Assembly (NCBI GenBank): GCA_043775825.1 | Contig: JAYVRX010000108.1 | Location: 1,764-65,763, forward strand | DNA length: 64,000 nt | Source: Deinococcales bacterium | Lineage (GTDB): Bacteria > Deinococcota > Deinococci > Deinococcales > JAAFIG01 | Direction: 5' to 3' | Part shown: positions 1 to 64,000 of the stretch, piece after piece | Layout of the letters: the number at the start of each line of letters is the position of its first letter | Position numbering within the stretch: position 1 is the stretch's first letter | Position numbers and translations under genes: made by a program | Notes under the pieces: generated by a model | What the model was told of the DNA's origin: nothing | The model's database searches: none | The model's input: only the letters and a program-made list of their open reading frames with translations

Positions 1-837
1 CGCGGCGAACGGATTGCGGTGCTCGGACGGAACGGCGCAGGCAAATCGACGCTCGTCAAAACCATGCTCGGTATGATGGCATCCGATAACGCACGTGGGT
101 CACAACGTTTAGGCTCGAGGATCAAAGTGGGTTATTACGACCAGCAATTGCGCGGCGTTGACCCGAACAACACGCTGTTCAAAGAGGTCAAAGAATATTT
201 TGAATCCGATCAGCAAGTCCACGACATTCTGGGCGCGTACACTTTTCCTTATGACGCGCAGTATAAACTCGTCTCGAATTTAAGCGGTGGTGAACGTGCC
301 AGGCTCGCGCTTTTAAAGCTGTCCTTAGAGAAGAACAATTTGCTGGTGCTCGACGAACCGACCAATCACCTCGATATGGAAATGCTCGAGAGTCTCGAGA
401 GAGCACTGCTTAAATTTGAAGGCACGCTGATTATGGTCTCGCACGACAGGCGCTTTATCGAAAACCTGGCAAATCAAATCTGGTTGCTCGAGGAGGGCGA
501 ATTTTACAGCTACCCTGGTGGAGCGCAGTATTTTAAGGAAAAACACAAATCTAAAGTGATTGAAACAAACGAAGAAAAAGTGCTTGCACCCATCAAAGCA
601 CAACCCAAACGCGTGAACGCTTGGAAGTTAAACGCAGAAATCAAAGAACTCGAGAAACGAATTTTCCAACTCGAGACTGAACAAAGCAATATCACCACAG
701 AACTTGGTAATCCAACCGCGCAAACAAATTTTGCCGTGCTGGGCAAACGCGCCGATGAAATCGATGCGGAACTGCTCGAGATTATGGCGAAATGGGAAGA
801 AAACTCGAGTTTGTTGGAAGCGGCGGGGAGTAAGTAA
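1..837 (+). CDS. ABC-F family ATP-binding protein (Uup/YdiF-like), 5'-truncated by window edge
   Basis: Open frame from base 1 (RGERIAVLGRNGAGKST). Walker A, LSGGERAR signature, LLVLDEPTNHLD Walker B, SHDR switch and C-terminal coiled coil. Confidence 0.9.
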   Translation, partial: RGERIAVLGRNGAGKSTLVKTMLGMMASDNARGSQRLGSRIKVGYYDQQLRGVDPNNTLFKEVKEYFESDQQVHDILGAYTFPYDAQYKLVSNLSGGERARLALLKLSLEKNNLLVLDEPTNHLDMEMLESLERALLKFEGTLIMVSHDRRFIENLANQIWLLEEGEFYSYPGGAQYFKEKHKSKVIETNEEKVLAPIKAQPKRVNAWKLNAEIKELEKRIFQLETEQSNITTELGNPTAQTNFAVLGKRADEIDAELLEIMAKWEENSSLLEAAGSK

Positions 838-1022
838 GCGCAGAAAGCTTTACTGATTCAAAATGTCGCGTCATGAGCCAACCCTGATTGCTTTTAAGGT
901 AATTCTTAAGTGATTGACGGTTTGTTTTTAGATTTTAGGATACAGTTCTCAGATTTTATCGCGATTTTGATGTAAAAAACTCAATTTTCACTTTTTTCAC
1001 TCGAGAATTGTGATTATGCAAT

Positions 1023-2726
1023 TTAACGCAGTTGTGGTTGTGTGTTTGTTACACCCCATTCTTGGAGTGAACCTAGTATAAAAGGGTCAGCTTGACTATA
1101 GTCAACGACATAACCTAAATCTTGCATTCCTCCAACAGTTATTTTACTTATATTTTTAGAACCATAACCACCCATAAGGTCATAATATAATCTGCTATTA
1201 CTCCAAGAGCCTGGGCATGAACCATTTGGTAATGTGGGTGGATAATTAGGAGGTAAATTAAAAAAATCATATTGAAATTTAATATTTCCAAGACCACCAA
1301 GGGATTGATACTGACTTACAGCATTACTACCAATATATTCCGACCTTGGATTGCATAGATTTCCAGCTTGAATTTCACTAATTAAATTTTTTTTAATCCA
1401 ATTTACACCAAAACCCAGCACTCGAGCGATATCTCGGGTAATTCTAAGAGTTGCTTCACTCGCAGCAATATCGGCATCACTGGGGTTTGGATTTTGTAAC
1501 AAAGGAAGAATATCTGAAAAATCACTAATGTCATATTGCATAACTCCAATAGCAGGTAAAAAACTATCGACTCGAGTTAAACATGGCTCTATGCGAGACC
1601 TAAAACCACCTAGACCATCACTTTGCTCCTCTGGAATAAGATCAATAAAAATTTTTATATCATCAATGCCCGAAAATTTTGATTGATAATCGATTTTGCA
1701 ATCACCATTCATAGGGTCAAAAATACCGTGCATGTCTGGAATATCGCCTGTGATAATTTTTTGCCAACGATTTACTGCCGCATAAAAATATGGTCGGTAT
1801 TCAAGAGGAACATCTCGGTCAAAAACCAGGTTGATGGTATAATTGGTAGTTTCTTCGGGAAGTGAAAGACGATAATTATCAGCTTTGACATAACTAACGG
1901 TGTAACCTAAATCTGCCATTGATGCAATTGTTAAGCGACTTAACGGATTAAGCTGATAAGGATTTGTACTAGGTGTCAGGATTTCATCTTCAAACATTCC
2001 TTCTGCCCAATGTCCGCAAGTTCCACGTTCTTTTGATGCCGTTAGTGGAACGTTTCCAGTGCCACCTAAAAGTTCGTACTCGTGTTTGGCATTAAGTCCA
2101 GTAAATTCGGGATTTTCGCCACAACGTGTACCATCGGGGGTTGCAAGTTTTAATCCTAGATATAAATCCCAGATTGTTCCAAAACCAAAGGCATGAGCCA
2201 TTTCATGAAGTGTCACATCGGCTAGAAGGTTAAGCTGTTGCGAAGGCGTTGAAACATTTGGAAGATCGGCAGGATCGAATTCTATTTTTGAAATAATCGG
2301 TAAGTTTCTATTGTTCCCTTGGAGTCGCCATTTACAAAGATTAGCGACTGCGGCAGTTTTGCCTGGTCCATCTGACAAATTTTGTTCCTGCTGGTTAGGG
2401 TCAACAATTGTTGGCATTAAACCCACGTATAAAACAACATCATCTACATCTGTGACTGGGGGTAAAACATATGGTGGTGGGATTTGTTCACTGGTAAAGT
2501 GGCAATCTGTTGAATCAGTAATACCTGGAGCATCAACAATGTCGCCAATGATGATCTGTTCCCAAAAAAGCGCTTTTGATTGAACGAATGCTTTGGCTTG
2601 TGTTGGAAAACCAGGTAAAAAACGCAGTTCAATATTAAAACCTGAGGGTGGAGTTGGTGGTGTTGGTGGACAAGCTACCAGCAATAACATTAATACCAGT
2701 AAAAGCATTTGATTTACAAGTTTCAT
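1023..2726 (-). CDS. Lipoprotein with tandem leishmanolysin(M8)-like metalloprotease domains; second domain degenerate
   Basis: Lipobox LLVAC. Domain 1 has HEMAHAFGFG...CGHW...EILT...DLGY; domain 2 has RDIARVLGFG...DLMG...DLGY. Confidence 0.8.
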   Translation of the reverse strand: MKLVNQMLLLVLMLLLVACPPTPPTPPSGFNIELRFLPGFPTQAKAFVQSKALFWEQIIIGDIVDAPGITDSTDCHFTSEQIPPPYVLPPVTDVDDVVLYVGLMPTIVDPNQQEQNLSDGPGKTAAVANLCKWRLQGNNRNLPIISKIEFDPADLPNVSTPSQQLNLLADVTLHEMAHAFGFGTIWDLYLGLKLATPDGTRCGENPEFTGLNAKHEYELLGGTGNVPLTASKERGTCGHWAEGMFEDEILTPSTNPYQLNPLSRLTIASMADLGYTVSYVKADNYRLSLPEETTNYTINLVFDRDVPLEYRPYFYAAVNRWQKIITGDIPDMHGIFDPMNGDCKIDYQSKFSGIDDIKIFIDLIPEEQSDGLGGFRSRIEPCLTRVDSFLPAIGVMQYDISDFSDILPLLQNPNPSDADIAASEATLRITRDIARVLGFGVNWIKKNLISEIQAGNLCNPRSEYIGSNAVSQYQSLGGLGNIKFQYDFFNLPPNYPPTLPNGSCPGSWSNSRLYYDLMGGYGSKNISKITVGGMQDLGYVVDYSQADPFILGSLQEWGVTNTQPQLR

Positions 2727-2774
2727 ATTTTTCCCTTAATACGTTCAGTGGTATCTCGAGTGTCAAACCAACAA

Positions 2775-2796
2775 TGTAAGGTGTTTTAAGATTTTA
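2775..2796. promoter_or_regulatory. Putative regulator box TGTAAG-N6-TAAGATTTTA upstream of protease paralog 1
   Basis: Same motif occurs at 4651..4672, at near-identical distance (49 vs 50 bp) from the paralog start codon. Confidence 0.55.
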
Positions 2797-2909
2797 CAAG
2801 TACGAGACTGATAAAGTTGAACAAGTTATAACTAAATTTAAAACTCGAGAAATTTTATTTAAAACAAATTTAAGTACCTTAAAACTCATGTTTCGATAGA
2901 AAATGAGAC

Positions 2910-4601
2910 CTAGGTGCAACCAAATGGAAAGCAAGGATCAGTTGGTAACTGTGGTTGTAAATTAATTGGGTCAGCAAGAGAATAGTCAACTGTATAACCT
3001 AAGTCTTGCATTGCCCCGAATGTTACCTTACTTAGTGCACCTGAAAACCATCCAAACTGTGGATTTGTAGAATACGTTCCACCACCTCCCATAAGTTCAC
3101 CCAAATACCTCTGTCGCTCCCATAATTCAGGGCATTTTTCAGGTGGTGTGTTGGGTATGTAAAATATTTGCTGTCGAAAAATAATATTGCCAAGACCGCC
3201 AAGCAATTGAGCTTCACGTACCGCATTGCTTCCTGTATATTCCACGTTGGAACTGCATAAACCATTGCCAGTATAGCCACTGATAAAACCTTTTTTTATC
3301 CAGTTTGTTCCAAAACCAAGTGCTCGAGCGATACTTCTAGTAAAATTAAGAGTGGTGGCATTTGAAGGAGATTCTGGACTGTTAGAGGCATAAATGTGAG
3401 GAAGATACTCATTGCTGTATTGAATGACTGCAATTTCAGGTAGAAAACTTCCAGCCCGAGTTTTACATGGTTCGGCACGGTATTTTAGACCATTTGGTCC
3501 TGCGCTTTGGGCGGCAGGAATAATTCCAACATAAATAATAATGTCATCGACACCAGAAAACGGCGCTTCATCGGGAATATTGCAATCACCTGAGGCTGGT
3601 TTGAAAACACTATTCGAGTTTGGAATATCGGCGGTAATAATATTTTGCCAACGTGCTGCTGCTGCTTCAAAATGCGGTTTTAATTCATTTGGAAAGTCGT
3701 TAGAATAAAACCATTCAATGTCAAATCCTGTGTTAACGTCAGCAATAGGCAGTGAATAATTATCGGCAATACTGTAATCGACGGTGTAACCTAAATCTTG
3801 CATGGATGCGATTGTTAATCTGCTGACTGGATTATTTTGTCCTGGAATTGGTGGAGTTGCAGCTGGATTTGGAGCTGGGGTCATCATTTCTCGGTCAAAT
3901 AATTTTTCTGACCAGTGTCCACAAGTTCCATTTTCACTGCTTGCTTTAAGTGGAACGTTTCCTGTTCCTCCTAAAGTTGCATATTCGCGTTTGGCGTTGA
4001 ATCCCGTAAATTCGGGGTTGCTGCCACAAGGTGTGCTATCTGGGGTTTTAATGTAGAGACCTGGAAATTGATCCCAAACAGTTCCAAAGCCAAGCGCGTG
4101 ACCAACTTCGTGAATGGTAGCGTCTTTTAATAATTCGGGTTTATTTGTTGAATAATCGTCAAAGTAAGCTTTATTAAAAAATAATGTTGACATGAACGGT
4201 AAATTCTGATCTAAAGTTCCCAGACTTCGTACTAAACAAGGACCAGCATTGGCAATAATGCCATCTGTGGCATTTATGTCTTTGTTCATGCCTACATAAA
4301 GAATTAAATCATCTATATGTGGTCGGGTTTGAAGTGGATATGCTACTGCAACTTGTTCTGAGGTAAAGTTACAAATTGCTGGATCGGCTGGGTTGGTTGT
4401 GTTGTTAAAATCTGCGATGTCTGCAACAATAATTTTTTCCCAGTATTGTACAACTTGTTCCATAAATGGTTTAAATTGAGTTGGGAAATTATCGAGATAA
4501 ATAATTTCGATGTTGAATTGCGAATTAACAGGTGGTGTTTGTGGGCATGAAACAAGTGCTGCTAATAAAAGCAATAGAAACCCTCGAGCTACATTTTTCA
4601 C
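2910..4601 (-). CDS. Paralogous lipoprotein with tandem M8-like domains; second domain degenerate
   Basis: Lipobox LVSC. Domain 1 has HEVGHALGFG...CGHW...EMMT; domain 2 has RSIARALGFG...ELMG. Colinear with 1023..2726. Confidence 0.8.
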   Translation of the reverse strand: MKNVARGFLLLLLAALVSCPQTPPVNSQFNIEIIYLDNFPTQFKPFMEQVVQYWEKIIVADIADFNNTTNPADPAICNFTSEQVAVAYPLQTRPHIDDLILYVGMNKDINATDGIIANAGPCLVRSLGTLDQNLPFMSTLFFNKAYFDDYSTNKPELLKDATIHEVGHALGFGTVWDQFPGLYIKTPDSTPCGSNPEFTGFNAKREYATLGGTGNVPLKASSENGTCGHWSEKLFDREMMTPAPNPAATPPIPGQNNPVSRLTIASMQDLGYTVDYSIADNYSLPIADVNTGFDIEWFYSNDFPNELKPHFEAAAARWQNIITADIPNSNSVFKPASGDCNIPDEAPFSGVDDIIIYVGIIPAAQSAGPNGLKYRAEPCKTRAGSFLPEIAVIQYSNEYLPHIYASNSPESPSNATTLNFTRSIARALGFGTNWIKKGFISGYTGNGLCSSNVEYTGSNAVREAQLLGGLGNIIFRQQIFYIPNTPPEKCPELWERQRYLGELMGGGGTYSTNPQFGWFSGALSKVTFGAMQDLGYTVDYSLADPINLQPQLPTDPCFPFGCT

Positions 4602-4650
4602 ATATTCTCTTTAAAGATTTCTAATCTTATCTTTAGTCTTAAACTAAGAT

Positions 4651-4672
4651 TGTAAGTTAGCCTAAGATTTTA
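4651..4672. promoter_or_regulatory. Putative regulator box TGTAAG-N6-TAAGATTTTA upstream of protease paralog 2
   Basis: All 16 fixed positions identical to 2775..2796. Confidence 0.55.
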
Positions 4673-4783
4673 GTCGGAAAAAGTGTGGCAAAACCGAACA
4701 CGTTACAGCCAAATTTGAAGCTCGAGAATATGTTTAAGTGCTTGATTCACCACATTCTCGAGCAAAACTTTAACCCTAATTTA

Positions 4784-5119
4784 TTATTGGTCAAAACGAT
4801 TTTCAATTGGCAGGGTTTCACCATCATTCAAAGCTCGAGCCAGATTCAAAATCTTTGGAAAATCCAACCCGTAATACCAGGCTTCCTCGAGATTCCCAGA
4901 CTCGAGACTGTGGTAACAGGTGGCGTTTGGACCAAATTGGCACGCGCCCAAACAACCCGTTTCGGTCAATCGAACATGACCGCCAGAGTAATAAGCCAGT
5001 CGCTCACGCTCGAGGGTATTCCAGAGCGTTTGAAACAGACTTCTCGAGCCTTTGGCAGCGCATTTTTCGGAGGTGCAAACTAGCAGATGGGCGCGGGTTT
5101 TGAAAAAATTGGGTTTCAT
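4784..5119 (-). CDS. Thioredoxin-like (2Fe-2S) ferredoxin
   Basis: VCTSEKC...GCLGACQFGP Cys pattern; overlaps pabB stop by 4 nt. Confidence 0.8.
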   Translation of the reverse strand: MKPNFFKTRAHLLVCTSEKCAAKGSRSLFQTLWNTLERERLAYYSGGHVRLTETGCLGACQFGPNATCYHSLESGNLEEAWYYGLDFPKILNLARALNDGETLPIENRFDQ

Positions 5120-6516
5120 GAATTTTCCTTTTCAATAACGGTTCGTAATGCTAGCGTTTTGGCGTAAGTTTCCTCGAGTTCGGCTGTCGGGTTTGAATCT
5201 GCCACAATCGCGCCGCCAGCCTGAATTTGAATGCGATTCTTGGCAATAATGGCGCTGCGAATCACCACCGACAAATCAAAATCGCTGTTCAAATCAAAAT
5301 AACCGATTACACCCGAATAAACGCCGCGCCTGATTGGCTCGAGTTCTTCAATAATTTGCATGGCACGAACTTTGGGCGCTCCGGTCATCGAACCTGGCGG
5401 GAAGGTTGCACGGAGCACATCGACACTCGAGAATTCTGGTTTGAGTTCGGCGGTGATCGTGCTGACCATTTGCCATACCGCCCCATGAGGTTCGAGGTTG
5501 AACAATTCTGAAGCTCGAACAGACCCGAACTTGGCAACCCGCCCAAGATCATTGCGCATCAAATCGACAATCATTAGGTTCTCTGCACGGTCTTTTTCAC
5601 TTTGCTCGAGTTTAGATTTATTGGCTTGATCTTCTGCGGCTGTTTGCCCTCTAGTACGCGTGCCTTTGATTGGACGCGCCTCGAGAAAGCGTCTGGATTT
5701 TTTAAGGAATCGTTCTGGCGAGGCACTCACCACAGACAAGTCATCACCTGACAAAAACGCCGCGAAAGGCGCAGGATTTATCTGCATCAACGACTCGTAA
5801 AGCGCAAACGCATCGCCACAAAAATCTGCCTCGAGACGGTGGGTCAAATTGACTTGAAAAATATCGCCCGCTTGAATGTACTCGAGGCAGCGTTCAACAT
5901 CCTCGAGATACGTTTCTGGTTTTGTGATTGCTTCAAGTTTTGCTGTTTTAAACGAGGTTTTTGGTGACGTTCCGTTTTTGGCAAGCTCAAGAAGCTCAGT
6001 CCAAATTGGTTCACGGTTTGGGAAACCCTCGAGATTTGTTGTGCTCGAGTACCAAATTTGATTTTCGTGATCGAAAGCCAGAACAAAATCCATCAGATGA
6101 AGTCGTAAATCGGGTTGGTTGTCCTGCGAAGGGTGAACACAAGGTTCACCCCTACGAAAACCGTTGTAATTAATATTCTCGAGATACCGCACCAGGTCGT
6201 AACCCAAAAACCCGAGCCAACCACCAGCAAAATTCATGCCTTCGGGTCGTGATTGAGGCTCGAGTTTAAAACGGTTGAAAACTGTTTCGAGTGCTTCAAA
6301 CGGATTTTTCCAAGTCTCAAGAATTTTTCTATTCTCGAGCAACACGGTTTGGTTTTCGTGGGTTTCGAGCGTCAGTATTGGATCGCAGGCGATGTATGAC
6401 CAAGTGCTTAAACCTGGCATCAAACTGGCGCTCTCGAGCAGGCTAGCACCGACACGATGTTGGACACGGGCGAAGATTTCCCGAGGTTGACCATAAAGTT
6501 CGAGTTTAGAAATCAA
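5116..6516 (-). CDS. pabB: Aminodeoxychorismate synthase component I (chorismate-binding enzyme)
   Basis: GDIFQVNL, SASPERFL, PIKGT (PabB-type lysine), AENLMIVDLMRNDL, FPPGSMTGAPKVRAM. ORF track starts at 6540; TTG at 6516 is preferred because it lies 7 nt after a TAACGT -10 box and avoids overlapping the divergent gene. Confidence 0.85.
   Translation of the reverse strand: MISKLELYGQPREIFARVQHRVGASLLESASLMPGLSTWSYIACDPILTLETHENQTVLLENRKILETWKNPFEALETVFNRFKLEPQSRPEGMNFAGGWLGFLGYDLVRYLENINYNGFRRGEPCVHPSQDNQPDLRLHLMDFVLAFDHENQIWYSSTTNLEGFPNREPIWTELLELAKNGTSPKTSFKTAKLEAITKPETYLEDVERCLEYIQAGDIFQVNLTHRLEADFCGDAFALYESLMQINPAPFAAFLSGDDLSVVSASPERFLKKSRRFLEARPIKGTRTRGQTAAEDQANKSKLEQSEKDRAENLMIVDLMRNDLGRVAKFGSVRASELFNLEPHGAVWQMVSTITAELKPEFSSVDVLRATFPPGSMTGAPKVRAMQIIEELEPIRRGVYSGVIGYFDLNSDFDLSVVIRSAIIAKNRIQIQAGGAIVADSNPTAELEETYAKTLALRTVIEKENS
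6130..6156 (-). repeat. GTAG-type REP-like palindrome inside pabB coding sequence
   Basis: Minus strand CGTAG-GGGTGAAC-CTTGT-GTTCACCC-T: GTAG followed by an 8-bp perfect stem; translated in frame as RRGEPCVHP. Confidence 0.65.
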
Positions 6517-6538
6517 GTTAGACACGTTAAACTGCCCC
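6517..6538. promoter_or_regulatory. Overlapping divergent -10 boxes (bidirectional leaderless promoter)
   Basis: + strand TAAACT 6528..6533 lies 5 nt before ATG 6539; - strand TAACGT 6529..6524 lies 7 nt before TTG 6516. Confidence 0.5.
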
Positions 6539-7054
6539 ATGCTCGAGCGTGATTATTTTCCAAAAAAAGCTGGAAACCTGCTGAAATTGTTGTTGGCTCA
6601 AGACGGTTCAACCACCAAACTTTGCGAAGCAATCTCGGATTCTCGAGTTAGCTTAATGCTTCACTCGCAAGTCCGCGTTGAAACTGTACCAGAAGTGGTG
6701 ATGGACAAATTGGGTGGAACATCCTGGTTACAGCGCATCACAAGTTTGCATTCGGAATCTCGAGTGCTCATGGATAATCTGACGTTCACCCGACTTGACC
6801 GCGTTCCAAATTGGTTTGTAGCTGATCTCGAGCACGGTCTTGCCCCCGTGGGTTACTTGCTCGAGAAGCTTTTTGTGCGCCGTGAACGTATTAAATCAAC
6901 GTTTGATCTCGAGCAGGTTTTGTTTGAAACTGTGAGATTCCCAGATTCAGGCTCGAGCCGTGCCTACACGATCAACACCGAAGATGGTGCGGTCATGCTG
7001 GTCTTTGAAACCTACCGTGCAGGCTTTGCCAGGGTCTTCGAGGCTAATCGCTAA
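6539..7054 (+). CDS. Chorismate pyruvate-lyase-like (UbiC/DUF98) protein
   Basis: LLLAQDGSTTKL, R-x-x-x-L, PVGYLL, SRAYTI and VFETY match the chorismate lyase fold pattern; adjacent to pabB. Confidence 0.65.
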   Translation: MLERDYFPKKAGNLLKLLLAQDGSTTKLCEAISDSRVSLMLHSQVRVETVPEVVMDKLGGTSWLQRITSLHSESRVLMDNLTFTRLDRVPNWFVADLEHGLAPVGYLLEKLFVRRERIKSTFDLEQVLFETVRFPDSGSSRAYTINTEDGAVMLVFETYRAGFARVFEANR

Positions 7055-7064
7055 TTACTATTTG

Positions 7065-7940
7065 CTATTTGCTCAACTCAGGATGTAGCGCCACTGCCAA
7101 AGCCTTCAACGCCACGGGCAAGCGCGGTCCAGGACGAGATATCGCATCGTTGATTTCACCAGAGAAGTTGATCACGCGTTTGTTTTTAACGGCTTTGATC
7201 TTGTCCCAGGCTGGTCTGGTTAAAAGGTCTGCCAAGTCAGCACCCAAAATCACTTCAGGATCGCTCGAGATCACCAATTCTGGACTGATTTGCGGAAACG
7301 CCCCAAGTTTGGCTGGCACAATATTATTTCCACCCGCTTTGTCAATCATTGCGCCAATAAAACTTGAGCTTCCAGCAGCGTAAGGAGTTGGGTCAACTTC
7401 AAAGTACACGCTGACCCGAGGCAGTTTGGCGACGCTGGCTTGAATCGCGCTCAATTCGCTTCGTATGTTGGTAATGAGCTTAAGAGCATTTTTTTCGCGG
7501 TTGGTGATTTTGCCAATGACATTGATTTTCTCGAACACATCGTTATAGCTTTGTGCCACACCCGCATAAACCGTGATGCCCAGTTTCTCGAGGTTTTGCA
7601 CCAGTTTTGAGCCACTGCTTTCGTCGGTCAGCACCAAATCGGGTTTTAAAGCCGTGATTGCTTCAAGGTTTGGTACAAAACCATTGCCGGTTTTGGGTAG
7701 TTTGTCGGTCTCGAGTTTTGGGAAATTGCTGTACTCGTCAATGCCAATCAGGCTGTTCCCAGCACCGAGGGCAAACAAAGTTTCGGTGTGGCTCGGCATC
7801 ATCGAAACAATCCGTTTTGGTTGCACCATCAATTTGACGCTTCGTCCAAGATCGTCTTTCAAAACCAAAGGGTAAGAGGTCGCACCAACAAAACTCGAGA
7901 TTCCAAATGCCATTAATCCTGCCAGAATTATTTTTTTCAT
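7065..7940 (-). CDS. btuF: Cobalamin ABC transporter substrate-binding protein
   Basis: Signal peptide, PKRIVSMMPSHTETLFALG, KPDLV, SRPGPR; downstream of a cobalamin riboswitch operon. Confidence 0.8.
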   Translation of the reverse strand: MKKIILAGLMAFGISSFVGATSYPLVLKDDLGRSVKLMVQPKRIVSMMPSHTETLFALGAGNSLIGIDEYSNFPKLETDKLPKTGNGFVPNLEAITALKPDLVLTDESSGSKLVQNLEKLGITVYAGVAQSYNDVFEKINVIGKITNREKNALKLITNIRSELSAIQASVAKLPRVSVYFEVDPTPYAAGSSSFIGAMIDKAGGNNIVPAKLGAFPQISPELVISSDPEVILGADLADLLTRPAWDKIKAVKNKRVINFSGEINDAISRPGPRLPVALKALAVALHPELSK

Positions 7941-8044
7941 GCTTTCCTTTTTGAGACTCTTGGGTGTCTGAGTGATTTTTGAAAATGAACGAACGATATT
8001 TATTTCCTCATGTCAATCAAGTTTTTGGCGTTTAACCTCGAGCC

Positions 8045-8455
8045 ATGAAAACCCAATTTTTGATTGCTGCCGTGTTCATGACCAGTTTCATCGCCCAAGC
8101 GCAAATCGGTTTTGCGCCCACCGCCAGCCTGAACAAGCCTTTTATCCTGGCTTTGGGTACGCAAATATCCTTGAAGCCAAGCGGCGCAAAGCTGCTGTTT
8201 TTGCAAGTCACGAACGACTCGAGGTGTCCGATCAATGCCAAGTGCATCACGGCGGGCGATGCCCAAATGCAATTTTTGTACTGGTCGCCCAAAGCCACCA
8301 AATCCAAGATCATCAGCTTGCAAATGGTTGCGCCCAAAAACAAATTGCAACTCGACGGCACAATTTTGAAAGTCAGCGATCTTCAACCAGGTCGCACGGC
8401 TGGTAAAACCTTTGATATCAGCAAATATAAAGCCACATTGACTTTTATTAAGTGA
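8045..8455 (+). CDS. Hypothetical secreted protein (DSRCP-x4-C motif), antisense within btu cluster
   Basis: Signal peptide ending AQA; NDSRCPINAKCITAGDA motif; fills the btuD-btuF gap exactly. Confidence 0.65.
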   Translation: MKTQFLIAAVFMTSFIAQAQIGFAPTASLNKPFILALGTQISLKPSGAKLLFLQVTNDSRCPINAKCITAGDAQMQFLYWSPKATKSKIISLQMVAPKNKLQLDGTILKVSDLQPGRTAGKTFDISKYKATLTFIK

Positions 8456-8457
8456 GA

Positions 8458-9204
8458 TCATAAGCGCGGAATCACTACCACGCGACCATCACTGGATCGC
8501 AGCGTCTCGAGTTTGGTTTGGTAAACATCCTCGAGAATTTCGGGTTGCAAGACTTGCTCGGGCGTGCCCTCGGCAATCACAATGCCGCCCGAGATCAGCA
8601 CGCAACGGCTGGCGAGGGCAGCAAGGTTGAGGTCATGCACGACCATCACTACGGTTTGTAAAATGCTGCCCACGGCGTTGCGCAACAAGACCATCAATTC
8701 GGCTTGGTGTGCCAGATCAAGGTGGTTGGTAGGTTCGTCGAGCAGCAATACTTTGGGGTCTTGCGCCAGCGCCCTCGCCAGTGCCACCCGTTGACGTTCG
8801 CCGCCAGAAAGCGCCGCGATCTGGCGGTTCGAGAACGCCAGTGCGTCTGTGCTGCGCAGCGCACATTCAACCGCGCCCAGGTCGGCTTTGGTGATCCGTC
8901 CCCAAAACCCTTGAAACGGAATGCGCCCCAATTTGACCACCTCGAGTGCCGTAAACTCGAGCGGCAACGGTTCGGATTGCGCCAAATACGCGATGTGTCG
9001 GCTTTTTGGTTCTGGCGTTTGAATGCTGCCAAATTGAGGCTTTAAAAGTCCTGCAAGCAGTTTCAAGAGCGTGGTTTTGCCCGCACCATTGGGTCCAATC
9101 AGTGCCACAAATTCTCCAGCCTCAAACTCGAGGTTAAGCTTCTCGAGTACGGTGTTTTGACCGTAAGCAAAACCAAGATTTTTGACGGAAATTATTTTGG
9201 TCAC
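8458..9204 (-). CDS. btuD: Cobalamin/Fe-siderophore ABC transporter ATP-binding protein
   Basis: GPNGAGKTT, LSGGERQRV, LLLDEPTNHLD, VHDLN. Confidence 0.8.
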   Translation of the reverse strand: MTKIISVKNLGFAYGQNTVLEKLNLEFEAGEFVALIGPNGAGKTTLLKLLAGLLKPQFGSIQTPEPKSRHIAYLAQSEPLPLEFTALEVVKLGRIPFQGFWGRITKADLGAVECALRSTDALAFSNRQIAALSGGERQRVALARALAQDPKVLLLDEPTNHLDLAHQAELMVLLRNAVGSILQTVVMVVHDLNLAALASRCVLISGGIVIAEGTPEQVLQPEILEDVYQTKLETLRSSDGRVVVIPRL

Positions 9205-10250
9205 GGTTTTCTCCGCATCAAAACCAGAAAAAAGATGCCACCGATCAGGCTCGTCACCACACCCACAGGCAATTCTTGAGGACGGGTTAACACTCGAGCG
9301 CCCAAATCTGCCAGCACCAACAAAATTGCACCAGCAAGACTCGAGGCTGGAATTAACATACGGTGGTTTGCCACACCCAAACGCCGTATGGCGTGGGGTG
9401 CGACCAGCCCTATGAAACCAATAATGCCTGCGAAGGAAACGGCGGCAGCCGTCACCAAGCTGGCGGCAATCACAGTGAATAATTTGATGCGATCAACCTT
9501 TAGCCCCAGCGTGCTGGCGGTGTCCTCTCCCAATTGCAGTGCATCAAGCGCTCGAGCCAACAGCATGAGGGTGATCATTCCAAAAATGCTGTACGGCAGA
9601 ACGTTCAAAACCTCCTGCCAACCCGCCAAACTTAAATTTCCCAGCGTCCACGAAAAAACGGCTCGCAATCGGTCTGCGTCGCGCAACTGGATGTAGGTGC
9701 TGATTGACGTCAGAATGCCGCTCACAATCACGCCAGACAAGATCAATGCGTTTGCACCCCTAGCCAACCTCGAGAGTGCCAGCGTGAGCATTACAGCCCC
9801 AAGTGCGCCAACAAACGCCAAAACGGGCACAAGTTGGCTGCCGCTAGCGAACAAACCAGCGGCAAAACCCGCGCTGGCAGTACCAGTGGCAAACACGGCA
9901 ACCGTTGCACCCAAAGCCGCGCCAGACGCGCTGCCCATCAGGTACGGATCAGCCAAAGGATTGCGGAACAAACCCTGAAACGCCGCGCCGCAAGCCGCCA
10001 AACTCGCGCCGACCAAAGCCCCAAAAACAACCCTCGGAAGGCGTAAATTCCAGACGATCAATTCCAAACCCTCGAGTTTCGCCCCTGAAATTCCATTAAA
10101 AATCGCGGAAATCGTTGTCCCAGGCGTAATCTCGAGCGTGCCGTTTGAAATGGCAAAAATCAAAGTGACTGCCAGCAACAAGCCTGTACCGACTAGCACC
10201 CCAGTCGATCTCGAGCTGTGAGAAATTTGATTTGCAGTTTTGGTCAACAT
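9201..10250 (-). CDS. btuC: Cobalamin ABC transporter permease (FecCD/BtuC)
   Basis: LRLPRV, FRNPLADPY, FIGLVAPH, ELPVGVVT. Start at 10250 chosen from a GAGGA RBS (ORF extends to 10262). Confidence 0.8.
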   Translation of the reverse strand: MLTKTANQISHSSRSTGVLVGTGLLLAVTLIFAISNGTLEITPGTTISAIFNGISGAKLEGLELIVWNLRLPRVVFGALVGASLAACGAAFQGLFRNPLADPYLMGSASGAALGATVAVFATGTASAGFAAGLFASGSQLVPVLAFVGALGAVMLTLALSRLARGANALILSGVIVSGILTSISTYIQLRDADRLRAVFSWTLGNLSLAGWQEVLNVLPYSIFGMITLMLLARALDALQLGEDTASTLGLKVDRIKLFTVIAASLVTAAAVSFAGIIGFIGLVAPHAIRRLGVANHRMLIPASSLAGAILLVLADLGARVLTRPQELPVGVVTSLIGGIFFLVLMRRKP

Positions 10251-10271
10251 GAACATCCTCAAGAATTCAAT

Positions 10272-10299
10272 AAAAAATCCCGCCTTAAACTCAGGCGAG
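10272..10299 (-). terminator. Intrinsic terminator in riboswitch expression platform
   Basis: Minus strand CTCGCCT-GAGTTTA-AGGCGGG-ATTTTTT just upstream of btuC. Confidence 0.6.
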
Positions 10300-10371
10300 C
10301 ACCGTCAACATTCAAGTTAAATTCAAACCCACCAACCCCTTTCACTCGAGAGGCGCAACCCAGGCGGTTGC

Positions 10372-10495
10372 GAATCTGGCAGGCATTCGGACTTAAGGGC
10401 TTTTCGCGCCTCTTACCGTTGCGGTACAGTGCTGGAATCTCACCAGCTTCCCCACTTTAAACTCGAGCTACTCGCCTCGAGCACCAGACACCAGG
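10372..10495 (-). ncRNA. Cobalamin (B12) riboswitch
   Basis: Minus strand GGTG...GGGAA-GCTGG-TGAGATT-CCAGC-ACTGTACCGCAACGGTAA...AAGTCCGAATGCCTGCCAGA (B12 box); upstream of btuCD. Confidence 0.9.
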
Positions 10496-10610
10496 AGCGT
10501 ACACTAAGATTGCGAGTGTGGTCAAGAATAAATTTGTGGCATTTTATGGACTAAACTGCTGTTCAGCGTGAAAAATATCTTGATCTTAGGCAATGATTCC
10601 CGGAGTTATC

Positions 10611-11738
10611 ATGACCTCTAAAGGCATCACTCTCCGCCCCGATGCGCCACCCCTTGCGGCTCGAGGGGCACATCAAGTTGGCGTTAAAACCTTAGAACTG
10701 ACCGATCAGGCTCGAGCACGCAAATTGACGCTCGAGGTTTGGTATCCAGCCGCACTTGCCGCCAATCAAAGCGAGAACACTGTTTACAAGGCGGTTATTG
10801 GCAGTACCAAATTTGATCTGGCAGGTCGCGCCGCTCGAGATGCAAGTTGTGAACCAGGTCAATTTCCGCTCGTGATGCTTTCGCACGGTCAACCAGGCTC
10901 GAGGTACATGATGAGTTATCTGACCGAGCACTTGGCGTCTTGTGGTTTTGTGGTCGCAGCCATCGACCATACGGGCAGCACCTACGATGATGTGACCCAA
11001 GAATCTTACGTCTCGAGCCTGATTGATCGCCCGCTCGATATTCTGTTCTCGATGGGCGAGGTGGCTGTCATCATCACAAATGCCGATCAAAACAATGTTG
11101 GGCTGATGGGGTATTCATACGGCGGTTACTCGAGTTTGAATGCGGCGGGATTGGGTTTGGACAAAGAGAATCTCGAAGCTTACGCGCTAGCCTCCAACCT
11201 TGAGGGTCCGAGTTTTGTTCTGCCATTTTTTGATGATCTTGCTAAAATCCGAGGCAAAGATGTGATCAAACCCGACCCCCGAGTCAAAGCGGTTTTTGTG
11301 ATGGCTCCTTACGGCATTCCGTGGTTGTCACCAGCCCAACTTGCCAGCATGAAAATTCCGCTTTTTGTCGCCTGCGGACGCAATGATGATGTTGCACTGT
11401 ATGAACGCGACGCGGCAATGGCGTTCAAACTTTCGGGCGCGAAAACCAAGTATTTATTGACGCTCGAGTCGGCATTGCACAACCCGTTTACCAACAATCC
11501 GCCATTTGAGACTCGAGCCAATTTTAAGGATTTCGAGCGCTGGTTTGAACCCGTTTGGGACATGGAACGCCTGAACGACATTAACAAACATTTTGCTACG
11601 GCGTTCTTAAGTCAGAGCCTTTGTCAAGATGAAAGTGCCGCGCAATACTTGCAAAGCGATTTACACGGATTTTTGCCGCGCACCACGTTGGGCATCAAAC
11701 TCGAGGTTGGAAATGATCAGGCAAGTTTGATTTCGTAA
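10611..11738 (+). CDS. Alpha/beta hydrolase (predicted dienelactone hydrolase/PAF-AH-like)
   Basis: LSHG, GYSYGG nucleophile elbow, D..H triad candidates; GGAG RBS before ATG 10611. Confidence 0.8.
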   Translation: MTSKGITLRPDAPPLAARGAHQVGVKTLELTDQARARKLTLEVWYPAALAANQSENTVYKAVIGSTKFDLAGRAARDASCEPGQFPLVMLSHGQPGSRYMMSYLTEHLASCGFVVAAIDHTGSTYDDVTQESYVSSLIDRPLDILFSMGEVAVIITNADQNNVGLMGYSYGGYSSLNAAGLGLDKENLEAYALASNLEGPSFVLPFFDDLAKIRGKDVIKPDPRVKAVFVMAPYGIPWLSPAQLASMKIPLFVACGRNDDVALYERDAAMAFKLSGAKTKYLLTLESALHNPFTNNPPFETRANFKDFERWFEPVWDMERLNDINKHFATAFLSQSLCQDESAAQYLQSDLHGFLPRTTLGIKLEVGNDQASLIS

Positions 11739-12205
11739 CGACAAAGGGTGGTGTCGAGAAATTCGGCAGTGTCACGCAATTCAAAGCTTGTGTTTTCGTA
11801 CAGGGCACGAATTTTCGCATGGTCACGGCAATCAAGTCTCAAGTATTTGCGCTCTCGACGCCGTACCTCGAGTTTGGCATATTCGATCAACGCTTGCGAT
11901 ACACCTAGCCCTCGAGCATCCAAATTGACCGCAAGTTTGTGGATGAACAGACTTTCACCCATCGGAACATCAGACCAAAAGGCTTGATCCTCGAGTTGCA
12001 AGTACATCGTGCCAACAGCTTGTAGACCTCGAAATGCCAAATACAATTCGCCAGAATGAACCAATGGTTCGAGCAAGTCAAAACTGAACTGCTCTGGTTT
12101 CCAACGCATTTCCCCCGTTTGTGCCAGCCAGTTTGCAGCTTCGATCAATATTTTTGAGGCAGCATCAATGTCTTTAAGGATTGCGGGTCTGATCTCAAAC
12201 GCCAT
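11717..12205 (-). CDS. GNAT family N-acetyltransferase
   Basis: HKLAV...RGLGVS, LRLDC, LYE..F. Start MAFEIRP at 12205 lies 6 nt after TATAAT. Confidence 0.8.
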   Translation of the reverse strand: MAFEIRPAILKDIDAASKILIEAANWLAQTGEMRWKPEQFSFDLLEPLVHSGELYLAFRGLQAVGTMYLQLEDQAFWSDVPMGESLFIHKLAVNLDARGLGVSQALIEYAKLEVRRRERKYLRLDCRDHAKIRALYENTSFELRDTAEFLDTTLCRYEIKLA

Positions 12206-12227
12206 ATGACCATTATAAACTGGGGTC
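12206..12227. promoter_or_regulatory. Overlapping divergent -10 boxes (bidirectional leaderless promoter)
   Basis: + TAAACT 12216..12221 and - TATAAT 12217..12212 each lie 6 nt from an ATG; 22 bp between the start codons. Confidence 0.65.
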
Positions 12228-13103
12228 ATGTTAGAGATTCACACGCTCGATTTAAATTTAAGAGGCTCGAGTAACGCACTTGCGGCGCACGTCATCAAAA
12301 CTGAGCAGGGCAGCATTTTGGTAGACTGTGGACCTGAAAGTACCTTGCAAAATTTATATTCCGAACTCGAGCGAGTTGGTGTTCACAACCTCAAATATTT
12401 GCTCCTTACCCATATTCACCTCGACCATGCAGGCGCGGCAGGTCGGCTGGCAAGGGAATTGGGAGTGCAGGTTTTTGTTCATGCTCGAGGAGCAAAACAT
12501 CTGGTTGATCCGACCCGACTTCTCGCCAGTGCCAAACAAATTTTTGGTGATCGAATGACCGAAATCTGGGGCAACATCGAACCCGTCAAAAACCTCGAGA
12601 TTCTGAACGGAGGAGAGAACCTCGAACTGTGCAAGCTCGAGTTTAAAGCGCTGTATACGCCTGGTCATGCCGTGCATCATTTGGCATTTCAACTGGGCGA
12701 TGCGATTTTTGCTGGTGATGTCGCAGGGGTTCGGATCGGAAACCAAGCGCCAGTTCCGCCCACACCACCGCCAGACATCAACTTTGAGCATTGGCGAACC
12801 AGCATTGAGCTTCTAAAATCTCGAGCCGTGAAAACCTTGTACATCGCACACTTTGGACGCTTTGATGATGCCCAGTTTCACCTCGAGACACTGCTGGAAA
12901 ACCTCGAGAAATTTGCGGAAATTTCACTTTCGGGTTTGCAAACAGGGGAGACTCGAGCCGAGATTGCCACAAAATTACGCGCTTCAATTTCCATTCTCGA
13001 GGCAGACGAATTTAAGGGCGGCTACGTGCCAGCCAGTATTTCTGCGACAGATGTGGCAGGACTCGAGCGATACTGGCGAACGGTTCACCCTGAATTACTG
13101 TGA
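12228..13103 (+). CDS. MBL-fold metallo-hydrolase
   Basis: THIHLDHAG, TPGHA, AGD, AHFG. Confidence 0.85.
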   Translation: MLEIHTLDLNLRGSSNALAAHVIKTEQGSILVDCGPESTLQNLYSELERVGVHNLKYLLLTHIHLDHAGAAGRLARELGVQVFVHARGAKHLVDPTRLLASAKQIFGDRMTEIWGNIEPVKNLEILNGGENLELCKLEFKALYTPGHAVHHLAFQLGDAIFAGDVAGVRIGNQAPVPPTPPPDINFEHWRTSIELLKSRAVKTLYIAHFGRFDDAQFHLETLLENLEKFAEISLSGLQTGETRAEIATKLRASISILEADEFKGGYVPASISATDVAGLERYWRTVHPELL

Positions 13104-14057
13104 TTTTGCCTCGCCAGAATCCATGTTGACCATCAAACTCGAGGTGTCCACCACCTCAAAATCCGAACCTTTAACCTTGCTTAAACTTTGCAACACGTCA
13201 TTATCCCAGGCTTCATCTTGTGTGCCTGACATAAACCAATTCGAGCCGTTGTCTGCCAGAATCAAGCCATAAGTTTTTAGCGCCTCGAGAATCACTTGCA
13301 GATCTTTGGGATAACTGGCGGTGTTAAAACTGGCTTTCAAGCGAAAACGTGCGCCCATCGGCGGAACGTTTACGCTCGTGGTGCTGCCAGCTTGATGACG
13401 GGCGGGCCAGATAAATTCTTTGTGCGTGGTCACTGCGGTAAAACGAATTGCGTGACGAATTGCGCCAGCCATGACTTCATCATGGCGCACCAACCCTGGC
13501 AGAATTGGCAAACCAGCAGCATCCGCACTCGTCCAAGTTTTGGGACGCAAGGCATTCGAGTTCAAATCCCAAATTGCACCCGCACCAACCCGCCAAGAAC
13601 CATCAGTGTTCGGGTACGCATTGCCAACCTCGTAGAGCTTGCATTCGCCCTCACGCACGATTAAAATATGCCGATCACCGCTCGAGGTTGGACCGCCTTC
13701 AATTGGAGGGTTTTTTGGAATTGGGTACAAACCTTGGTCGCTTTCGTCGTTATACAAAAACTCGCTGATCGTTACACCAGGTTGATTGGCTGGCACAACC
13801 ACATACGGAATTCCAAACGGTTTTCCTTGGTACAACCCCGAACCAAAATCAGCCTTCAAACCCACCCCAGCCCCAATGCTCGAGATGTAATTGCTCGAGT
13901 TTTTTGTGTCCACGGGCAGGTTTGCGATGCTGGTGTTCCAAATGTTGTTTTTAGGGAATAATGCACAGCCACCCAGATTGGTGTTTGGTGGCTGCACAAC
14001 GATTGGACTTGCAGTGGCACAAGCTGTCAGAACCATCAAAGCCAAGAATCGTCGCAT
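13095..14057 (-). CDS. Uncharacterised secreted lipoprotein
   Basis: Lipobox LTAC; conserved-looking motifs GDRH, ADAAGLP, HAIRF, YGLILADNG; function not recognisable. Confidence 0.7.
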   Translation of the reverse strand: MRRFLALMVLTACATASPIVVQPPNTNLGGCALFPKNNIWNTSIANLPVDTKNSSNYISSIGAGVGLKADFGSGLYQGKPFGIPYVVVPANQPGVTISEFLYNDESDQGLYPIPKNPPIEGGPTSSGDRHILIVREGECKLYEVGNAYPNTDGSWRVGAGAIWDLNSNALRPKTWTSADAAGLPILPGLVRHDEVMAGAIRHAIRFTAVTTHKEFIWPARHQAGSTTSVNVPPMGARFRLKASFNTASYPKDLQVILEALKTYGLILADNGSNWFMSGTQDEAWDNDVLQSLSKVKGSDFEVVDTSSLMVNMDSGEAKSQ

Positions 14058-14097
14058 GATCTCGAGTTTAAACCTTAATTCTGAGATAGATTGAGTT

Positions 14098-15231
14098 GTG
14101 TTTTATGTCTTGATCCTTCCCCTGGTTTTGCTTGCCGTGTTCACCATCCTGAACTCAATTTTATTTCGCAGCCTGCGTCACTACCGCAACATCAAACTCG
14201 AGCATCAACCAAAAGTCTCGCTTTTGATTCCTGCCCGTAACGAAGAACAGAACCTCGAGTTGCTGCTGCCAACTCTTGTTACCCAAGACTATGCGAACCT
14301 CGAGATCATTGTTTTAAACGATCACAGCACCGATAAGACACTTGGGGTTGCTCAAAAATATGCGGCTCGAGATTCCAGATTGCACGTGATTGAAGGTACG
14401 GAATTGCAGAGCGGTTGGTTTGGGAAACCCAACGCCTGCCGTCAACTTGGTGAGGCTGCCAGCGGTGAAATTCTGGTCTTTACCGATGCCGATACGCTCT
14501 GGCAACCCGATGCGATCAGCCTGTGCGTCAAAGCCATGCACGCCACCAACGCGGATGCCATGTGTGCCTGGCCCGAGCAAATCTTGTCCGGTTGGTTCTC
14601 GAGCCTGGTTCAGCCCTGGATGACCTGGAGCGTGCTGGCGTTGCTGCCCGTGTGGCTGATTCCCGACCCAAAACACAAACTGATTGTCAGCGCCAACGGT
14701 CAAATGCTGGCATTTCGCAAAGACTGTTTCTCGAGCATCAACGGTTTTGAACCAGTCAAGCACAGTATTCTCGAGGATATGGGACTGGCAAGAAATGTCA
14801 AAGCTCAGAATTTAAGATTTGTGCTCTTAAACGGTTTGGGCAGCGTCAAATGCAAGATGTACTCGAGCACCTCGGACACTTTTGATGGTTTTGCCAAAGC
14901 CGCCTTTGTGGGTTTAGGCTCGAGCGTTCCAGCACTTTTTGTTAGCATTTTGTTTTTTGCTTGGTTGTTTCTCGCGCCGTGGATATGGTTGTTTGCCGCC
15001 TTGTTGTCAGGCTCGAGCCTTACCCTGCCGCTGGTTGCTGTGTTGCTTAGTTTACTCGGGCGGTTTGTTGCCGACCTCGAGTTTGGGTATCCGCTTTACT
15101 TATGGGTTCAGCAACCCTTGTCCATGATTGGTTGGGCAGTGATTGCGATTGCGTCTTGGCGGCGTTACCGCAAAGGGGAAACCAGTTGGAAGGGGCGGGT
15201 TTACGATCTAAAAAACGGTTCAAAAGGGTAA
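14098..15231 (+). CDS. Glycosyltransferase family 2 (membrane, carotenoid/lipid glucosyltransferase-like)
   Basis: IPARNEE, DHSTD, GKPNA, FTDAD, EDM, WKGR; N- and C-terminal TM helices. Confidence 0.8.
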   Translation: MFYVLILPLVLLAVFTILNSILFRSLRHYRNIKLEHQPKVSLLIPARNEEQNLELLLPTLVTQDYANLEIIVLNDHSTDKTLGVAQKYAARDSRLHVIEGTELQSGWFGKPNACRQLGEAASGEILVFTDADTLWQPDAISLCVKAMHATNADAMCAWPEQILSGWFSSLVQPWMTWSVLALLPVWLIPDPKHKLIVSANGQMLAFRKDCFSSINGFEPVKHSILEDMGLARNVKAQNLRFVLLNGLGSVKCKMYSSTSDTFDGFAKAAFVGLGSSVPALFVSILFFAWLFLAPWIWLFAALLSGSSLTLPLVAVLLSLLGRFVADLEFGYPLYLWVQQPLSMIGWAVIAIASWRRYRKGETSWKGRVYDLKNGSKG

Positions 15232-15263
15232 TTTTCCATTTCAAAGTTTAAACTCGAGAATGC

Positions 15264-16286
15264 TTACAACGGGCTTTTTGGTGCTTTTTCTGAAGCTCGC
15301 AGCAGTGCTGCACCGCCAATAAATGGTCCAATCAAAATGTAAAGATAATACGAAATAAAACGCCAGATTAAAGTCAAGAACGTCTTGGCGGCATCGGGCA
15401 CGCCAATCGCGGCAAAGACCTTGCCGAGTGCAATTTCAAAGTAACCGCTGCCCCCAGGCGTTGGCACAACCGAACTGAGACTGACGAGCAAGCTTTGGCA
15501 AGCCAGAATCGCCACGTGGTCAAAATTTGGAATTCCCAATCCCCAAGCCACGACATTGAACGCTCCAAAGTGGGTCAAGAATGCCAAGGCATTGACAAAA
15601 TGGAGCAGCAATTGCGTACCGAGTGGCATTTGTCGCAGTTGTGCCATGACATGACCGGTGCGGTGCACAAAGGCAAAAGCGGCAAATCGGCGGCGTTTCA
15701 AGAAACCTAGGCTGAAAATGTTAAACACCACCCGTGCGATCAAATCGGCGCTGAAGGTCACGGCAATGGCGGCGGCAATCAACAGGATGCTCGAGATGCC
15801 AATCAGAACACCCAGAACTGGAATGCCCAAATTGATGCCTTTAAATTGCAAGATAAAAAACGAGACTGGCATACTCCAGGCATAATAAACAAAGTCCAGC
15901 ACCAATCCAAAGACGGCAATGGCGGTAGCTTTTTTGACGTCAATAAACCTTGACAAGTACCAGCCTAAACCAAAGCTCGAGCCTGTGGCGGCGGGGGTCA
16001 CGAACGCACCGAAAAGGCTTAACAGCGCCGCACGAATTCCTCGAGACAGGCTGATGTGTTCGCCAACGTCCAGTGCTGTTGCCAAGATTTTGATGCGCAC
16101 GCCGAGCAAAATCCACCATGCCGCCAGAAACGGCACAACCAAGGCAAGCTTGGTCCAGTTAACATCGAGCAGTTTTTGGAAAGCGCTTGGGTCGAGTTTG
16201 TCGCCTGTTAAGAGCAGTAAAGCAATCGCACCACCTGAAATGAGTAGGGAAATCAAAATAATTCTGATGGCGTTTTTCACAGCCAC
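15264..16286 (-). CDS. Lysylphosphatidylglycerol synthase TM/flippase-like (UPF0104) protein
   Basis: Multi-TM; VTPAATG, PTPGGSGYFE, WRFISYY. Confidence 0.75.
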   Translation of the reverse strand: MAVKNAIRIILISLLISGGAIALLLLTGDKLDPSAFQKLLDVNWTKLALVVPFLAAWWILLGVRIKILATALDVGEHISLSRGIRAALLSLFGAFVTPAATGSSFGLGWYLSRFIDVKKATAIAVFGLVLDFVYYAWSMPVSFFILQFKGINLGIPVLGVLIGISSILLIAAAIAVTFSADLIARVVFNIFSLGFLKRRRFAAFAFVHRTGHVMAQLRQMPLGTQLLLHFVNALAFLTHFGAFNVVAWGLGIPNFDHVAILACQSLLVSLSSVVPTPGGSGYFEIALGKVFAAIGVPDAAKTFLTLIWRFISYYLYILIGPFIGGAALLRASEKAPKSPL

Positions 16287-17254
16287 CCCACGCTTTTATA
16301 CCAGTTCGCCGTCTCGAGGAATCCTGTCTCGAGCGTGGTTTTGGCAACAATACCAAGGTCATGTTCTATTGTGCTGACGTCGCAGACCCAGCCGATGGCA
16401 GTCAAATCTTTTTGTCGTGATCTGTTGATTAAGCCCACCCGACCAAAGGCGCGACCAGCCTCGCCCAACTGTGCTGCCATCTCGAGGGCGACATTTGGAA
16501 GTGACAGTGCGCGGTAGGGTTTTTTGTAAACCCGTGCCAGCGTCTCGAGAATTCCGTCCCAACTGACGGGTGTTGGGCTGCCCGTAAAATAGGTTTTGCC
16601 GCTCGAGTTTTGGTTTTCGCCGCAGGCGATGATCGCTTCGACCAGATCGTGGACTTGAACCAGCGTGTACGCCCGATTTGGGTCGCCGAGCACCGGAAAA
16701 AAACCGAATTTGGCGGCTTGGTGCGCAAACAAGAAATCTTTGTCGTTTGGACCGTAAACCCCTGGTGGTCGCAAAATGCACCACTCGAGGTTTGAAGTCT
16801 CGAGCACGCGGTATTCGCCCTCGAGCTTGCTGCGCCCATACGGCGTGATTGGTTCTGGAGGGTCGGATTCCTTGCGTGGCTGCTCAATCGTGCCTGGACC
16901 TGCCGCCGCAAGGCTCGAGATGTAAACCAGTTTCGCCCCCGCGTCTCTTGCGCCCACAGCCGCCGCCCGAGTGCCTTCGGCGTTCCCCCACATGAATTCA
17001 GCCTCAGAGTTGGCGCGGGTCGCCCCTGCCAGGTGGTAGACCACGCTGCACCCCTCGCTGGCACGGGCAACGTCCGCAGATTTTAAGTCTCCCGCCACTC
17101 GAATCAAATTTGGGTCGCTCGAGGGGCTGGACTTGCCCGATTTGGGACGAACCAAAACCCGAACCTGAAAACCCTGTTCGAGAAGCGCTTTGCTGAGGTG
17201 AGAGCCGATAAATCCACTCGCGCCCGTAATCAGAACTGTCTTTTGGTTAGCCAT
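16277..17254 (-). CDS. NAD-dependent epimerase/dehydratase (extended SDR)
   Basis: TGASGFIG, YGRSK, LRPPGVYGP. Confidence 0.85.
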   Translation of the reverse strand: MANQKTVLITGASGFIGSHLSKALLEQGFQVRVLVRPKSGKSSPSSDPNLIRVAGDLKSADVARASEGCSVVYHLAGATRANSEAEFMWGNAEGTRAAAVGARDAGAKLVYISSLAAAGPGTIEQPRKESDPPEPITPYGRSKLEGEYRVLETSNLEWCILRPPGVYGPNDKDFLFAHQAAKFGFFPVLGDPNRAYTLVQVHDLVEAIIACGENQNSSGKTYFTGSPTPVSWDGILETLARVYKKPYRALSLPNVALEMAAQLGEAGRAFGRVGLINRSRQKDLTAIGWVCDVSTIEHDLGIVAKTTLETGFLETANWYKSVGWL

Positions 17255-17324
17255 ACAATACAGACATCGTACAACGTCAAACCAAGACTCGCGTCCAGGC
17301 GATTGGAACAGTTAAGCTATAGCC

Positions 17325-17885
17325 GTGAGCATAAAAGCAGACCATTGGATTCGCGCCCGTGCACTCGAGGGCATGATTGAACCTTTCGCAGACCGTCAAG
17401 TACGTGCGGAGGGCGATGCCAAGATTATTTCTTACGGACTCTCGAGCTTTGGTTATGACCTGCGGGCTGCCAGGGAGTGGAAAATTTTTGTCAACGCGTT
17501 TCATACGGTGGTTGACCCCAAAGAGTTTGATCCAAAAGGGTTTGTTGACTTCGAGGGCGATGAGTGCATTATTCCGCCGAACAGTTTTGTGCTGGCTCGC
17601 AGCGTCGAATACATGCGAATTCCAGAGAATGTGATGGTCGTGGCAGTCGGAAAAAGCTCGTATGCACGCTGCGGGGTGGTGGCAAACGTAACGCCTTTAG
17701 AGCCAGGTTGGGAAGGGCATGTCACCCTCGAGTTTTCCAACACCACGCCATTGCCTGCGCGAATGTACGCCAACGAGGGCTGTGTTCAATTGTTGTTTTT
17801 TGAAGGCGAACGCCCCGATGTCACGTATGCAGACCGTAAGGGTAAGTATCAGGGGCAAACGGGTGTGACACTACCTAGGTTGTAA
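17325..17885 (+). CDS. dcd: dCTP deaminase
   Basis: [32 protein letters not shown]. Confidence 0.92.
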
Positions 17886-17901
17886 GCCTCGAGATGTGAG
17901 A

Positions 17902-17940
17902 TTGACATTCCCCAATAATGTGCTTACATTGTAATTACAA
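17902..17940 (+). promoter_or_regulatory. Sigma70 promoter with palindromic operator of mazEF-like TA
   Basis: TTGACA 17902..17907, 17-nt spacer, TACATT 17925..17930; perfect palindrome TTGTAATTACAA 17929..17940. Confidence 0.7.
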
Positions 17941-17951
17941 AAGGGGTTTCT

Positions 17952-18209
17952 GTGGCTGGAATAACATCACAACTGGTCAAAATAGGAAATTCGCAAGGCA
18001 TCCGAATTCCAAAAACAATCCTCGAGCAACTCGATTTCTCCAACGGCATCGAATTGTTGGTGCTGAACAAGCAATTGATTGTTCGTCCAAAACAAACGCC
18101 TCGGGCGGGTTGGAGTGAACAATTTCAACAAATGCGGCAACATCAAGATGATGTTTTGCTCGATCATGATAACGAAAATGCGTTTGACCAAGCAGAGTGG
18201 CACTGGTGA
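17952..18209 (+). CDS. mazE: AbrB/MazE family antitoxin
   Basis: KIGNSQGIRIPK swapped-hairpin motif; C-terminal EW(H)W; overlaps toxin start. Confidence 0.85.
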   Translation: MAGITSQLVKIGNSQGIRIPKTILEQLDFSNGIELLVLNKQLIVRPKQTPRAGWSEQFQQMRQHQDDVLLDHDNENAFDQAEWHW

Positions 18210-18520
18210 AGCGATTTGAAGTGTATCTGGTTAACCTCGAGCCGACGATTGGCGTGGAAATTCGTAAAATCCGTCCGTGTGTGATCGTTTCGCCAAACGA
18301 GATGAATGATTACATTCAAACCGTGATTATTGCGCCGTTGACCACAAAAACCCGCAGCTATCCGACTCGAGTTTCGTGCGAATTTGAAGGTAAACAAGCA
18401 TTTGTGGTTCTCGATCAACTTCGTACTGTGGACAAGGTACGGCTTTACAAGCATTTGGGCAAACTCGACGAAACCACTCAAATAGAAATTCTCGAGGTTC
18501 TTCAAGAAATGTTCGCGTAG
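18197..18520 (+). CDS. mazF: PemK/MazF family endoribonuclease toxin
   Basis: VNLEPTIGVEIRKIRPCVIVS, APLTT, DQLRTVDKVRL. Confidence 0.88.
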   Translation: MALVKRFEVYLVNLEPTIGVEIRKIRPCVIVSPNEMNDYIQTVIIAPLTTKTRSYPTRVSCEFEGKQAFVVLDQLRTVDKVRLYKHLGKLDETTQIEILEVLQEMFA

Positions 18521-18689
18521 CCAAGACTTAACTCGAGAAAAACCCGTTAACGTCATGTTGCACATCTTTTGAAGCAATCTCAAAAACCTAAATGTGTGGT
18601 AAAGCTCGAGTCGTGGTTTAAACAAATATTCAATCGCTTGTTGTGAAACGTACAGTTCAATCCTCAAATATGAGCGTAAGCTCCAAGTC

Positions 18690-19337
18690 ATGACAACTGT
18701 TTATTTTGACCCCTTGTGTCCGTTTGCTTGGCGTGGACTCGAATTGATGAATGCGTTAAAGCTCGAGTTTGATGGTCGAGCCTACAGTTTGCATCAGGGG
18801 AATCATGACGCAAACACAGTTTTGCCGCGCGGTGAACCTGTTTGGAAAATCGCTGAAGTTCCGCTTGAGCAACTGACAGATGCTCAACGTACCAGTTTAG
18901 ATTCGTTTATCGCTTTGGCGGCGGCAAAGCATCAAGGAACAGCCAAATACCATCATTTTGCGCTCGAGTTAACCCGTGCCAAGCATCAGGGAAAACTCGA
19001 GTTTAATGCCGAGACATTTGACATGGTGGCGCAAAAAGCAGGTTTAAACCTCGAGCAATTCAAAGCTGATATGGGTGATGTTGCAGCGCGTCGCCATGAA
19101 ATCGCCAAAGACCTTGATGCCGCTGACGAAATTGGTGTTTTTGGTACGCCAACAGTCGTGCTCGAGTCTGGAAATGCGGCGTATTTCAGATTTGCAAACC
19201 TGCCAGCAACGCCCGAGGAACAACAAAAACTTTGGGATGTTTACGTTTCGGTGCTCGAGAATCCAGCACAGATCCAAACCCTCAAACGACCTCGCAAGGT
19301 TGTGACACCAAACTCGGTTTACAAAGCTGCGAATTGA
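18690..19337 (+). CDS. DsbA/thioredoxin-fold protein (single-Cys, Rv2466c-like)
   Basis: YFDPLCPFAW and GVFGTPT cis-Pro loop. Confidence 0.75.
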   Translation: MTTVYFDPLCPFAWRGLELMNALKLEFDGRAYSLHQGNHDANTVLPRGEPVWKIAEVPLEQLTDAQRTSLDSFIALAAAKHQGTAKYHHFALELTRAKHQGKLEFNAETFDMVAQKAGLNLEQFKADMGDVAARRHEIAKDLDAADEIGVFGTPTVVLESGNAAYFRFANLPATPEEQQKLWDVYVSVLENPAQIQTLKRPRKVVTPNSVYKAAN

Positions 19338-19418
19338 AATCTGAAAGGGTTTTCAAAGTGCATAAGGGCTTAAACTAAAAGTCTCAACTCGAGCCGTTCG
19401 AGATTTTTAGGGGGAATT

Positions 19419-20705
19419 ATGCACAAATCAGTCAAAGTTGGTTTAGCACTGGTCGGCACTCTCGGTTTTACGGCATTGCTTGCGTCTCAGGCGCAAACTG
19501 GCAAGGTTTCGCTCACTTACTGGCAGTACGCTTTTGATTCCAAAGTCAAGATCATGGACACGATCATGGCGGATTTTAATAAGGCAAACCCTGATATCGA
19601 AGTCAAACAAGAGAATTTTCCATATGACGGTTACATTCAAAAAGTCGAAACTTCCTTGGCAGCAGGTCAAGGTCCTGATGTTGTGAATCTGTTTTACGGT
19701 TGGGTTCCGCAATTCGCGGGCAATGGTCTGATACCACTTCCAGAAGCAGATTTCTCGGCAAAGACGCTCGAGGCAAACGTTGGACCGTTGATGAAAGCCT
19801 CGAAGATCAATGGGAAATACTGGGCTGTACCAACGGCGGTACGAACGCTGGCAGTGTTTTACAACAAAGACTTGTTTAAAGCTGCCGGCATCACCAAACT
19901 TCCAAAAACTTGGGCAGAACTCTCGAGCGTCGCGCAAAAAATTCAAAAAACAGATGCCGGTAAAATCCAGATTGCGGGCTTGGCACTTGCGCCACAAGGA
20001 CAAGACCATCACTTGTTCCGCGAGGTTCTGGTGCGTCAATGGGGCGGCAAACCGTACACGGCTGACAATAAGAAAATCACCTACAATTCCGAAGCTGGAC
20101 TCGAGGCTTGGAAATTCTATTTGGGACTGGTGTCATCAAATGCGGCGGCTCGAGGTCTTGATTTGTTCCCAGCTTCGACCAATGCCTACCGTGATGCGTT
20201 TATTGCGGGTCGGGCTGGCATGATTGTTGATGGTTCGTTTGCGATTGGTTCAATTCGCGCTGGTGCAAAATTTAATTGGGGTGTGTTCGAGCTTCCAGTC
20301 AAACAAACTGGTGGACTTCGCAGTAACTTTGGTTCGTACTGGGTTCATGGTTTAACCCGTAATGCTACAGGTCCAAAGCTCGAGGCTGGTACGAAATTCT
20401 TGAAATACCTGACCAGCGAAAAAGTCCAGCGCGATTGGTTGGTTAAAGTTGGCGAGATTCCTGCCAATACCAAACTTGCCAGCGATCCGGCACTGCGTAA
20501 AGATGCTGTGTTTGGACCGTTTGTTGCCACAATTCCTTTCGCCCATGCGACCTTTTTTGCCAACGAAGCCGACCAACGCAAAGCCGTTTGGGATGCTGCC
20601 GACAGCGTTTGGTTAACCAAAGCCGACCCTGCCAAAGCCCTGGCGCAAGCCGCAGCAAGCGAACAGAAAGTTTACGACGATTATTTCGCCTCCATCAAAA
20701 AGTAA
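19419..20705 (+). CDS. Carbohydrate ABC transporter substrate-binding protein (SBP family 1)
   Basis: Signal peptide, GQGPDV, FYNKDLFKAAG, PKTWAEL. Confidence 0.85.
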   Translation: MHKSVKVGLALVGTLGFTALLASQAQTGKVSLTYWQYAFDSKVKIMDTIMADFNKANPDIEVKQENFPYDGYIQKVETSLAAGQGPDVVNLFYGWVPQFAGNGLIPLPEADFSAKTLEANVGPLMKASKINGKYWAVPTAVRTLAVFYNKDLFKAAGITKLPKTWAELSSVAQKIQKTDAGKIQIAGLALAPQGQDHHLFREVLVRQWGGKPYTADNKKITYNSEAGLEAWKFYLGLVSSNAAARGLDLFPASTNAYRDAFIAGRAGMIVDGSFAIGSIRAGAKFNWGVFELPVKQTGGLRSNFGSYWVHGLTRNATGPKLEAGTKFLKYLTSEKVQRDWLVKVGEIPANTKLASDPALRKDAVFGPFVATIPFAHATFFANEADQRKAVWDAADSVWLTKADPAKALAQAAASEQKVYDDYFASIKK

Positions 20706-20795
20706 GTTCATCTCACCTGCACCACCCTTGCCGCCCAAAGAGCCAAGCCCGAGTCTGATTGCGAGCCTTGGTGAAATTGTTTAACCTCGAGTAAT

Positions 20796-21704
20796 GTGAC
20801 TAAACCAACCCGAAAACCGTTAAGCCTCGCGCAACGCCAAGCACTGTGGGCGTATGTCTTTTTGCTTGTGCCGTTGGCGTTTTTTTTGCTGGTGCGCTTG
20901 TATCCAGCCTTCTCGAGTTTGCTGCTCAGTTTGCGCGACTACCGTCCGTCTCGAGAGATCAATCCTTTTATCGGGCTTGATAATTTTAGAAACATTGCCG
21001 GCGATACGCTGTTCTGGCGTGCGATGCTCAACACGCTCCTTTACACCCTCATTGGTGTACCAGCGCAGTTGGTCTTGGGGATTTTGGTCGCGCTGATGCT
21101 GCAAGGTATCAATAAAGCCAGGGGTTTGTTCAGAGCCATTTACTTTATGCCGTTTGTCACGCCTATCGTGGCGAGTGCTTGGGTTTGGCAGAGTTTCCTG
21201 AATCAAAATTTTGGTCCAGTCAATCAATTGCTGACCATTCTTGGCATTCCCAACCAACCGTTTTTCGCCTCACCGTATCAAGCCCTGCCGAGCGTGGCGG
21301 CGTTTGTCGTCTGGCAGCAACTCGGTTTTCAGATTGTGCTGTTTTTGGCGGGACTCGAAGCCGTACCGCGCACCTATCTCGAGGCAGCCAGTCTGGATGG
21401 CGCGAGTGGTTGGCAGGTGTTTCGTTACATCAAACTGCCGCTTTTAAACCCAACGATTGTCTTCAGTGTGGTCATTGGCACAACAGGGTTTTTGCAATTG
21501 TTTGCCCAGGTCGTCAACATTAACTTTGGTGATCAAGGTGGACCTTTAAACAGCACGCTGACGGTGGCAGTTTACATTTACAAGGTCGCCTTTCAAGATT
21601 TCAAAATGGGTCGGGCTTCGGCAATTACAGTCGTGCTGTTTGCGATCATTTTATTGATTACCATTTTTCAATTGCGTGTCTTGCGAAGGCGGGTGGATTA
21701 CTGA
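20796..21704 (+). CDS. Carbohydrate ABC transporter permease
   Basis: GLDNF, EAASLDGA loop, multi-TM. Confidence 0.88.
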   Translation: MTKPTRKPLSLAQRQALWAYVFLLVPLAFFLLVRLYPAFSSLLLSLRDYRPSREINPFIGLDNFRNIAGDTLFWRAMLNTLLYTLIGVPAQLVLGILVALMLQGINKARGLFRAIYFMPFVTPIVASAWVWQSFLNQNFGPVNQLLTILGIPNQPFFASPYQALPSVAAFVVWQQLGFQIVLFLAGLEAVPRTYLEAASLDGASGWQVFRYIKLPLLNPTIVFSVVIGTTGFLQLFAQVVNINFGDQGGPLNSTLTVAVYIYKVAFQDFKMGRASAITVVLFAIILLITIFQLRVLRRRVDY

Positions 21705-22540
21705 TGCAAGCCGTCAATCCTAAACCTCGAGTCTCGAGCCAGCAAACTTGGTTGTACGTGATTTTGACCTTGGGTAGTCTGCTGACGGCTTTCCCATTTT
21801 TTTGGATGCTTTCAACCAGCTTTAAAACCTATGCTGATGTTTTTCAACCAGGTTTTTTTCCACCTAACCCGACTTTAGACAATTACGCTGAAGTGATCGC
21901 CAGAACCAGTTTTTTGCGTTGGTTTCTGAATTCAATTTTGGTTGCGGCGGGCACGACAGTTTCGGTTTTGTTTTTTGATTCGCTGGTGGGTTACACGCTG
22001 GCAAAACTCAAATTCCCTGGCAAGGAAATCATTTTCGTGCTTATTCTTTCGACTTTAATGATTCCAACCGAAATGCTGGTGATTCCGTGGTTTGTTGGTG
22101 CGGTGCAGTTGCAGATTGCCGACTCGTATTTTGCGATAGCCCTGCCTGGTTTAATCTCGGCATTTGGTGTGTTTTTGATGCGCGGTTTTTTTGAGGGCAT
22201 TCCCGATGAACTTTTTGATGCCGCACGGATTGATGGCTTGAGCGAATTTGGTTTATTCTGGCGGGTTGGATTGCCGCTGGTTCGTCCGGCTTTAAGTGCG
22301 CTGGCAATCTTTACTTTTTTAGGGAATTACAACGCGTTTTTGTGGCCACTGATTATCATTCAAAGTGCTGGAATGCGCACGCTGCCCGTCGGCATTGCGC
22401 TTTTTTCTGGCGAAACTGGTGGGCAATGGCATTTGATTATGGCAGCCTCGAGCCTCGCCGTGATTCCAGTGCTGGCGGTGTTTGCGGTGTTTCAAAAGCA
22501 AATTATTGAAGGTGTGGTATTGACAGGTGTCAAAGGCTGA
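21704..22540 (+). CDS. Carbohydrate ABC transporter permease
   Basis: DAARIDGL loop, FLWPL, TLPVGI, GVKG end. Confidence 0.88.
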   Translation: MQAVNPKPRVSSQQTWLYVILTLGSLLTAFPFFWMLSTSFKTYADVFQPGFFPPNPTLDNYAEVIARTSFLRWFLNSILVAAGTTVSVLFFDSLVGYTLAKLKFPGKEIIFVLILSTLMIPTEMLVIPWFVGAVQLQIADSYFAIALPGLISAFGVFLMRGFFEGIPDELFDAARIDGLSEFGLFWRVGLPLVRPALSALAIFTFLGNYNAFLWPLIIIQSAGMRTLPVGIALFSGETGGQWHLIMAASSLAVIPVLAVFAVFQKQIIEGVVLTGVKG

Positions 22541-22559
22541 ACTCGAGTAAGATGGTTGC

Positions 22560-24032
22560 GTGAGCGATCCCAGGCGTTGGAGTGAAGATTACGTGGCGCA
22601 TGTCTTGCGTCCCAATTTCTCGCAAGCCAAACGTTATTTGTTTAAACCGCTTGTTATGGCAAACAAAGCCCACGCGGTCATGCTCGAGCGTTGTGGCTTG
22701 CTCGAGCCTCAACAGGCGCAAAAACTCTTGTCGGCTTTGCGCCAAATTGATGCGGCGGGTTCACGGTCTTTTGCCTATAGTGAGCGTTTTGAAGATTTGT
22801 ACTTCGCCGTCGAATCGCGCCTGATCGAACTGGCAGGGGTCGAAGCGGGTGGGAATTTACAAATTGCTCGCTCGAGAAACGATCTCGATGCTGCCATGAT
22901 TCGGATGGTCTTGCGTGAAACGATTCTGGGGATTCTCGAGGCGATGGCAGATTTACGGCGTGCACTGATTGATCGGGCGCTCGAGAATGTCGATTCGATC
23001 ATGCCTGGTTACACGCACAATCAACCCGCACAACCAACTACGCTGGCACACTATTTGGGTAGTGTTATTGCCATGCTCGAGCGTGATGCGCGGCGTTTTC
23101 ACATGGCTTTTGGGACGGTAAACCGCAGCCCTCTCGGGGCGGCTGCCATGACCACCACAGGCTTTCCGATTCGTCGTGACCTCAGCGCAGAATTGCTCGG
23201 TTTTGAAGGTTTGGTGGTCAATGGTATTGATGCGGTGGGCAGTTCAGATCACGCACTCGAGAGCGTTAACGCGGTATTGACTTGCGAATCGAACCTCTCG
23301 AGATTTAATTTTGATCTTTTAACCTGGTCAACCCGTGAAGTGAATTTCTTGCGCGTGCCAGATCATTTTGTGCAAATTTCTTCAATTATGCCGCAAAAGC
23401 GCAACCCAGTTGTGCTCGAGCATGTTCGTGCCAAACTTGCTCGGGCACACGGTGCGGCTTTGACGGTGCAAGGCTTGGCTCGCAATGTCCCCAACGGCGA
23501 CATCAACGATGTGGGCGAGCACATGATTAATCCAGTGTTGACAAGTTACACCGAACTCGATGAGGCGCTAAATTTACTCTCGAGCCTGATCGAAACTTGT
23601 GGTTTTAACACGCCTTTGATGTTCGAGCGGGCAGGTGAGCATTTCACCACCGCCACCGCACTGGCAGATTTTTTGGTTGCAGAATTAAAATTGCCGTTCC
23701 GTACCGCGCATCACATCACTTCAAAACTGGTGAATTTGGCATATGCCAGAAATCTTTCTTACCGCGAGGTCAATGCCGCATTGCTGATCGAAGCTGCCGA
23801 ACAACCGCTCGAGATTACCGACGCGCAAATCAGACTTGCACTTGACCCACAGGCATTTATTGCCGCACGGCGAATTTCTGGGGGTACGGCAAGGGAAGCC
23901 ATCTTGCCGTTTTTGTCCGATGCTCAAACCTCACTCGAGGCGGATGAGCGCTGGCGACGCAGTACCAACAGCAGTTTACGCCATGCCAAATCCCATCTCG
24001 AGGCTCAGGTTGATTCGATTCTCGAGGCGTAA
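22560..24032 (+). CDS. Argininosuccinate-lyase-like C-N lyase (fumarase/aspartase superfamily)
   Basis: ARSRND, MPGYTHNQPAQP, SSIMPQKRNP signature, PFRTAH; the N-terminus lacks the WGGRF motif of housekeeping ArgH. Confidence 0.8.
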   Translation: MSDPRRWSEDYVAHVLRPNFSQAKRYLFKPLVMANKAHAVMLERCGLLEPQQAQKLLSALRQIDAAGSRSFAYSERFEDLYFAVESRLIELAGVEAGGNLQIARSRNDLDAAMIRMVLRETILGILEAMADLRRALIDRALENVDSIMPGYTHNQPAQPTTLAHYLGSVIAMLERDARRFHMAFGTVNRSPLGAAAMTTTGFPIRRDLSAELLGFEGLVVNGIDAVGSSDHALESVNAVLTCESNLSRFNFDLLTWSTREVNFLRVPDHFVQISSIMPQKRNPVVLEHVRAKLARAHGAALTVQGLARNVPNGDINDVGEHMINPVLTSYTELDEALNLLSSLIETCGFNTPLMFERAGEHFTTATALADFLVAELKLPFRTAHHITSKLVNLAYARNLSYREVNAALLIEAAEQPLEITDAQIRLALDPQAFIAARRISGGTAREAILPFLSDAQTSLEADERWRRSTNSSLRHAKSHLEAQVDSILEA

Positions 24033-24033
24033 A

Positions 24034-24068
24034 AATCTCGAGCACCTAAAATTCAGGTGCTCGAGGTT
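24034..24068. terminator. Hairpin between convergent genes with CTCGAG in both arms
   Basis: CTCGAGCACCT-AAAATTC-AGGTGCTCGAG, 11-bp perfect stem, preceded by an A-run (U-tract on the minus strand). Confidence 0.7.
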
Positions 24069-24086
24069 GAAGATCGGCTTGGTGAT

Positions 24087-24971
24087 TTAGGATTCGGTAG
24101 GTTGACCGTTTAAGGTCCAATTTCCAGTTCCGCAACCCGTAATCTCGAGCTTTAAAAGATCCTTGCCCGAAGTTAACTCGAGCGTGCCAGAGTCGATCAA
24201 ATCGTCGCTCGAGCAGGCATCGCTGAGGTGCAAATCTTTGCCAGTGATACCAAAAGCTTCCTTGGCGGTATTTTCGGTCAAGCCCAACGAGGTCGAAAAG
24301 TTGACCGTGCCACCATTAAAGTCCTCAGAATCGCTGTCGGCATCGGGTTTGTAAGAAAGCTTGCTCGAGAAATCCAGGGCGTAAGTATCTTTGCCCGATT
24401 TTAAACCCAGGTTGTACTTTTCGCTGGCAGAGTACGAACCGTTGCTGTTGTTGTCGGTCACCGTCTCGAGGTTGAAAGTAATGGTCGAAGTCACGCCGTC
24501 TTTGGTCATGACCAGTTTGAAATTGCTAAATTTTAAGCTAAAGCCACTTTCTGGGTTGTTGTCGTCGCTGTCTTTAACCTCGAGTTTGCCGGTTAGGGTG
24601 TCACCGTTTTTGCTGCAATCAAAAGTGTAGCTTAGACTGGCTGGGTAGCCGTCCTGGTCGGCGTCGGTGCTGTCATTGGGCACGGTGCAGGCATCGGCTG
24701 CCATCAGGTTCACGGATTGGTCAAACAGGCGTCCTCGAGCGCTAACGCCACTCTGACGGCTTGCCAGGTTAAAGGCATCTTTGGCGGCTTGGAAGGCACT
24801 CGCGCCATTACCCTTGAAGACCCGCAGTGATTGCTGCATCAGGGTTGGAGACAGGCTTTTTAAGGATTTTGTGTTGCCAACATCAATACCGTCACTGACA
24901 GTGGTGTTGCAAGCGCCAAGCGTTGCGACCATCAGACCAATTGCCAGGGTTTGAACGAATAATGCTTTCAT
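24087..24971 (-). CDS. Hypothetical beta-rich lipoprotein
   Basis: True start MKALFVQ at 24971 (AAGGAGG RBS); lipobox LGAC; Ser/Thr/Asp-rich beta strands with Cys pairs. Confidence 0.75.
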   Translation of the reverse strand: MKALFVQTLAIGLMVATLGACNTTVSDGIDVGNTKSLKSLSPTLMQQSLRVFKGNGASAFQAAKDAFNLASRQSGVSARGRLFDQSVNLMAADACTVPNDSTDADQDGYPASLSYTFDCSKNGDTLTGKLEVKDSDDNNPESGFSLKFSNFKLVMTKDGVTSTITFNLETVTDNNSNGSYSASEKYNLGLKSGKDTYALDFSSKLSYKPDADSDSEDFNGGTVNFSTSLGLTENTAKEAFGITGKDLHLSDACSSDDLIDSGTLELTSGKDLLKLEITGCGTGNWTLNGQPTES

Positions 24972-25041
24972 AATAGCCTCCTTGAACTCTCGAGCAGCCT
25001 CGAGTCGAGAACGATTGCGCACCAAACCGATTGCTGGGGTT

Positions 25042-25434
25042 TTACTTTTTTTCCAAACGCAACGTGCCTGTGCCTTCGCTATCACGGATTGTGCCTTCCA
25101 TGATTTTTTGGGTGCTATCTGTTGTGCCACCAAATTCTGCGGCATCTTGGTTGCTGACTTTAATGACAAAACGGATCGTGTTTTGATCTCGAGTGCCGAC
25201 GATAGTGCCGACGTTTTGGCATTGTGAAAAATTTTCGTTGCATTCTTGATAGTTGCCACTCAGCTTGCCGTTACTTTCCTGAATGGCGTACCGCCCTGGA
25301 ACAATTTTGGTCTCAAACTGTGCTGTGCCTTGCCATGTGCCACTCAGACCACCGCCCGCTAAACCACTGCCTGGACAAGATGTAAACCCTAAAACTGCGA
25401 TCAGTGCTGTTGGTGCAAGAAATCGTTTTTTCAT
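25042..25434 (-). CDS. Hypothetical lipoprotein (LSGTWQG beta-barrel type)
   Basis: Start MKKRFL at 25434 (AAGGAG RBS); lipobox FTSC. Confidence 0.7.
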   Translation of the reverse strand: MKKRFLAPTALIAVLGFTSCPGSGLAGGGLSGTWQGTAQFETKIVPGRYAIQESNGKLSGNYQECNENFSQCQNVGTIVGTRDQNTIRFVIKVSNQDAAEFGGTTDSTQKIMEGTIRDSEGTGTLRLEKK

Positions 25435-25468
25435 GGTTGTGCTCCTTTTGATTTGAAACTCGAGAGAC

Positions 25469-25954
25469 TTAGAATCTGGCGCGTAAACCGAAAATGATGT
25501 ACAACTCGAATCCGACATCTGCTTGACCTTGCAGTGGAATGCTCAGACCAGGCATCAGATCAAGAAAAACACTGAGGTTTTTGATGACTCGAGCATCAAT
25601 GCCCAGGTACGCATGTGGTGTCAGGTACAGGCTGGGAACGACGAACATGGTCATGCCACCACCAACATTGAAGGTCATGACTTTCGAGGCATGGATGTGT
25701 GCATAAGCGTCAAGTCCAAAGTCGAGTCCAAACCCGCCCGAGAACAAGAGGTTTGTGGTGAAACGACCACCAAAGTTTGTCGAAAATAACGAATCTGAAC
25801 CGACTTGTAAATTGATACCCAGCAGTGCGTTACCGCCGATCACATCAATCACCAGTCCGCCACCTGCCAGTCCAGCTTGGGCATGGGCTGGCAGTGCAAA
25901 TCCGCCAAACACCATAAACAGCGCCGCGATCAAGGTTGTTATTCTCTGTTTCAT
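25469..25954 (-). CDS. Putative small outer-membrane beta-barrel protein
   Basis: Start MKQRI at 25954 (GGAGG RBS); signal peptide AHA; alternating hydrophobic strands; C-terminal Phe (GLRARF). Confidence 0.65.
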   Translation of the reverse strand: MKQRITTLIAALFMVFGGFALPAHAQAGLAGGGLVIDVIGGNALLGINLQVGSDSLFSTNFGGRFTTNLLFSGGFGLDFGLDAYAHIHASKVMTFNVGGGMTMFVVPSLYLTPHAYLGIDARVIKNLSVFLDLMPGLSIPLQGQADVGFELYIIFGLRARF

Positions 25955-26029
25955 AGATCCTCCATTCAGCCGCAAATCTTGCTTGGCTGAAAAAAGTCTA
26001 TGAAACAGATGTTTTGGTACTCTCTCAAG

Positions 26030-26065
26030 ATTTTGAGCCGAAGCTTTTGACCTTCGGCTCAAAAT
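26030..26065. promoter_or_regulatory. 14-bp perfect inverted repeat (operator or terminator)
   Basis: ATTTTGAGCCGAAG-CTTTTGAC-CTTCGGCTCAAAAT, located between the regulator and the downstream secreted-protein operon. Confidence 0.6.
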
Positions 26066-26111
26066 GGTTAAAAGCGTTCAGTACATTCAAATTACTGGCT
26101 TCCTCGAGTTT

Positions 26112-29100
26112 TTAAGTTAGTCTCAAGGGTTGCAGTACATCATTTTTTGTATTTGTCGAGGTTGCTCGAGTTCCTCGGGTCTCGAGGTTGACGCCGTTTG
26201 CTCGTAAGGCTGCCAGGTCGCGTTTGATGGTCGCAACGCTCGAGTCCAAGGCGCGTGCCAGGTCGTCTACCGTGGGCGCTGCGCCTTGTTCCAGGGCTTG
26301 GCTGCACAGTCGCTCGAGTTGATGTTGACGGCGTTTGGTTTTGTCCAGAATTTGATCGTCTTCTGGTGTGCGAACCGTCCAGGTGATCTGGCGGTATTCG
26401 TGCGCTTGCAAGCTTCTGCCAATGGGCGCGTCTCTGGAAGCCAGTTGAACAATGCTGTTTTGCTCAAGGAGCTGTTCGCAAAGTAGAATTATTTCGTTGA
26501 GCACAGGAATGGCTTTTCGCAAACCAGCCCGCTCAGAGACGGGGAAATTTTGAAATTCGATTTCAAGATTGCTGCGGGCTAAACTTAAGGCTTTCAAGGC
26601 TCGTGATTCGAGTCTCAAAGCGCTCAGAATCTTAAAGTGAAGCAGGTGGAAGGCATAAAATCCGTAAATGCGGACGCCTAAATGTTTACCAGATTCGGGT
26701 AGGCATTCCTCAATGATCTCGAGCGCCGATACAAAATTTTTGGTTTGATACTCGGTGGTTGCCAGAAGTCGTTTGAACTGTTGTTCTTCGTTTGGACATT
26801 GATGCTCGAGGGACGATTGCAAACCCAGTGTCGCCATTTCTCGAGCCTGGGGATATAAACCTTGCTGAATTTTTATTTCGATCAACCAAATTCTGGCATT
26901 CATTTCGCCGTGAATGTCTTTGATCTGTGCTCCTAGTTTGATCGCCTGTTCCAGATGATGTTGCGATTCTTCAAGCTCTCCAGACCAAAAATAAAGCAAG
27001 CCAAGCTGCGACAAAATAAAGCACTGCCTCGAGTGTGCATTCAGTTCGATCTGTATTTGCAAGGCTTTTTTGATTTGCTGGGCAGCCATGTTCGGATCTC
27101 GAGCCAGGTATTTATAGAGTGCTGTGACGGCTAAGATATGTCCTTCAAGTGATCTTGCGCCTATCGCAACGGCAAGCGCTAAAGCGCGTTCGTAATAATC
27201 AAAACCTCGTTCAAGGTTGCCAAGTTGAAACGACACCAATCCAAGGTTTGCCAAGTTAAGGACTTTTTCTTGACGCAATCCAATCAAATCGCAAAGCCTA
27301 ACCGCCCGTTCTAAAAACGGGATTGCTTCGCTAAAATAACTGTGCATCATGTATAAACTGGCAATTCTTCCCTGTAAAGAAGCCTCTTTAAAAGTATCGT
27401 TTGTTTGTTGGGCTATGGCGGTAGCAGATTGGAGTTCATGAAGTGCCTGTTCAAAACGTCCCAAATAAGTAAACGCCAAACCCAAGTTTCCTCGAGCCTC
27501 CGCTTCGAGCGACAAGCCAAATTCAACGCAGAGCCGTACAGCTTTTTCTAACGGGGCAAGTGCCACATCAAAAGGACCACCACCCGTTAGAAAAATACTG
27601 CCCTGAGCAATCAAGACTCGAGCCTGATCTATTGGTTCGGCTTCTCGAGCGATAGCGCTGGCATCTTCGATGAGTGCTAGGGCTTCCGAAGTTCGCCCAA
27701 TGGTGCTCAAAGCTCTTGCCCGACGGGTTAAAACTTCTAAACGTTTGAGTGGCTGATCTAATACTCGTTCCTCGAGTTCGTTCAGGTCTGTCAACATTCG
27801 TTCGGTATTGTTCTGAACGCCATCTGCTCGAATTCTTGTCTCGAGAAAACGAATCTGTTCAAGGCTGTCAAAATCGCTTTGTGCCAAATCACCAATGGCT
27901 TCCAAGTCAGCCAAGACTTGCTGGTAAGCGTGCAACTCGAGCGAACGTTCGGCGGATTTCAAGCGGTAGCGTTTGGCGAGCGCAGGTTGGTTGGCACGTT
28001 CGGCATGGGTTGCCAGTATCTCTGGTGCATCTGAACCTCGAGCCTTTAAGGTTTGGAGGATTCGGGCATGAAGTTGCAAACGCACCACTTCAGGCAATTG
28101 GGTGTAAACGGTTTGACGCAATTGATCGTGGGCAAAACCAAAACCTGGTTCAATCTCTTGCAGAAAACCAGTCCGTATCAGTGCGTCTAACGTGTCAAGC
28201 AACGCCAGGGTCGAAATCTGGGTCAGGTCTTGCAACAATTCAAAATCAAAACTTGTCCCAATTGCCGCCGCCAGTTGAATCACTTCAAGGGTTTGAGGTT
28301 CTAAACGTGAAAGCCGCGAAACCACCACCTCGCGTAAGCCAGTAGGCAAGGGCATGGTTTGAAAACGACTGATCCAATGCTGCTGGTCTTCGAGTGCCGC
28401 TCCAGTCTCGAGCAAGACCTTCAAGGTTTCGAGCACAAACAATGGGTTGCCTTGCGAGACCTGCTCGAAATGCGCCACCACTTCGGGCAATACGTTGATG
28501 CCCAAAGCTTTTTGGGCAAGTTGTTTGATCTTGTCTCTGGTGAATGCCTCGAGTTGAATGCGGATGGTAAAAGCATGGCGGTCTAGGCTTTCGATGCACT
28601 GCCAAACGTCTGGCTTTTCTCGAGCTTCAAGGCTTCTAAAACCAATGACCAGCGCCATCGGCATGGTCTCGAGGCTGCGTGCCAAGCTGACCAGCAACTC
28701 GAGGCTGGCATCGTCTGCCCATTGGATGTCGTCAATCACAATGACGATAGGTTGAATTTTGGCTAAGGTTTTGAGGATTTCGATCAGTGATTCGCGCAAC
28801 CGTTGCAGATCGTACAAGTCATCTAAAACCAACCTTGAGGTTTTTGCTGCCCCAAGTTTTGGAATGACCCGAGCCGCCTCTTGCAACCACATCTCGTCAA
28901 TTTGCGAACGCAGAGCCTCGAGCCTGAGCGAGCCAAGGTTATCGGTTAGCATTTCTTGGATGACCAGATACGGCTCGAGTTGCCGAAATTCTTGTGCCGT
29001 TGCCCGCAGCACGTTCTGACCGCGCCAAGTTGCATCATCGGTCAGGCTTTGCAGCAATCTGGTCTTGCCAATGCCTGGTTCGCCTTCGATCAAAATGATT

Positions 29101-29939
29101 CTGCCCGTACCCAGTTTGGCTTCAGACAGGGCTTTGAGGCAGCGTTCACGCTCTAAGCTTCGTCCGATCATCGGCAGCCCAAGACCAATTTCGAGCGAGG
29201 CTCTGGGGACAATATTTGACATTGATTGCCCGCTTTGAATGCGTTCTGCCAGAACCCGCATTTTGCCCGAAACCACCTCGCCAATGTCTTTTAAGGCTTG
29301 CTTGAAATGTTCAAAATGATCTCGAGCCTCAGAAGATCGTCCCAGCACCAAACATGTGCGAATCACGGCAGCATTGGCGCGTTCGTTTAACGGATCAAGT
29401 CTGATTTGCGCCCTCGCCAGTCGAATCACATCCTCAAATGCCCCTGCGTTTTCTGCCAGATGCTCGAGTTTGCGTAAACCAGCGGTCAGTTCGACTTGCC
29501 ACTGATCTCGAGCCTCAAAGACCCAATCGTCGGTAAACCCTTTTAATAACTCGAGTTGGCTGGCATTGATGATGAAATTGGCAATTTGGGAATCATGGTT
29601 TTCACCAATGCTGCTTAATGCTTGCCGAACCTCTGCCAGATCAAGCTGCGCCCCAGAAGGCTCGAGTTGCACCGTGTCCCGATCAGCCGCGAAAATATCT
29701 TGTCCAAGCGATTGCGAAACCCGCCACAGCAATTGACTGAGGTTTTTGCGCCCAGAGGCTCGAGATTCTACAGCCCAAAAAACACTTGCCAAATCATCAC
29801 GGTCATGCAGCGAATCATAAAAACTGCAATATGCCACAAGTTGACGCTCGAGTTTGGAATGAAATTTCACGGGCAAACCTGCGGTATTCACAACCGCCAA
29901 TTCGCCTAAAATGTTGATTTGGATCACTGCCTTCATCAA
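26112..29939 (-). CDS. SARP/BTAD-AAA(STAND)-TPR transcriptional regulator with C-terminal HTH
   Basis: N-terminal winged-helix/BTAD (DPLNERA), GEPGIGKTRL, IDDIQWAD, GNPLF, TPR array, C-terminal PTVDDLARALDSSVATIKRDL HTH. Confidence 0.8.
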   Translation of the reverse strand: MMKAVIQINILGELAVVNTAGLPVKFHSKLERQLVAYCSFYDSLHDRDDLASVFWAVESRASGRKNLSQLLWRVSQSLGQDIFAADRDTVQLEPSGAQLDLAEVRQALSSIGENHDSQIANFIINASQLELLKGFTDDWVFEARDQWQVELTAGLRKLEHLAENAGAFEDVIRLARAQIRLDPLNERANAAVIRTCLVLGRSSEARDHFEHFKQALKDIGEVVSGKMRVLAERIQSGQSMSNIVPRASLEIGLGLPMIGRSLERERCLKALSEAKLGTGRIILIEGEPGIGKTRLLQSLTDDATWRGQNVLRATAQEFRQLEPYLVIQEMLTDNLGSLRLEALRSQIDEMWLQEAARVIPKLGAAKTSRLVLDDLYDLQRLRESLIEILKTLAKIQPIVIVIDDIQWADDASLELLVSLARSLETMPMALVIGFRSLEAREKPDVWQCIESLDRHAFTIRIQLEAFTRDKIKQLAQKALGINVLPEVVAHFEQVSQGNPLFVLETLKVLLETGAALEDQQHWISRFQTMPLPTGLREVVVSRLSRLEPQTLEVIQLAAAIGTSFDFELLQDLTQISTLALLDTLDALIRTGFLQEIEPGFGFAHDQLRQTVYTQLPEVVRLQLHARILQTLKARGSDAPEILATHAERANQPALAKRYRLKSAERSLELHAYQQVLADLEAIGDLAQSDFDSLEQIRFLETRIRADGVQNNTERMLTDLNELEERVLDQPLKRLEVLTRRARALSTIGRTSEALALIEDASAIAREAEPIDQARVLIAQGSIFLTGGGPFDVALAPLEKAVRLCVEFGLSLEAEARGNLGLAFTYLGRFEQALHELQSATAIAQQTNDTFKEASLQGRIASLYMMHSYFSEAIPFLERAVRLCDLIGLRQEKVLNLANLGLVSFQLGNLERGFDYYERALALAVAIGARSLEGHILAVTALYKYLARDPNMAAQQIKKALQIQIELNAHSRQCFILSQLGLLYFWSGELEESQHHLEQAIKLGAQIKDIHGEMNARIWLIEIKIQQGLYPQAREMATLGLQSSLEHQCPNEEQQFKRLLATTEYQTKNFVSALEIIEECLPESGKHLGVRIYGFYAFHLLHFKILSALRLESRALKALSLARSNLEIEFQNFPVSERAGLRKAIPVLNEIILLCEQLLEQNSIVQLASRDAPIGRSLQAHEYRQITWTVRTPEDDQILDKTKRRQHQLERLCSQALEQGAAPTVDDLARALDSSVATIKRDLAALRANGVNLETRGTRATSTNTKNDVLQPLRLT

Positions 29940-29973
29940 CGCTCCCCATGTTTGAAGCTCGAGTTTAACAAGC

Positions 29974-30534
29974 TCAGTTTGGTTGGTGTTTCAGGGCTTG
30001 CCAATCGAGGTTCAGCATCGCGTATGCCGCATGATCTACCCGTTTGTCATGCAGTGTCCAAACTTCACGCAAGACACCCTCGAATGAAAATCCAAGCCGT
30101 TGTGCCACGGCTCGAGATTTTAGATTATCCACGTGTGCCTGCAACTCGAGCCTGTTCAGTTGAAGGTCGTCGAAGACAAAACCCAACATGGCTTGTACGG
30201 CTTTGGTCATGATGCCGCGCCCACTGGCTTCTTGCCCAAGCCAGTAACCGATCATGGTGCTGCTTGCATTCTTATCTACTGGAAAAAACAAAATCCCACC
30301 CACCATGCGATGCTCGAGCCAAATCCCAACCCAAGGCAGACCATCATCGCTATACCGTGTGATGCCACGTTTGATAAAATTTTGGGCTTGCTCGAGCGTC
30401 TGAATCGTATGACCCCACTCCAGCCAGATACCCAAATGCTCGCGGTTGCCGAGCACAAACTCTAAAAATTCTGCTGCGTGACGCAACTCGAGAAACCGCA
30501 AATCTGCACCGTCGCCAAGATCATGTTTGAACAT
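29974..30534 (-). CDS. RimJ/RimL-type GNAT acetyltransferase
   Basis: IGYWLG...GRGIMT, NLKSRAVAQRLGF.FEG. Confidence 0.85.
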   Translation of the reverse strand: MFKHDLGDGADLRFLELRHAAEFLEFVLGNREHLGIWLEWGHTIQTLEQAQNFIKRGITRYSDDGLPWVGIWLEHRMVGGILFFPVDKNASSTMIGYWLGQEASGRGIMTKAVQAMLGFVFDDLQLNRLELQAHVDNLKSRAVAQRLGFSFEGVLREVWTLHDKRVDHAAYAMLNLDWQALKHQPN

Positions 30535-30584
30535 GCACCATCAAACCATGTCTCGAGGCTCGAGTGTATTCTTCAAATGGCGTA

Positions 30585-31733
30585 TCACGTCCATTGGTAC
30601 GGATCAAACAAACGGCTGTACTCATCCATTGCAAAACGATCCGTCATGCCCGCCAGGTAATCACAGACCGCACGTTCAAGTCCAACCAGTTCAACCCGCA
30701 CTCGAGCACCGTCAGGCATCATGCTTGGGCGTTTGATAAAGGCATCGAACAACGCCGTGAGGATATGCTCGGCTTTGTGAACCTGGCGTTCTTTGCGGTA
30801 ATGTCGGTAGAGGTTGGCATACAAAAACGCCTTGAGTTCTTTTAGCTCAGCACTCACATCTTCCGAATGTCCCACGAGCGTCGTTTTGGCATGACGTACC
30901 TTCTCGAGACTCGAAATCTTTTGTTGCTCGAGCGCTGTATCGGTGGTGGTCACGATGTCGGTAATCACCCAACCCAACAATTCTCGAATCAATATACGGC
31001 GTTCAAATTCACTGACTTGTTTGGGATCAAAGCCAAGCTCTGAAGTAAAACGCTGCCAGACTTTCAACTCGAGCAGCATCTCGTCAACCAGTAAACCACT
31101 GCGCAAACCATCATCCAAATCATGAGTGTTGTACGCGGTTTCATCGGCAATGTTGGCAATTTGTGCCTCAAGCGACGCCCTCCAGCCAGGCTCGAAATCG
31201 TTGACATCGGTAATATCCGATTCGGTTTCATGCTTGACCATGCCCTCGAGTATTTCCCATGCCAGGTTTAAACCCTCCCAGTCTTCATAGCGCTTCTCGA
31301 GTTTGGTCACCACCCGAAAAGACTGCTTGTTGTGGTCAAAACCACCCGCGTTTTGCATCAATTCGTTCAAAATTCGTTCGCCCGCATGACCAAACGGCGG
31401 ATGACCAAGATCATGTGCCAATGCCACCGTTTCAGTTAAATCCTCGTTCACCCCGAGCGCCCGCGCTATCGTTTTCGCCACCTGTGCCACCTCGAGCGTG
31501 TGGGTTAAACGCGTGCGGTAATGATCGCCCTCGGTGTTGACGAACACCTGGGTTTTGTACTCGAGCCTTCTGAACGCGCCCGTGTGAATCACTCGGTCAC
31601 GGTCTTTTTGAAAAACCGTTCGGTAAGCACTTTCTTCTTCGGGGTGCAACCTCCCCTTGGATTCTGCGCTCAGAACCGCATACGGCGCTAAAGTTAGTCG
31701 TTCGTTTTGCTCGAGTTTCGCGCGGTTGAACAT
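30585..31733 (-). CDS. dgt: Deoxyguanosinetriphosphate triphosphohydrolase-like protein
   Basis: RRLEYKTQV, RTRLTHTLEV, HDLGHPPFGHAGE, DYLAGMTD; start at 31733 after a TACACT box. Confidence 0.9.
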   Translation of the reverse strand: MFNRAKLEQNERLTLAPYAVLSAESKGRLHPEEESAYRTVFQKDRDRVIHTGAFRRLEYKTQVFVNTEGDHYRTRLTHTLEVAQVAKTIARALGVNEDLTETVALAHDLGHPPFGHAGERILNELMQNAGGFDHNKQSFRVVTKLEKRYEDWEGLNLAWEILEGMVKHETESDITDVNDFEPGWRASLEAQIANIADETAYNTHDLDDGLRSGLLVDEMLLELKVWQRFTSELGFDPKQVSEFERRILIRELLGWVITDIVTTTDTALEQQKISSLEKVRHAKTTLVGHSEDVSAELKELKAFLYANLYRHYRKERQVHKAEHILTALFDAFIKRPSMMPDGARVRVELVGLERAVCDYLAGMTDRFAMDEYSRLFDPYQWT

Positions 31734-31913
31734 GACAGATAGTGTACAGGAACTCAGCAATAACGTGTTTTTGAGTTGTTAAAAACCCTATTTGATCCCT
31801 CGAGAATTCAACAAAGCTCCAAGGAGAGAAGGCGACCCCGCCCGCCAGGTGCACGTTTGGGGGCAAGAAGGTTGAGGATGAGAGGTGCACAAGATTGCTG
31901 CTTTTTCTGAAAT

Positions 31914-33776
31914 CTACCCAAGCAATCGGTTCAACCGCTTGACAAAATCCACCCGATCAGGAATTTCTGCCCCCTCGAGCAACAACGATTGAACCAACAG
32001 CACGTGCGCGGTGTCGTCTAAGGTTTCGTCCGTTGCATCTTTTAAACTCACGATCAACGGATGGTTCGGGTTTAATTCGAGAATCGGTTTGACGGCTGGC
32101 ATTTCCGATTCGCGTCCCATTTGGCGCAGCGTGGCTTGCATTTGGAATGTCGGGTCGGTGTCATCGGTGACCACACAAGCTGGAGACTCGAGCAGACGGC
32201 TTGAAGCTTTGACATCTTTGACCAGATCGGCAAGCGCGGTTTTAATGCGCTCAATTACGGGGGCGGCTTCTTTTGCGGCTTTTTCGTCCGTCTCAGATTT
32301 TAATTCATCGGCGACATCGCCACGGTTAACGGCTTTCAACTCGAAGTCCTTGTACTTGCCGTACCCTTGAATCACAATGTCATCAATCTCGTCATCGCAA
32401 ATCAAAACCTCAATGTCCTTTTTGCGGTACGCCTCGAGCAACGGACTGGCACGAAGCACGTGTTCAGTGCCACCCGTAATAAAGTAAATCGCTTTCTGAT
32501 CGGCTTGCATTCGCGCTTGGTACTCGGCAAAACCTGTTAATCCAGATTCTTTGCTTGACTTAAACCGCACCAATTCGGCTATCGCGTCACGGTTTTCAAA
32601 ATCCTGGTACAAACCCTCTTTTAATGGACGGTTAAACGCCGCAATGAACGTGTCCCAAGTGTCTTTCTTCTCAGAAGCAATCCTGGCGAATTCCGAGATC
32701 AATTTCTTGACTGTTGCCGTGCGAATGCTTTTCATGATCTTGTTTTGCTGCAATATTTCTCGAGAGACGTTTAACGGCAAATCCTCGGAGTCAATCACGC
32801 CCTGCACAAATCGCAACCAGGTCGGCAGCAATTCTTTATCGTCATCGGTGATAAACACGCGGCGCACGTACAATTTCACGCCAGGTTTGTAATTGGCGTG
32901 ATACAAATCAAACGGCGCGGTTTTGGGAACAAACAACAAACTGGTGTACTGAATCGTGCCTTCGGCTTTGTTGTGCAACCAAAAAAGCGGTTCATCCATG
33001 CCGTGGCTACCGGACTTGAAAAACTCGATGTAATCCTCGTCTTTCAGATCAGATTTCGCTCGAGACCAGATCGCGCTGGCGGAATTGATTTGTTCCACCG
33101 TTTGGGTTTTGGTGTTTTCAGCGCCATCCTGTCCGTATTCAGTTTTTTCAAAGTGCAAGAAAATCGGGAAGGCAATATGGTTCGAGTATTTTTTCACCAG
33201 TTGCTCGAGTTGCCAACGGTTGGCGTACTCGTTGCCTTCCTCGTTCAAATACAATTTAATCAGTGTGCCTTGAGTGTCTTTGGTTGCAGGCTCGAGATCA
33301 TACCCGCCCTTGCCGTCCGAACTCCATTTCCAGGCTTCAGCCTCACCCGCACGGCGCGAAGTCACCTCAACTTTATTTGCCACCATAAACGCCGAGTAAA
33401 ACCCGACGCCAAACTGCCCAATCAAATTGGAATCTTTTTTCGCATCACCCGAAAGCCCAGCCAGAAAGCTTTTCGTACCACTTTTGGCAATTGTTCCCAA
33501 ATGTTCGACCAGATCGGTTTGGTTCATGCCAATGCCGTTGTCCTCAATCTCGAGCGTGCGCTCTGAGGTTGTATCATCAAAACGCAAATCAATGCGCGGC
33601 GACCAAGTGACTTGCTTGAATTGATCGTCTGTGATGGTCGCGTACTTGAACTTGTCAATCGCGTCATTGGCATTCGAGATCAACTCGCGCAAAAAGATTT
33701 CCTTGTGGCTGTAAAGCGAATGAATGATGAGGTGTAAGAGTTGATTGACTTCGGTTTGAAATTCGTGTTTGGGCAT
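31914..33776 (-). CDS. htpG: Molecular chaperone HtpG (Hsp90)
   Basis: FLRELISNA, DNGIGM, IGQFGVGFYSAF, DLPLNVSRE, LELNPNHP. Confidence 0.95.
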   Translation of the reverse strand: MPKHEFQTEVNQLLHLIIHSLYSHKEIFLRELISNANDAIDKFKYATITDDQFKQVTWSPRIDLRFDDTTSERTLEIEDNGIGMNQTDLVEHLGTIAKSGTKSFLAGLSGDAKKDSNLIGQFGVGFYSAFMVANKVEVTSRRAGEAEAWKWSSDGKGGYDLEPATKDTQGTLIKLYLNEEGNEYANRWQLEQLVKKYSNHIAFPIFLHFEKTEYGQDGAENTKTQTVEQINSASAIWSRAKSDLKDEDYIEFFKSGSHGMDEPLFWLHNKAEGTIQYTSLLFVPKTAPFDLYHANYKPGVKLYVRRVFITDDDKELLPTWLRFVQGVIDSEDLPLNVSREILQQNKIMKSIRTATVKKLISEFARIASEKKDTWDTFIAAFNRPLKEGLYQDFENRDAIAELVRFKSSKESGLTGFAEYQARMQADQKAIYFITGGTEHVLRASPLLEAYRKKDIEVLICDDEIDDIVIQGYGKYKDFELKAVNRGDVADELKSETDEKAAKEAAPVIERIKTALADLVKDVKASSRLLESPACVVTDDTDPTFQMQATLRQMGRESEMPAVKPILELNPNHPLIVSLKDATDETLDDTAHVLLVQSLLLEGAEIPDRVDFVKRLNRLLG

Positions 33777-34002
33777 GATGGGTTTTCCCTCCAGAATCAG
33801 AACAAGCTACGTTCTCGACACGATTTTACCGTGCTCAGAATAATGTCGCAAGATCAAATTGACTTGAACTCGAGCAGTAGCCTGTCCGCCATAATTTGAT
33901 GGCTAGGATTTTTGTGCAGTACACGTTTTGAAACTCGAGATACCCACCATAATACTGAACGCGCCAGTAGGGTGCGCCATGTGCACCAAACGCATTCAGA
34001 GC

Positions 34003-35697
34003 TTATCTCGGAACAAACACAATCGCGTTCGGCACGGCTCGAGACGCACTGTTTGGCAGCATTCCTCCTGCCAGAAAAACTTGCGCACTGCCTCCAGAAT
34101 CCAACCGCATTGCCTCTTTTAAACCTGTCGCAACCAAGGCTCGAGCAAACTCTTCTGGCGTGCCAGACTCGAGGTACGCGACCACCCAATTGTTTTGCTG
34201 GTCAATGCCAATGGCAACCTGCTTGGTTTTGCGCCAGATTTCTTTGCTGGTGTCAAAGCCTTCACTTAAGGCATTCACGGCGTATACGCCATTGGTCACG
34301 AGCTTTGGTCCTGCGGCAAGAATATCTTGGGCGCTGGCGAACAGTGGGTCAGACCAAGTTGTGCTGATGATGAGGCTATCATTGATGTTTGCGGTGAATC
34401 CAGGAAATGCCAGTGGATTCAAACTAAACGTGATTTGACCAAGCATTGGCGTGAAATTTTCATCATGAATCTCGAGAATTTTAGCGTCCTGCACCACCAA
34501 GGTGATAAATCCTAAAGCGCCCGTTGGGGTAAAACCATCGCCAACAAAATACGTCAACCATTGCGGATGCGGCGCGGCTCGAGTGGTGTTAACGCCAAAC
34601 GTCTTGCCATTCAAACTCAAATTCAGCCGAACTTTTGGAGTGCCCCAGACGGCTCGAGTTCCAAAAAGATCGTCGGTCAGCAGCCCCAGGGTCGCACGGT
34701 TTCCCCTGGCATAACTGAGGATTTGATTGTTAATCACAACCAAATCGACACTTAAGCTTTGAGCGACATCGTAATAGCCACCATTTACCGCAACCACCGC
34801 GTTTGCATCTTCGGCGTACTCGAGCGCGGTTTTGCCGCCACCAAGACCTGCTGTGACCACTTGTGGTTTGAACTTTCCAGCCTCGAGCGTGACCAAATGC
34901 AATTGATTGGCAACCGAATAGTTGATGCCAGTCGGTGTTATTCCAGGTGTTGGCATCGGCGCGTCTGGAATCACCACATCTACCACCACACGGTCTGGAT
35001 TGGTCAGGCTGGAAAGTTGTACCGTCGCGTGTTTGGAAATTTCAAGCTCGAGAATTGCATTTAAACCATCAGGTACAAGCCGCGCCCTCGAGAGGGATTC
35101 ACCGCCGACAGGAATAAGTCTGCTTGCGCTTAAAAACGTATTCTCGAGATGGATTTTGATCCTATTGTTCGAGACTTGCTCCAAACTGGCAAGACTTGGT
35201 TTTGAAATGTCCACTGCAACTCTGCCGGCGCGACCTCTTGAAGCTCGAGCATCGAGAACTTGCACAAATCCACCCAAAGGCATAAATGGCGTGTCCTGAT
35301 CTGCCTCAAGGTTGATATTGGCATTGTTCAGATCACCCGGTGGCGTAAGGGTAAATCCGAGTTCGGTTAACGTTTGAACCTGCACAAACACTTGATTCTC
35401 GAGCGGCAACGGTGCTTGTAAATACGTGAGCAGCTCGTTTTGTGCCAACCAGCCCTTTAAGGGCACAAACTCGAGCGTCAAACCGCCACGTTTTAACCTC
35501 AACTGTGCAGACAAACCCGACTGCAAGACCGTCACGCCAAAACGTTCCAAACTCGAGATTGGAATCAAATCCAAACCAGGTTTCAGATCAACTCGAGATT
35601 CCAAAACTGGCAGCAGCGGTTCGCCAGCGAAAGTGACTGGCGCGGCGAGAGCACTCGAAACGGCAACAAAAACACTGAAAGCAACAAAACGAATCAC
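34003..35697 (-). CDS. Secreted phosphodiester glycosidase (NAGPA-family) protein
   Basis: Signal peptide, AMIN-like PDRVVVD, AVNGGYY, AGPKLV, RLDSGGS, RAVPNAI. Confidence 0.75.
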   Translation of the reverse strand: MIRFVAFSVFVAVSSALAAPVTFAGEPLLPVLESRVDLKPGLDLIPISSLERFGVTVLQSGLSAQLRLKRGGLTLEFVPLKGWLAQNELLTYLQAPLPLENQVFVQVQTLTELGFTLTPPGDLNNANINLEADQDTPFMPLGGFVQVLDARASRGRAGRVAVDISKPSLASLEQVSNNRIKIHLENTFLSASRLIPVGGESLSRARLVPDGLNAILELEISKHATVQLSSLTNPDRVVVDVVIPDAPMPTPGITPTGINYSVANQLHLVTLEAGKFKPQVVTAGLGGGKTALEYAEDANAVVAVNGGYYDVAQSLSVDLVVINNQILSYARGNRATLGLLTDDLFGTRAVWGTPKVRLNLSLNGKTFGVNTTRAAPHPQWLTYFVGDGFTPTGALGFITLVVQDAKILEIHDENFTPMLGQITFSLNPLAFPGFTANINDSLIISTTWSDPLFASAQDILAAGPKLVTNGVYAVNALSEGFDTSKEIWRKTKQVAIGIDQQNNWVVAYLESGTPEEFARALVATGLKEAMRLDSGGSAQVFLAGGMLPNSASRAVPNAIVFVPR

Positions 35698-35858
35698 AAC
35701 ACATGCTAACGATCAGTACACTCAAGAATCTGAGAAAAACCTCAATAGCTGCCCGTTTCAACCCTCACTTGATACATTTGCTTTTACTCAAACCTCATCA
35801 AAGCTGGCTGTGTGATTTTAAGCACTCGAGAAACCCTGTACCCTGCTATACTTTTCAC

Positions 35859-36356
35859 ATGATAGAGCCAAGTATTGCACTATACGGGGAAGCGTTTGCG
35901 AAAGTTACTGCTTCGCTCGATGAATTACTGACCAAAGCACATGTTCGTTACGCCATGCTGGTAGACCGTAAAGGCTTTGTTCTGGCGCACCGTGAGGCAC
36001 TCTGGGCACCTAAACCGCCGACGCTAGATTCCATCGCCACCCTGATTGCGGGCAACGCCGCCGCCACCAGTGCGCTGGCAAAACTCTTGGGCGAACGCCG
36101 CTTCAACGAACTGGTACACCAAGGCGAACGCATTGGTTTGTACGTCGAAGAAATCTCGGACGAGGGTTTGCTGGTCGTGATTTTTGACGAAACCGCTCCG
36201 ATTGGGCGCGTCAAACTGTTCGCCAAAAAATCCATCGAAGAAATCGGCGGCTTAATTGATTCACTCGGAAGTGTCGAAACCACCAATGCCAACCTCGGTA
36301 ACGACTTTGCCCTCGACGCAAGCGCCTTACTCGACGATTTGTTCAAGGGGATGTAA
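35859..36356 (+). CDS. mglB: Roadblock/LC7 protein MglB
   Basis: Start MIEPS at 35859 after an extended -10 TGCTATACT; [21 protein letters not shown]; coupled to mglA. Confidence 0.85.
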
Positions 36357-36946
36357 TGTCAACCATTAATTTCGCGGCTCGAGAGATCAATTGTAAAATC
36401 GTGTACTACGGACCCGGTGTTGCCGGCAAAACCACCAACCTCAAATGGATTTACAAACAAGTTGACGACAGCGTTAAAGGCGAAATGGTTTCGCTCGCCA
36501 CCGAAGACGAACGTACCCTGTTCTTTGACTTTTTGCCGATAGATTTGGGTACAGTTCAAGGTTTTAAAACCCGTTTTCACCTGTACACCGTTCCAGGACA
36601 AGTTTTTTACAACGCCAGCCGCAAACTGATTTTGCGCGGCGTGGACGGCATTATTTTTGTTGCCGACAGCGCCCCAAATCGTCTTCGCGCCAACGCCGAA
36701 TCCATGCGCAACCTGCGCGAGAATTTGCAAGAATACAACCTGTCACTCGACGAAATTCCCATGATTGTCCAATTCAACAAACGCGACCTGCCCGACGCCA
36801 TGCCGATTGACATGCTTCGCGCTGTCGTTGACCCTAAAGGACAATTTCCCTTTCAAGAGGGCGCTGCCGCAAGTGGCGGCGGCGTGTTTGAAACATTACG
36901 CGCCGTGTCAAAAATGGTACTCGAGCGACTGGCAAAAAGTAAGTAG
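36356..36946 (+). CDS. mglA: Small GTPase MglA
   Basis: [37 protein letters not shown]. Confidence 0.92.
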
Positions 36947-36954
36947 CAAATGGC

Positions 36955-36997
36955 AAAATCTCGAGTGTCCGATGGTTTGGACGCTCGAGATTTTTTT
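36955..36997 (+). terminator. Intrinsic terminator after mglA with CTCGAG in both arms
   Basis: AAAATCTCGAGTGTCC-GATGGTTT-GGACGCTCGAGATTTTTTT. Confidence 0.8.
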
Positions 36998-37061
36998 GGG
37001 ATTTGGCTCGAGGAAATGCAGCAAGTTGTCTCGAGAACGATGTAAGTTAGGTTTTGGCTCG

Positions 37062-38150
37062 CTATTTGCTCACTGCTAATTGCTTCGCTGTCCCCGCCAT
37101 ATTGTACGCCTGCTCGAGCATGACTTCGGTTTCTTCCCAACCCACGCACGCGTCGGTCACGCTGACACCGTACTCGAGTTTGGACTTGTCATGATCGGCA
37201 GGAATGCTTTGCTTTCCAGGGCGCAAGTTTGACTCGATCATCATGCCCACCAGATCGTGGCTGTTCTGCCCAAACTTTTGCTCGAGCGCGTCCGTCCAAG
37301 CGAGGCGCTGCTTGGTGTGGTCGTAAGAACTGTTGGCGTGAGAGCAGTCAATCATCACGGCGGCATTCAATTTTGCGCCACGCATTTTGTCGGCGGCATC
37401 GAGTACGTTACCAGCAGCAAAATTTGTGACATACTCCCTACCATTTCGTCCACCGCGCAAGATGACATGCCCGTCTGGGTTGCCGTTGGTTTGCACCACG
37501 CTCGCCAAACCCTCAGAGTTAATTCCCAGAAAAACCTGTGGGCTGCTCGAGGCAACAATGGCATCCACGGCGACTTGGGCGTTGCCTTCGGTACTGTTCT
37601 TAAAACCAATTGCCATAGAAAGCCCGCTCGCCATCGTGCGGTGCGTCTGCGATTCGGTGGTTCGTGCGCCAATCGCGCCCCAAGCCACCAAATCCGACAT
37701 AAACTGCGGCGCGAACGGATCGAGCATTTCGGTGGCGACACCCAAACCAAGTTCGTTGACTTTAATCATCAAATCACGGGTTTGCTTTAACCCTTCCAGA
37801 AAGTCATTGGTAAAGTTCATTTCTGGGTCATTCATGAAGCCGCGCCAACCAACCGTGGTGCGTGGTTTGTCCACGTAAACCCGCATCAAAATCAGCAACT
37901 TGTCCTCGTACTTTTTGGCAAGTGTTGCCAGTTTTTCGGCGTACTCGAGTGTCTGATGCGCGTCATGAACCGAGCAAGGACCAGCAATTACCACCAAGCG
38001 CGAATCGGTTTTGCGAATGATGTTCCGCACTCCAGCTCGAGCCTTCTCGACGGTGGCTCGAGCGGCTTCGGAGGTTGGGAGCAAAGCTTTGATTTCACCT
38101 GGAGTTGGCAAGGGCGTGAAACTGGCAATATTGACATTCTCGAGTGGCAT
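37062..38150 (-). CDS. 3-deoxy-7-phosphoheptulonate (DAHP) synthase, class I alpha (AroF/G/H type)
   Basis: GPCSVHD, KPRTTVGW, IGARTTESQTHR, GFKN, IDCSHANS, SVTDAC. Confidence 0.92.
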   Translation of the reverse strand: MPLENVNIASFTPLPTPGEIKALLPTSEAARATVEKARAGVRNIIRKTDSRLVVIAGPCSVHDAHQTLEYAEKLATLAKKYEDKLLILMRVYVDKPRTTVGWRGFMNDPEMNFTNDFLEGLKQTRDLMIKVNELGLGVATEMLDPFAPQFMSDLVAWGAIGARTTESQTHRTMASGLSMAIGFKNSTEGNAQVAVDAIVASSSPQVFLGINSEGLASVVQTNGNPDGHVILRGGRNGREYVTNFAAGNVLDAADKMRGAKLNAAVMIDCSHANSSYDHTKQRLAWTDALEQKFGQNSHDLVGMMIESNLRPGKQSIPADHDKSKLEYGVSVTDACVGWEETEVMLEQAYNMAGTAKQLAVSK

Positions 38151-38172
38151 GGTATTTCTCCTTATTTAGTCC

Positions 38173-38196
38173 AAAAAAAATCCCAGCGATGCTGGG
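38173..38196 (-). terminator. Attenuator terminator upstream of DAHP synthase
   Basis: Minus strand CCCAGC-ATC-GCTGGG-A-TTTTTTTT, 22 nt before the start codon. Confidence 0.8.
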
Positions 38197-38215
38197 CGGG
38201 TTTGATAAACTACAA

Positions 38216-38278
38216 TCAACGCCTGCCCGGTGGGAAACCGAACCAATACGCATAAAAATAGCTTGACGTGATTTGCAC
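38216..38278 (-). CDS. Leader peptide MQITSSYFYAYWFGFPPGRR (aromatic amino acid attenuator)
   Basis: GTG 38278 to TGA 38216; 3 Tyr, 3 Phe and 1 Trp within 9 codons; followed by the terminator; too short for the ORF track. Confidence 0.8.
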   Translation of the reverse strand: MQITSSYFYAYWFGFPPGRR

Positions 38279-38284
38279 GCGCTA

Positions 38285-38313
38285 AGCGTGACATGACAGA
38301 CAAAACTTGTCAA
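38285..38313 (-). promoter_or_regulatory. Sigma70 promoter driving leaderless leader peptide
   Basis: TTGACA (38313..38308), 17 nt ending in TG-N, CACGCT (38290..38285), 6 nt, then GTG. Confidence 0.7.
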
Positions 38314-38374
38314 CCCTGGCGCTCGAGCCACAAAAAATGACGAGGATTTCTCCTCGCCATGCACGGTTCAAAAC

Positions 38375-39754
38375 TTATTCCTGAGCTTCAATGCGGTTAA
38401 AGCCTTTTGGCGCTCCGACCTTATCCGCAATCACATTCTCGAGGTACTTCACCACGTTTTTTAATGGCACACGGTTCAGCACATCCTCGAGGAACGCCGT
38501 GACCAGCATTTTCTCGGCAATTGGCTTGGGAATGCCCCTCGAGCGCAAGTAAAAGAGTTCCTGCGCGTCCACAGGACCTGTGGTGCTGCCGTGAGAGCAC
38601 CGCACATCGTTGGCGTTGATCTCGAGTTGCGGCACGCTGTCGGTTCGCGCTTCATCGGACAGCAACAACGTGCGGTTTTTCTGGTACGCATCGGTTTTTT
38701 GGGCGTTCAATTCGACTTTAATCAAACCCGAAAACACAGCCCTTGCCTTGTCCGTCACAACACCCTTGAACAACAAATCTGAGTGTGCTCGAGGTTTGAG
38801 GTGATGCTGAAGCGTGTAATGGTCAAAATGCTGGTCTTTGTCGGCAAAGTACACCGCCAGCATTTCTGAATTCGAGTTTTCAGACAGTGCCGTCTGAACT
38901 TCCGAACGACTCAGCGTCGCGCCCATTGTGACGTACAAACTGTTCAGAGTCGCATCACGCTCGAGGTTCGATTTGATGCGTTGAATGTGCGTGAAACCGC
39001 GACCCCAGTTTTGAATCGCCACGTAACGCAAGTTTGCGCCCTTGCCCAAGAACAATTCGACCACGCCAAAGTTTGCGGCTTTCAAATCTGGGCTGTCCTG
39101 CTCGTCAATGTACGTGACTTTCGCGTTGTCCTCGAGCACCACCAACGTCCGAGAAGCCGTAAACGTTCCTTCCTGGTCGAGGTAACGGAAACCACCGAGC
39201 GGCAACTCGAGTTCGACATTTTTGGGCACGTACAAGAAAAAACCGTTGTCCCAAAGCGCGGCGTTCAGTGCCGTGAACTTGTCTTCGTCTAAATTAGGAA
39301 TCGCCTCGTAACGCTCGAGCGCCTGCGCGGTTGGGGCTGGGTACGCCGCGCCCACGACGCTGTACAAATACTTTTGCACCAATTCAGGATGTTTTTCGAT
39401 GGCTGTCTTTAAATCCGTGAAAATAACGCCTTTTGCCGCCAGTTCCGCAGGTACATCCTTAAAAATCACGCTTGAACCAGAAAGCACAATCCGTCCTGCT
39501 GCGTCCGTAGAGGAGAGACGATCACGAATTTTCGTGGGCAGTTCATCTAGGCTCGAGACTGCTGGTACGGGTTGGGCTGGACTGAAATTCTCGGGTTTGA
39601 ACCGTCGCAGGTTGGTGTACTTCCAAGATTCCACAGCCGTCGTTGGGATTTTACGGTCATGGTAAATCTCGAGGGCGGAAAGTCGGGCGGACTCGAGCCA
39701 TGCGGGTTCGTTGAGGCTCGAGATGGTGAAGGGGGATTGGGTTAATTGGGTCAT
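38375..39754 (-). CDS. sufD: Fe-S cluster assembly protein SufD
   Basis: ESWKYT, AVFSG.I, QKTDAYQ, PQLEI.ANDVRCSHG, FYLRSRGI. Confidence 0.9.
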   Translation of the reverse strand: MTQLTQSPFTISSLNEPAWLESARLSALEIYHDRKIPTTAVESWKYTNLRRFKPENFSPAQPVPAVSSLDELPTKIRDRLSSTDAAGRIVLSGSSVIFKDVPAELAAKGVIFTDLKTAIEKHPELVQKYLYSVVGAAYPAPTAQALERYEAIPNLDEDKFTALNAALWDNGFFLYVPKNVELELPLGGFRYLDQEGTFTASRTLVVLEDNAKVTYIDEQDSPDLKAANFGVVELFLGKGANLRYVAIQNWGRGFTHIQRIKSNLERDATLNSLYVTMGATLSRSEVQTALSENSNSEMLAVYFADKDQHFDHYTLQHHLKPRAHSDLLFKGVVTDKARAVFSGLIKVELNAQKTDAYQKNRTLLLSDEARTDSVPQLEINANDVRCSHGSTTGPVDAQELFYLRSRGIPKPIAEKMLVTAFLEDVLNRVPLKNVVKYLENVIADKVGAPKGFNRIEAQE

Positions 39755-39775
39755 ATTAGATTCCTTAAAACATGA

Positions 39776-40180
39776 TTATTTTTTTAATTTTTTTACAGCA
39801 AAATCGCCAAGTTTAACATCTTCGATTTCTCGATCAAAGGTTTCACCAGGCGTAGTTATTTCAGTTACTGGATTTTCACCGAGAAAATTGAACAAAGTTC
39901 CGCCTGAAGTCCTTTTAATCTCTCTTTTATCAGGTCTTTTGGAAATCTCAATTGATCTAATGGTTGTTATATTGTCTTGAATATGTACTGGAGAGGCTTG
40001 TCCTTTAAATATTTCAAGCTTTTCAAGCTCTTTATTAGTCTCAGGATCAATTATTATTTCACCTATTTCAATAATTGAAAATACATCTCCTTTTAAAACC
40101 CCATCTTTTGAACCCTGATTTATTACAAATTTAAATCCATCAATAACTTTAACAATTTTTGGACTATTTTCAGGTATCAT
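39776..40180 (-). CDS. Hypothetical protein, FlgT-C-terminal-like beta barrel, AT-rich
   Basis: VINQGSKDGVLKGDVF...IIDPETNKEL pattern; overlaps the upstream gene. Confidence 0.6.
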   Translation of the reverse strand: MIPENSPKIVKVIDGFKFVINQGSKDGVLKGDVFSIIEIGEIIIDPETNKELEKLEIFKGQASPVHIQDNITTIRSIEISKRPDKREIKRTSGGTLFNFLGENPVTEITTPGETFDREIEDVKLGDFAVKKLKK

Positions 40181-40676
40181 TTAAACCTACCTCCTCAAAC
40201 ATTTTAATCATTTCTAAGGTTATCGAATTTCTAAAAAATAACTTTTCTAAAGTTTTTGTATGATCTTTTTTTAAGTATTTTAATGGTTTTATCTGTAGAT
40301 AATCGCTTTGTGTCCACTGAACTGATCCAATAAAAACAGGAATTTCAAATTCTGAATCTTTTTCGTAGCAAACAGCTACAACGTTATTTGAAAATATTGG
40401 ATTTTTTCTAACAAGATACAGATTATATTTTTCTTCATACATAAAAGGGACTGCGTAGTCAAATATTTCACGAGTTTCATTTTTTTGTGTAAAAATATGA
40501 CTTAGGAGAACTGAGATAAGAATCAAAGAAAGAGTTGCCGAAAAAAGCAATATTTTCACTGGTATCTGAGAATTCACATCGACAAACATAGTCACAATAC
40601 TTGACATAAATCCTAAAACGCCAATAAGTATTGATAATCCGTTAATTGAGAAGGCAAATTTCGTAATTTTTGTCAT
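40170..40676 (-). CDS. Hypothetical membrane protein (2 N-terminal TM helices + beta domain), AT-rich
   Basis: 168-aa ORF in very AT-rich DNA; two hydrophobic helices at about residues 9-58. Confidence 0.65.
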   Translation of the reverse strand: MTKITKFAFSINGLSILIGVLGFMSSIVTMFVDVNSQIPVKILLFSATLSLILISVLLSHIFTQKNETREIFDYAVPFMYEEKYNLYLVRKNPIFSNNVVAVCYEKDSEFEIPVFIGSVQWTQSDYLQIKPLKYLKKDHTKTLEKLFFRNSITLEMIKMFEEVGLNDT

Positions 40677-40725
40677 GTTTACAATTCTTTATACTTAATG
40701 AATTTATATTTGAATTTCAACAGCT

Positions 40726-41018
40726 AAATTTGGTAATTACTCAACCCACCCCTCGTTATGAAACTATCGTGCTGCACGCGCTTGAAAATAGCCAAATTTT
40801 GCGAATTTATTCCCTCGAAATAAACCAAATTGAGTCTTCAATTTAATTTCGCCGTTCAGTACAGCATGGAACTAATTTTTATTGAAACCCTTGAGAATCA
40901 AGGAGTGATTTATTCTTAGATTTTCGATAAGGTGCGTTTAAAGTAAGAATCGTTTTGAGTACGCTATTTTTACTTAAATGCGAGTTGGAGTTATTCGGGT
41001 TGAGTAGTTACTAAATTT
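40726..41018. mobile_element. Putative MITE / IS remnant with imperfect terminal inverted repeats
   Basis: AAATTTGGTAATTACTCAACCC (40726..40747) vs GGGTTGAGTAGTTACTAAATTT (40997..41018): 20/22 inverted match; no ORF of 60 aa or more inside. Confidence 0.55.
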
Positions 41019-41086
41019 GAGTAGATTTACTAAAAAATGTAAAAATGTACTTTCTAATTTTTAGAGTCTGCAAAAAATCGAATTTT

Positions 41087-41299
41087 TTACTTAAACCAAG
41101 TTGTGCTGCCAAATTCTTTGGTTGTAGTTTTGCCATTTAAAATTTCAGTCAGTCCTTCTTGAATTGCTTTAGCTTCTTCAGCACTTAACTCTTCGTTTCC
41201 AGCAGGATGAACACTTAAAAGTAATTAGTACTCTTCGAGAGGCAATAAAATAAAGGTTCGCCCTATTTCATTGGTAATTTGTTGATGTGCTGCGATCAT
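41087..41299 (-). pseudogene. Pseudogenised paralog of antitoxin 41682..41939
   Basis: MIAAHQQITNEIGRTFILLPLEEY*LLLSVHPAGNEELSAEEA aligns with MIAG...IVLPLEEYQALLGIYPDDDEELTEEA; in-frame TAA at 41227..41225 replaces Gln; AGGAGG RBS retained. Confidence 0.75.
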
Positions 41300-41406
41300 T
41301 CTTACCTCCTAAAAATTTAATTCTCGAGATTACGCAAACTCGAGTTCTGCTGTTCTGCCTGGTGTTGGGTCTTGTGCAACTACAGCTTTCACCAATGCCT
41401 TGCGTC

Positions 41407-41685
41407 TTACTTTATCTTGTAAATATTTTTACGATGTCCAACTTTACGAACTTCCAACAAGTGTCCGTCTCGAACAAAAATGACCCGTAAATTCCCAAAA
41501 CTTAAACGGTAATGCCCCTTAAATTCACCCTGCATTTGTTTTATATCACCTCGAGCTTCCGCGCAAAGACTTAGAAGAGCATCCCAAACTTGTTCTTGTT
41601 CAAAGCGTTCGAGTTTACTAAATTCTTTTTCGGCGCGTTTCACAAATTGTAAGTAATAAGGTACATCTCGAGGGTTAATACTCAT
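41407..41685 (-). CDS. RelE/ParE family toxin
   Basis: KRAEKEFSKL, DIKQMQG, YRLSFGNLRVIF, VGHRKNIY. Confidence 0.85.
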   Translation of the reverse strand: MSINPRDVPYYLQFVKRAEKEFSKLERFEQEQVWDALLSLCAEARGDIKQMQGEFKGHYRLSFGNLRVIFVRDGHLLEVRKVGHRKNIYKIK

Positions 41686-41939
41686 GGTTTGATTGGGAAT
41701 TGTTGAGAGAGATTGAACTTAATTTGCATTTCTTCAGCGCTAACAACAGCATTACTGTTGCTTTCTTCGGTAGCAAGTCGTAAATCAAGTGCGGCTTCTT
41801 CGGTTAATTCTTCATCATCGTCTGGGTAAATGCCTAAAAGTGCTTGGTATTCCTCGAGCGGCAACACAATATGGGTTTTATTTCCTCGAGCATCACTGAG
41901 ATACTGGTGATTATCTTGTTCTTGAATACCTGCGATCAT
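41682..41939 (-). CDS. Acidic antitoxin (cognate of RelE-like toxin)
   Basis: YLSDARGNKTHIVLPLEEY motif, acidic tail, 4-nt overlap with the toxin. Confidence 0.7.
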   Translation of the reverse strand: MIAGIQEQDNHQYLSDARGNKTHIVLPLEEYQALLGIYPDDDEELTEEAALDLRLATEESNSNAVVSAEEMQIKFNLSQQFPIKP

Positions 41940-41981
41940 GTTTTGCTCCTTTCAATTATGCAAACTCGAGCTTTACTGCTC

Positions 41982-42161
41982 TTACAAATATTGAATGTTT
42001 TCCATAAAAGCAGCGCGTTCTTCTTCGGTACTGTCAGCTAATTCTCGAGCGAGTCGCTTCAGATTTTCTCGGCGGTGTTGCAAAAGAATTTGGTTGAGCC
42101 ATTCAAGTTCTGCTTCGCTCATTTTCTCAATTTTTTCGTGCAAATGTTCTTTGACACTCAT
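41982..42161 (-). CDS. 59-aa orphan paralog of antitoxin 42630..42896
   Basis: MSVKEHLHEKIEKMSEAELEWLNQILLQHRRENLKRLARELADSTEEERAAFMENIQYL; GAGGTG RBS; shares the N-terminal helix pattern and RENLK.LA...T.E...AF; below the ORF-track cutoff. Confidence 0.65.
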   Translation of the reverse strand: MSVKEHLHEKIEKMSEAELEWLNQILLQHRRENLKRLARELADSTEEERAAFMENIQYL

Positions 42162-42219
42162 GCTTCACCTCGCTTCGTTTAATTCAGCCCATTCAAGAAG
42201 TTTTCCAACATGCCTCGAG

Positions 42220-42633
42220 TTATCCTTGATTTCTTTCAATCCAATTCTCGAGTCGAATGTTCGGAACTCGAGCGAAATGCTTGGTGTTATCTGTCACCAG
42301 AATCGCACTTTGATTTATAGCTGTAGCGGCAATAAGTGTATCTGTATCCTCTAGTAATGTGCCTTGCTTTTTTAAGTGCTGGTAAATTAATACTGCTTGT
42401 TGTATTACGTTTCGATCTAATGGGTAAACAATAATATCTTCAAGCCAATCATGAAATCTCGAGTACTTCTTTTGATAATAGGGGAGTTCTAAACCGCGCT
42501 CAATCTCAAAATAAGTCATATTGCTAATGGTAAGAATGTGTCCGTCACTGTATTTTTGATCGAAAGTATCGGTAATGTTTTGATTTTCATTGACTATTTC
42601 GGAAATAACATTGGTGTCTAAAACGTATTTCAT
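42220..42633 (-). CDS. vapC: VapC family PIN-domain toxin
   Basis: YVLDTNVIS, E, DTLIAATA, LVTDNTKHFARV..L.LENW. Confidence 0.88.
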   Translation of the reverse strand: MKYVLDTNVISEIVNENQNITDTFDQKYSDGHILTISNMTYFEIERGLELPYYQKKYSRFHDWLEDIIVYPLDRNVIQQAVLIYQHLKKQGTLLEDTDTLIAATAINQSAILVTDNTKHFARVPNIRLENWIERNQG

Positions 42634-42896
42634 GGTTGAAATTCAATTGGTTTTCGGCGTAATGGACGACGTTTTACAGCTTCGTTAAACGCAGTTAAAT
42701 CTTCACCTGTTGGTTCGGCTAAGGCTTTCAAGTTTTCTCGAAACCGTTCTATTTCTTTTGGTGTGCGTTGTACTCGAACATCGGGTAAGTCTGGGTATTT
42801 AAATGCAGGGTCAGTGTCAATCACTTTTTTCAGTCGCTCGAGACTTGTTTTGGTCATGTGGTCTATTCGTTCAATGATTTCTTCTCGCATGGTCAT
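42630..42896 (-). CDS. Putative VapB-type antitoxin
   Basis: Start MTMREE at 42896 (GAGGAG RBS); 4-nt overlap with vapC. Confidence 0.65.
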   Translation of the reverse strand: MTMREEIIERIDHMTKTSLERLKKVIDTDPAFKYPDLPDVRVQRTPKEIERFRENLKALAEPTGEDLTAFNEAVKRRPLRRKPIEFQP

Positions 42897-42928
42897 GATT
42901 TCACTCCTCTCGAGCATTCTAAACGGCT

Positions 42929-44356
42929 TTAACCCACTGATCCTTCCATCTCGAGTTCAATCAAACGATTCAACTCCACCGCGTATTCGAGCGGTAATTC
43001 TTTGGCAATCGGTTCAATAAATCCGCGCACGATTAAACCTGTTGCGGCTTCTTCGCTTAACCCTCGAGACATCAGGTAGAACACTTGTTCGTCGTTAATT
43101 TTGCTAACTGTGGCTTCGTGTCCGACGCTGGCGGTTTTTTCTTCAATTTCAATGTACGGGTAGGTGTCAGTGCGGCTGTCGTCATTCAACAAGAGTGCAT
43201 CACATTCGACGTTGCTTTTGGCATTCGTTGCGCCATCATAAATTTTCACCAAACCACGGTAACTCGAGCGTCCAGAGTTTTTCGAGATTGATTTACTAAC
43301 AATGCTCGAGCTTGTGTTTGGTGCGAAATGCACGACTTTACCGCCTGCATCTTGGTGTTGTCCTGTGTTCGCCATTGCAATACTTAAAATTTCACCTCGA
43401 GCGTGTTCCTCGAGTAAGTATGTGGCTGGGTATTTCATGGTGACTTTGCTGCCCAGGTTGCCGTCCACCCATTCCATGTGCGCCCCTTGGTAGACGGCGG
43501 CGCGTTGGGTCACAAGGTTGTAAACGTTGTGTGACCAGTTTTGAATGGTGCTGTACCGCATCCGAGCGTCTTTTTTGACCACAATTTCGATCACGCCGCT
43601 GTGGAAGCTGTCGCTCGAGTAACTAGGTGCGGTGCAACCTTCAATGTAATGCGCGAATGCGCCCTCTTCAATCACGATCAGGGTACGTTCAAACTGCCCT
43701 GAGTTTTCGGCGTTGATGCGGAAGTAGGTTTGCAGTGGAATGTCCACTTTGACGCCTTTTGGCACGTAAACAAAGCTACCGCCTGACCAAACGGCGCTGT
43801 TCAAAGCTGCAAATTTGTTGTCCTCGGGTGGAATCACGGTTGCAAAATACTCGCGGAAGATGTCTGGATGCTCGCGCATTCCATCTTCAATCGACAAGAA
43901 GATTACTCCAAGCTTTTCCCATTCTTCCTTGAGGTTGTGATAGACCATTTCCGATTCGTACTGAGCGCCCACACCCGCCAGCATTCCGCGTTCGGCTTCG
44001 GGAATACCGAGTTTATCAAAGGTGCGTTTGATTTCGTCTGGCACATCGTCCCAGGTTCTAGCGTTTAGTTCGTCGGTTGGTTTGATGTAGTAGTAAATAT
44101 TCTCGAGGTCAAGTGCGCTTAAATCTGCGCCCCAAGTTGGAATTGGTTTGGAATTGTAAATATCAAGTGCCTTAAGCCTAAACTCGAGCATCCAGGCGGG
44201 TTCGTTTTTGGCGCTCGAGATCATTTTGACCACATCGGCGGATAAGCCTTTTGGGGCTTTGATCGTGTACTTTTCGGGCTGCGACCAGCCGTATTCGTAA
44301 CCGTCGTTGATTTTGGCGACTTCTGGGTTGGGTAGGTTGTCGGTGTATTGTGTCAT
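42929..44356 (-). CDS. sufB: Fe-S cluster assembly protein SufB
   Basis: [50 protein letters not shown]. Confidence 0.95.
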
Positions 44357-44377
44357 TGACGTGCCTCCTCGAGAGAT

Positions 44378-45154
44378 TTAATCTGCGGCGTTAAAGACTG
44401 GTTTTGGCAGGCTAGCGGCGTAATCTTTGACCCATTCGTAGCCCTGAGCCTCGAGTTTGGTGGCTAGGCTCTTATCGCCTGTTTGGACAATGCGTCCATC
44501 GACCATGATGTGTACTTTGTCGGGTTCGATCATGTCCAGAATTCGTTGGTAGTGCGTGACGATCAGCGCCGAGAAGTTTTCGCCGCGCATGGCATTCACG
44601 CCTTGGCAGACAACTTTTAAGGCATCAATGTCAAGCCCAGAATCGGTTTCGTCCATAATCGCAATGCTCGGCTCGAGCATCAGCATTTGTAAGATTTCGT
44701 TGCGTTTTTTCTCGCCACCAGAAAAGCCTTCGTTTAAATAGCGGTTGACCCAACTTTCGTCCCATTGCAGCAACGCCAAGGACTTCTGGAGTTTGGTGTA
44801 GAACGCCATAAATTGCACTTCTTCGCCGGTGCGGGCTTGAATCGCAAGGCGCAAAAAGTTGGCGACGGTCACACCAGGAATTTCGACTGGGTACTGAAAC
44901 GCCAAGAAAACGCCTTTGCGGGCGCGTTCATCGGCTTCCATGGTAAGGATATTCTCGCCGTCCAAGAGCACTTCGCCGCGTTCGACCACGTACTCGGGTG
45001 CGCCAGCAATGACTTTGGCGAGGGTGCTTTTACCGTTGCCGTTCGGTCCCATAATGGCGTGAATTTCGCCGCGTGGAATGGTTAAATTAACGCCATTCAG
45101 GATCATTTCTCCGTTGACGCTTGCCCATAAGTCTTTGATGATGAGTTCTTTCAT
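44378..45154 (-). CDS. sufC: Fe-S cluster assembly ATPase SufC
   Basis: [45 protein letters not shown]. Confidence 0.95.
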
Positions 45155-45361
45155 GTTTTCTCCTGAACAATCTCGAGTGATCGTGTCTGGCTCGAGGTTG
45201 ATTGATATGCTGGGTCATTCCGCAATTGAGAATGATTCCTAACTGACCCTAGATTACACCGATAAACAGGGATTCTCAAGTGCTTTAGTCAGGATTCAAA
45301 AGGCTATTGTTTTGTGATCTGCAACTGAACCCAAGATCGGTTTTGGGCGTATCTTTAACGT

Positions 45362-45910
45362 ATGAATAACGCTGAAAATTGGGAAGTGGCAACCTTTGGC
45401 GGGGGTTGCTTTTGGTGTCTCGAGCCACTGTTCGATAATTTTAAGGGTGTAACGGACGTGGTCAGTGGTTATGCGGGCGGGCATACCGTCAACCCAACAT
45501 ACCAACAGGTTTGTGCTGAAACCACTGGTCACGCCGAGGTTATTCAGGTTAAGTTCGATCCGAGCGTTGTGTCCTATCAAGAGTTGCTCGAGGTGTTTTT
45601 TACCATGCACGACCCGACCACGCTCAACCGTCAGGGCAACGATGTCGGAGAGTCTTACCGCTCGATCATTTTGGACCACAATGCCAAACAGCTCGAGACG
45701 GCAAAAACGGTGATTGCGAACTTTGAGCAACAAAAAGTTTGGGATCACAAATTTGTCACGCAACTTGCGCCGTACACGGTGTTTTATTTAGCCGAGGATT
45801 ACCATCAAGAATATTTTGCTCGCAATCCTGGTCAGGGTTACTGTCGAATCATTGTTGCGCCCAAGGTTGCAAAGTTTCGTAAGGTGTTTCTCGAGAAATT
45901 AAAGGTCTAA
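45362..45910 (+). CDS. msrA: Peptide-methionine (S)-S-oxide reductase
   Basis: GGGCFWC, TGHAEV, HDPTTLNRQGND, AEDYHQ. Confidence 0.95.
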   Translation: MNNAENWEVATFGGGCFWCLEPLFDNFKGVTDVVSGYAGGHTVNPTYQQVCAETTGHAEVIQVKFDPSVVSYQELLEVFFTMHDPTTLNRQGNDVGESYRSIILDHNAKQLETAKTVIANFEQQKVWDHKFVTQLAPYTVFYLAEDYHQEYFARNPGQGYCRIIVAPKVAKFRKVFLEKLKV

Positions 45911-45953
45911 CCAGATTCCTTTGTAACCTCTGGTTATTGATAGAATTCGTGGC

Positions 45954-46709
45954 ATGGGTTACATCACATCACTTTTCTCAAATGGACCACTCGGGATAAT
46001 TTACGGCGCTCTGATCTTGTACTGCTTATATCACGCCATCTCGAGGCGTTCTGAACCTTACTGGTTTTTCTTGATTTTATTTATTCCAGCCATCGGTGGA
46101 ATCGCTTATTTTGTCATGGAGGTTTTGCCAGATTTGCGCCGTGGCAACCTCAGCATTGATACCAGCGCGTTTCAAAGTTCTAACTCGAGAATCTTAAACA
46201 AAGAACGTGCGCTGGAGGAAATGGACACGCTCGATAACCGCATGAATTTGGCTCGAGAGTACAAGTTGGCGGGTCGGCTCGAGGATGCCAAGAGAATGCT
46301 CGAGTCCGTCTCGAGCATTCATCAACAAGACCCTTACGTGCGGTACGAACTGGCAGATTTATACTTTCGGGAAAACAATTTGCCAACCACCAAAGAAATT
46401 TTATTGGCGGTGCTCGAGAGCTGCCCTGAGGAGTTGCGCTACCGCGCGAAATTACTTCTTGCCCGAACGTTAGACGGTTTGGCTGAACTCGAGGCTGCCG
46501 AAAGGTATTACCGTGAAGCCACCACGTACTTTACTGGAGAGGAAGCCAGGGCGCGATTGGCACAGTTTTTGATCGCTCAAAACCGCAAAGATGAAGCCAA
46601 AAAGTCGCTCGAGGGCATTTTGCGCAATTACAAGCGCTCGGCGAGTGTTTATCAACGTCAGCAACGTGAATGGTTTGATTTGGCTGGAAAACTCTTGAAA
46701 GAGCTTTAA
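45954..46709 (+). CDS. Membrane-anchored TPR protein
   Basis: Two N-terminal TM helices (W...ILFIP..G...YF..EVLP) followed by TPR-like helices. Confidence 0.7.
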   Translation: MGYITSLFSNGPLGIIYGALILYCLYHAISRRSEPYWFFLILFIPAIGGIAYFVMEVLPDLRRGNLSIDTSAFQSSNSRILNKERALEEMDTLDNRMNLAREYKLAGRLEDAKRMLESVSSIHQQDPYVRYELADLYFRENNLPTTKEILLAVLESCPEELRYRAKLLLARTLDGLAELEAAERYYREATTYFTGEEARARLAQFLIAQNRKDEAKKSLEGILRNYKRSASVYQRQQREWFDLAGKLLKEL

Positions 46710-47662
46710 ACGATCCGTCTCGAGCGTTCGCTCCAAGCAATGCTCGAGAGCAATAAAAGACCAGCCAGTGCCGCAAAAATTCCAGTGATTTCACCTGGTT
46801 TGGTTGACCAACCGATACTGCGCCCTAAACCCTGATAAATGCTGTTGAGTTGCCCACTCGAGCGGGCTTCAAAATACTTGCCGCCCGTGGTGTCGGCAAT
46901 GGTCTTCAGAATTTCGGGGTCAAAACCGACCATCATGCCGCCGCCCTGAAAGTCAATTGAACCGGCGTCCGTACCAAGCCCGACTGTGTAAACCTTAACG
47001 TCTTTGTTACGCACCTCGGCGGCAATCTCGAGCGGTTCGGGTGGGCGGTTGTTGCGTCCATCGGTAAGCAACACGATTGCAGCGGGAGGTAAGCGTTGCC
47101 CACGCACGATTTTGGCTTTCTCGCCACGTTCGGGCAGGGCTTGGGTAGCAATTTGTAAACCTGCGCCAATAGCCGTTCCGCGTCCAAGTGAAAGTTGGTC
47201 TATCGCATCCAGGACTGTGCTGTGATCGCTGGTTGGTTCGACGTTGACGGCGGCATAACCACTAAAACTGACCAGTCCAATTTTTGTGCCTGCCGGAAGT
47301 TGCTTGATAAAAATTCGGGCGGCGTCTTGGGCAGCCTCGAACCTCGAGGGTTTGATGTCGTCGGCTCGCATCGACAAGGAAACGTCAATTGCCAGCATGA
47401 TCGTGGTTTTGTTGTCAGGTACGGGTAAGGCTGCCGTCGGACGGGCGAGCGCAAAAATGCCCAAACCCACTGCCAGCAAATACAAAATCGCGGGAATATC
47501 ACGGTTTCTCGAGAACGTTGGGGTGCTGACAGACTTCAAAAACTCGAGGTCAGGGTGAAAGACCACGCTTTCGGCTGGGAGTTTCTGGTCGCGCCAGTAC
47601 CACCACATCAAAAATGGCACGATCACCAAGAGCACAAGTTGAAAGGGCCAAAGAAAATTCAT
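46706..47662 (-). CDS. vWA domain protein (BatA-like)
   Basis: Start MNFLWP at 47662 (AAGGAG RBS); ALARP, MIDAS DVSLS, GTAIG, LLTDG, TGGKYF. Confidence 0.85.
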   Translation of the reverse strand: MNFLWPFQLVLLVIVPFLMWWYWRDQKLPAESVVFHPDLEFLKSVSTPTFSRNRDIPAILYLLAVGLGIFALARPTAALPVPDNKTTIMLAIDVSLSMRADDIKPSRFEAAQDAARIFIKQLPAGTKIGLVSFSGYAAVNVEPTSDHSTVLDAIDQLSLGRGTAIGAGLQIATQALPERGEKAKIVRGQRLPPAAIVLLTDGRNNRPPEPLEIAAEVRNKDVKVYTVGLGTDAGSIDFQGGGMMVGFDPEILKTIADTTGGKYFEARSSGQLNSIYQGLGRSIGWSTKPGEITGIFAALAGLLLLSSIAWSERSRRIV

Positions 47663-47673
47663 GACATGCTCCT

Positions 47674-48720
47674 TTAAGGAATCCTGCGTTGCCAGTGAAG
47701 GCTCAGTCCAGCGCCAGTCAGCATCAGCACCACCGCCAAGCCCGACAGAATCCCGCCAAGCTCGAGTTTGGTGGCTTCCCAAACGGTGACCGTGCCAAGT
47801 TCTTTATAGATTTTCTCGAGCGCCGCTTTTTCGGGTGGGAAAACAAATTTGCCTTCGGTCTCGAGCGCCATGCTTTCCAAAGTTTTTGGGGTGAACGGCA
47901 CGAAGTAATCTTTGCCGTCAATTTTCATGATCGCGCCGCCCTCTTTGCCGACAGCCACGGTATACAATTTGACTTTGTATTGTTTGGCAAATTTGGCTGC
48001 CAATTGCGGATCGGCTGAGACGTTACTTGTGCCGTCAGACAGCAATAAAATTGCGCCAGGAGGCAAAGTTGCAGGATCAACGGGTTTGATTGGCTGTCCG
48101 GTGCTTGGGTCTATTGTTTGAGGCTTGGGTTGATTGGCATTGGATTTCAGTCCCAGCAGTTCGCTTGGAATGTCCACATTTTTACGTCCCGGTAAACTCC
48201 TGACGCTGCCGACCACCGCATCGGCTAAGCTTGTGTTGGCGGCAACTTTAACGCCGTTCAGTTTCTCGAGCAGGGTAGTGCGGTCTGTGGTGGCAGGCAC
48301 GACAATCGCGGCGCTGTCTGAAAATGTTGCCAAGCCGATCATGGTGCTACTGGGCGCGAGTTTAATAAACTCTTTCACGATTGCTTTGGCAACCTCGAGC
48401 CTGCTGGGGTTAACATCGGTTGCCAACATGCTCTTGCTGGTGTCGAGCGCAATCATCACGGCGGCTTTGTTGACGGGCAACGGCGGCGCACCAACCGGAC
48501 GTGCTGCCGAAAACAACAGCAATGCCAGGGCAATCAATTGCAAATTCAGTGGCCATTTGGAGTGTGATTGTTTTGTATTTGAGAGGACATGGGGTAGAAG
48601 ATTTGCGTCCGCATAAGCGGTGGCGGTGCTAACCCGACCTTTGGCGCTGCGGCGCACAAACCAGATTGCCAGTGGCACAAACAGCATCAACAACAACAGC
48701 AGTGGCCAAGTAAAAGTCAT
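47674..48720 (-). CDS. vWA domain protein (BatA-like)
   Basis: MTFTWP, AARP, MIDAS DTSKS, LLSDG; C-terminal TM. Confidence 0.85.
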   Translation of the reverse strand: MTFTWPLLLLLMLFVPLAIWFVRRSAKGRVSTATAYADANLLPHVLSNTKQSHSKWPLNLQLIALALLLFSAARPVGAPPLPVNKAAVMIALDTSKSMLATDVNPSRLEVAKAIVKEFIKLAPSSTMIGLATFSDSAAIVVPATTDRTTLLEKLNGVKVAANTSLADAVVGSVRSLPGRKNVDIPSELLGLKSNANQPKPQTIDPSTGQPIKPVDPATLPPGAILLLSDGTSNVSADPQLAAKFAKQYKVKLYTVAVGKEGGAIMKIDGKDYFVPFTPKTLESMALETEGKFVFPPEKAALEKIYKELGTVTVWEATKLELGGILSGLAVVLMLTGAGLSLHWQRRIP

Positions 48721-48754
48721 GATGCCTGCTCCTCGAGTTGGCTTGAGAGTTTGT

Positions 48755-49699
48755 TCACCTTCGACCTCGGCGTTTGAGCGTGAATTTCATGATCGGGGCG
48801 ATTACCTCTAAATGGGTGCTTAACTCGAGCGCATCGACTCGAGCACCCCTAAAAGCTCGAGCGACGCGTTCATTGCGGTTTAGTACCATTTGAGCATGGG
48901 CGAGGCGAACCTTGGGATTGCTGGTGTCCACCCAGACTTCGCTGCCCGATTCTGGATCGCGGAAGCGCACGCCGCCAACATTGGGCAGCTCGCGTTCGGC
49001 AGGGTCAGAAACGCGCACAGCAATCACATCGTGACGTTGCGCGAGGCGTCCGAGCGGTTCAGCCCAGTTTGAATTTGCGTCCATAAAATCTGATACAACA
49101 AACAGCAAAACCCGACGCTTTAAGGTGCGTTCAACCCGCTCAAGTGCCGCTTCTAGATGACTGATGTTGCCAGGTGCAAAGTTTTCTGAGAGGTTGGAAA
49201 GTTGATGCAAAATATTCAGGGTTTGCGCCCGTCCGGTGCGCGGTGGCACAAATTTAATTCCAGCTTCGTTGACGCCCAAACAGCCAATCTTATCGCCGTG
49301 CCGCGTGATGATGCTCGAGAGTACACCTGCAAACTCGAGTGCCAAATCTCGTTTTAAGACTCGGCGTGTTCCAAAAGTCATGCTTTTTGAAAGGTCAACC
49401 ACCATCCAGGCGGTAATTTCGCGTTCTTCACGGTATTGGCGCACGTGCAGTTTGCCAGACCGCGCCGTGACATTCCAGTCCATGCGCCGTACCTCGTCGC
49501 CAGGTTGGTACTCGCGGATTTCGGCAAGGTCTAGGCTTGGACCGTAAAAAATACCTGAGTAATCGCCAAACAAAAACCCGTCTAAGCGCTTGATGATTTT
49601 AAGCTCGAGCCTGCGCAGCAAAGCTTCAGGCAATTCTGGGGCTTTGGGTTCGGGGCGCACCTCGAGCGGTTTGGGTTTTGGACGGGTTAGGGTCAACAT
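48755..49699 (-). CDS. DUF58 domain protein
   Basis: REYQPGDEVRRMDWNVTAR, DLSKSM, VVSDF. Confidence 0.88.
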   Translation of the reverse strand: MLTLTRPKPKPLEVRPEPKAPELPEALLRRLELKIIKRLDGFLFGDYSGIFYGPSLDLAEIREYQPGDEVRRMDWNVTARSGKLHVRQYREEREITAWMVVDLSKSMTFGTRRVLKRDLALEFAGVLSSIITRHGDKIGCLGVNEAGIKFVPPRTGRAQTLNILHQLSNLSENFAPGNISHLEAALERVERTLKRRVLLFVVSDFMDANSNWAEPLGRLAQRHDVIAVRVSDPAERELPNVGGVRFRDPESGSEVWVDTSNPKVRLAHAQMVLNRNERVARAFRGARVDALELSTHLEVIAPIMKFTLKRRGRR

Positions 49700-49747
49700 G
49701 TTTTGATTTTCTCGAGTTCTCAAAGATGGTCTACGAATGTCGAAGGT

Positions 49748-50812
49748 TTAAAGATTGACTTCCATGCCAGCAGCCTGATTGTTGGTCTGGGTTTTGTACG
49801 GATCACCCATGTGAACTTTTGGCAGTGGAATGGCTTTTAAGATCATGTCAATAAAGTCTTCCATTCTTTTCTCGTCCGCCAGTGCCTCGTAAGACGGCAT
49901 AATGCGGTGACGCAAAATTTCTGGGGCGAGGTCGCGGACATCTTCGGGCAGGGCGTATTCGCGTCCACGCAAGACCGCCAAGGCTTTCGCACCCAAAATC
50001 AAATTCACGCTGCCTCGAGGTGAAGAACCGTAGGCGATGTATTTTTTTAGTTCTGGCAGTTTGGCTTCACTTGGGTCACGCGTGGCACGCGCAAGCCTTA
50101 CGGCGTACTCGGTGACGTTTGGATGGACGTAAATTCGGTCTGCCATCTCTTGCAAACCGCGCAGTTCTTCTGAGGATATAACCTTATTAATTGCCTCGAA
50201 TTTGGTGCTAACCCTGTCCACCACGGTCATTTCCTCGTGGAAACCTGGGTAGCCGATAATCACTTTAAACATAAAACGATCCACCTGCGCCTCAGGCAGA
50301 AAGTAAGTGCCTTCGGACTCGATGGGGTTTTGCGTGGCGAGCACCAAAAATGGGTCAGGCAGCTTAAAGGTTTGCTGACCAATTGTCACCTGGCGTTCCT
50401 GCATCGCCTCCAAGAGCGCACTCTGAATTTTGGCTGGCGCACGGTTGATCTCGTCTGCGAGAACCAAATTTGCCATGATCGGACCAAGCTCAACCTCGAA
50501 TTTGGATTCTTTTTGATTGTAAATTCGTGTGCCAATCAAATCGGCTGGCACGAGGTCGGGCGTGAACTGAATGCGCCTAAATGTTGCCCCAATTGCATCG
50601 GCGGTGGTTTTGATCGCCAAGGTTTTGGCAAGCCCGGGCACGCCCTCGATCAGAATATGCCCCCTGGCAAGCAGTGCTACCAGCATTCGCTCGAGCATCA
50701 AATCTTGCCCGACAATCACCCGTTTGACTTCAAACAGTAAAGTGCGAAGTTTGGCGGCGGCTTCGACCACGGTATTTGGTTCGATTGCTGGTTTGGCGCT
50801 CATATCGTCCAT
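49748..50812 (-). CDS. moxR: MoxR family AAA+ ATPase
   Basis: EGVPGLAKT, RIQFTPDL.PAD, DEINRAPAK.QSALLEAM, ATQNPIE.EGTY.LPEAQ.DRF. Confidence 0.92.
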   Translation of the reverse strand: MDDMSAKPAIEPNTVVEAAAKLRTLLFEVKRVIVGQDLMLERMLVALLARGHILIEGVPGLAKTLAIKTTADAIGATFRRIQFTPDLVPADLIGTRIYNQKESKFEVELGPIMANLVLADEINRAPAKIQSALLEAMQERQVTIGQQTFKLPDPFLVLATQNPIESEGTYFLPEAQVDRFMFKVIIGYPGFHEEMTVVDRVSTKFEAINKVISSEELRGLQEMADRIYVHPNVTEYAVRLARATRDPSEAKLPELKKYIAYGSSPRGSVNLILGAKALAVLRGREYALPEDVRDLAPEILRHRIMPSYEALADEKRMEDFIDMILKAIPLPKVHMGDPYKTQTNNQAAGMEVNL

Positions 50813-50836
50813 GTGTTTTGCTCCCAATTTAAGAAT

Positions 50837-51439
50837 TTAGCTGCGGGTGTTTGGCAGTGTTGGCGCGAAGGGATTCAAAGGATTTTCTGGATCACTCGGG
50901 GTATTTGGTGTACTGGGCGTTGGTGTACTGGGTGTTGGTGTACTGGGTGTTGGTGTACTGGGTTGAATTGGCATAGCTCGAGGTTGGGCTGGCGTGTTTT
51001 GCGGCGTGCTTGGTCGAGGTGTATTACTCGGCGCGTTTGGCTGCAAAGGAACCAACTCTTGCGGCTGACCACCACGCCCAGGCTGATTGCCATTTTGCTG
51101 CCCTGGTTGTGGTTGCTGCCCTGGTTGCGGGAAGGTGTACAACTTTCCATCCTGATAAATCTGCACAGGGCAATCCTGCGGTTGCTGACCTTGCCCGGGT
51201 GGCGGTTGCTGTCCCTGACCGGGCTGCTGACCACCAGGATTTAACGGAATCAACTCTCGAGCGTCATTGTTTGGATTTGCAGGTGCTTGTTGGGTGTTTT
51301 GCACGCGAATCAAGCCAGGAATCGCTTGATTCACGGTAATTATTTCTTTAGGCGCACTCGAGCGACCAGCCATAAAACCACCAAAGGCGAGCAAACCTCC
51401 GACCAACACCAACGCAATTTGTTTAAACACCTCGAGCAC
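50837..51439 (-). CDS. Membrane-anchored Pro/Gln-rich protein heading the MoxR operon
   Basis: N-terminal TM; repeated (R/Q)EL(I/V)PL motif; QP-rich; PSTPT repeats. Confidence 0.7.
   Translation of the reverse strand: MLEVFKQIALVLVGGLLAFGGFMAGRSSAPKEIITVNQAIPGLIRVQNTQQAPANPNNDARELIPLNPGGQQPGQGQQPPPGQGQQPQDCPVQIYQDGKLYTFPQPGQQPQPGQQNGNQPGRGGQPQELVPLQPNAPSNTPRPSTPQNTPAQPRAMPIQPSTPTPSTPTPSTPTPSTPNTPSDPENPLNPFAPTLPNTRS
50906..50963. repeat. 15-bp tandem repeat (about 3.9 copies) encoding PSTPT
   Basis: TGGTGTACTGGGYGT units start at 50906, 50921, 50936 and 50951. Confidence 0.9.
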
Positions 51440-51589
51440 CTCCGTACCAGTAGTTTACTGAATAAACTGTGCGAGAACTGAGAATAAATACCACATGGAA
51501 ACCCTAAGAATTCGCATCACAGCAAATCTTGATTGACTCGTGTACACTAAGCAACCCAAGTCTAAACTTGGAATGTAGAGGAACTGTGA

Positions 51590-53020
51590 ATGCATAAAGT
51601 AGCCATTGTAGGACGCCCCAATGTGGGCAAATCAAGTTTGTTCAACCGCATGATCGGCAAACGCTCCGCCGTGGTCGCTGACGAACCAGGTGTGACACGC
51701 GATGTCAAAGAAGAATTCATGATGTACGAGAACCACCGCATTCTGCTGATGGATACTGGCGGACTGTGGAGCGGTGATGAGTGGGAAGCCAAAATTCTCG
51801 AGAAGGCAGAAATGGCAATTCATGACGCTCAAGTCGTGCTGTTTGCCGTCGATGCCCGCACCGAACTCTCGAGCGCCGACGAAGAGATTGCGATGTGGTT
51901 GCGCCGTTTGGGTAAACCAGTTATTTTGGTCGCCACCAAGATTGACTCTAATAAACAAGAAAGTCTGCTTTTAAACCTCTACCAACTCGGTTTTGGCGAC
52001 CCAATGCCGACCAGCGCCGAACACGCCAGGGGCTTGGATGACGTGATGGACAAGGTGCTCGAGATACTGCCCAAAGATGACGAGGAAATCACCGATGTTT
52101 CACCAATTCGGGTGGCATTGATCGGGCGACCCAACACGGGCAAATCGAGCATGTTGAACGCCATCACGGGTTCGGAACGCGTGATTGTTTCACCAATTGC
52201 TGGCACAACCAGGGACGCGATTGACATTGAATTTAATTACGCGGGTCAGCGCTTTATTTTGATTGACACCGCCGGTATTCGTCACCGCCCAAAAGACAAT
52301 ATTGAATTGTTTGCCCAACTGCGCAGTGAGCAAAGCATCAGAAATTCCGATGTCAATCTGTTGGTGATAGACCCATTTGAACTTGGCGATCACGAAATGA
52401 AACTGGCGAATATGGCGTATGACGCTGGTAAACCAGTCATCATCATCATTAACAAATGGGATCTGGTGCCAGAAGAAGACCTGAAAAAAGTCGAAAAAGA
52501 CATTAGTCAACGCCTTAACCACCTCGATTTTGCGCCTCGAGTTTATACGAGTGCGATTAACGAGTACGGCATTCACGAACTTCTCGCCGAATGTACCAAA
52601 CTTTACACGCTCTGGCAAACCAGGGTTTCAACGGGCGATTTGAACAGGTGGCTCGAGGTTTGGCAGATGCGTCAACAAATGCCGAACTTTAAGGGTAAGC
52701 CGTTAAAAATGTATTACATGACCCAAGCCGAAACCGCGCCGCCAACTTTTGTGATCTTTTGTAATCGGGCAGATTTTGTCACTCGAGCTTATGAAGGCTT
52801 CTTGCGCAACCGAATCCGCGAAGACCTCGAGCTTCCAGGCATTCCTGTCCGTATTGTCTGGCGCGAACGCGGTGCGGCATTCCAGAAGAAAGAAAAAACC
52901 TCGAGCAAGGCAGAAATTGCACGCGAAGAACACGCGCTCGAGGGTGAACGTGGTTCTAAACCGCCAAGTTCGCGCAGTGAGCGGCGCAAAGCGGCAGCCG
53001 ACAAAATTGACAAAAAGTAA
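51590..53020 (+). CDS. der: Ribosome biogenesis GTPase Der (EngA)
   Basis: Two G domains (GRPNVGKSS, GRPNTGKSS), GTTRD, DTAG, PPTF KH-like domain. Confidence 0.95.
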   Translation: MHKVAIVGRPNVGKSSLFNRMIGKRSAVVADEPGVTRDVKEEFMMYENHRILLMDTGGLWSGDEWEAKILEKAEMAIHDAQVVLFAVDARTELSSADEEIAMWLRRLGKPVILVATKIDSNKQESLLLNLYQLGFGDPMPTSAEHARGLDDVMDKVLEILPKDDEEITDVSPIRVALIGRPNTGKSSMLNAITGSERVIVSPIAGTTRDAIDIEFNYAGQRFILIDTAGIRHRPKDNIELFAQLRSEQSIRNSDVNLLVIDPFELGDHEMKLANMAYDAGKPVIIIINKWDLVPEEDLKKVEKDISQRLNHLDFAPRVYTSAINEYGIHELLAECTKLYTLWQTRVSTGDLNRWLEVWQMRQQMPNFKGKPLKMYYMTQAETAPPTFVIFCNRADFVTRAYEGFLRNRIREDLELPGIPVRIVWRERGAAFQKKEKTSSKAEIAREEHALEGERGSKPPSSRSERRKAAADKIDKK

Positions 53021-53036
53021 AACTCAAGATTATTGC

Positions 53037-53071
53037 TTTGGAGTCGTGATGAGCGACTCCGAATTCATTTT
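53037..53071 (+). terminator. Probable terminator after der
   Basis: TTTGGAGTCG-TGATGAG-CGACTCCGAA followed by TTCATTTT. Confidence 0.5.
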
Positions 53072-53105
53072 GGCTTCAGCATCTTTGTCTGGCGTATACT
53101 GAGCT

Positions 53106-53681
53106 ATGCCTCGAGTTTCGCCAGTCAAAACCGTTGCCACATTTGAAGATTACGTGCGTTTTGAGACGACTTCCGACGTGCGGCATGAGTTTGTAGATGG
53201 TAACTTATTCGTCATGGCAGGCGGATTAAAACGACATAATTTTGTGGCGAACCGCATTTTGATTCGATTGTTTGATGTGGCAATTGAACACGGTTGTTAC
53301 GCGTATAGCAGTGATGTCATCACTAAAATGCCAAGCGGCAAAGGTTATTACCCCGATGTGCTGGTGACTTGCGACTCGAGCCTCGATACAAACCGTGTTG
53401 TCTACCGCCCGAATATTTTAATTGAAGTGCTTTCAAACAGCACCGAAGCCATTGACCGAGGCGAAAAATGGGAGCAATATCAAACCATTCCGAGTCTCGA
53501 GCAATATGTGCTGCTTTCGCAGCACGAACCTGTGGCAGAGGTTTTCTCGAGGATCGATGGCAAATGGTTGTACGAGCGTTTTACAGACGATGCGAAACTC
53601 AGATTTGCCAGCCTCGAGTTGGAAATTGTGCTTTCAGATTTGTACCAGAATTTACCCGAAGCCGAACTTGAAGAATCTTAA
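53106..53681 (+). CDS. Uma2 family (PD-(D/E)XK) endonuclease-like protein
   Basis: HEFVDG, YYPDVLV, IEVLSNSTEAIDRGEK...Y. Confidence 0.85.
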   Translation: MPRVSPVKTVATFEDYVRFETTSDVRHEFVDGNLFVMAGGLKRHNFVANRILIRLFDVAIEHGCYAYSSDVITKMPSGKGYYPDVLVTCDSSLDTNRVVYRPNILIEVLSNSTEAIDRGEKWEQYQTIPSLEQYVLLSQHEPVAEVFSRIDGKWLYERFTDDAKLRFASLELEIVLSDLYQNLPEAELEES

Positions 53682-54163
53682 ATCTCTACAGAGCACCCAC
53701 ACTGAAGCTCAAAAACAGTGGGCGAAATGAATACTCGAGTTCCTGAAACCGTGTGATGCCAAATTTCTAAACTGCGCGGGTCAAAAACCAAAATATCTTT
53801 CACACCGTTCTCGAGGTAAAACTTTGGCGCGAGTTCTTTGTCTTTGATCTCGTAACCCACAGAAATGATTTCGATTACCGCTTCAGGAATCAATGTGATT
53901 GCCTCATCAAGCTCTATTGGCTCGGAACAAAAAATGCTGAGATCAGGACGTTTGATCGAATCGTCTGAAAACTTCACGTATACATCCGCAACATGGTGAC
54001 AACCACAATCACCAAGACGTTTGATCGATTGTTGAATACGAAATGATTCGCGTTGATGACGAAACGCGGGACTGGCTTCCCAAATTGGGATTCCATTCAT
54101 CATTTCAATCCGAATTCCTGCTTCATCTGCCCGCTCGAGCAGATCAGAAAAAGGTAAAGCCAT
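53678..54163 (-). CDS. Uma2 family endonuclease-like protein
   Basis: IEMMNG, KRPDLS, VIEIIS, FYLENGV, FDP. Confidence 0.8.
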   Translation of the reverse strand: MALPFSDLLERADEAGIRIEMMNGIPIWEASPAFRHQRESFRIQQSIKRLGDCGCHHVADVYVKFSDDSIKRPDLSIFCSEPIELDEAITLIPEAVIEIISVGYEIKDKELAPKFYLENGVKDILVFDPRSLEIWHHTVSGTRVFISPTVFELQCGCSVEI

Positions 54164-54254
54164 ACTGGTATTTTACGCTCGAATTGCCTCGTTTTCAAAC
54201 GGACTTGAAAATTATAAAGCTCTTTTCAAACTTCCTGTGTAGAATCAAGTCTCA

Positions 54255-55820
54255 ATGGCTGACAATTCATACTTCTTTTTCCAAGAAAAAATCGCTGAAA
54301 TGCTCGAGCGTCGCAAAACCGTGCAAAACGGTGGCGGCGTGGAGCGCATCAAAAAGCATCATGACGCGGGCAAACTCACGGCTCGAGAGCGGATTACTGA
54401 GCTTTTAGATGAAGGCAGCTTTGTCGAATTGGGCGCGTTTGTCGAACATCAAGAGACGGGTTTGATGGAGGGCATCCAAGCGCCAGGCGAGGGCGTGGTC
54501 ACGGGCTTTGGAATGGTGGAAGGGCGCAAAGTCTGTGTGTTTAGCCAGGATTTTACTGTTCTTGGCGGTAGCCTCGGCAAAATGCACGCCAGTAAAATCA
54601 GCAAGGTCATGGATTTGGCGGCAAAAGTTGGCTGTCCGATCATTGGCTTAAACGACAGCGCCGGTGCTCGGATTCAGGAGGGTGTAGACAGCCTTTCGGG
54701 CTACGGCGAGGTTTTTTACCGCAATGCAATTTACTCAGGGGTTGTGCCGCAAATCAGCGCGATTTTAGGACCTTGCGCGGGAGGTGCGGTCTACAGTCCA
54801 GCCCTGACCGATTTTATTTTTATGGCTCGAGGCTCGAGTTATATGTTCATCACCGGTCCTGAAGTGATTAAGAGCGTGACCCGTGAAGATGTCAGTTTTG
54901 AAGAATTGGGCGGCGCAGATGTTCACAACAAAAAATCTGGCGTGGCGCATTTTGAGTACGACAACGACAAAGCCGTGATCGCAGGCATCCGCGACCTTCT
55001 CAGTTACCTTCCCTCAAGCGCCAAAGAAAAACCAACCATCAAACCAACTGGAGATTCTAAAACCCGAACCACACCAGAATTGCTTGAAATCATTCACCCC
55101 GATCAACGTAAGCCTTACCCGATGATTGATGTGATCCGTGCAATTGTGGACGATCAAGAATTTCTCCAGGTGCAACCAGATTGGGCAAAAAACATGATTT
55201 GTGGTTTTGCCAGATTCGGTGGGCGCAGTGTTGGGATTGTGGCGAACAACCCGCGCCACATGGCGGGCGTACTCAATATTGATGCTTCTGACAAAGCCGC
55301 ACGGTTTATTCGGACTTGTGATTGCTATAACCTGCCAATTATTACACTGGTCGATGTGACAGGCTTTCTGCCAGGAGTTGCGCAAGAACATCAGGGCATT
55401 ATCCGTCACGGCGCAAAAATGCTTTACGCTTACGCTGAAGCAACAGTGCCTAAAATTACACTAATTACCCGAAAGTCTTATGGTGGCGCGTATCTTGCCA
55501 TGAACAGCCGTGACATGGGCGCAGATGTGGTACTTGCCTTCCCAACCGCAGCCGTTGCGGTCATGGGCGCGGACGGCGCGGCAAACATTATTTACCGCCG
55601 CGAAATCCAAAACTCGAGCAATCCAGATGCGACCCGAGCCAGTAAAATTGCCGATTACAAAACCGCGTTTGACAACCCGTATGTGGCGGCGGCTCGAGGG
55701 TATATTGATGATGTGATTCAACCAGAATACACCAGGGCGCAATTGATTTTGCACCTCGAGATGCTCCAGGAAAAACAAGAATCACGCCCATTCAAGAAGC
55801 ATGGGAATATTCCATTGTAA
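54255..55820 (+). CDS. pccB: Acyl-CoA (propionyl/methylmalonyl-CoA) carboxylase beta subunit
   Basis: GKLTARERI, DSAGARIQEG, GPCAGGAVYSPA, GIIRHGAK, KKHGNIPL. Confidence 0.88.
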   Translation: MADNSYFFFQEKIAEMLERRKTVQNGGGVERIKKHHDAGKLTARERITELLDEGSFVELGAFVEHQETGLMEGIQAPGEGVVTGFGMVEGRKVCVFSQDFTVLGGSLGKMHASKISKVMDLAAKVGCPIIGLNDSAGARIQEGVDSLSGYGEVFYRNAIYSGVVPQISAILGPCAGGAVYSPALTDFIFMARGSSYMFITGPEVIKSVTREDVSFEELGGADVHNKKSGVAHFEYDNDKAVIAGIRDLLSYLPSSAKEKPTIKPTGDSKTRTTPELLEIIHPDQRKPYPMIDVIRAIVDDQEFLQVQPDWAKNMICGFARFGGRSVGIVANNPRHMAGVLNIDASDKAARFIRTCDCYNLPIITLVDVTGFLPGVAQEHQGIIRHGAKMLYAYAEATVPKITLITRKSYGGAYLAMNSRDMGADVVLAFPTAAVAVMGADGAANIIYRREIQNSSNPDATRASKIADYKTAFDNPYVAAARGYIDDVIQPEYTRAQLILHLEMLQEKQESRPFKKHGNIPL

Positions 55821-55832
55821 AAATCTCCTCAG

Positions 55833-57488
55833 CTATTCAATCACAGCTTTTAACGCTTTTGGGATAAGCAATTCGTGTTGTCGCCATGCCAAAATCAGTG
55901 CGCCAGCACCCCAAGCTCCGCCCAGCAGCCACAATGAAACTGCCAGAACTGGAACGAGCAACGTCAAGGCATATAAGCCCAAACCGAGCAGGCTTCCGAC
56001 CCAAGGCTCGAGCTTGAGTTTGAGGCGTTTTAGAATTGAATGACCAAGTAAACTGCAACTTAAACCCATGCCTGTGGTCAGGGCAAAAATTGTGAAGCTC
56101 GAGATCAGTATGGCAAACGGCGCACCAACCAGACTCAGACCGCCCAGTGTCGCCAGCGGCAGTGTCAAGATGACCAGCAGCAAACCGATGCCCGTAGCAC
56201 GTCCAGCCTCGAGTTTAAAATGATGTTCGAGTTGTTTTTCCCATCTAAACAGTTGTAACGCGGCGGCACAGGCAGCAATTGCCAAAAGGTATACCCAATG
56301 CCAACTGCTCGAGCTGAAGAGGTTCTTGAACGGTTGCAAAGCACTGGCGGCACTTAAACCAGGAAGATTGGCGCTTTGGGCTGGGATGCTTTGGACGGCA
56401 TCACTGTGAAAGCGACCAAGCACAGCACTGACGCCGCCAACCTTGCGGGTGTCGGCAGGCAAGTTCACGTCGCCCAAAAAGGTCATGACTTTGCCCGTCA
56501 CGCTTGCCCTCGGCTCGAGTCTGACATTGCCACCAATACTGACCACGTCGCCGTTCACCGTTCCACTGACAGTAATATCACCGCCAAAACGCACGATGCT
56601 GGCGTTGTGAACCCCCGCGATTACGCTCGAGCCAAAAAATGGCGCGGCTTGGGGCAAGACCAGAGCGGCACAAATGCCAAAAGCAACGGTGCTGGCGAGC
56701 GCTCCGACGTTGCGCCTCGAGCCGCTGGCGAAGGCGGCAAGAAGGGTCACCACCAAAGCAGAGACGATCAAACTGGCGGGCAGCGCTTGAACCAAATCAA
56801 TCACGGCTCGAGCGGTCACGCTGGCGTAATTCCAAGAAAGCCCGATCAAGCCCAAACCCGCTCCAGCCAGCAGTGTAAACACAAAATAGAGCGGCGTGCG
56901 GTCAGGGTTTTCACGCTCGAGCGCGTCTTTGATGGCATCTGCCTCAATTTTGGCGGCAAGGTTTGCAGCCAGCGTTGCGGGGGCGTTGATGCGCGGTATC
57001 GCAGTCAGAACAGATTCGAGCGTGACCGCAGGCGGTTTGTTCAGTTCTGCATCGAGGGCAATACCCGCCGCGAGTTGCTGAGCAAAACCAACAGGGGCGG
57101 TCACTCGAGGAATCAGCGGAATCTTGGATTCAAACGCATTTTGGGCGATAGCTTGCGCCATTTGCGCCGCAAAACGATCCGGTGCGCTCACCCTGGGAAT
57201 AGTGGCAAGCATGGCATTTTGAGCAATTTCATCAGAGATTCGAGATGCAAAATGCTCAGGCACGACAACCCTAGCGAGCAACTCGAGTTGCCTGGTTAAA
57301 GCCGCGCCGCTCGAGATTTCAGTCGCCAAACCTTTGGCAAGATCGGGTGGCGCATGAATTCGTTCAAGTCCCTCGAGCAATTGACAACTCTCGAGTTCGG
57401 CACTCAAGGTTGCGGCAAACCCTAAAGGCGCGTTCACTCGAGGCAAGCTGTGAATGGTACGCTCGACAAAATCAAAATTGTTCGTCAC
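55833..57488 (-). CDS. Membrane anti-sigma factor candidate with six N-terminal repeats, bactofilin-like beta-helix and multi-TM C-terminus
   Basis: Overlaps the ECF sigma stop; repeats [IL]xR[VI]xAPxx[FL]A; GDITVSGTVNGDVVSIGGNV beta-helix segment. Confidence 0.65.
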   Translation of the reverse strand: MTNNFDFVERTIHSLPRVNAPLGFAATLSAELESCQLLEGLERIHAPPDLAKGLATEISSGAALTRQLELLARVVVPEHFASRISDEIAQNAMLATIPRVSAPDRFAAQMAQAIAQNAFESKIPLIPRVTAPVGFAQQLAAGIALDAELNKPPAVTLESVLTAIPRINAPATLAANLAAKIEADAIKDALERENPDRTPLYFVFTLLAGAGLGLIGLSWNYASVTARAVIDLVQALPASLIVSALVVTLLAAFASGSRRNVGALASTVAFGICAALVLPQAAPFFGSSVIAGVHNASIVRFGGDITVSGTVNGDVVSIGGNVRLEPRASVTGKVMTFLGDVNLPADTRKVGGVSAVLGRFHSDAVQSIPAQSANLPGLSAASALQPFKNLFSSSSWHWVYLLAIAACAAALQLFRWEKQLEHHFKLEAGRATGIGLLLVILTLPLATLGGLSLVGAPFAILISSFTIFALTTGMGLSCSLLGHSILKRLKLKLEPWVGSLLGLGLYALTLLVPVLAVSLWLLGGAWGAGALILAWRQHELLIPKALKAVIE

Positions 57489-58048
57489 TCGACCATCACC
57501 TTCCCCTCGAGCAGCCCCGCCAAGATTTCTTTACCGCGAAACACCCGCGATTTTGCCGTGCCGATGGCACAATTTTGTGTGATTGCAATTTCTTCGTAAC
57601 TCAGTTCGTCCATAAAACGCAAAATCACAGCCGAGCGGTATTCTTCGGGCAACTCGAGCAGTGCTGCACGAACCTTTTCGGCATTTTCGTTATATTCGGC
57701 GCTGGCTTGCGGACCATCGGTGAACGCCATCGGTTCAAAACCCGAATCGCCCGCTTCTTCAATCGAAAACTGGCTGTGTTGCTTGCGGCGGTGCTTTTCG
57801 ATCTGACAATTGCGGGCAATCGCGTACAACCAAGGCAGAAACTCTTCGCCAGGTTTGAAGGTTTTTATGCCCTTCCAAGCCCGAAAAAAGGTTTCCTGGG
57901 TTAAATCCAGCGCATCAGGGTAAGACCCCTCGAGGTGAAACAAATAATTGACCATGCGATCTTGATGCTCGAGAATCAAGGACTCCCAGCTTGTTTGATC
58001 GCCAGTTTTTAATTTCTCGAGGTTGACTGAATTCATCTCATAGCTCAT
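57485..58048 (-). CDS. ECF RNA polymerase sigma factor
   Basis: DLTQETF, WLYAIARN, LPEEYR, SYEEIA, GTAKSRVFRG; true start may be ATG 58036. Confidence 0.92.
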   Translation of the reverse strand: MSYEMNSVNLEKLKTGDQTSWESLILEHQDRMVNYLFHLEGSYPDALDLTQETFFRAWKGIKTFKPGEEFLPWLYAIARNCQIEKHRRKQHSQFSIEEAGDSGFEPMAFTDGPQASAEYNENAEKVRAALLELPEEYRSAVILRFMDELSYEEIAITQNCAIGTAKSRVFRGKEILAGLLEGKVMVE

Positions 58049-58073
58049 ACGTGAGTTTTATTGTAGAAGTTCC
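58048..58073 (-). promoter_or_regulatory. Putative autoregulatory ECF promoter GGAAC-N17-CGTA
   Basis: Minus strand GGAAC (58073..58069), 17 nt, CGTA (58051..58048); matches the general ECF AAC/CGT consensus. Confidence 0.6.
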
Positions 58074-58140
58074 CGAGCGGCTTGGATAGGGGAGGACAGT
58101 TGGGGTTGAGTAAAACTTGGTTACCTTCTCATAATCTCTC

Positions 58141-59124
58141 ATGCAGCGCCTCGAGAATGCTGGTGTGAAAAGTGTTGCTCGAGGTTTATTGGTTTTGGCT
58201 GCCGTTTTGGTTTTAGCGTATTTGATTTGGAATCCAGGTTCTAGCGTTACTTACGGTCAACACGATCTGGGACGCAACGGAATTTGGCTTGGACACGGTT
58301 GGCTTGGTGATGACGATTGGTTTAACGAAAACGCTCGAGATACAACAAAATTTCGATCTCGAGTCGCAATTCTCGCACTCAAAAACGAACTCGATTCGCA
58401 TGGAATTCGGGATGTGTTTGGGCATCTCACGCCAACGAATTTAGATGGCAAGATTCCAGAAGTAGATGCAAACCAAACCAAATTGTTTCTCGAGTTGCTT
58501 CCCAACAAGCGGGTCATGCCTTGGCTTGGTGGTGTGACTGGTAAAACAGTTTTCTTATCCTCGAGCCAATGGCGCAAAAACTTTGTCTCGAGCACCAAAA
58601 ACCTGCTCGAGCGATTCCCAGATTTTGCTGGAGTTCATCTCGATTTTGAACCGCTGCCCAATCAAGACCAAGGTTTTCTCGAGTTGCTGCTGGAGCTTCG
58701 AGTGGCAATCGGTACGAGCAAATTGATTTCTGTTGCCACACCAATTCCAAAAGTTGGATTTTGGGGTTGGGACAAAAGCATGTTTTTAAAAGTCTCGAGC
58801 AATACTGATCAAATCGTACCAATGCTTTATGACACGCATATCCCGCTCGAGAAACCTTATGTTGCATTGATGGCATTCTGGACTCGAGAAATTCTTGATT
58901 GGAGCAATGGCAAAGAAGTTTTACTGGGCGTTCCAGCCTGGGACGAACCCACAGCATCACACAAACCGAAAGTCGAAAATCTTAAAAATGCCCTGCGCGG
59001 AATTCATGCGGCGCTCGAGTCTGAAATACCAAAGAATTATGCTGGGATCGCGCTGTATGCGCACTTTACAATGAAAGCCTCGAGATGGAAGGTGCTCGAG
59101 ACCGAATTTAACCGCAAGCCGTAA
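58141..59124 (+). CDS. Membrane-anchored GH18-like TIM-barrel protein
   Basis: N-terminal TM, GVHLDFEP, DQIVPMLYD, LLGVPAW. Confidence 0.65.
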   Translation: MQRLENAGVKSVARGLLVLAAVLVLAYLIWNPGSSVTYGQHDLGRNGIWLGHGWLGDDDWFNENARDTTKFRSRVAILALKNELDSHGIRDVFGHLTPTNLDGKIPEVDANQTKLFLELLPNKRVMPWLGGVTGKTVFLSSSQWRKNFVSSTKNLLERFPDFAGVHLDFEPLPNQDQGFLELLLELRVAIGTSKLISVATPIPKVGFWGWDKSMFLKVSSNTDQIVPMLYDTHIPLEKPYVALMAFWTREILDWSNGKEVLLGVPAWDEPTASHKPKVENLKNALRGIHAALESEIPKNYAGIALYAHFTMKASRWKVLETEFNRKP

Positions 59125-59148
59125 TTTAGCGTTTTTTGGTCGCTCGAG
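59122..59148 (+). repeat. Direct repeat copy 1 flanking GH5 gene
   Basis: TAATTTAGCGTTTTTTGGTCGCTCGAG; 26/27 identical to 60758..60784. Confidence 0.8.
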
Positions 59149-59228
59149 TCTTTAAATTTGCCCTTCAAGAACCATGTATCACAAGCGAAGCCTCGAGCAC
59201 CACACGACACTGGCTTGGATGTAACAGT

Positions 59229-60650
59229 TCACTTAAATAACGTGTTCAACAAATTGGTACGCCACGCTTTGTTCACTGGATCGTACAAACCGGCGTTGTA
59301 ATGAAACTCCCAGTATGCCCAACTGATGCCTCGTTTTTCGGCTTCTTCGCGCACGAATTTTGTCCAACGAACTCGAGAAGCCATGTCCGCAAATTCAAAC
59401 GCACCAAATTCGCCCATAAAAATCGGACGCTTGTTGGCTTGTCCCCAAGCGGCAGCGGTGTTTAAAACATCACGAATCTGCCCTTCAGGATTCATAATTA
59501 AACTGGTTGTTCCATTTGTGCCAATCGCCTCGAGTTTTTGAAATGTAATTTTGGGGTTTTGGTCATAATAATTTTTTTGAACCCAGACATCTTGAAAGGC
59601 TGTACCATCGCCACAACTCGAGAGGGATACGTCTGTTGGAACGTTTGCCAAAGCCTGAACCCGAAAATACTTGGGTTGATTGTTGGTTGCACCATTTTTG
59701 ATGATGCAGCTTACGCCCAGTTCAACGTCACGGTTGGTTTGAATGCGCAAGCTCGAGTAACCACTCATTGGGCTATCGTTGTGTAGGTTCAATCCGCCGT
59801 TCTGCTCGAGGTATGTGACTTCTAGCCCAGATTGGCTCGGTGCAGTTTTCGCACCGAACGAGTAATCTTGCCAAGGTCGGTTAATCGAGATTTCTTGGGT
59901 GGGGAACAACACGCCTGTTGGTAATGCAGGAGTATACCAGGGTGCGCCCTGATGGGTGAACTCGACGGGTGCGTAATTGTGTACCGTAACGATCAAATTT
60001 TGGTCGTCTGGTAGACGTAAGTCTGCCAAACGGTTTGCACTGTTGTAACCAACCGAACCGATGATGACAGTACGATTCGGATTGGTTTTACGCACCACCG
60101 CTAGCGCCTCAGCCGCATATTGATTCCACAATGGCTCGAGTTTTTTTTCTGGTTCGTTATGCAATTCAAACAGAACGCTCGAGGGTTGAGACTTGTAACG
60201 TTCTGCGATTTGTGTCCAAAGTGCTAAAAAGCGTTCTTTATTGGCTTGGGGTTCGTCCATGAGTTCGTAGTAATGGTGAAAATCTACTATAATTGCCAAA
60301 CCACGCGAGGTTGCGGTCTGAACCGCCCAATCTACCCGTTCCATAAATGCTGGATCGAGCGTATAAGGTGCGGTTTTTGATGCGTGATTGCTAAATTTAA
60401 CAGGCAGGCGAATGGCTGTAAAGCCGGCAGTCTTGACCAGATCGAAGTACGTTTCCTCGAGCTTGGAAGCCCATTCGCCTTCGTTCGGAGCTTCGAGCGC
60501 ACTAAAATTGATGGTTTTTGCCAGGCGTTTGTTTGCCTCCAGTGCTGTGTTGTAGGCGATTTCGGAGGCGCTCAAGATTGGTGCGCCGTTTGAATTGCAG
60601 GCGAACACGAAGGTTGTGACAATGCAGACCGCTAGGTTTAATTTCCCCAT
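59229..60650 (-). CDS. Glycoside hydrolase family 5 lipoprotein with inserted beta domain
   Basis: Start MGKLN at 60650; lipobox FAC; IRLPV, HNEP acid/base, FTHQGAPW, MGEFG nucleophile, WAYWEF. Confidence 0.88.
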   Translation of the reverse strand: MGKLNLAVCIVTTFVFACNSNGAPILSASEIAYNTALEANKRLAKTINFSALEAPNEGEWASKLEETYFDLVKTAGFTAIRLPVKFSNHASKTAPYTLDPAFMERVDWAVQTATSRGLAIIVDFHHYYELMDEPQANKERFLALWTQIAERYKSQPSSVLFELHNEPEKKLEPLWNQYAAEALAVVRKTNPNRTVIIGSVGYNSANRLADLRLPDDQNLIVTVHNYAPVEFTHQGAPWYTPALPTGVLFPTQEISINRPWQDYSFGAKTAPSQSGLEVTYLEQNGGLNLHNDSPMSGYSSLRIQTNRDVELGVSCIIKNGATNNQPKYFRVQALANVPTDVSLSSCGDGTAFQDVWVQKNYYDQNPKITFQKLEAIGTNGTTSLIMNPEGQIRDVLNTAAAWGQANKRPIFMGEFGAFEFADMASRVRWTKFVREEAEKRGISWAYWEFHYNAGLYDPVNKAWRTNLLNTLFK

Positions 60651-60757
60651 ACTCGAGGTTAAAGTCTTTGAGTGAATCCAAACTGAGGTAAATATGAAAA
60701 TGCACTTTAGAAACTCATGAATGTCCGTTGCAGACATTTAGAGCATCCCGTAGGTAA

Positions 60758-60784
60758 TAATCTAGCGTTTTTTGGTCGCTCGAG
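60758..60784 (+). repeat. Direct repeat copy 2 flanking GH5 gene
   Basis: TAATCTAGCGTTTTTTGGTCGCTCGAG. Confidence 0.8.
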
Positions 60785-60943
60785 CCTTCAAAACTGTGGC
60801 ACAAGAAATCCCCGCGTGCTTGGCGACTTCTAAACTCGTGACGCGTCTGTCGCGTTCCATTTTCTTTTCAGACTTCCTGAATTTCAGCCGTTTGACTCCA
60901 ATTTAGTTCATTCTGACACTTGCAACCGCGTGAATGACAATCT

Positions 60944-62323
60944 TTAAACCGCAATCAGCTCGGCTTTTGATTTGCTGGCAATATTGGGAATCATGCTGCC
61001 ATGAGCGGTGAGCAAATCGTCAACCAGGTTGTGAATTTGATCCAAATCGAGTTCGGCTGCCGTGTGCGGGTCCATCATAGCGGCGTGATAAACGTGTTCG
61101 CGTTTGCCAGTCAGGGCAGCTTCGGCGGTCAGTTCTTGAACGTTCACGTTGGTTCGCATCATGGCGGCAAGTTGAGGGGGTAACATGCCAATTTTTGTTG
61201 GTTGAATACCGTTTTTGTCCACCAAGCATGGCACTTCAACGCAACAATCGGCGGGTAGATTGTCAATCAAACCCCTGTTTGGAACATTGCCGTAAATCAC
61301 CCTGGGTTGACCCGTTTCCAGGCTGTGAACAATCAAACTGCCGTATTCGGCGCTGCGTTTGACCTCGAGTTTTTTGTTTTCATCCTCGAGTTCAGCCCTT
61401 AAAGTTTCCCATTTGGCAATGTTCAGCTCGCAACGGCGGATGTATTCGTCAATCGGAATGTTGAAACGCTCGAGCAAATCTGGGCGGTTTCCTTTGATAA
61501 ACCACGGCGTGTACTCGGAAAAATGCTCAGACGATTCGGTGACAGAGTAACCAAAATGTTTTAAGACTTGATACCGCACGGCATCGGTCAACCCCCAAGG
61601 CATGTCGGCGGTCACACGGTGCGTGAACTTGCCGCGCTCGAGAAATTCGCGCAGTTTTGGGTACAGGTTTTCTTTTTTGCCGTCTTGGTGGTGACGCTCG
61701 AGGGTCAGATAAAACGCCATGTGGTTGATGCCCGCCACCAAATAATGGACTTCTTCTGGCGGAATGCCTAAATCTTGCGCCAGTTCTTTGGCGGTGTGCG
61801 GCACGCTGTGGCACAAGCCGACCAGTTTGATCTTGCTGGCTTTTGAAAGCGCCAAGCAATTGATTGCCATTGGGTTGACGTAATTCAGGTGCAGCACATC
61901 AGGGCAGACCCGTTCCATGATGCGGGTGTACTCGAGCAGCACGGGTATGGTGCGTAAGCCGCGCATGATACCGCCGATACCCAAAGTATCGGCAATGGTT
62001 TGTTGCAAACCGTGCTTTTTGGGAATCTCGAAATCGATCACGGTAGAGGGCTTGTAACCGCCGACTTGAATCATACTGATCGCATAATCAGCGCCGTCCA
62101 GTGCTTGAATTGGGTCGGTGGTGGCGACGATTTCGGGTTTGACCCCCAGGGCTTCTGAGATTTTTCGCGCCACGATCTGGGAGGTTTTCAAACGTTCAGG
62201 GTCAATGTCGAACAAAAAGATTCTCGAGTTTGAAAGTTCTGGGTAACTGAGAATGTCGCCCAGCAAATTCTTGGCAAAAACCGTGCTGCCCGCACCGATT
62301 AGGGTAATTTTGGCTTGTCTCAT
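60944..62323 (-). CDS. melA: GH4 alpha-galactosidase/alpha-glucosidase
   Basis: Start MRQAK at 62323 (AAGGAG RBS); IGAGS.VF, NYVNPM, GLCHSV, GINHMA, TESSEH. Confidence 0.88.
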   Translation of the reverse strand: MRQAKITLIGAGSTVFAKNLLGDILSYPELSNSRIFLFDIDPERLKTSQIVARKISEALGVKPEIVATTDPIQALDGADYAISMIQVGGYKPSTVIDFEIPKKHGLQQTIADTLGIGGIMRGLRTIPVLLEYTRIMERVCPDVLHLNYVNPMAINCLALSKASKIKLVGLCHSVPHTAKELAQDLGIPPEEVHYLVAGINHMAFYLTLERHHQDGKKENLYPKLREFLERGKFTHRVTADMPWGLTDAVRYQVLKHFGYSVTESSEHFSEYTPWFIKGNRPDLLERFNIPIDEYIRRCELNIAKWETLRAELEDENKKLEVKRSAEYGSLIVHSLETGQPRVIYGNVPNRGLIDNLPADCCVEVPCLVDKNGIQPTKIGMLPPQLAAMMRTNVNVQELTAEAALTGKREHVYHAAMMDPHTAAELDLDQIHNLVDDLLTAHGSMIPNIASKSKAELIAV

Positions 62324-62841
62324 AGGGTAAAACTCCTTTTTATAATGCTCAAAAAAACTCGAGAGACTGATTATCATTTTGGTTTGATCATTCTTGGGAA
62401 TGATCCTCGAGCTGCCAAGAAAAACCAGAAATTGGCTTTTTATAACTTCCCGATTTCAAGCTAATTCGGGTATTGTCACATCATTTCAGTTTGGCATGAC
62501 CTCACCGCACACAATCCCCGTACACTCCTTAAACCCAATCGGACACTTTCGACCCGTCAAATACATCTTCTCCAAACAACGCACAATCGCCTTTAAGCCC
62601 GTACTTGTACAAATCGTTACACCATTTTAACACCATGCCCGGTAACGCCCTCGTGACCTGCGGAAGGAAACTTGTGCTCAATCGGATTAAACCTCGAGCG
62701 GTACGGCGGATAATGCGTTGTCTGATTCTACTCACACGCAAGAAAAAAAACGAGTATACTACTGGTTCATTTCCAGCATTTTCAAGTTTGTTTGGGGCGG
62801 TCACTCGAGCAATAAACTTTTGGCATAGAGACGAGGCTTTG

Positions 62842-63135
62842 ATGTACGCACGAATCATTACCAGTCAATTGAAAATCGGAATGCTTCAACAAGCCATCAG
62901 CATCTGGCGGCAATCGATTGTGCCTAGCCTTAAAAACACCAAAGGTTTTCAAGGCGGTTACATGACCAGCGATCCAAACACGGGCAAGGGCATGGTCGTG
63001 ACCTTATGGGAAACCCAAGCCGATGCCAGCGCGATGGATTTGAGCGGGCTGTATCAACAGTCCATTGATTTGCTGGTCAATCTGTTGATCGCGCCGCCCA
63101 GCCGCGAACAACTCGAGGTGACCCTTAAAGTTTAA
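62842..63135 (+). CDS. ABM (dimeric alpha-beta barrel) family protein
   Basis: MYARI...GFQG...VTLWET pattern; GAGG RBS; 97 aa. Confidence 0.65.
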   Translation: MYARIITSQLKIGMLQQAISIWRQSIVPSLKNTKGFQGGYMTSDPNTGKGMVVTLWETQADASAMDLSGLYQQSIDLLVNLLIAPPSREQLEVTLKV

Positions 63136-63139
63136 GCAC

Positions 63140-64000
63140 TTAAATTTTGACCACGCCAGCCTGAACCACGCTGATTGGGTTGCTCGAGGCGACCCGATTT
63201 TTCCCATTGTTTTTTGCCTCGTACAAGGCAGTATCGGCGCGTTGCAAGAGTTTTGAAATACTTTCGTTGTTCTCGAGTTGTGCCACGCCCAAACTCAAGG
63301 TCACAGTTAAAGTTTCAGCCTCGAGTTTAAACGTGTGGTTAGCGATTTGCAGCCGAATTTTTTCGGCGACCACACTGGCTTCCTCGAGCGAGGCGTTTTT
63401 TAAAATCACCAAGAATTCTTCGCCGCCCCAACGCACCACCGTATCCACCGCCCGAACGGTACTTTTGGCGAGTGCGATGCCGTCCTTGAGCACCGTATCG
63501 CCGCCCGCATGACCGTAGGTGTCGTTGATGGTTTTAAAGTTGTCAAAATCGAATAAAACCAAGCTAAACGGGCGTCCATTTCGCAATGATTCCTTAAGGG
63601 CTTGCTCGAGCAGCGTCTCGCCGATGGAACGGGTTTGGGCTTCGGTTAGCGTGTCAACCGTGGCAAGTTTCTCGAGGCGTTTTTGGTACTGATTGATGGT
63701 TAAAAAACTCAAACCGAGCACCAATGCGGTGGCGAGCGTACCGACTGCCAGATTTAATAAAAATGAACGCAATAATGGCGCAAATGCTCCAGCCTCATCC
63801 TGTTCGATCAGCACAAACCAATCCAGTTCTGGAATGTACCTCGAATTGACCTGCACCACCGTGCTCGACTTTTGATACGAGGTACGCTGCGGGGTTTGGG
63901 TGTTGCCAAGAATCTGTGATGCGATGCTCGCCATGCCCTCGAGCTTGGCGATGTTGCCTTTTAACTGGAGTTGGCTGTTGTTTGCCAGCACGATATTGCC
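63140..64000 (-). CDS. Membrane sensor diguanylate cyclase, 5'-truncated by window edge
   Basis: Periplasmic segment, TM, DFDNFK.INDTYGH..GD, RWGGEEF, ADTALYEAK..GKNR. Confidence 0.9.
   Translation of the reverse strand, partial: GNIVLANNSQLQLKGNIAKLEGMASIASQILGNTQTPQRTSYQKSSTVVQVNSRYIPELDWFVLIEQDEAGAFAPLLRSFLLNLAVGTLATALVLGLSFLTINQYQKRLEKLATVDTLTEAQTRSIGETLLEQALKESLRNGRPFSLVLFDFDNFKTINDTYGHAGGDTVLKDGIALAKSTVRAVDTVVRWGGEEFLVILKNASLEEASVVAEKIRLQIANHTFKLEAETLTVTLSLGVAQLENNESISKLLQRADTALYEAKNNGKNRVASSNPISVVQAGVVKI

Follow-up and report, generated by a model that had tools for sequence, protein, structure and literature searches.

HIP1 (GCGATCGC), the highly iterated palindrome of cyanobacteria, is a short, exact palindrome and far the most over-represented word of its length. 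As far as the available parts of the papers go, a role in chromosome structure was argued for it by Xu et al. (PMC5861425), a role in transformation was proposed (PMC13756078), and for every cyanobacterial HIP a cognate methyltransferase is reported (PMC4390886). Alternate HIPs in cyanobacteria are GGCGCC, GCsGC, rCCGGy, GGGATCCC and TCGATCGA.

Uptake sequences of Neisseria (DUS) and Pasteurellaceae (USS) are clade-specific words spread over the whole genome. Their core is exact, their flanks are weaker, and they occupy all reading frames of genes, which burdens the proteome. They are 9-12 bases long, asymmetric and present at about 1 per kb, and often form inverted pairs in terminators; biased transmission together with selection is the proposed cause of their maintenance. 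In the Dcm/Vsr system of E. coli (CCWGG), repair of a methylated palindrome favours the recognition site over related words, but the effect is small. Restriction-site avoidance acts on the same class of words.

Here, we describe CTCGAG, a HIP-type highly iterated palindrome in a new phylum that is denser than HIP1. Like HIP1, it is a short, exact palindrome that leads all words of its length in over-representation by a wide margin; it also has the genome-wide, clade-specific occurrence, the exact core with weaker flanks and the presence in all frames, with a proteome cost, of DUS and USS. It differs from HIP1 in occurring in Deinococcota, not cyanobacteria, and in its sequence, 6 bases with 67% GC. 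Its density of 6,363 per Mb compares with 300-2,700 per Mb for the HIPs in the available text of Elhai 2015 (PMC4390886), whose main text has no mention of CTCGAG.

Abundance and form of CTCGAG

The window, which is the whole 64,000-base stretch of DNA analysed here, contains 441 CTCGAG (6.9 per kb), whereas 100 shuffles preserving dinucleotides gave a mean of 9.60 (sd 2.75, max 18) and none reached 441. A preliminary description had spoken of hundreds of sites, which the count bears out, and its chance estimate of about 15 per window was of the right order of magnitude; its counts of 8 in 1..840 (114, 385, 394, 487, 649, 670, 775, 804) and 7 in 4721..5048 (4721, 4757, 4834, 4886, 4901, 5009, 5043) are exact. 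The over-abundance is real and exceeds the estimate made there. The sites are found in the following surroundings.

19-837, plus strand: ABC-F ATPase gene fragment (NCBIfam ABC-F matches), holding the 8 CTCGAG of 1..840
4721..5048: 7 sites in 328 bases, mostly non-coding, between ORFs ending at 4601 and 5116 (greedy ORF calls)
10361..10501, minus strand: cobalamin riboswitch with 2 CTCGAG (10462, 10476)
39723..41322: largest site-free gap of the window, 1,606 bases between the sites at 39717 and 41323
41323..42928, minus strand: insertion of toxin-antitoxin cassettes that separates sufD from sufB
41407-41685: ParE-like ORF within the cassettes
42220-42633: PIN toxin within the cassettes
42929..44356, minus strand: sufB, highly conserved, with 10 CTCGAG (7.0 per kb)

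The riboswitch is an example of CTCGAG within functional non-coding DNA. The site-free gap has a low GC content and two small ORFs lacking a Pfam match; no other patch is likely to have been acquired as recently. The cassettes carry 14 CTCGAG despite their low GC content. sufB served as the marker for finding relatives and for the tree.

The genome is a MAG of 4,544,080 bases in 194 contigs (79% complete, 3.9% contamination). It contains 28,914 CTCGAG where base composition predicts 1,125, a 25.7-fold excess that puts the word first among all hexamers; at 6.4 per kb, the sites (28,914 x 6 bases) make up 3.8% of the genome. Enrichment is 21-27-fold in every GC class, each of 1,537 segments of 5 kb has at least 7 sites and the longest site-free gap is 2,529 bases, an evenness that may be overstated because MAG binning may have discarded atypical islands. 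The pentamers CTCGA and TCGAG are almost never found outside CTCGAG (CTCGA has 32,935 copies), and this alone explains why the highest-order Markov ratio is as low as 1.19.

The commonest one-off variant is still 14 times rarer than the motif. Flanks are weak and symmetric (AAG-CTCGAG-CTT), and alike in coding and intergenic DNA. The 26-base contexts are distinct for 28,840 of 28,894 sites; therefore, CTCGAG is not a repeat family, and like HIP1 it spread via substitution, not insertion, with the HIP1 side taken from the available parts of two studies (PMC4390886, PMC5861425). Gaps between sites (mean 156, median 114) are distributed nearly geometrically and not regularly, as seen on contigs of up to about 95 kb. 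Under about 20 bases the sites repel each other; a gap of 8, for example, was observed 7 times against 176 expected.

Other palindromic hexamers are scarce, with an observed/expected ratio below 0.5 for 48 of 64 and below 0.1 for 29. CTCGAG goes the opposite way to restriction-site avoidance. GGCC has 176 copies in 4.5 Mb, and a further difference from HIP1 is that the genome is nearly free of other palindromes, CGATCG (8 copies) included. The genomes carry many restriction-modification genes and few palindromes other than CTCGAG.

CTCGAG could bind a lineage-specific nucleoid or chromosome-organising protein, with selection on chromosome structure keeping the density. An analogous role has been argued for HIP1 in the accessible part of that work (PMC5861425). 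The even enrichment across GC classes and segments and the conservation of sites in coding and non-coding DNA (see below) speak for such a function, and the short-range repulsion would fit a footprint exceeding the core, with symmetric flanks. Nucleoid proteins, however, usually accept degenerate sites, unlike the exact word found here; the spacing is not regular, and the cost, 3.8% of the genome plus a surplus of about 12,000 Leu-Glu dipeptides, is very large. We consider this explanation unlikely.

Reading frames, proteome and conservation of sites

By greedy longest-ORF gene calls, the window sites divide into 223 in frame CTC-GAG, 80 in xCT-CGA-Gxx, 89 in xxC-TCG-AGx and 49 in intergenic DNA. 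Genome-wide, 60% of the coding sites are in frame CTC-GAG, and intergenic DNA is the densest class (7.47 per kb vs 6.20 per kb in coding DNA), with a peak of 11.8 per kb right after stop codons. When codons were exchanged synonymously within genes (5 replicates), the 24,556 coding sites fell to 2,979 (sd 54). This is an 8.2-fold excess, composed of 6.7-fold in frame CTC-GAG and 12- and 13-fold in the remaining two. The claims that sites occur in three frames and between genes, and that amino-acid usage fails to explain them, are therefore upheld: the excess survives codon control in every frame. Enrichment in three frames and in non-coding DNA is common to HIP1, according to the accessible parts of two papers (PMC4390886, PMC5861425).

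Of 42,414 protein-neutral opportunities for CTCGAG, 24,534 (58%) are used. Leu-Glu dipeptides number 20,352 vs 8,591 expected (2.37-fold), whereas Glu-Leu is as frequent as expected (1.01-fold). CTCGAG encodes 72.4% of the Leu-Glu. At such positions, Leu-Glu is matched by Leu-Glu in Deinococcus-like orthologues in just 361 of 1,222 cases (29.5%), compared with an overall dipeptide identity of 42.4%. The force that favours CTCGAG has pushed the proteome towards Leu-Glu and Ser-Ser replacements; a measurable proteome-wide effect (Leu-Glu 2.4-fold) is a further difference from HIP1.

There is virtually no chance that a dispersed repeat, XhoI-related assembly or library junctions, or a preference for Leu-Glu and particular codons accounts for the excess. 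The predominance of frame CTC-GAG and the low Markov ratio would agree with such a reading, as would the moderate enrichment in Thermus-, Meiothermus- and Truepera-like relatives, which is nearly confined to that frame (248 of 261 sites). But the use of CTCGAG for Leu-Glu exceeds the prediction from codon usage by a factor of 15.7; the factor is 1.7-2.0 for other families and 0.2 for Deinococcus-like genomes. The same sites occur in 19 separately assembled genomes, one of them a single contig. The junction artefact considered at the outset is dismissed because orthologous positions are conserved across independently assembled genomes. The synonymous shuffle, the intergenic density, the unique contexts and the separate assemblies led us to reject this reading. 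CTCGAG is a DNA-level signal, neither a codon or amino-acid by-product nor a piece of a longer repeat.

For conservation, 44001..64000 was aligned to five genomes of the same genus (85-86% nucleotide identity). Sites were kept in 80.2% of coding (n=481) and 92.3% of intergenic cases (36/39), compared with about 42% for all hexamers. Third-codon identity was 0.876-0.93 within sites vs 0.67-0.685 outside, and intergenic identity 0.96-1.0 vs about 0.83. Where Leu-Glu is conserved, CTCGAG was retained in 202 of 221 cases (91.4%), whereas control dipeptides of equal degeneracy retained their hexamer in 176 of 451 (39%; odds ratio 11). Judged from these alignments, existing sites are actively retained at synonymous and intergenic positions within the genus. 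Conservation between genomes beyond that of codons is again shared with HIP1, going by what is accessible of the two studies (PMC4390886, PMC5861425). Gain is frequent, because relatives carry the motif at 25 of 51 conserved Leu-Glu that lack it in the window. At deep divergence (G157 vs G000), 57 sites at conserved Leu-Glu are shared vs 56.1 expected if independent; within the family, the numbers are 203 and 195.4.

The frequent gain, the attractor-like agreement of deep sharing with independent use and the maximal density under least constraint, after stop codons, would fit a function-free bias, in which a quirk of polymerase, repair or gene conversion turns near-cognates into CTCGAG and the cell gains nothing. 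Pure replenishment does not predict retention, however, and within the genus sites are kept by descent, also between genes; a Vsr-like gene was not found in the 19 family genomes, and we know of no enzymatic precedent for a bias of such strength and specificity. This makes the explanation quite improbable. A biased-conversion drive is hard to distinguish from a self tag as discussed below.

Distribution and methylation

All 19 genomes of an uncultured Deinococcales family are rich in CTCGAG (4.3-6.8 sites per kb), as are two basal Deinococcaceae genomes, G156 (8.6 per kb) and G157 (7.0 per kb). Among 364 Deinococcota genomes, the remaining 343 do not have the trait, and Deinococcus avoids the word. 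The lineage-wide trait claimed before is thus clade-specific, with 21 of 364 genomes motif-rich, and the earlier guess of Deinococcota holds. G158 has 0.3 sites per kb, yet its SufB is 92% identical to that of G157; the determinant of the trait looks like a gene that is gained and lost. A lineage-wide occurrence with exceptions among close relatives is also known for HIP1, on the evidence of the accessible text (PMC4390886, PMC5861425). A directional force creates and keeps CTCGAG in this family and the two basal genomes. This part of the proposed mechanism stands, and the likening to HIP1 and uptake sequences is supported by the occurrence in all frames and intergenic DNA and by site retention; methyltransferase-coupled repair is unsupported.

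In the 19 family genomes, neither Vsr (0/19), nor an XhoI-family endonuclease, nor a family-wide methyltransferase orthogroup among the classes searched was found. Clustering covered 40 loci, the only matches with loci out of 78 match rows from incomplete MAGs, and specificity is not readable from sequence with the tools used. A CTCGAG-specific methyltransferase could still mark the sites, either within a repair ratchet, which is Elhai's model for HIP1, or with a dense methyl mark that would serve mismatch repair, replication or the protection of incoming DNA. An exact palindrome of sharp specificity is what methyltransferases read, and the cyanobacterial HIPs are each reported with a cognate enzyme in the accessible text (PMC4390886). 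Methyltransferase genes are plentiful (9 loci in G000, Eco57I-class matches in 18 of 19 family genomes), non-orthologous enzymes could have a common specificity, and the difference between G157 and G158 fits a mobile gene. Methylation of CTCGAG has been reported in hot-spring communities, for organisms other than this clade, in the part of a preprint that was available (bioRxiv 10.64898/2026.06.24.734251).

These points are set against the patchy distribution of the enzymes. Of the two C5 enzymes of G000, one has close orthologues in just 1 other genome and the other in just 2. PF01555 gave no match in the closed genome G011, and neither did PF00145 in G008 (91% complete). Among the 19 family genomes, 6 have TaqI_C-type enzymes; two D12 groups, each in 7 family genomes, adjoin restriction-enzyme genes. 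Whereas DmtC and DmtA accompany HIP1, a clade-conserved cognate methyltransferase was not found for CTCGAG. In addition, the C-to-T decay products TTCGAG (1.86-fold) and CTTGAG (1.28-fold) are not depleted; together with the missing Vsr, the lack of a universal C5 methyltransferase among those searched and an effect of 25-fold, this separates CTCGAG from Dcm/Vsr. A methylation-linked origin is rather unlikely.

A possible self tag in DNA exchange

We tentatively favour, as a possibility, that CTCGAG is a self-DNA tag read by a putative sequence-specific protein during DNA exchange. Such reading needs no methyltransferase. ComEC was detected in all but one of the 19 family genomes and DprA in each of the five tested, which is compatible with DNA exchange and likens the family to the DUS/USS systems. 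Both genes are widespread, and also present in bacteria without known competence. The combination of many restriction-modification genes and few other palindromes is associated with natural transformation, for instance in Neisseria and Haemophilus. On the other hand, CTCGAG is unlike known uptake sequences in being a 6-base palindrome at 6.4 per kb, and its close pairs are depleted, unlike the inverted pairs in terminators. For Thermus and Deinococcus, no sequence preference is known in DNA uptake, and positional conservation fits equally any function under purifying selection. Phages of the CTCGAG-rich clade were looked for, but none was identified.

According to the self-tag proposal, a dimeric protein with the specificity of a restriction enzyme would read the exact 6-base palindrome and its weak symmetric flanks, and its gene would be gainable and losable. 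CTCGAG would mark 'self' in DNA exchange among relatives, at uptake or during survival or recombination after entry. Tagged alleles would be transmitted preferentially, so that new sites would spread and old sites would be protected; a molecular drive of this kind has been proposed for uptake sequences and, more recently, for HIP1.

Abundance and reading-frame context of CTCGAG

The window contains 441 copies of CTCGAG, whereas its dinucleotide-preserving shuffles contain 9.60 on average (sd 2.75, maximum 18) and none of 100 shuffles reached the observed number. The preliminary description had likened CTCGAG to the highly iterated palindrome HIP1 of cyanobacteria or to uptake sequences, based on hand counts of 8 copies in 1..840 and 7 in 4721..5048, and computation gave exactly these numbers. 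The source genome (G000), a MAG of 4,544,080 bases in 194 contigs (79% complete, 3.9% contamination) in which the window is C108:1764-65763, has 28,914 copies or 6.36 per kb (6,363 per Mb), and the sites make up 3.8% of its bases. With a base-composition expectation of 1,125, the genome-wide observed/expected ratio (O/E) is 25.7 and CTCGAG is the top-ranked hexamer; the runners-up TCGAGC and GCTCGA (11,940) are overlaps of CTCGAG itself, and the second-ranked palindromic hexamer, TTTAAA, has an O/E of merely 3.17. At least seven copies are present in each of 1,537 5-kb windows of the genome, and the O/E is 21-27 across all GC classes. A maximal-order Markov null was rejected: its ratio of only 1.19 is uninformative because CTCGA pentamers occur almost solely within CTCGAG (28,914 of 32,935).

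Genes were approximated by greedy longest-ORF calls without a gene finder (3,869 ORFs with a minimum length of 100 aa, which together span 87% of the genome).

CTCGAG sites of the genome relative to greedy ORF calls
Frame CTC-GAG: 14,719
Frame xCT-CGA-Gxx: 3,988
Frame xxC-TCG-AGx: 5,813
Intergenic: 4,389
Across ORF boundaries: 5

The density is higher in intergenic (7.47 per kb) than in coding DNA (6.20 per kb). Synonymous codons were shuffled within each gene, which preserves the protein and the codon usage, and the five replicates gave 2,979 coding sites (sd 54) compared to 24,556 observed, an excess of 6.7-, 12- and 13-fold by frame; after shuffling the codon order, 1,294 sites remained. 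As the preliminary description had argued, amino-acid usage is not the cause, and neither is codon usage, since the enrichment survives the synonymous shuffle in every frame and intergenic DNA is even denser. Where the encoded protein permits the motif, it is present at 24,534 of 42,414 positions (58%), with a use of 72% for Leu-Glu, 45% for [STPA]-Arg-[VADEG] and 44% for x-Ser-[Ser/Arg].

The proteins of G000 are altered by CTCGAG. Leu-Glu dipeptides number 20,352 against 8,591 expected (2.37-fold) and Ser-Ser is raised 1.61-fold; Glu-Leu is at 1.01-fold. Deinococcus-like orthologues have Leu-Glu at 361 of the 1,222 positions (29.5%) at which G000 encodes it by CTCGAG, and Leu-Asp (14%) and Ile-Glu or Val-Glu (about 5% each) at others; identity over all dipeptides in this comparison, which is pseudo-replicated since most of its data come from a single region as present in about 40 genomes, is 42.4%.

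Nearly all sites (28,840 of 28,894) have distinct 26-base contexts and, therefore, CTCGAG is not part of a repeat. A dispersed repeat of the REP or MITE type, with the motif inside a longer unit, is ruled out by these contexts and by the information-poor flanks. Junctions of an XhoI library or of the assembly, considered in the preliminary description, are excluded as well, since separately assembled genomes carry the same sites at orthologous positions. That the motif is a by-product or an artefact of any kind can be practically discounted.

Gaps between neighbouring sites (mean 156, median 114, maximum 2,529 bases) are near geometric with a 3-base periodicity. Close pairs are depleted: a gap of 8 was found 7 times compared to 176 expected, gaps of 10-14 reach 0.2-0.4 of the expected number, and pairs 7-14 bases apart 0.04-0.5. 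Right after stop codons there is a modest peak (11.8 per kb); spacers have 9.3 (convergent), 8.5 (tandem) and 6.9 (divergent) sites per kb, and tRNA genes are poor in them (4 sites in 42 genes, 1.25 per kb). A weak symmetric flank preference, AAG-CTCGAG-CTT, is equal in coding and intergenic DNA, with A at position -2 at 0.45 compared to a background of 0.27, and the shortage of G at this position also avoids the formation of GAGCTC. Each one-off neighbour of CTCGAG is rarer than the motif by a factor of 14 or more. The transition neighbours TTCGAG (1.86-fold), CTTGAG (1.28-fold) and CCCGAG (1.15-fold) are the commonest, which is what decay of the motif would produce.

Other features of the window are as follows.

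1023-4601, minus strand: a pair of paralogous ORFs (each about 565 aa), weak Leishmanolysin (Peptidase_M8) matches
10361-10501, minus strand: cobalamin riboswitch (48.4 bits)
35703-36946, plus strand: MglB (NCBIfam Thermus-type, E 9.5e-73), then a small Ras/Arf-like GTPase
38375-39754: sufD, suf operon
41407-41685, minus strand: ParE-like ORF (22.7 bits, slightly below cut-off) with a small upstream ORF
42220-42633, minus strand: PIN-domain toxin (Pfam E 8e-14) with a small upstream ORF
42929-44356: sufB, suf operon

The region 1023-4601 has a GC content of 0.39 and only 6 CTCGAG (1.7 per kb) and, therefore, the paralogous ORFs were probably acquired later. The suf operon is split between sufD and sufB by a 3.2-kb insert of low GC (0.353) at 39755-42928, whose initial 1.6 kb is devoid of CTCGAG and whose remainder has 14. 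Downstream of the cobalamin riboswitch are btuC-, btuD- and btuF-like ABC transporter genes (7065-10262). MglB and the GTPase are, judged from their sequences, a predicted MglA/MglB-type polarity pair.

Retention of sites and distribution across Deinococcota

Retention was determined with five same-genus genomes aligned to positions 44001-64000 of the window at 85-86% identity; the five comparisons are non-independent, as all share the window. Third-codon identity was 0.876-0.93 within sites compared to 0.67-0.685 outside, and intergenic identity was 0.96-1.0 compared to about 0.83. Whole sites were retained in 80.2% of coding (n=481) and 92.3% of intergenic cases (n=39), whereas the value for all hexamers was about 42%, and 39 of 93 site positions are common to all six genomes. 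At conserved Leu-Glu encoded by CTCGAG in the window, the relative also had CTCGAG in 202 of 221 cases (91.4%); where the window used other codons, the relative had it in 25 of 51 (odds ratio 11). Control dipeptides of the Leu-plus-twofold type retained their hexamer in 176 of 451 cases (39%). Retention and gains within the genus together demonstrate a directional force that both guards sites and creates new ones. Such a force could be a conversion bias free of any function, a reading that we regard as very unlikely. At deeper divergence, shared sites at conserved Leu-Glu correspond to the product of the usages, with 203 compared to 195.4 expected within the family and 57 compared to 56.1 between G000 and G157, a motif-rich genome outside the family. 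Site sharing at this depth is a saturated steady state.

The MAG has no 16S gene and its relatives were placed by SufB instead; uncultured Deinococcales MAGs come nearest, with Deinococcus next and Trueperaceae after it. Whole-genome counts cover 364 Deinococcota genomes, with rounded genome sizes and one genome (G327) left out.

CTCGAG in Deinococcota genomes
Family of the window (f1, 5 genera, GC 44-62%): 19 of 19 genomes, 12,028-35,442 sites each, 4.3-6.8 per kb
Deinococcus-like genus (g7), 111 genomes: 26-1,372 sites per genome
Families f2, f4 and f5: 0.3-3.5 per kb

Among orthologues sampled from f2, f4 and f5, 248 of 261 sites are in the CTC-GAG frame. Leu-Glu is encoded by CTCGAG 15.7 times as often as predicted from codon usage in the family of the window, compared to 1.7-2.0 times in f2, f4 and f5 and 0.2 times in Deinococcus-like genomes. 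The latter thus avoid CTCGAG, which is the opposite direction to their sister family.

Two further genomes are motif-rich: G156 has 16,253 sites in 1.9 Mb and G157 has 24,536 in 3.5 Mb (7 per kb; a 100-kb sample had 742 sites at a GC content of 0.51). G158, from the same genus, has only 683 (0.3 per kb). The SufB proteins of G157 and G158 share 92% identity, and both share 82-84% with that of G000. The SufB tree recovers the family of the window as a clade with good support (98/97) and with Deinococcaceae as its sister group (100/97); within the latter, G157 is the first branch and G158 the next, with weaker support (83/69). A single gain with one loss and a pair of gains are equally good fits to this tree, and site sharing between G157 and G000 at the level of independence is compatible with both a single origin and convergence. 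A 20-kb sample from still another family (L465, G342:C1:1-20000; GC 0.52) has 2.65 CTCGAG per kb (O/E 10), in all frames and in spacers; this genome may have a weaker version of the same trait.

Candidate enzymes and phages

Other palindromes are avoided in G000. Of the 64 palindromic hexamers, 48 have an O/E below 0.5 and 29 below 0.1; genome-wide copies are 176 for GGCC, 0 for CGGCCG, 8 for CGATCG, 9 for GAGCTC and 10 for GCGCGC, and the window has 6 GGCC and neither GAGCTC nor CGATCG (0 copies each). GGCC is strongly avoided by those genera of the family that have a lower GC content, and weakly by those of higher GC. Restriction-modification genes are abundant in this family.

Methyltransferase hits were obtained at nine loci in G000; their specificity is not readable from these sequence searches. 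No orthogroup extended across the 19 family genomes in PF01555, PF02384, PF07669, PF12950, PF00145 or PF02086; non-orthologous enzymes could replace one another. When the PF01555, PF02384 and PF00145 hits of six genomes were clustered, no orthogroup was present in more than three; the single-contig genome G011 had no PF01555 hit, and G008 had none to PF00145 (C5). As writers, the two C5 methyltransferases of G000 were rejected (their close orthologues are confined to 1 and 2 further genomes), as was its 673-aa N6/N4 enzyme (close relatives in two family genomes and one Deinococcus-like genome). Hits to TaqI_C occurred in 6 and Eco57I-class hits in 18 of the 19 family genomes, and these enzymes were also rejected, as those hits with loci form orthogroups of 2-4 genomes each. 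Two D12 groups, each in seven family genomes, adjoin type II restriction-enzyme genes and are therefore ordinary restriction-modification pairs. In one of these groups, L409 (G011:C1:1608208-1611954) and its relatives, the D12-class gene is followed by a SacI-endonuclease-like ORF, a weak match (E 0.0078) below Pfam's cut-off. GAGCTC is near-absent in most family genomes (0-25 copies in 15 of 19).

Methyltransferase-coupled repair, one of the mechanisms named in the preliminary description, thus received no support, with Vsr in none of the 19 family genomes and no family-wide methyltransferase orthogroup; the XhoI endonuclease family was likewise found in none of the 19. A methylation-linked system served by non-orthologous enzymes is in our view unlikely. 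ComEC is present in 18 of the 19 family genomes and DprA in all five examined, neither gene being specific to biased uptake.

A scan for triplets of closely spaced CTCGAG in viral contigs gave at least 120 loci. The dense contigs among the matches listed have 64-72% GC. Their frames were taken from the GC3 phase, ORF-based frames being unreliable there, and with the exception of one contig (L335) the matches listed have only 0-3 sites each in unambiguous xCT-CGA-Gxx phase and are therefore codon-driven. L335, an IMG/VR contig of 9,493 bases, is a real siphovirus structural module in which CTCGAG (42 copies), GAGCTC (24) and CGATCG (21) are over-represented. Relatives of its portal protein are absent from 41 Deinococcales genomes, and the family of the window avoids GAGCTC and CGATCG; hence L335 does not belong to the phages of this clade. 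No phage of the clade was identified among the viral contigs listed, and no HK97-capsid prophage above cut-off was found in the 19 family genomes.

Relation to known systems and significance

The closest known systems are HIP1 and the alternate HIPs of cyanobacteria, a class described in parts of Elhai 2015 (PMC4390886) and Xu et al. 2018 (PMC5861425). CTCGAG has the defining statistical and evolutionary features of this class: no other word of its length is as over-represented (O/E 25.7, at least about 15 in the class), it is enriched beyond codon usage in all three frames and in non-coding DNA, and its sites are conserved between relatives above comparable words or codons (91.4% compared to 39%). 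HIPs are reported to be accompanied by a palindrome-specific methyltransferase in every carrier genome; in the six methyltransferase families searched, with specificities unpredicted, no orthogroup is common to the 19 family genomes, and different enzymes could serve in its place. A periodic distribution at 10-90 kb is a further trait of the class; the contigs of G000 have a length of at most about 95 kb. The alternate HIPs have at least 75% GC and 1,000-2,000 copies per Mb, and the reported density of HIPs is 300-2,700 per Mb (sections of PMC4390886). CTCGAG, with 67% GC and 6,363 per Mb, differs from the alternate HIPs in these features, which are descriptive and not mechanistic, and it differs from HIP1 and HIPs in general in phylum, sequence, density (6,363 per Mb), proteome imprint and palindrome-poor background.

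The main text of Elhai 2015 (PMC4390886) does not contain CTCGAG, and full-text searches of a limited literature collection revealed no paper that reports an over-representation of this word. A preprint (bioRxiv 10.64898/2026.06.24.734251) has CTCGAG among the methylated motifs of hot-spring communities and is, in excerpt, silent on its abundance and on the clade of the window. The trait may have been overlooked because all family members are uncultured MAGs.

Other systems are less similar. Vsr/Dcm-type bias involves Vsr and a cognate C5 methyltransferase and depletes the T:G deamination product, but the deamination products of CTCGAG are undepleted (TTCGAG 1.86-fold, CTTGAG 1.28-fold). Chi-like hotspots are asymmetric words with strand or orientation bias; CTCGAG is its own reverse complement, which makes an orientation impossible and excludes it from this class. 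Uptake sequences (DUS/USS), which bias the uptake of DNA by competent cells, have an asymmetric core of 9-12 bases, occur about once per kb and often form inverted pairs at terminators, whereas CTCGAG is a 6-base palindrome at 6.4 per kb with depleted close pairs and a modest peak after stop codons.

A clade-specific force that acts on DNA with the specificity of a restriction enzyme makes and keeps CTCGAG at great cost. Its reader would be a dimeric, sequence-specific protein whose gene can be gained and lost. It is quite possible, although we hold this tentatively, that CTCGAG serves as a self-DNA tag during genetic exchange and spreads because tagged alleles are transmitted preferentially; such a tag would not require a methyltransferase. 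For HIP1, a view as self-tag in exchange is now emerging (PMC13756078, in part). An architectural binding site, corresponding to the chromosome-organising site named in the preliminary description, is decidedly unlikely in our estimate.

Roughly 4% of the genome being a single hexamer affects k-mer-based binning, codon models and dipeptide statistics, and XhoI-based cloning or mapping is affected likewise. Hyper-abundant palindromes have hitherto been a cyanobacterial curiosity whose function is debated after three decades. CTCGAG is an independent case in another phylum, with a different word at two to twenty times the HIP density and a clear imprint on protein sequence; an accompanying methyltransferase was not found in the 19 family genomes. 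Sister lineages of opposite behaviour and a close pair with and without the trait make the question testable by comparison, and a gene that tracks the 21 motif-rich genomes would be a candidate reader. It is tempting, if somewhat doubtful, to see in CTCGAG the word of a new, methylation-independent self-DNA system of Deinococcales, in which a 6-base palindrome would act as a tag for uptake or recombination and be read by a dedicated receptor whose gene was gained or lost between G157 and G158. If true, no known tag of this kind would be denser, and the 30-year-old HIP question could be answered in a second, independent system.

Follow-up and report, generated by a model that had tools for sequence, protein, structure and literature searches.

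Paired lipoproteins of an uncultured Deinococcales bacterium join a predicted leishmanolysin-like protease domain to a probable non-catalytic copy of it

Two adjacent minus-strand genes of an uncultured Deinococcales bacterium, here designated A and B, encode paralogs that are 47% identical. They are probably old paralogs within a small family of M8 (metzincin) zinc endopeptidases which is restricted to Deinococcales and whose members are extracytoplasmic and lipid-anchored; a second homologous domain would act in them as a non-catalytic partner of the first. Their features are given in Table 1, with positions counted along the window, that is, the whole 64,000-nucleotide stretch of DNA that was analysed. 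The combination of an active domain with a dead paralogous one is a well-known design; its occurrence in M8 is what had not been noted, and nothing in current understanding is overturned by it.

We propose that an ancestral single-domain gene was duplicated internally. The N-terminal copy would have kept the HExxHxxG motif, the third His about 61 residues further on and the Met-turn position, and in the C-terminal copy the general base and each of the three zinc ligands would have disappeared (Arg replacing His, Asp or Ser replacing Glu, and a variable residue standing in for the third His). Cleavage would be carried out by domain 1, against which the zinc-free domain 2 may pack, using its retained cleft to hold or position a substrate or a cell-surface target in the manner of the inactive half of the M16 peptidases. 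The chief part of the Arg pair would be to occupy the vacated metal site and neutralise it. Such a positioning role for domain 2 is suggested by the sequences and by analogy with these enzymes.

Table 1. Features of the locus containing genes A and B
Feature	Residues	Position	Strand	Remarks
Gene A		1023..2726	-	ORF, 567 aa; lipoprotein with a predicted active and a predicted dead M8-like domain
A signal peptide	1-19	2670..2726	-	Lipobox L-V-A-C, then Pro-rich linker; read from sequence
A domain 1	28-292	1851..2645	-	Leishmanolysin-like, predicted catalytic; Pfam M8 28.1 bits alone
A HEMAH	174-178	2193..2207	-	Predicted two zinc ligands and catalytic Glu; invariant (13/13)
A third zinc ligand (in CGHW)	His239	2010..2012	-	61 residues after His178; invariant (13/13)
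A domain 2	293-567	1023..1850	-	Pseudo-protease domain; homologous to domain 1 (E 1e-22)
A RDIAR	431-435	1422..1436	-	Occupies the place of HExxH
Gene B		2910..4601	-	ORF, 563 aa; GTG start; architecture as in A
B signal peptide	1-19	4545..4601	-	Lipobox L-V-S-C; read from sequence and family alignment
B domain 1	27-292	3726..4523	-	Pfam M8 22.6 bits alone
B HEVGH	starts at 164	4098-4112	-	HExxH of domain 1
B third zinc ligand	His229	3915-3917	-	In CGHW (starts at 227)
B domain 2	293-563	2910..3725	-	Homologous to B domain 1 (E 4e-35)
B RSIAR	starts at 422	3324-3338	-	Occupies the place of HExxH
Insert		838..4783	.	About 3.9 kb; low GC, CTCGAG-poor; holds A and B
Upstream-coordinate flank		ends 837		ABC-F gene
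Other flank		4784-6540		2Fe-2S thioredoxin-like ORF with pabB

Protein architecture

Against the Pfam family PF01457 (Peptidase M8, leishmanolysin; gathering cut-off 21 bits) the whole proteins scored 28.5 bits (A) and 24.7 bits (B). The scores with the NCBIfam model NF038122 (metallo_LGF family metalloprotease), 15.9 and 26.1 bits, lie below its curated cut-off of 80. The consensus for the lipobox is [LVI][ASTVI][GAS]C, and by eye both proteins display the bacterial lipoprotein pattern, with a lipobox at residues 16-19 behind a hydrophobic stretch; in the family alignment its Cys19 is nearly invariant. Most relatives possess a Cys-rich C-terminal tail which is missing from A, and no frameshifted remnant of this tail was discovered downstream of the gene.

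Four motifs, [LF]GFG, G.NA, LGG.GN and M.DLGY, are present in two copies each in both A and B. The original observation that the domain 2 copies of these motifs are intact holds for A and B themselves, but elsewhere LGG.GN is intact in only some members of the family. The model of full-length A (pLDDT 88.3, pTM 0.85) places the secondary-structure elements of domain 2 in an order which mirrors that of domain 1.

The predicted catalytic domain

The HExxHxxG motif is present in domain 1 of 13/13 proteins, reading HEMAHAFG in A and HEVGHALG in B. The CGHW motif of A begins at residue 237, and its His239, like His229 of B, aligns to the third His of leishmanolysin (1LML). The HExxH motif and the CGHW ligand, both attributed to domain 1 beforehand, are located as described and are invariant in all 13 proteins. 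A predicted model of A domain 1 aligned with 1lml using VIA-align (Z 20.6, rmsd 3.1, 228 residues aligned).

In the profile alignment to 1LML the Met-turn corresponds to E-[IL]-M-T, 11 residues past the third His, and M.DLGY maps to the helix which follows it. The expectation that domain 1 retains a Met-turn region was therefore correct as to the position, but MQDLGY is not the Met-turn and belongs to this C-terminal helix. The Met-turn residue itself is Met in B and Leu in A, and among the 13 family members it is Met in eight, Leu in four and Val in one; with Leu at this place, the stability or activity of A domain 1 may be reduced. From its motifs, domain 1 is presumably the part of the protein which does the cutting.

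The domain without a zinc site

At the lost third-His site domain 2 reads CPGSW in A (residue 504) and CPELW in B (residue 490). Together with RDIAR and RSIAR in place of HExxH, these lay where they had been described. In the alignment of 15 domain-2 rows, all four catalytic positions are free of His and Glu, and the third-His column is without His in 15/15 rows. The Met-turn Met is kept in 13/13. The domain has also retained the two presumed disulfide pairs, the strand at the edge of the cleft (SFLPAIGVMQYD) and the LGFG.NW turn. Among its best-conserved stretches are SFLPAIGVM (the edge strand), RVLGFGVNW and the Met of the Met-turn.

A search of each half against Peptidase_M8 had been suggested. 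It succeeded with both copies of domain 1 (28.1 and 22.6 bits) and failed with domain 2, for which no Pfam match was returned at E<=10, so that M8 membership of the proteins is conferred by domain 1. Since Pfam is blind to domain 2, its homology is demonstrated through domain 1, through profiles and through its fold. Modelled alone, A domain 2 gave a pLDDT of 88.2, with the model guided by an alignment consisting mostly of active homologs. Foldseek matched it to 1lml (E 7.2e-9), and among 48,161 chains 1lml_A was the best (Z 19.8, rmsd 3.4, 239 residues aligned), the next-best chain having a Z of 7.2. The modelled domain 2 thus passes the check for a zincin fold, and specifically for that of leishmanolysin.

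Residue loss coupled to purifying selection is one mark of a pseudopeptidase, and both were found: the four positions are replaced, dN/dS is 0.20 in the single unsaturated pair and the frames are intact in 13/13. Sequence and model together support the view that domain 2 is a catalytically dead copy which retains the leishmanolysin fold.

Duplication and phylogeny

The proposal that each paralog is an internal duplication was confirmed by comparison of the two domains, which are 25% identical in A (E 1e-22) and 32% identical in B (E 4e-35). On the DNA level the duplication is visible as a repeat family of four copies spaced by 792/1092/792 nt. The two-domain family comprises 13 full-length proteins and two fragments, all of them from this Deinococcales genus or from metagenomes. 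They have diverged to approximately 45-50% identity, and the frame is intact in each of the 13.

Among 281 aligned domains from 266 proteins, HExxH was present in 264. The RxxxR type was seen in 15 rows from 14 distinct proteins, every one of them domain 2 of this family. Loss of the active site is, on this alignment, confined to the two-domain family. In the trees the domain-2 clade has a support of 100/100 and a long stem (0.79). Domains 1 and 2 together form one side of a branch with support values of 89 and 90/81 in two trees, this branch being very short (0.010) and without full support. The same three subfamilies appear in the domain-1 and the domain-2 parts of the trees. A single, old internal duplication of an ancestral single-domain gene can be regarded as partly demonstrated by these alignments and trees.

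No free-standing domain 2 was found, since only three of 2041 representative matches reached E<=1e-30 and these were two-domain proteins or a fragment. A scan of metagenome contigs returned 47 loci, with no close two-domain relative among them.

Selection and the role of domain 2

For the pair L008 and L009 the dN/dS ratios of domains 1 and 2 were 0.12 and 0.20 by the NG86 method, and 0.16 and 0.195 by YN00; no further pair is unsaturated, and the five remaining combinations of A, B, L008 and L009 have dS values >1 or undefined and are unreliable. In domain 2, 44 columns are invariant, among them LGFG, Met518 and the edge strand. The mean column entropy of domain 2 is 1.27 bits versus 1.01 bits for domain 1, and its lower-subdomain loops (about residues 470-520) vary freely. 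In the A subfamily it has evolved approximately 4-5 times faster than domain 1 (0.78 versus 0.17 along the tree path P0001-P0003), which fits either a relaxed or a shifting constraint. The ratios and the conserved columns support purifying selection on domain 2 rather than decay.

What this selection maintains may be a positioning cleft, as proposed above, or less probably, though still credibly, a structural scaffold or spacer which has no ligand of its own and stabilises or orients domain 1 or lifts it off the membrane. A scaffold would agree with the retention of cysteines, fold and hydrophobic core motifs beside variable lower-subdomain loops, and with the pTM of 0.85, which suggests a rigid two-domain body. 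The best-kept parts, however, include the cleft-forming SFLPAIGVM and RVLGFGVNW and the Met-turn Met (13/13), for which a plain spacer would have no use.

The arginine pair

In the 13 full-length proteins the first Arg site is occupied by Arg in 11, Lys in one and His in one, and the second by Arg in 11, Gln in one and Phe in one; the sites rank at the 31st percentile of conservation within domain 2. Examination of homologs therefore showed R-x-x-x-R to be frequent, but not invariant. The claim that the arginines are retained by selection rather than decay holds for the domain (dN/dS about 0.20) but less well for the residues, which are only averagely conserved. At the first site three kinds of Arg codon are used (CGA, AGA and CGC). 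The second Arg codon (CGA in A) is located inside a CTCGAG palindrome, at 1421-1426 in A and 3323-3328 in B, which is conserved in 4/4 genes for which DNA was available; a cause at the DNA level may therefore add to the retention of this Arg.

An elaborate version of our reading, which we regard as rather unlikely, would make domain 2 a zinc-free pseudo-leishmanolysin whose metal site has been rebuilt as an Arg-Asp-Arg recognition pocket for an acidic peptide or envelope polymer, and which steers the active domain. It would be carried on a mobile two-gene cassette among CTCGAG-rich Deinococcales, with one Arg locked by the palindrome. If true, a defined role would be known for an M8-family pseudoprotease for the first time.

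Less probable still is that the two arginines on the former zinc helix form a cationic pocket for an anion (an acidic peptide, phosphate or sulfate, or an envelope polymer) and that domain 2 is a targeting or exosite module. The presence of Arg at each site in 11/13 proteins and the synonymous codon variation at the first site speak for it, as do the net charge of domain 2 (-2 to -12, versus -13 to -19 for domain 1) and the KK which directly follows the helix in domain 2, where domain 1 has D-x-[FY]. Yet the conservation of the two sites is no more than average for domain 2 (31st percentile), with Lys, His, Gln and Phe tolerated. The arginines could be neutralised internally by the Asp or Glu beside the first of them (10/13) and by the acidic residue often seen close to the place of the lost third ligand. 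A single codon step suffices to turn His into Arg, and the second Arg codon is embedded in the conserved CTCGAG.

We consider it highly improbable that domain 2 serves as an inhibitor or latency module within the same molecule, replacing a propeptide and blocking the domain 1 cleft until its release. Domain 1 does begin directly behind the lipobox and linker, and a propeptide is absent, but single-domain homologs of the same genus (295-aa genes) also begin near the N-terminus and have no domain 2, and no conserved cleavage linker is evident. That domain 2 is a decaying relic, with residues conserved by recent common descent only, has next to no probability and was rejected: the want of a Pfam match and the higher column entropy would suit decay, but the 13 full-length proteins have intact frames in spite of their divergence, and dN/dS, the 44 invariant columns and a confident modelled fold all contradict it.

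Comparison with known systems

Our preferred reading, a cutting domain with a substrate- or target-positioning partner, can be set against several known proteins. Leishmanolysin (GP63; MEROPS M8, PF01457, 1LML) shares with domain 1 the HExxHxxG motif, the third His, separated from that motif by a long insert (61 residues here), the position of the Met-turn and the D-L-G-[FY] helix, and its fold is matched by both domains (Z 20.6 and 19.8). Identity to it is only about 17-18%. GP63 is anchored by GPI, whereas A and B are bacterial, have a lipobox anchor and, rather than a GP63-type C-terminal domain, carry a dead M8-like domain.

Single-domain bacterial leishmanolysin-related zinc metalloendopeptidases resemble the A and B domains in size (about 250 residues) and are 30-45% identical to them, but consist of a single such domain, to which Big or other accessory domains are often added. 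All have HExxH, and the RxxxR-type dead copy is absent from every one of them. Three further such genes occur in this genome (two in C131, one in C158), and those of the same genus branch as the closest outgroup in the trees. Like A and B, the 873-aa protein P0131 has two tandem M8-like domains, but these arose by an independent duplication (the copies are sisters, with a support of 99), both have HExxH, and the protein, which is no lipoprotein, contains a transmembrane segment as well as an Asn-rich tail. In anthrax lethal factor, which belongs to a zincin family different from M8, comparison of domains I and IV reveals a duplicated zincin-like domain which has lost HExxH and serves in binding.

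Among the M16 peptidases (pitrilysin/insulysin, and the alpha and beta subunits of the mitochondrial processing peptidase, MPP) an active unit is likewise accompanied by a homologous inactive one, either fused or as a partner. A passage of a 2024 pseudopeptidase review gives the motif as HxxEH in beta-MPP and as HxxDR in alpha-MPP (PMC11266112), and these replacements, Glu to Asp and His to Arg, are the same as those in domain 2. The fold and clan of M16 (the inverzincin clam-shell) are unrelated, and the shared substrate chamber, established for M16, would be conjecture by analogy for A and B. The same source describes carboxypeptidase D (M14), which has three tandem domains of which the third is inactive (PMC11266112). 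As in A and B, tandem duplication has occurred in a membrane-tethered extracytoplasmic protein and the last copy is dead but kept; it is, in contrast, an animal exopeptidase of another fold with two of three copies active.

A word search of the main text of this review found no leishmanolysin (PMC11266112). In titles and abstract openings we found neither a description of a bacterial M8 pseudo-domain nor anything linking leishmanolysin with Deinococcus. Bacterial leishmanolysin-like proteases are widespread, with 2041 representative clusters matching domain 2, and the searches made revealed no studied protein among them. With the present family, M8 would join the metallopeptidase families in which pseudo-domains are known. 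The family amounts to a natural experiment, in which one fold is found in adjacent forms that have or lack the zinc site and the dead copy has long been retained, and could reveal what a metzincin cleft does once cutting stops.

Acquisition of the locus

The region 1023-4601 has a GC content of 0.389, versus about 49%, and contains six CTCGAG sites where 25.8 would be expected from the rest of the window (Poisson 3e-6). In 4/4 same-genus genomes the flanking genes are adjacent with no protease gene between them, at distances of about 85, 170, 720 and 940 bp (G003, G002, G001 and G004, respectively). The gene pair arrived as an insert of approximately 3.9 kb at a variable intergenic spot, in agreement with the earlier suggestion that this AT-rich, CTCGAG-poor locus was acquired. 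No convincing direct repeats flank the ends of the insert, and no integrase or transposase ORF of at least 80 aa was found within positions 1-9000. Since the native DNA is rich in CTCGAG, the palindrome acts as an inbuilt clock or as a marker by which foreign DNA is recognised, and the locus is a clean case of accessory DNA in a genome marked by a hyper-abundant palindrome.

The locus is present in two DNA runs from one study, and no RNA data set is listed as containing it. A scan between positions 800 and 4850 was uninformative, with two terminator-like sites (3.7 in shuffled sequences) and 20 promoter-like sites, against 12.2 +/- 3.9 in the shuffles.

Gene organization and domain architecture

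Genes A and B lie head-to-tail, separated by 183 bp, and their products are 47% identical across their full length (E = 6e-158). Immediately upstream, 45 nt of one gene resemble those of the other at 73%, so the ancestral tandem duplication took in the 5' region. As read from the sequence, both N-termini comprise a hydrophobic signal, a lipobox (L-V-A-C in A, L-V-S-C in B) with its Cys at residue 19, and a Pro-rich linker. By the lipobox consensus these are predicted lipoprotein signals, and the Cys is nearly invariant across the two-domain family (13 full-length proteins and two fragments). The C-terminus of A has no Cys-rich P-x-C-D-P...C tail of the kind present in B and most relatives; a frameshifted remnant of this tail was sought downstream of A, and none was found.

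Coordinates of features in the window
Feature	Position	Strand	Description
CTCGAG	114-119, 385-390		examples of the palindrome
ABC-F/pabB spacer	838-4783		contains the A/B locus
Gene A	1023-2726	-	ORF, 567 aa, ATG start
C-terminus of A	1023-1100		without Cys-rich tail
CTCGAG in A	1421-1426		over second Arg codon
Gene B	2910-4601	-	ORF, 563 aa, GTG start
CTCGAG in B	3323-3328		over second Arg codon
SufBD-family gene	38375-39754
Second low-GC stretch	39776-42917		GC 0.335 in 40001-42000
ORF	39776-40180		no Pfam family
ORF	40170-40676		no Pfam family
ORF	41407-41685		weakly ParE-like
ORF	42220-42633		PIN domain; small upstream ORF
SufBD-family gene	42929-44356

Both proteins have a two-domain architecture, in which an N-terminal leishmanolysin-like (M8) domain (domain 1) is followed by a homologous one (domain 2). 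The internal duplication claimed in the original prediction was recovered in each: the halves are 25% identical in A (E = 1e-22) and 32% identical in B (E = 4e-35), and a conserved DNA segment is present four times across the two genes, at spacings of 792, 1092 and 792 nt. Matching of each half to Pfam Peptidase_M8 (cut-off 21 bits) held for domain 1, which alone scored 28.1 bits in A and 22.6 bits in B (whole proteins 28.5 and 24.7 bits), but not for domain 2, which alone matched no Pfam family at E<=10.

The domain profile matches leishmanolysin (1LML) at E = 5e-15, aligning HExxH, the third His, the Met-turn and then the D-L-G-[YF] helix. All the predicted motifs were found at their assigned positions, but one had been mislabeled: since this alignment places the Met-turn at E-L-M-T, 11 residues past the third His, MQDLGY is not the Met-turn region but part of the helix after it. 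The Met-turn residue of domain 1 is Met in B and Leu in A (Met in eight, Leu in four and Val in one of the family), and the domain-2 equivalent of the Met-turn Met is invariant (13/13).

Loss of the metal site in domain 2

The metal site has been lost from domain 2. A domain HMM run over 266 proteins gave 281 near-full domains, 264 of them with HExxH. The 15 rows that represent domain 2 of the two-domain family (14 distinct proteins) are without it, reading RDxxR (eight), RSxxR (two, one gene being represented twice), RExxR, KSxxR, HNxxR, RDxxQ and RDxxF, and the third-ligand column is devoid of His in all of them. Loss of the Glu alone is seen in two unrelated proteins (HNxxH, HAxxH).

The predicted conservation of the two arginines was upheld in part. 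Random residues at these positions in homologs, sought as counter-evidence, were not seen, each site being Arg in 11 of the 13 full-length proteins, but the arginines are not among the most constrained residues, with a column entropy of 0.77 bit (31st percentile of domain-2 columns in these proteins). Forty-four domain-2 columns are fully invariant, and the best-conserved parts are the C-terminal helix, R-V-L-G-F-G-x-N-W, the G-I-D-D-I strand and the strand S-F-L-P-A-I-G-V-M, which by position is the counterpart of the cleft-edge strand of metzincins. The former third-ligand region is variable.

The two-domain family is narrowly distributed. A whole-protein search scored 8000 candidates and gave 249 relatives, among which both domains were covered only by P0003-P0011, P0013, P0014 and B itself (P0012); P0015 and P0143 are pieces of such proteins, truncated at contig ends. 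When domain 2 was searched without filters against 1.84 billion representatives, 2041 matched, of which just three reached E<=1e-30; all three are members of this family.

Fold of domain 2

In structural models domain 2 retains the leishmanolysin fold. A as a whole was modeled with confidence (pLDDT 88.3, pTM 0.85), and strands and helices follow one another in residues 298-536 as they do in residues 32-272. Domain 1 of this model superposes on 1lml with Z 20.6 (rmsd 3.1, 228 residues aligned), compared with Z of about 10 for MMP catalytic domains. A model of domain 2 alone reached pLDDT 88.2 and pTM 0.87; it was built from a 58-row alignment (A4) of mostly active homologs and thus leans on the family. 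With this model, Foldseek returned 1lml as top match (E = 7.2e-9, TMq 0.64). Comparison with all 48,161 chains also placed 1lml first (Z 19.8, rmsd 3.4, 239 aligned), other metzincins scoring Z 7.2 and lower, so that the zincin fold, set beforehand as a test, is upheld in the models.

Selection and the codon of the second arginine

DNA was available for four genes, A, B and the relatives L008 and L009, and the one unsaturated pair is L008 versus L009, as all pairs that include A or B have dS > 1. From this pair domain 2 is under purifying selection, with dN/dS of 0.20 (NG86) or 0.195 (YN00); the values for domain 1 are 0.12 and 0.16, respectively.

The codons at the first Arg site are CGA, AGA and CGC, while the second is CGA in all four genes and is spelled GCT-CGA-G, that is, CTCGAG, in each (at homologous codons in L008 and L009). 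In the 1.7-kb L009 gene it is the sole CTCGAG, and each of the eight CTCGAG sites that the four genes contain coincides with [A/T]-R-x codons. CTCGAG is an iterated palindrome throughout the genome, with 441 copies in the window (64 kb) versus 9.6 expected from shuffles. Since it is so hugely favored, a DNA-level pull may add to retention of the second Arg, and protein-level and DNA-level conservation of this residue are inseparable in these four genes.

Possible function and known parallels

Domain 1 would be an active zinc endopeptidase at the outer face of the membrane and domain 2 a non-catalytic partner working through its retained cleft elements, with the arginines perhaps mainly occupying the vacated zinc site. 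The feature is real and had been correctly observed; the design itself has known parallels. Those described in PMC11266112 are the M16 enzymes, where alpha-MPP has HxxDR versus HxxEH, and carboxypeptidase D; leishmanolysin is absent from its main text. At the level of titles and abstract starts, the literature search gave no match for a bacterial M8 pseudo-domain.

History of the internal duplication

Domain 2 forms a fully supported clade on a long stem (0.61 in a 100-row tree from a quick search with every fifth "other" domain; 0.79 in a 49-row tree from a careful search with 12 hand-picked outgroups and P0004, P0006 and P0015 excluded). Domains 1 and 2 together are set apart by a branch supported at 89 (SH-aLRT) in the former and 90/81 in the latter. 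Since this branch is very short (0.010), the two domains are likely, though not firmly, sisters. Their nearest outgroups are single-domain genes from the same genus. Three subfamilies (A-like, B-like and the L008/L009 type) recur in both domain clades, A and B belonging to different ones. Together with the domain-2 clade, this argues that there was one internal duplication and that the site was then lost before the family diversified.

The genome of the window (G000) holds three more single-domain M8-like genes, all with HExxH (C131:40291-42271, L003/L005; C158:19862-20572, L004). Two of them adjoin (295 and 388 aa), and this pair is kept in several same-genus genomes. P0131 from the representative library (873 aa) carries two tandem M8-like domains, both with HExxH, and after these a hydrophobic segment and a long tail rich in Asn; its duplication is independent of that in the A/B family.

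Acquisition of the locus

The A/B locus has been inserted, and the acquisition originally proposed from low GC and few CTCGAG sites is borne out by an empty junction in related genomes. The GC content is 0.389 compared with about 0.49 in the rest of the window, and 1023-4601 has six CTCGAG sites where 25.8 would be expected from the rate in the window (P = 3e-6). Among sites synonymously possible, 2/7 in A and 2/6 in B are realized, as against 332/527 (63%) in 38 other ORFs of at least 200 aa (Fisher P = 0.038); possible sites number 11.5 per 1000 aa in the locus and 35 in the rest of the window. An ABC-F gene and a 2Fe-2S thioredoxin-like ORF with pabB flank the locus on its two sides. These flanking genes adjoin in four genomes of the same genus (G001-G004), with no protease gene between them and spacers of about 85, 170, 720 and 940 bp, compared with 3946 bp in the window; a fifth (G005) gave no ortholog-level pabB match.

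G001 has one two-domain gene at another location with different neighbors, and this gene is likewise lower in GC and in CTCGAG than its flanks (GC 0.446 and 0.58 CTCGAG per kb; flanks 0.53 and 7-10 per kb). Domain-2-like matches (E<=1e-45) were found in two of 363 genomes of the order, G000 and G001, many of the 363 being incomplete (G000 is 79% complete).

The ABC-F/pabB spacer is a variable spot in the genus. In G001 (L149 2080-2678) and G004 (L148) it contains a RelE-like toxin gene and an HTH gene, and in G004 both ends of the junction also recur as short duplicates (57 and 106 nt). A second low-GC stretch of the window, with PIN-domain and weakly ParE-like ORFs, lies between SufBD-family genes.

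Follow-up and report, generated by a model that had tools for sequence, protein, structure and literature searches.

The window, a 64,000 nt stretch of a Deinococcales bacterium genome assembly, harbors on its minus strand a gene (37062..38150; ATG at 38150) whose 362 amino acid translated product was identified as a type I-alpha DAHP synthase of the aroFGH family (PF00793; e-value: 6.6e-72; TIGR00034 aroFGH; Bitscore: 412 against a cut-off of 173), preceded by the directly readable Shine-Dalgarno sequence AAGGAG (38163-38158). A SufBD-like gene (ORF 39754-38375), encoding SufBD domains, is located upstream on the same strand, and its terminator (38337..38360, minus strand; ten pairs, followed by a T run) isolates the promoter described below from read-through. 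Furthermore, an MglB/MglA-like pair, consisting of genes for a Roadblock/LC7-domain protein and a small Ras/Arf-like GTPase (35703-36946, plus strand), converges on the DAHP synthase gene.

Upstream of the DAHP synthase gene, the initial annotation had described a TTGACA-N17-CACGCT promoter, a GTG start codon six nucleotides further on, a short ORF, a hairpin and a U8 terminator, and all of these parts are present on the minus strand. The -35 hexamer TTGACA (38313-38308) was read directly, is invariant in the 6/6 loci of the same genus and is also found in g2 and g4, while the 17 nt spacer (38307-38291) ends in TGT, the 'TGn' of an extended -10 element (38285..38293 including the TGT). The -10 hexamer CACGCT (38290-38285), also read directly, matches TATAAT at only two of six positions (A2 and T6), and for this reason the promoter was not called by a sigma-70 consensus promoter scan. 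Six nucleotides (38284-38279) separate this hexamer from the GTG (38278-38276) of the leader ORF, whose first G (38278) is the presumed transcript start. As translated by a program, the ORF (38216..38278; stop codon TGA 38218-38216) comprises 20 codons encoding MQITSSYFYAYWFGFPPGRR, where codons 7-15 (38234..38260) read Y F Y A Y W F G F, seven of them being aromatic. A TAG two codons upstream in the same frame makes the GTG at 38278 the first possible start. Windows with at least six aromatic residues in seven are found 47 times among the 9.09 million six-frame codons of the 4.54-Mb assembly, and the occurrence of one within the ~100 codon positions just upstream of this gene is about a 1-in-1000 event by chance. 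An ATG at 38253, in a different frame (89 amino acid ORF, 38364-38095), was also considered as a start and rejected; this ATG is absent in g2 and g4.

Nested inverted repeats (TGACA-N9-TGTCA and GACAA-GTT-TTGTC) extend over the -35 hexamer and spacer (38294-38312, minus strand). The 31 nt block around them is identical in the 6/6 genomes of the genus, while the six nucleotides before the start codon vary, and the repeats could represent an operator for an additional regulator or be due to chance. The window also carries copies of the hexamer CTCGAG (e.g. at 37947, 38037, 38058, 38142 and 38314), which occurs 28,914 times in the 4.54-Mb genome, 25.7 times the number expected from base composition and about once per 157 bp. 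The hexamers CGGCCG and GGGCCC do not occur in the genome, AGGCCT occurs once and CCGCGG six times, against an expectation of about 1,100 copies each.

Homologous leaders in the order and in Deinococcus deserti

A covariance model (R1) was derived from an alignment (A2) of 12 leaders representing five genera, the leader starts in the relatives being taken as the last start codon before the aromatic run. Exactly one match to R1 was found in each of 46 of the 151 genomes sampled from this order, and the window leader scored 66 bits. By group, matches were observed in g1 (5/5), g2 (2/2), g4 (1/1), g7 (31/35), g14 (1/1) and g8 (5/12), while none was found in the sampled genomes of family f5 (0/36), g5 (0/8) and g3 (0/2). 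In 41 of the 46 cases, spanning five genera, the match is located 20-114 nt upstream of a type I-alpha DAHP synthase gene on the same strand; this isozyme could be identified in 25 of 41 relatives. Without exception, the DAHP synthase orthologs of the relatives are preceded by a short reading frame with a run of aromatic codons, downstream of which lie a hairpin and a U run.

The peptide of the window is encoded in five further g1 genomes, with ATG in place of GTG in one (L003) and the substitutions Y9H and S6N in one, and the changes in codons 3-5 within the window's genus are all synonymous third-position changes. The corresponding peptides are MQHRSGSFFSYWFG in g2, MLDIRGYFYAYWIG in g4, MTGTVYFAGYRLG in g14, and MSAQRAPFFYWFGNHRA and variants thereof in the GC-rich g7. 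Leaders of the MRSRSPFYAYFFTPESAAEGT type precede a more distant I-alpha clade (46% identity) in g5 and g3; these leaderless leaders (L016-L024) have helices of the CGCCG/CGGCGG type, lack a Trp codon and have the 12 nt string TTTTATGCGTAT in common with the window leader. The initial annotation had proposed conservation of aromatic codons upstream of orthologs as a check, and when the 41 DAHP synthase leaders are translated from the first base of the model, codons for F, Y and W are all present in 36. In a further leader, L121, where that base is not in frame, all three are likewise present, while four of the 41 truly lack Y or W.

Rfam leader families include Trp_leader and Phe_leader, and a cmscan of the 37900-38600 region, with E-values up to 10, returned three chance-level matches to unrelated families and nothing relevant. 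A loose survey was also made of 79 upstream regions from at least 80 DAHP synthase loci of many phyla (at most 49% identity). Short ORFs with at least four aromatic residues in seven were found in 32 of these regions, many of which are chance occurrences at that threshold, while at least six in seven were found in nine, all from Burkholderiales or betaproteobacteria records (e.g. MHSPKFYFAFFWFSHRTGGGEANA; L065, L075, L076, L085, L087, L095, L097, L098 and L106). ORFs of the M(T)xRWYAYF type are located upstream of DAHP synthase genes in three Micrococcales records (L046, L092 and L094).

The arrangement of promoter and start codon is likewise conserved. In 43/46 R1 matches, the distance from the end of an nAnnnT hexamer to the start codon is 6-7 nt; of the remaining three, two carry TACACT with an in-frame ATG 6 nt downstream and the third has TATATC. 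The poor -10 hexamers of g1, g2 and g4 are preceded by TGn, with TGT-CACGCT also found in g4 and TGC-GAACCT in g2. Within the genus, the sequence between CACGCT and GTG varies but its length is always six bases, a fixed spacing of the kind that a transcript beginning at the start codon would need. The window transcript is thus probably leaderless, starting at the GTG at 38278. In model organisms, AUG is a better leaderless start than GUG.

Transcription starts have been mapped in Deinococcus deserti, for which the portion of de Groot et al. 2014 (PMC4007540) available to us reports that 60% of mRNAs are leaderless and lists 14 putative leaderless leader peptides. One of these, Deide_18471, is named 'DAHP synthase leader peptide' (MKLRSAFFYWFGVPRA); its transcript was mapped as leaderless, and the transcription start of the DAHP synthase gene, at -158, is the first base of the leader (PMC4007540). 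The R1 match L134 in genome G130 (64.5 bits) encodes exactly MKLRSAFFYWFGVPRA at the published coordinates, and the window element is therefore a homolog of the published one, while genus g7 is in all likelihood Deinococcus. The leaderless reading of the initial annotation agrees both with the fixed distance of 6-7 nt from the -10-like hexamer and with a homolog whose start was mapped at the start codon.

As full-length R1 matches, the two leaders belong to the same RNA family. They share the peptide core F/Y-Y-W-F-G, lie upstream of orthologous I-alpha DAHP synthase genes (54% identity) and show the geometry expected for leaderless transcripts, the -10 hexamer ending 6 nt upstream of the start codon. 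In contrast to D. deserti, the window leader starts with GTG rather than ATG, and its -10 hexamer, CACGCT rather than TACACT, is weak and is assisted by TGn and a perfect -35. Its aromatic run is longer (YFYAYWFGF versus FFYWF), its terminator arms are changed on both sides (CCCAG/CUGGG) and followed by a canonical U8 tail, and its predicted antiterminator is a longer helix in a different register.

In the available portion of PMC4007540, the D. deserti element is given as a listed prediction, without structure, distribution or response. The accessible parts of Seliverstov 2005 and of a Biol Direct 2016 paper contain nothing on DAHP synthase leaders, and no further description of a Deinococcus aromatic attenuator was found in the literature. 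The device itself is already known, from the D. deserti listing of 2014 and from the aroR analogue of Corynebacterium glutamicum. The present analysis extends it beyond the supplementary table of a single Deinococcus species to an uncultured family of that order with low GC content, and adds a model of the structure, a degree of covariation support and a survey of its occurrence (46/151 genomes with the element, 41 of them at a DAHP synthase locus).

Predicted competing RNA structures of the leader

Hairpin 1:2, the anti-antiterminator (38243-38225, minus strand; GUUCGGU-UUCCC-ACCGGGC with the loop UUCCC), forms part of the MFE structure, with a pair probability of 0.99 in the absence of a ribosome. 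It is followed by an intrinsic terminator (38196-38182, minus strand), consisting of the stem CCCAGC-AUC-GCUGGG, with six pairs of which five are G-C, an A and eight U residues down to 38173, ending 22 nt upstream of the DAHP synthase gene. With segment 1 masked, folding predicts an antiterminator in which transcript nt 44-64 pair with nt 73-98 (38181..38235, minus strand; UCCCA:UGGGA, CGGGC:GC-UCG, GGCG:CGCC and UUGAU:AUCAA), with an energy of -20.2 kcal/mol versus -10.1 kcal/mol for the terminator alone. The initial annotation had proposed a different antiterminator, GGGCAGG:CCCGCCC; this pairing exists, but at only -8.1 kcal/mol it is a weaker alternative to the -20.2 kcal/mol register and not the best one. 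The fold of the leader as a whole is not significantly more stable than that of shuffled sequences (z = -1.48), as 19 of 200 shuffles fold as well.

The effect of a ribosome was modeled by folding the first 98 nt with a ribosome-sized stretch forced to be single-stranded, assuming a downstream footprint of 8-16 nt. The probability of the terminator is 1.0 without a ribosome, with a ribosome at the stop codon, or with one anywhere from codon 13 onwards, and falls to 0.02-0.17 only when codons 8-12 (F-Y-A-Y-W) occupy the A site. Which of these five codons are effective varies with the assumed footprint, and the W codon is effective only with a short one, but the effective codons never leave the aromatic run. 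The comparison of terminator and antiterminator folding suggested in the initial annotation thus gives an answer specific to position, in that only stalls at codons 8-12 break the terminator. This equilibrium switch is clean only in genera g1 and g2, while for most of the g7 and g5 leaders the probability of the terminator is high at every ribosome position. The terminators of the latter are too stable for an equilibrium test, and a kinetic, co-transcriptional argument is therefore needed there. By a cruder and noisy measure, the 5′ arm of the terminator is no longer sequestered once the ribosome has moved past the run.

The relatives share a four-segment design. Segment 1, (G)GUUCGGU, contains the codons for Trp, Phe and Gly and is followed by segments 2, (C)ACCGGGC, 3, GCCCGGUG, and 4, CACCGGGC, the last of which leads into the U run. 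In the 46-sequence alignment, which was fitted to the terminated state, 88% of the cells of the terminated-state helices are paired as opposed to at most 63% when the helices are slid, with five pairs changed on both sides. Across the 46 homologs, pairing amounts to 84% for the 1:2 helix and to 92% for the terminator helix, four pairs of the latter having changed on both sides. The 2:3 antiterminator helix, although it lies outside the model, is 86% paired versus at most 52% when slid, with three pairs changed on both sides. The covariation is modest because the core C/G pairs never vary, and such counts are also inflated by the relatedness of the sequences. In the window's genus, the terminator arms CCCGG/CCGGG of the other genera have been changed on both sides to CCCAG/CUGGG, and the canonical 2:3 pairing is therefore weaker there (CCGGG with CCCAG). 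The folding model predicts that the longer antiterminator (nt 44-64 with nt 73-98) takes its place in this genus. This register is predicted from folding, the six congeners being almost identical in this region. The parts, their conservation, the mutually exclusive pairings and the stall window are shown in silico.

Leaders before trpE and a second DAHP synthase gene

The five R1 matches in g8 are located directly before trpE (TIGR00564 for L149; tblastn for all five) and encode peptides of the M(N/K)RFA(V/A)RFWWWPG type (L149-L151, L153 and L154). With filters off, the trpE leader of the window's own genome, MSFRAVNIGWWWFR (L190:1562-1667, minus strand; G000:C72), is a full-length R1 match as well (Bitscore: 23.7; e-value: 3e-4), as is a type-B DAHP synthase leader of g5 (Bitscore: 24.4), and both of these matches begin exactly at the leader start codon. 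The trpE leaders, which are weak to moderate R1 matches, share with the DAHP synthase leader a UGG-UUC-RGG / CCYGGG scaffold, and the two attenuators are possibly paralogous. The codon run follows the controlled pathway across related copies of one scaffold, which is what ribosome-mediated sensing predicts.

The initial annotation had placed the leader at the single entry step of the aromatic pathway. This does not hold, as the genome encodes a second, chorismate-mutase-fused type I-beta DAHP synthase (C157:38742-39827), found in 40 of 41 relatives, with a Tyr/Phe leader of its own. This promoter-proximal leader, MQATSYFF(N/K), is conserved in the window's genus, where it is accompanied by hairpins and the terminator CUUCGGC-GAAA-GCCGAAG-U5, and shows the same layout of promoter, short ORF and terminator, with the codons YFF. 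In the window's genome (locus G000:C157:38564-39827; leader ORF L157:1383-1412) the peptide is MQATSYFFN. The I-beta leaders of g5 are W-containing and of the MQNAYWYTT type, three having been flagged by script and two more recognized by eye, and MKPITCSYWT was recognized by eye in one g3 genome. The other g3 locus, the 14 loci examined in families f3-f5, and genera g2 and g4 showed no I-beta leader. A type II DAHP synthase (PF01474) was not found in this 79%-complete genome.

A genome-wide scan for a promoter, a short ORF and a terminator ahead of a gene with a Shine-Dalgarno sequence returned 38 candidate rows, representing 24 distinct ORF-gene pairs. The annotated rows precede trpE (WWW) and, on contigs C20, C43, C47, C90, C109, C128, C131 and C136 (L187-L196), tyrS (YY), asd (TTTT), homocitrate synthase (KK), metG (three Met codons), ilvB (IILVVVVL), leuA, proS, pheS and leuS, most of them with cognate codons, while two further annotated rows, before the trigger factor gene and carA, lack obvious cognate codons. 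This set corresponds to the leaderless leader peptides listed for D. deserti.

Proposed mechanism and rival explanations

The initial annotation had interpreted the element as a ribosome-mediated attenuator of the DAHP synthase gene, and the ORF, the aromatic run, the terminator and two competing helices are all kept in 41 loci of five genera. We consider it highly probable (roughly 0.85) that it is a classical ribosome-mediated leader-peptide transcription attenuator of the I-alpha DAHP synthase gene, acting on a leaderless transcript. Three parts of this reading are inferred, namely the site of transcription initiation, translation of the leader ORF, and a response to each of the amino acids. 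RNA polymerase would start at the G of the GTG at 38278, as suggested by the promoter geometry and the mapped D. deserti homolog, and a 70S ribosome would begin translation at the 5′-terminal GUG. With charged Phe-, Tyr- and Trp-tRNAs plentiful, the ribosome would traverse codons 7-15 to the UGA, where it would either cover segment 2 or leave, so that hairpin 1:2 reforms; in both cases the terminator (38196-38182 and U8) would form and transcription would end 22 nt before the gene. Where one aromatic tRNA is scarce, the ribosome would stall in F-Y-A-Y-W on segment 1, leaving segment 2 free to engage the terminator region (nt 44-64 pairing with nt 73-98); the terminator could not form, and transcription would continue into the DAHP synthase gene.

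This scheme resembles that of enterobacterial trpL and pheL (Yanofsky 1981; Zurawski 1978), in which, according to the accessible text of PMC11802643 and PMC4007540, the 1:2 and 3:4 pairings together correspond to termination and the 2:3 pairing to read-through, with the control codons in or beside segment 1 and the stop codon near segment 2. The enterobacterial leaders differ in having a 5′ UTR with a Shine-Dalgarno site, in sensing one amino acid, and in controlling terminal branches (trp, pheA) rather than the common entry enzyme. The leaderless poly-Cys short ORFs of mycobacteria, as described in the part of bioRxiv 10.1101/834739 at hand, are likewise enriched in one kind of codon and attenuate a downstream operon, but concern another amino acid and another phylum. 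The only tested analogue is aroR, upstream of the DAHP synthase gene aroF of C. glutamicum, where stalling at mixed aromatic codons raises transcription; the likeness is one of function, the phylum is different and the reported response is to Phe limitation only.

The sensing of Phe and Tyr is likely. The sensing of Trp is plausible but confounded by a structural role of the UGG codon, both G residues of which are paired in helix 1:2 (G-C in 45/46 homologs), so that this codon may have been kept for the helix rather than for sensing. A response to each of the three amino acids is plausible. It is unlikely that the attenuator instead reports general translation capacity or one aromatic amino acid, such as Phe, with the mixed codons reflecting tolerated variation and RNA-structure constraint. 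Such an arrangement would have a precedent in the Phe-Tyr-Phe leader aroR, for which Neshat et al. 2014, as cited in the available text of PMC11802643, found a response to Phe limitation and no effect of Tyr availability, and it would accommodate the UGG codon as part of helix 1:2, the four of 41 homologs truly without Y or W, and the folding results, in which only codons 8-12 matter and W does so only with a short footprint. The retention of F, Y and W in 36-37 of the 41 leaders, even though their GC content differs widely, argues against it, as does the change of the run to WWW in the trpE copies, which indicates that codon identity has been selected for the pathway.

Nucleotide conservation of the core UAUUGGUUCGG...CCGGG is stronger than a peptide would need, as would be expected of a protein- or ligand-binding switch (a riboswitch, or a TRAP/PyrR-like or T-box-like element) to which the short ORF is incidental. 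This conservation is, however, explained by the three overlapping helices, and the ORF, its start codon, a stop just beyond segment 2 and the aromatic run are all retained, codons 3-5 differ within the genus by synonymous changes, GTG is exchanged with ATG, and no Rfam family was matched even at E-values up to 10, making a binding switch very improbable. Least probable is that the promoter and terminator mainly produce a small stable RNA or peptide acting in trans, like rnTrpL/peTrpL of Sinorhizobium, with downstream control secondary: dual roles have been described for a trp attenuator, and reads from the D. deserti leader greatly outnumber those from the gene (51 nt leader, 1792/4344/3794/3363 sense reads; 1080 nt gene, 81/104/68/129; Table S2 of PMC4007540, as far as accessible, from start-site mapping libraries that may be biased towards 5′ ends), but such a role would be compatible with attenuation, the DAHP synthase gene is tightly linked in 41/41 cases (gap 20-114 nt), and no trans target is suggested by the data here.

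The attenuator changes no general principle, but provides a small ORF and a regulatory element for annotators to add. More tentatively, and as a proposal that may well prove wrong, the DAHP synthase and trpE attenuators of the phylum would be paralogs of one scaffold (UGG-UUC-RGG / ACCYGGGC / CCCRGG / CCYGGG and a U run), its sensing re-programmed by recoding of the run (FFYWF or YFYAYWF to WWW), with the two isozymes under differently coded leaders (Y/F/W for I-alpha and Y/F/F for the chorismate-mutase-fused I-beta). The entry enzymes of E. coli are under the TyrR and TrpR repressors, according to the available text of PMC11802643. If the proposal is true, entry into the pathway would here be partitioned between amino-acid-specific ribosome sensors, replacing the isozyme-specific repressors of E. 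coli. Control of the common aromatic pathway in this phylum appears to be exerted by ribosome-sensed attenuation, rather than by repression of the TyrR/TrpR type.
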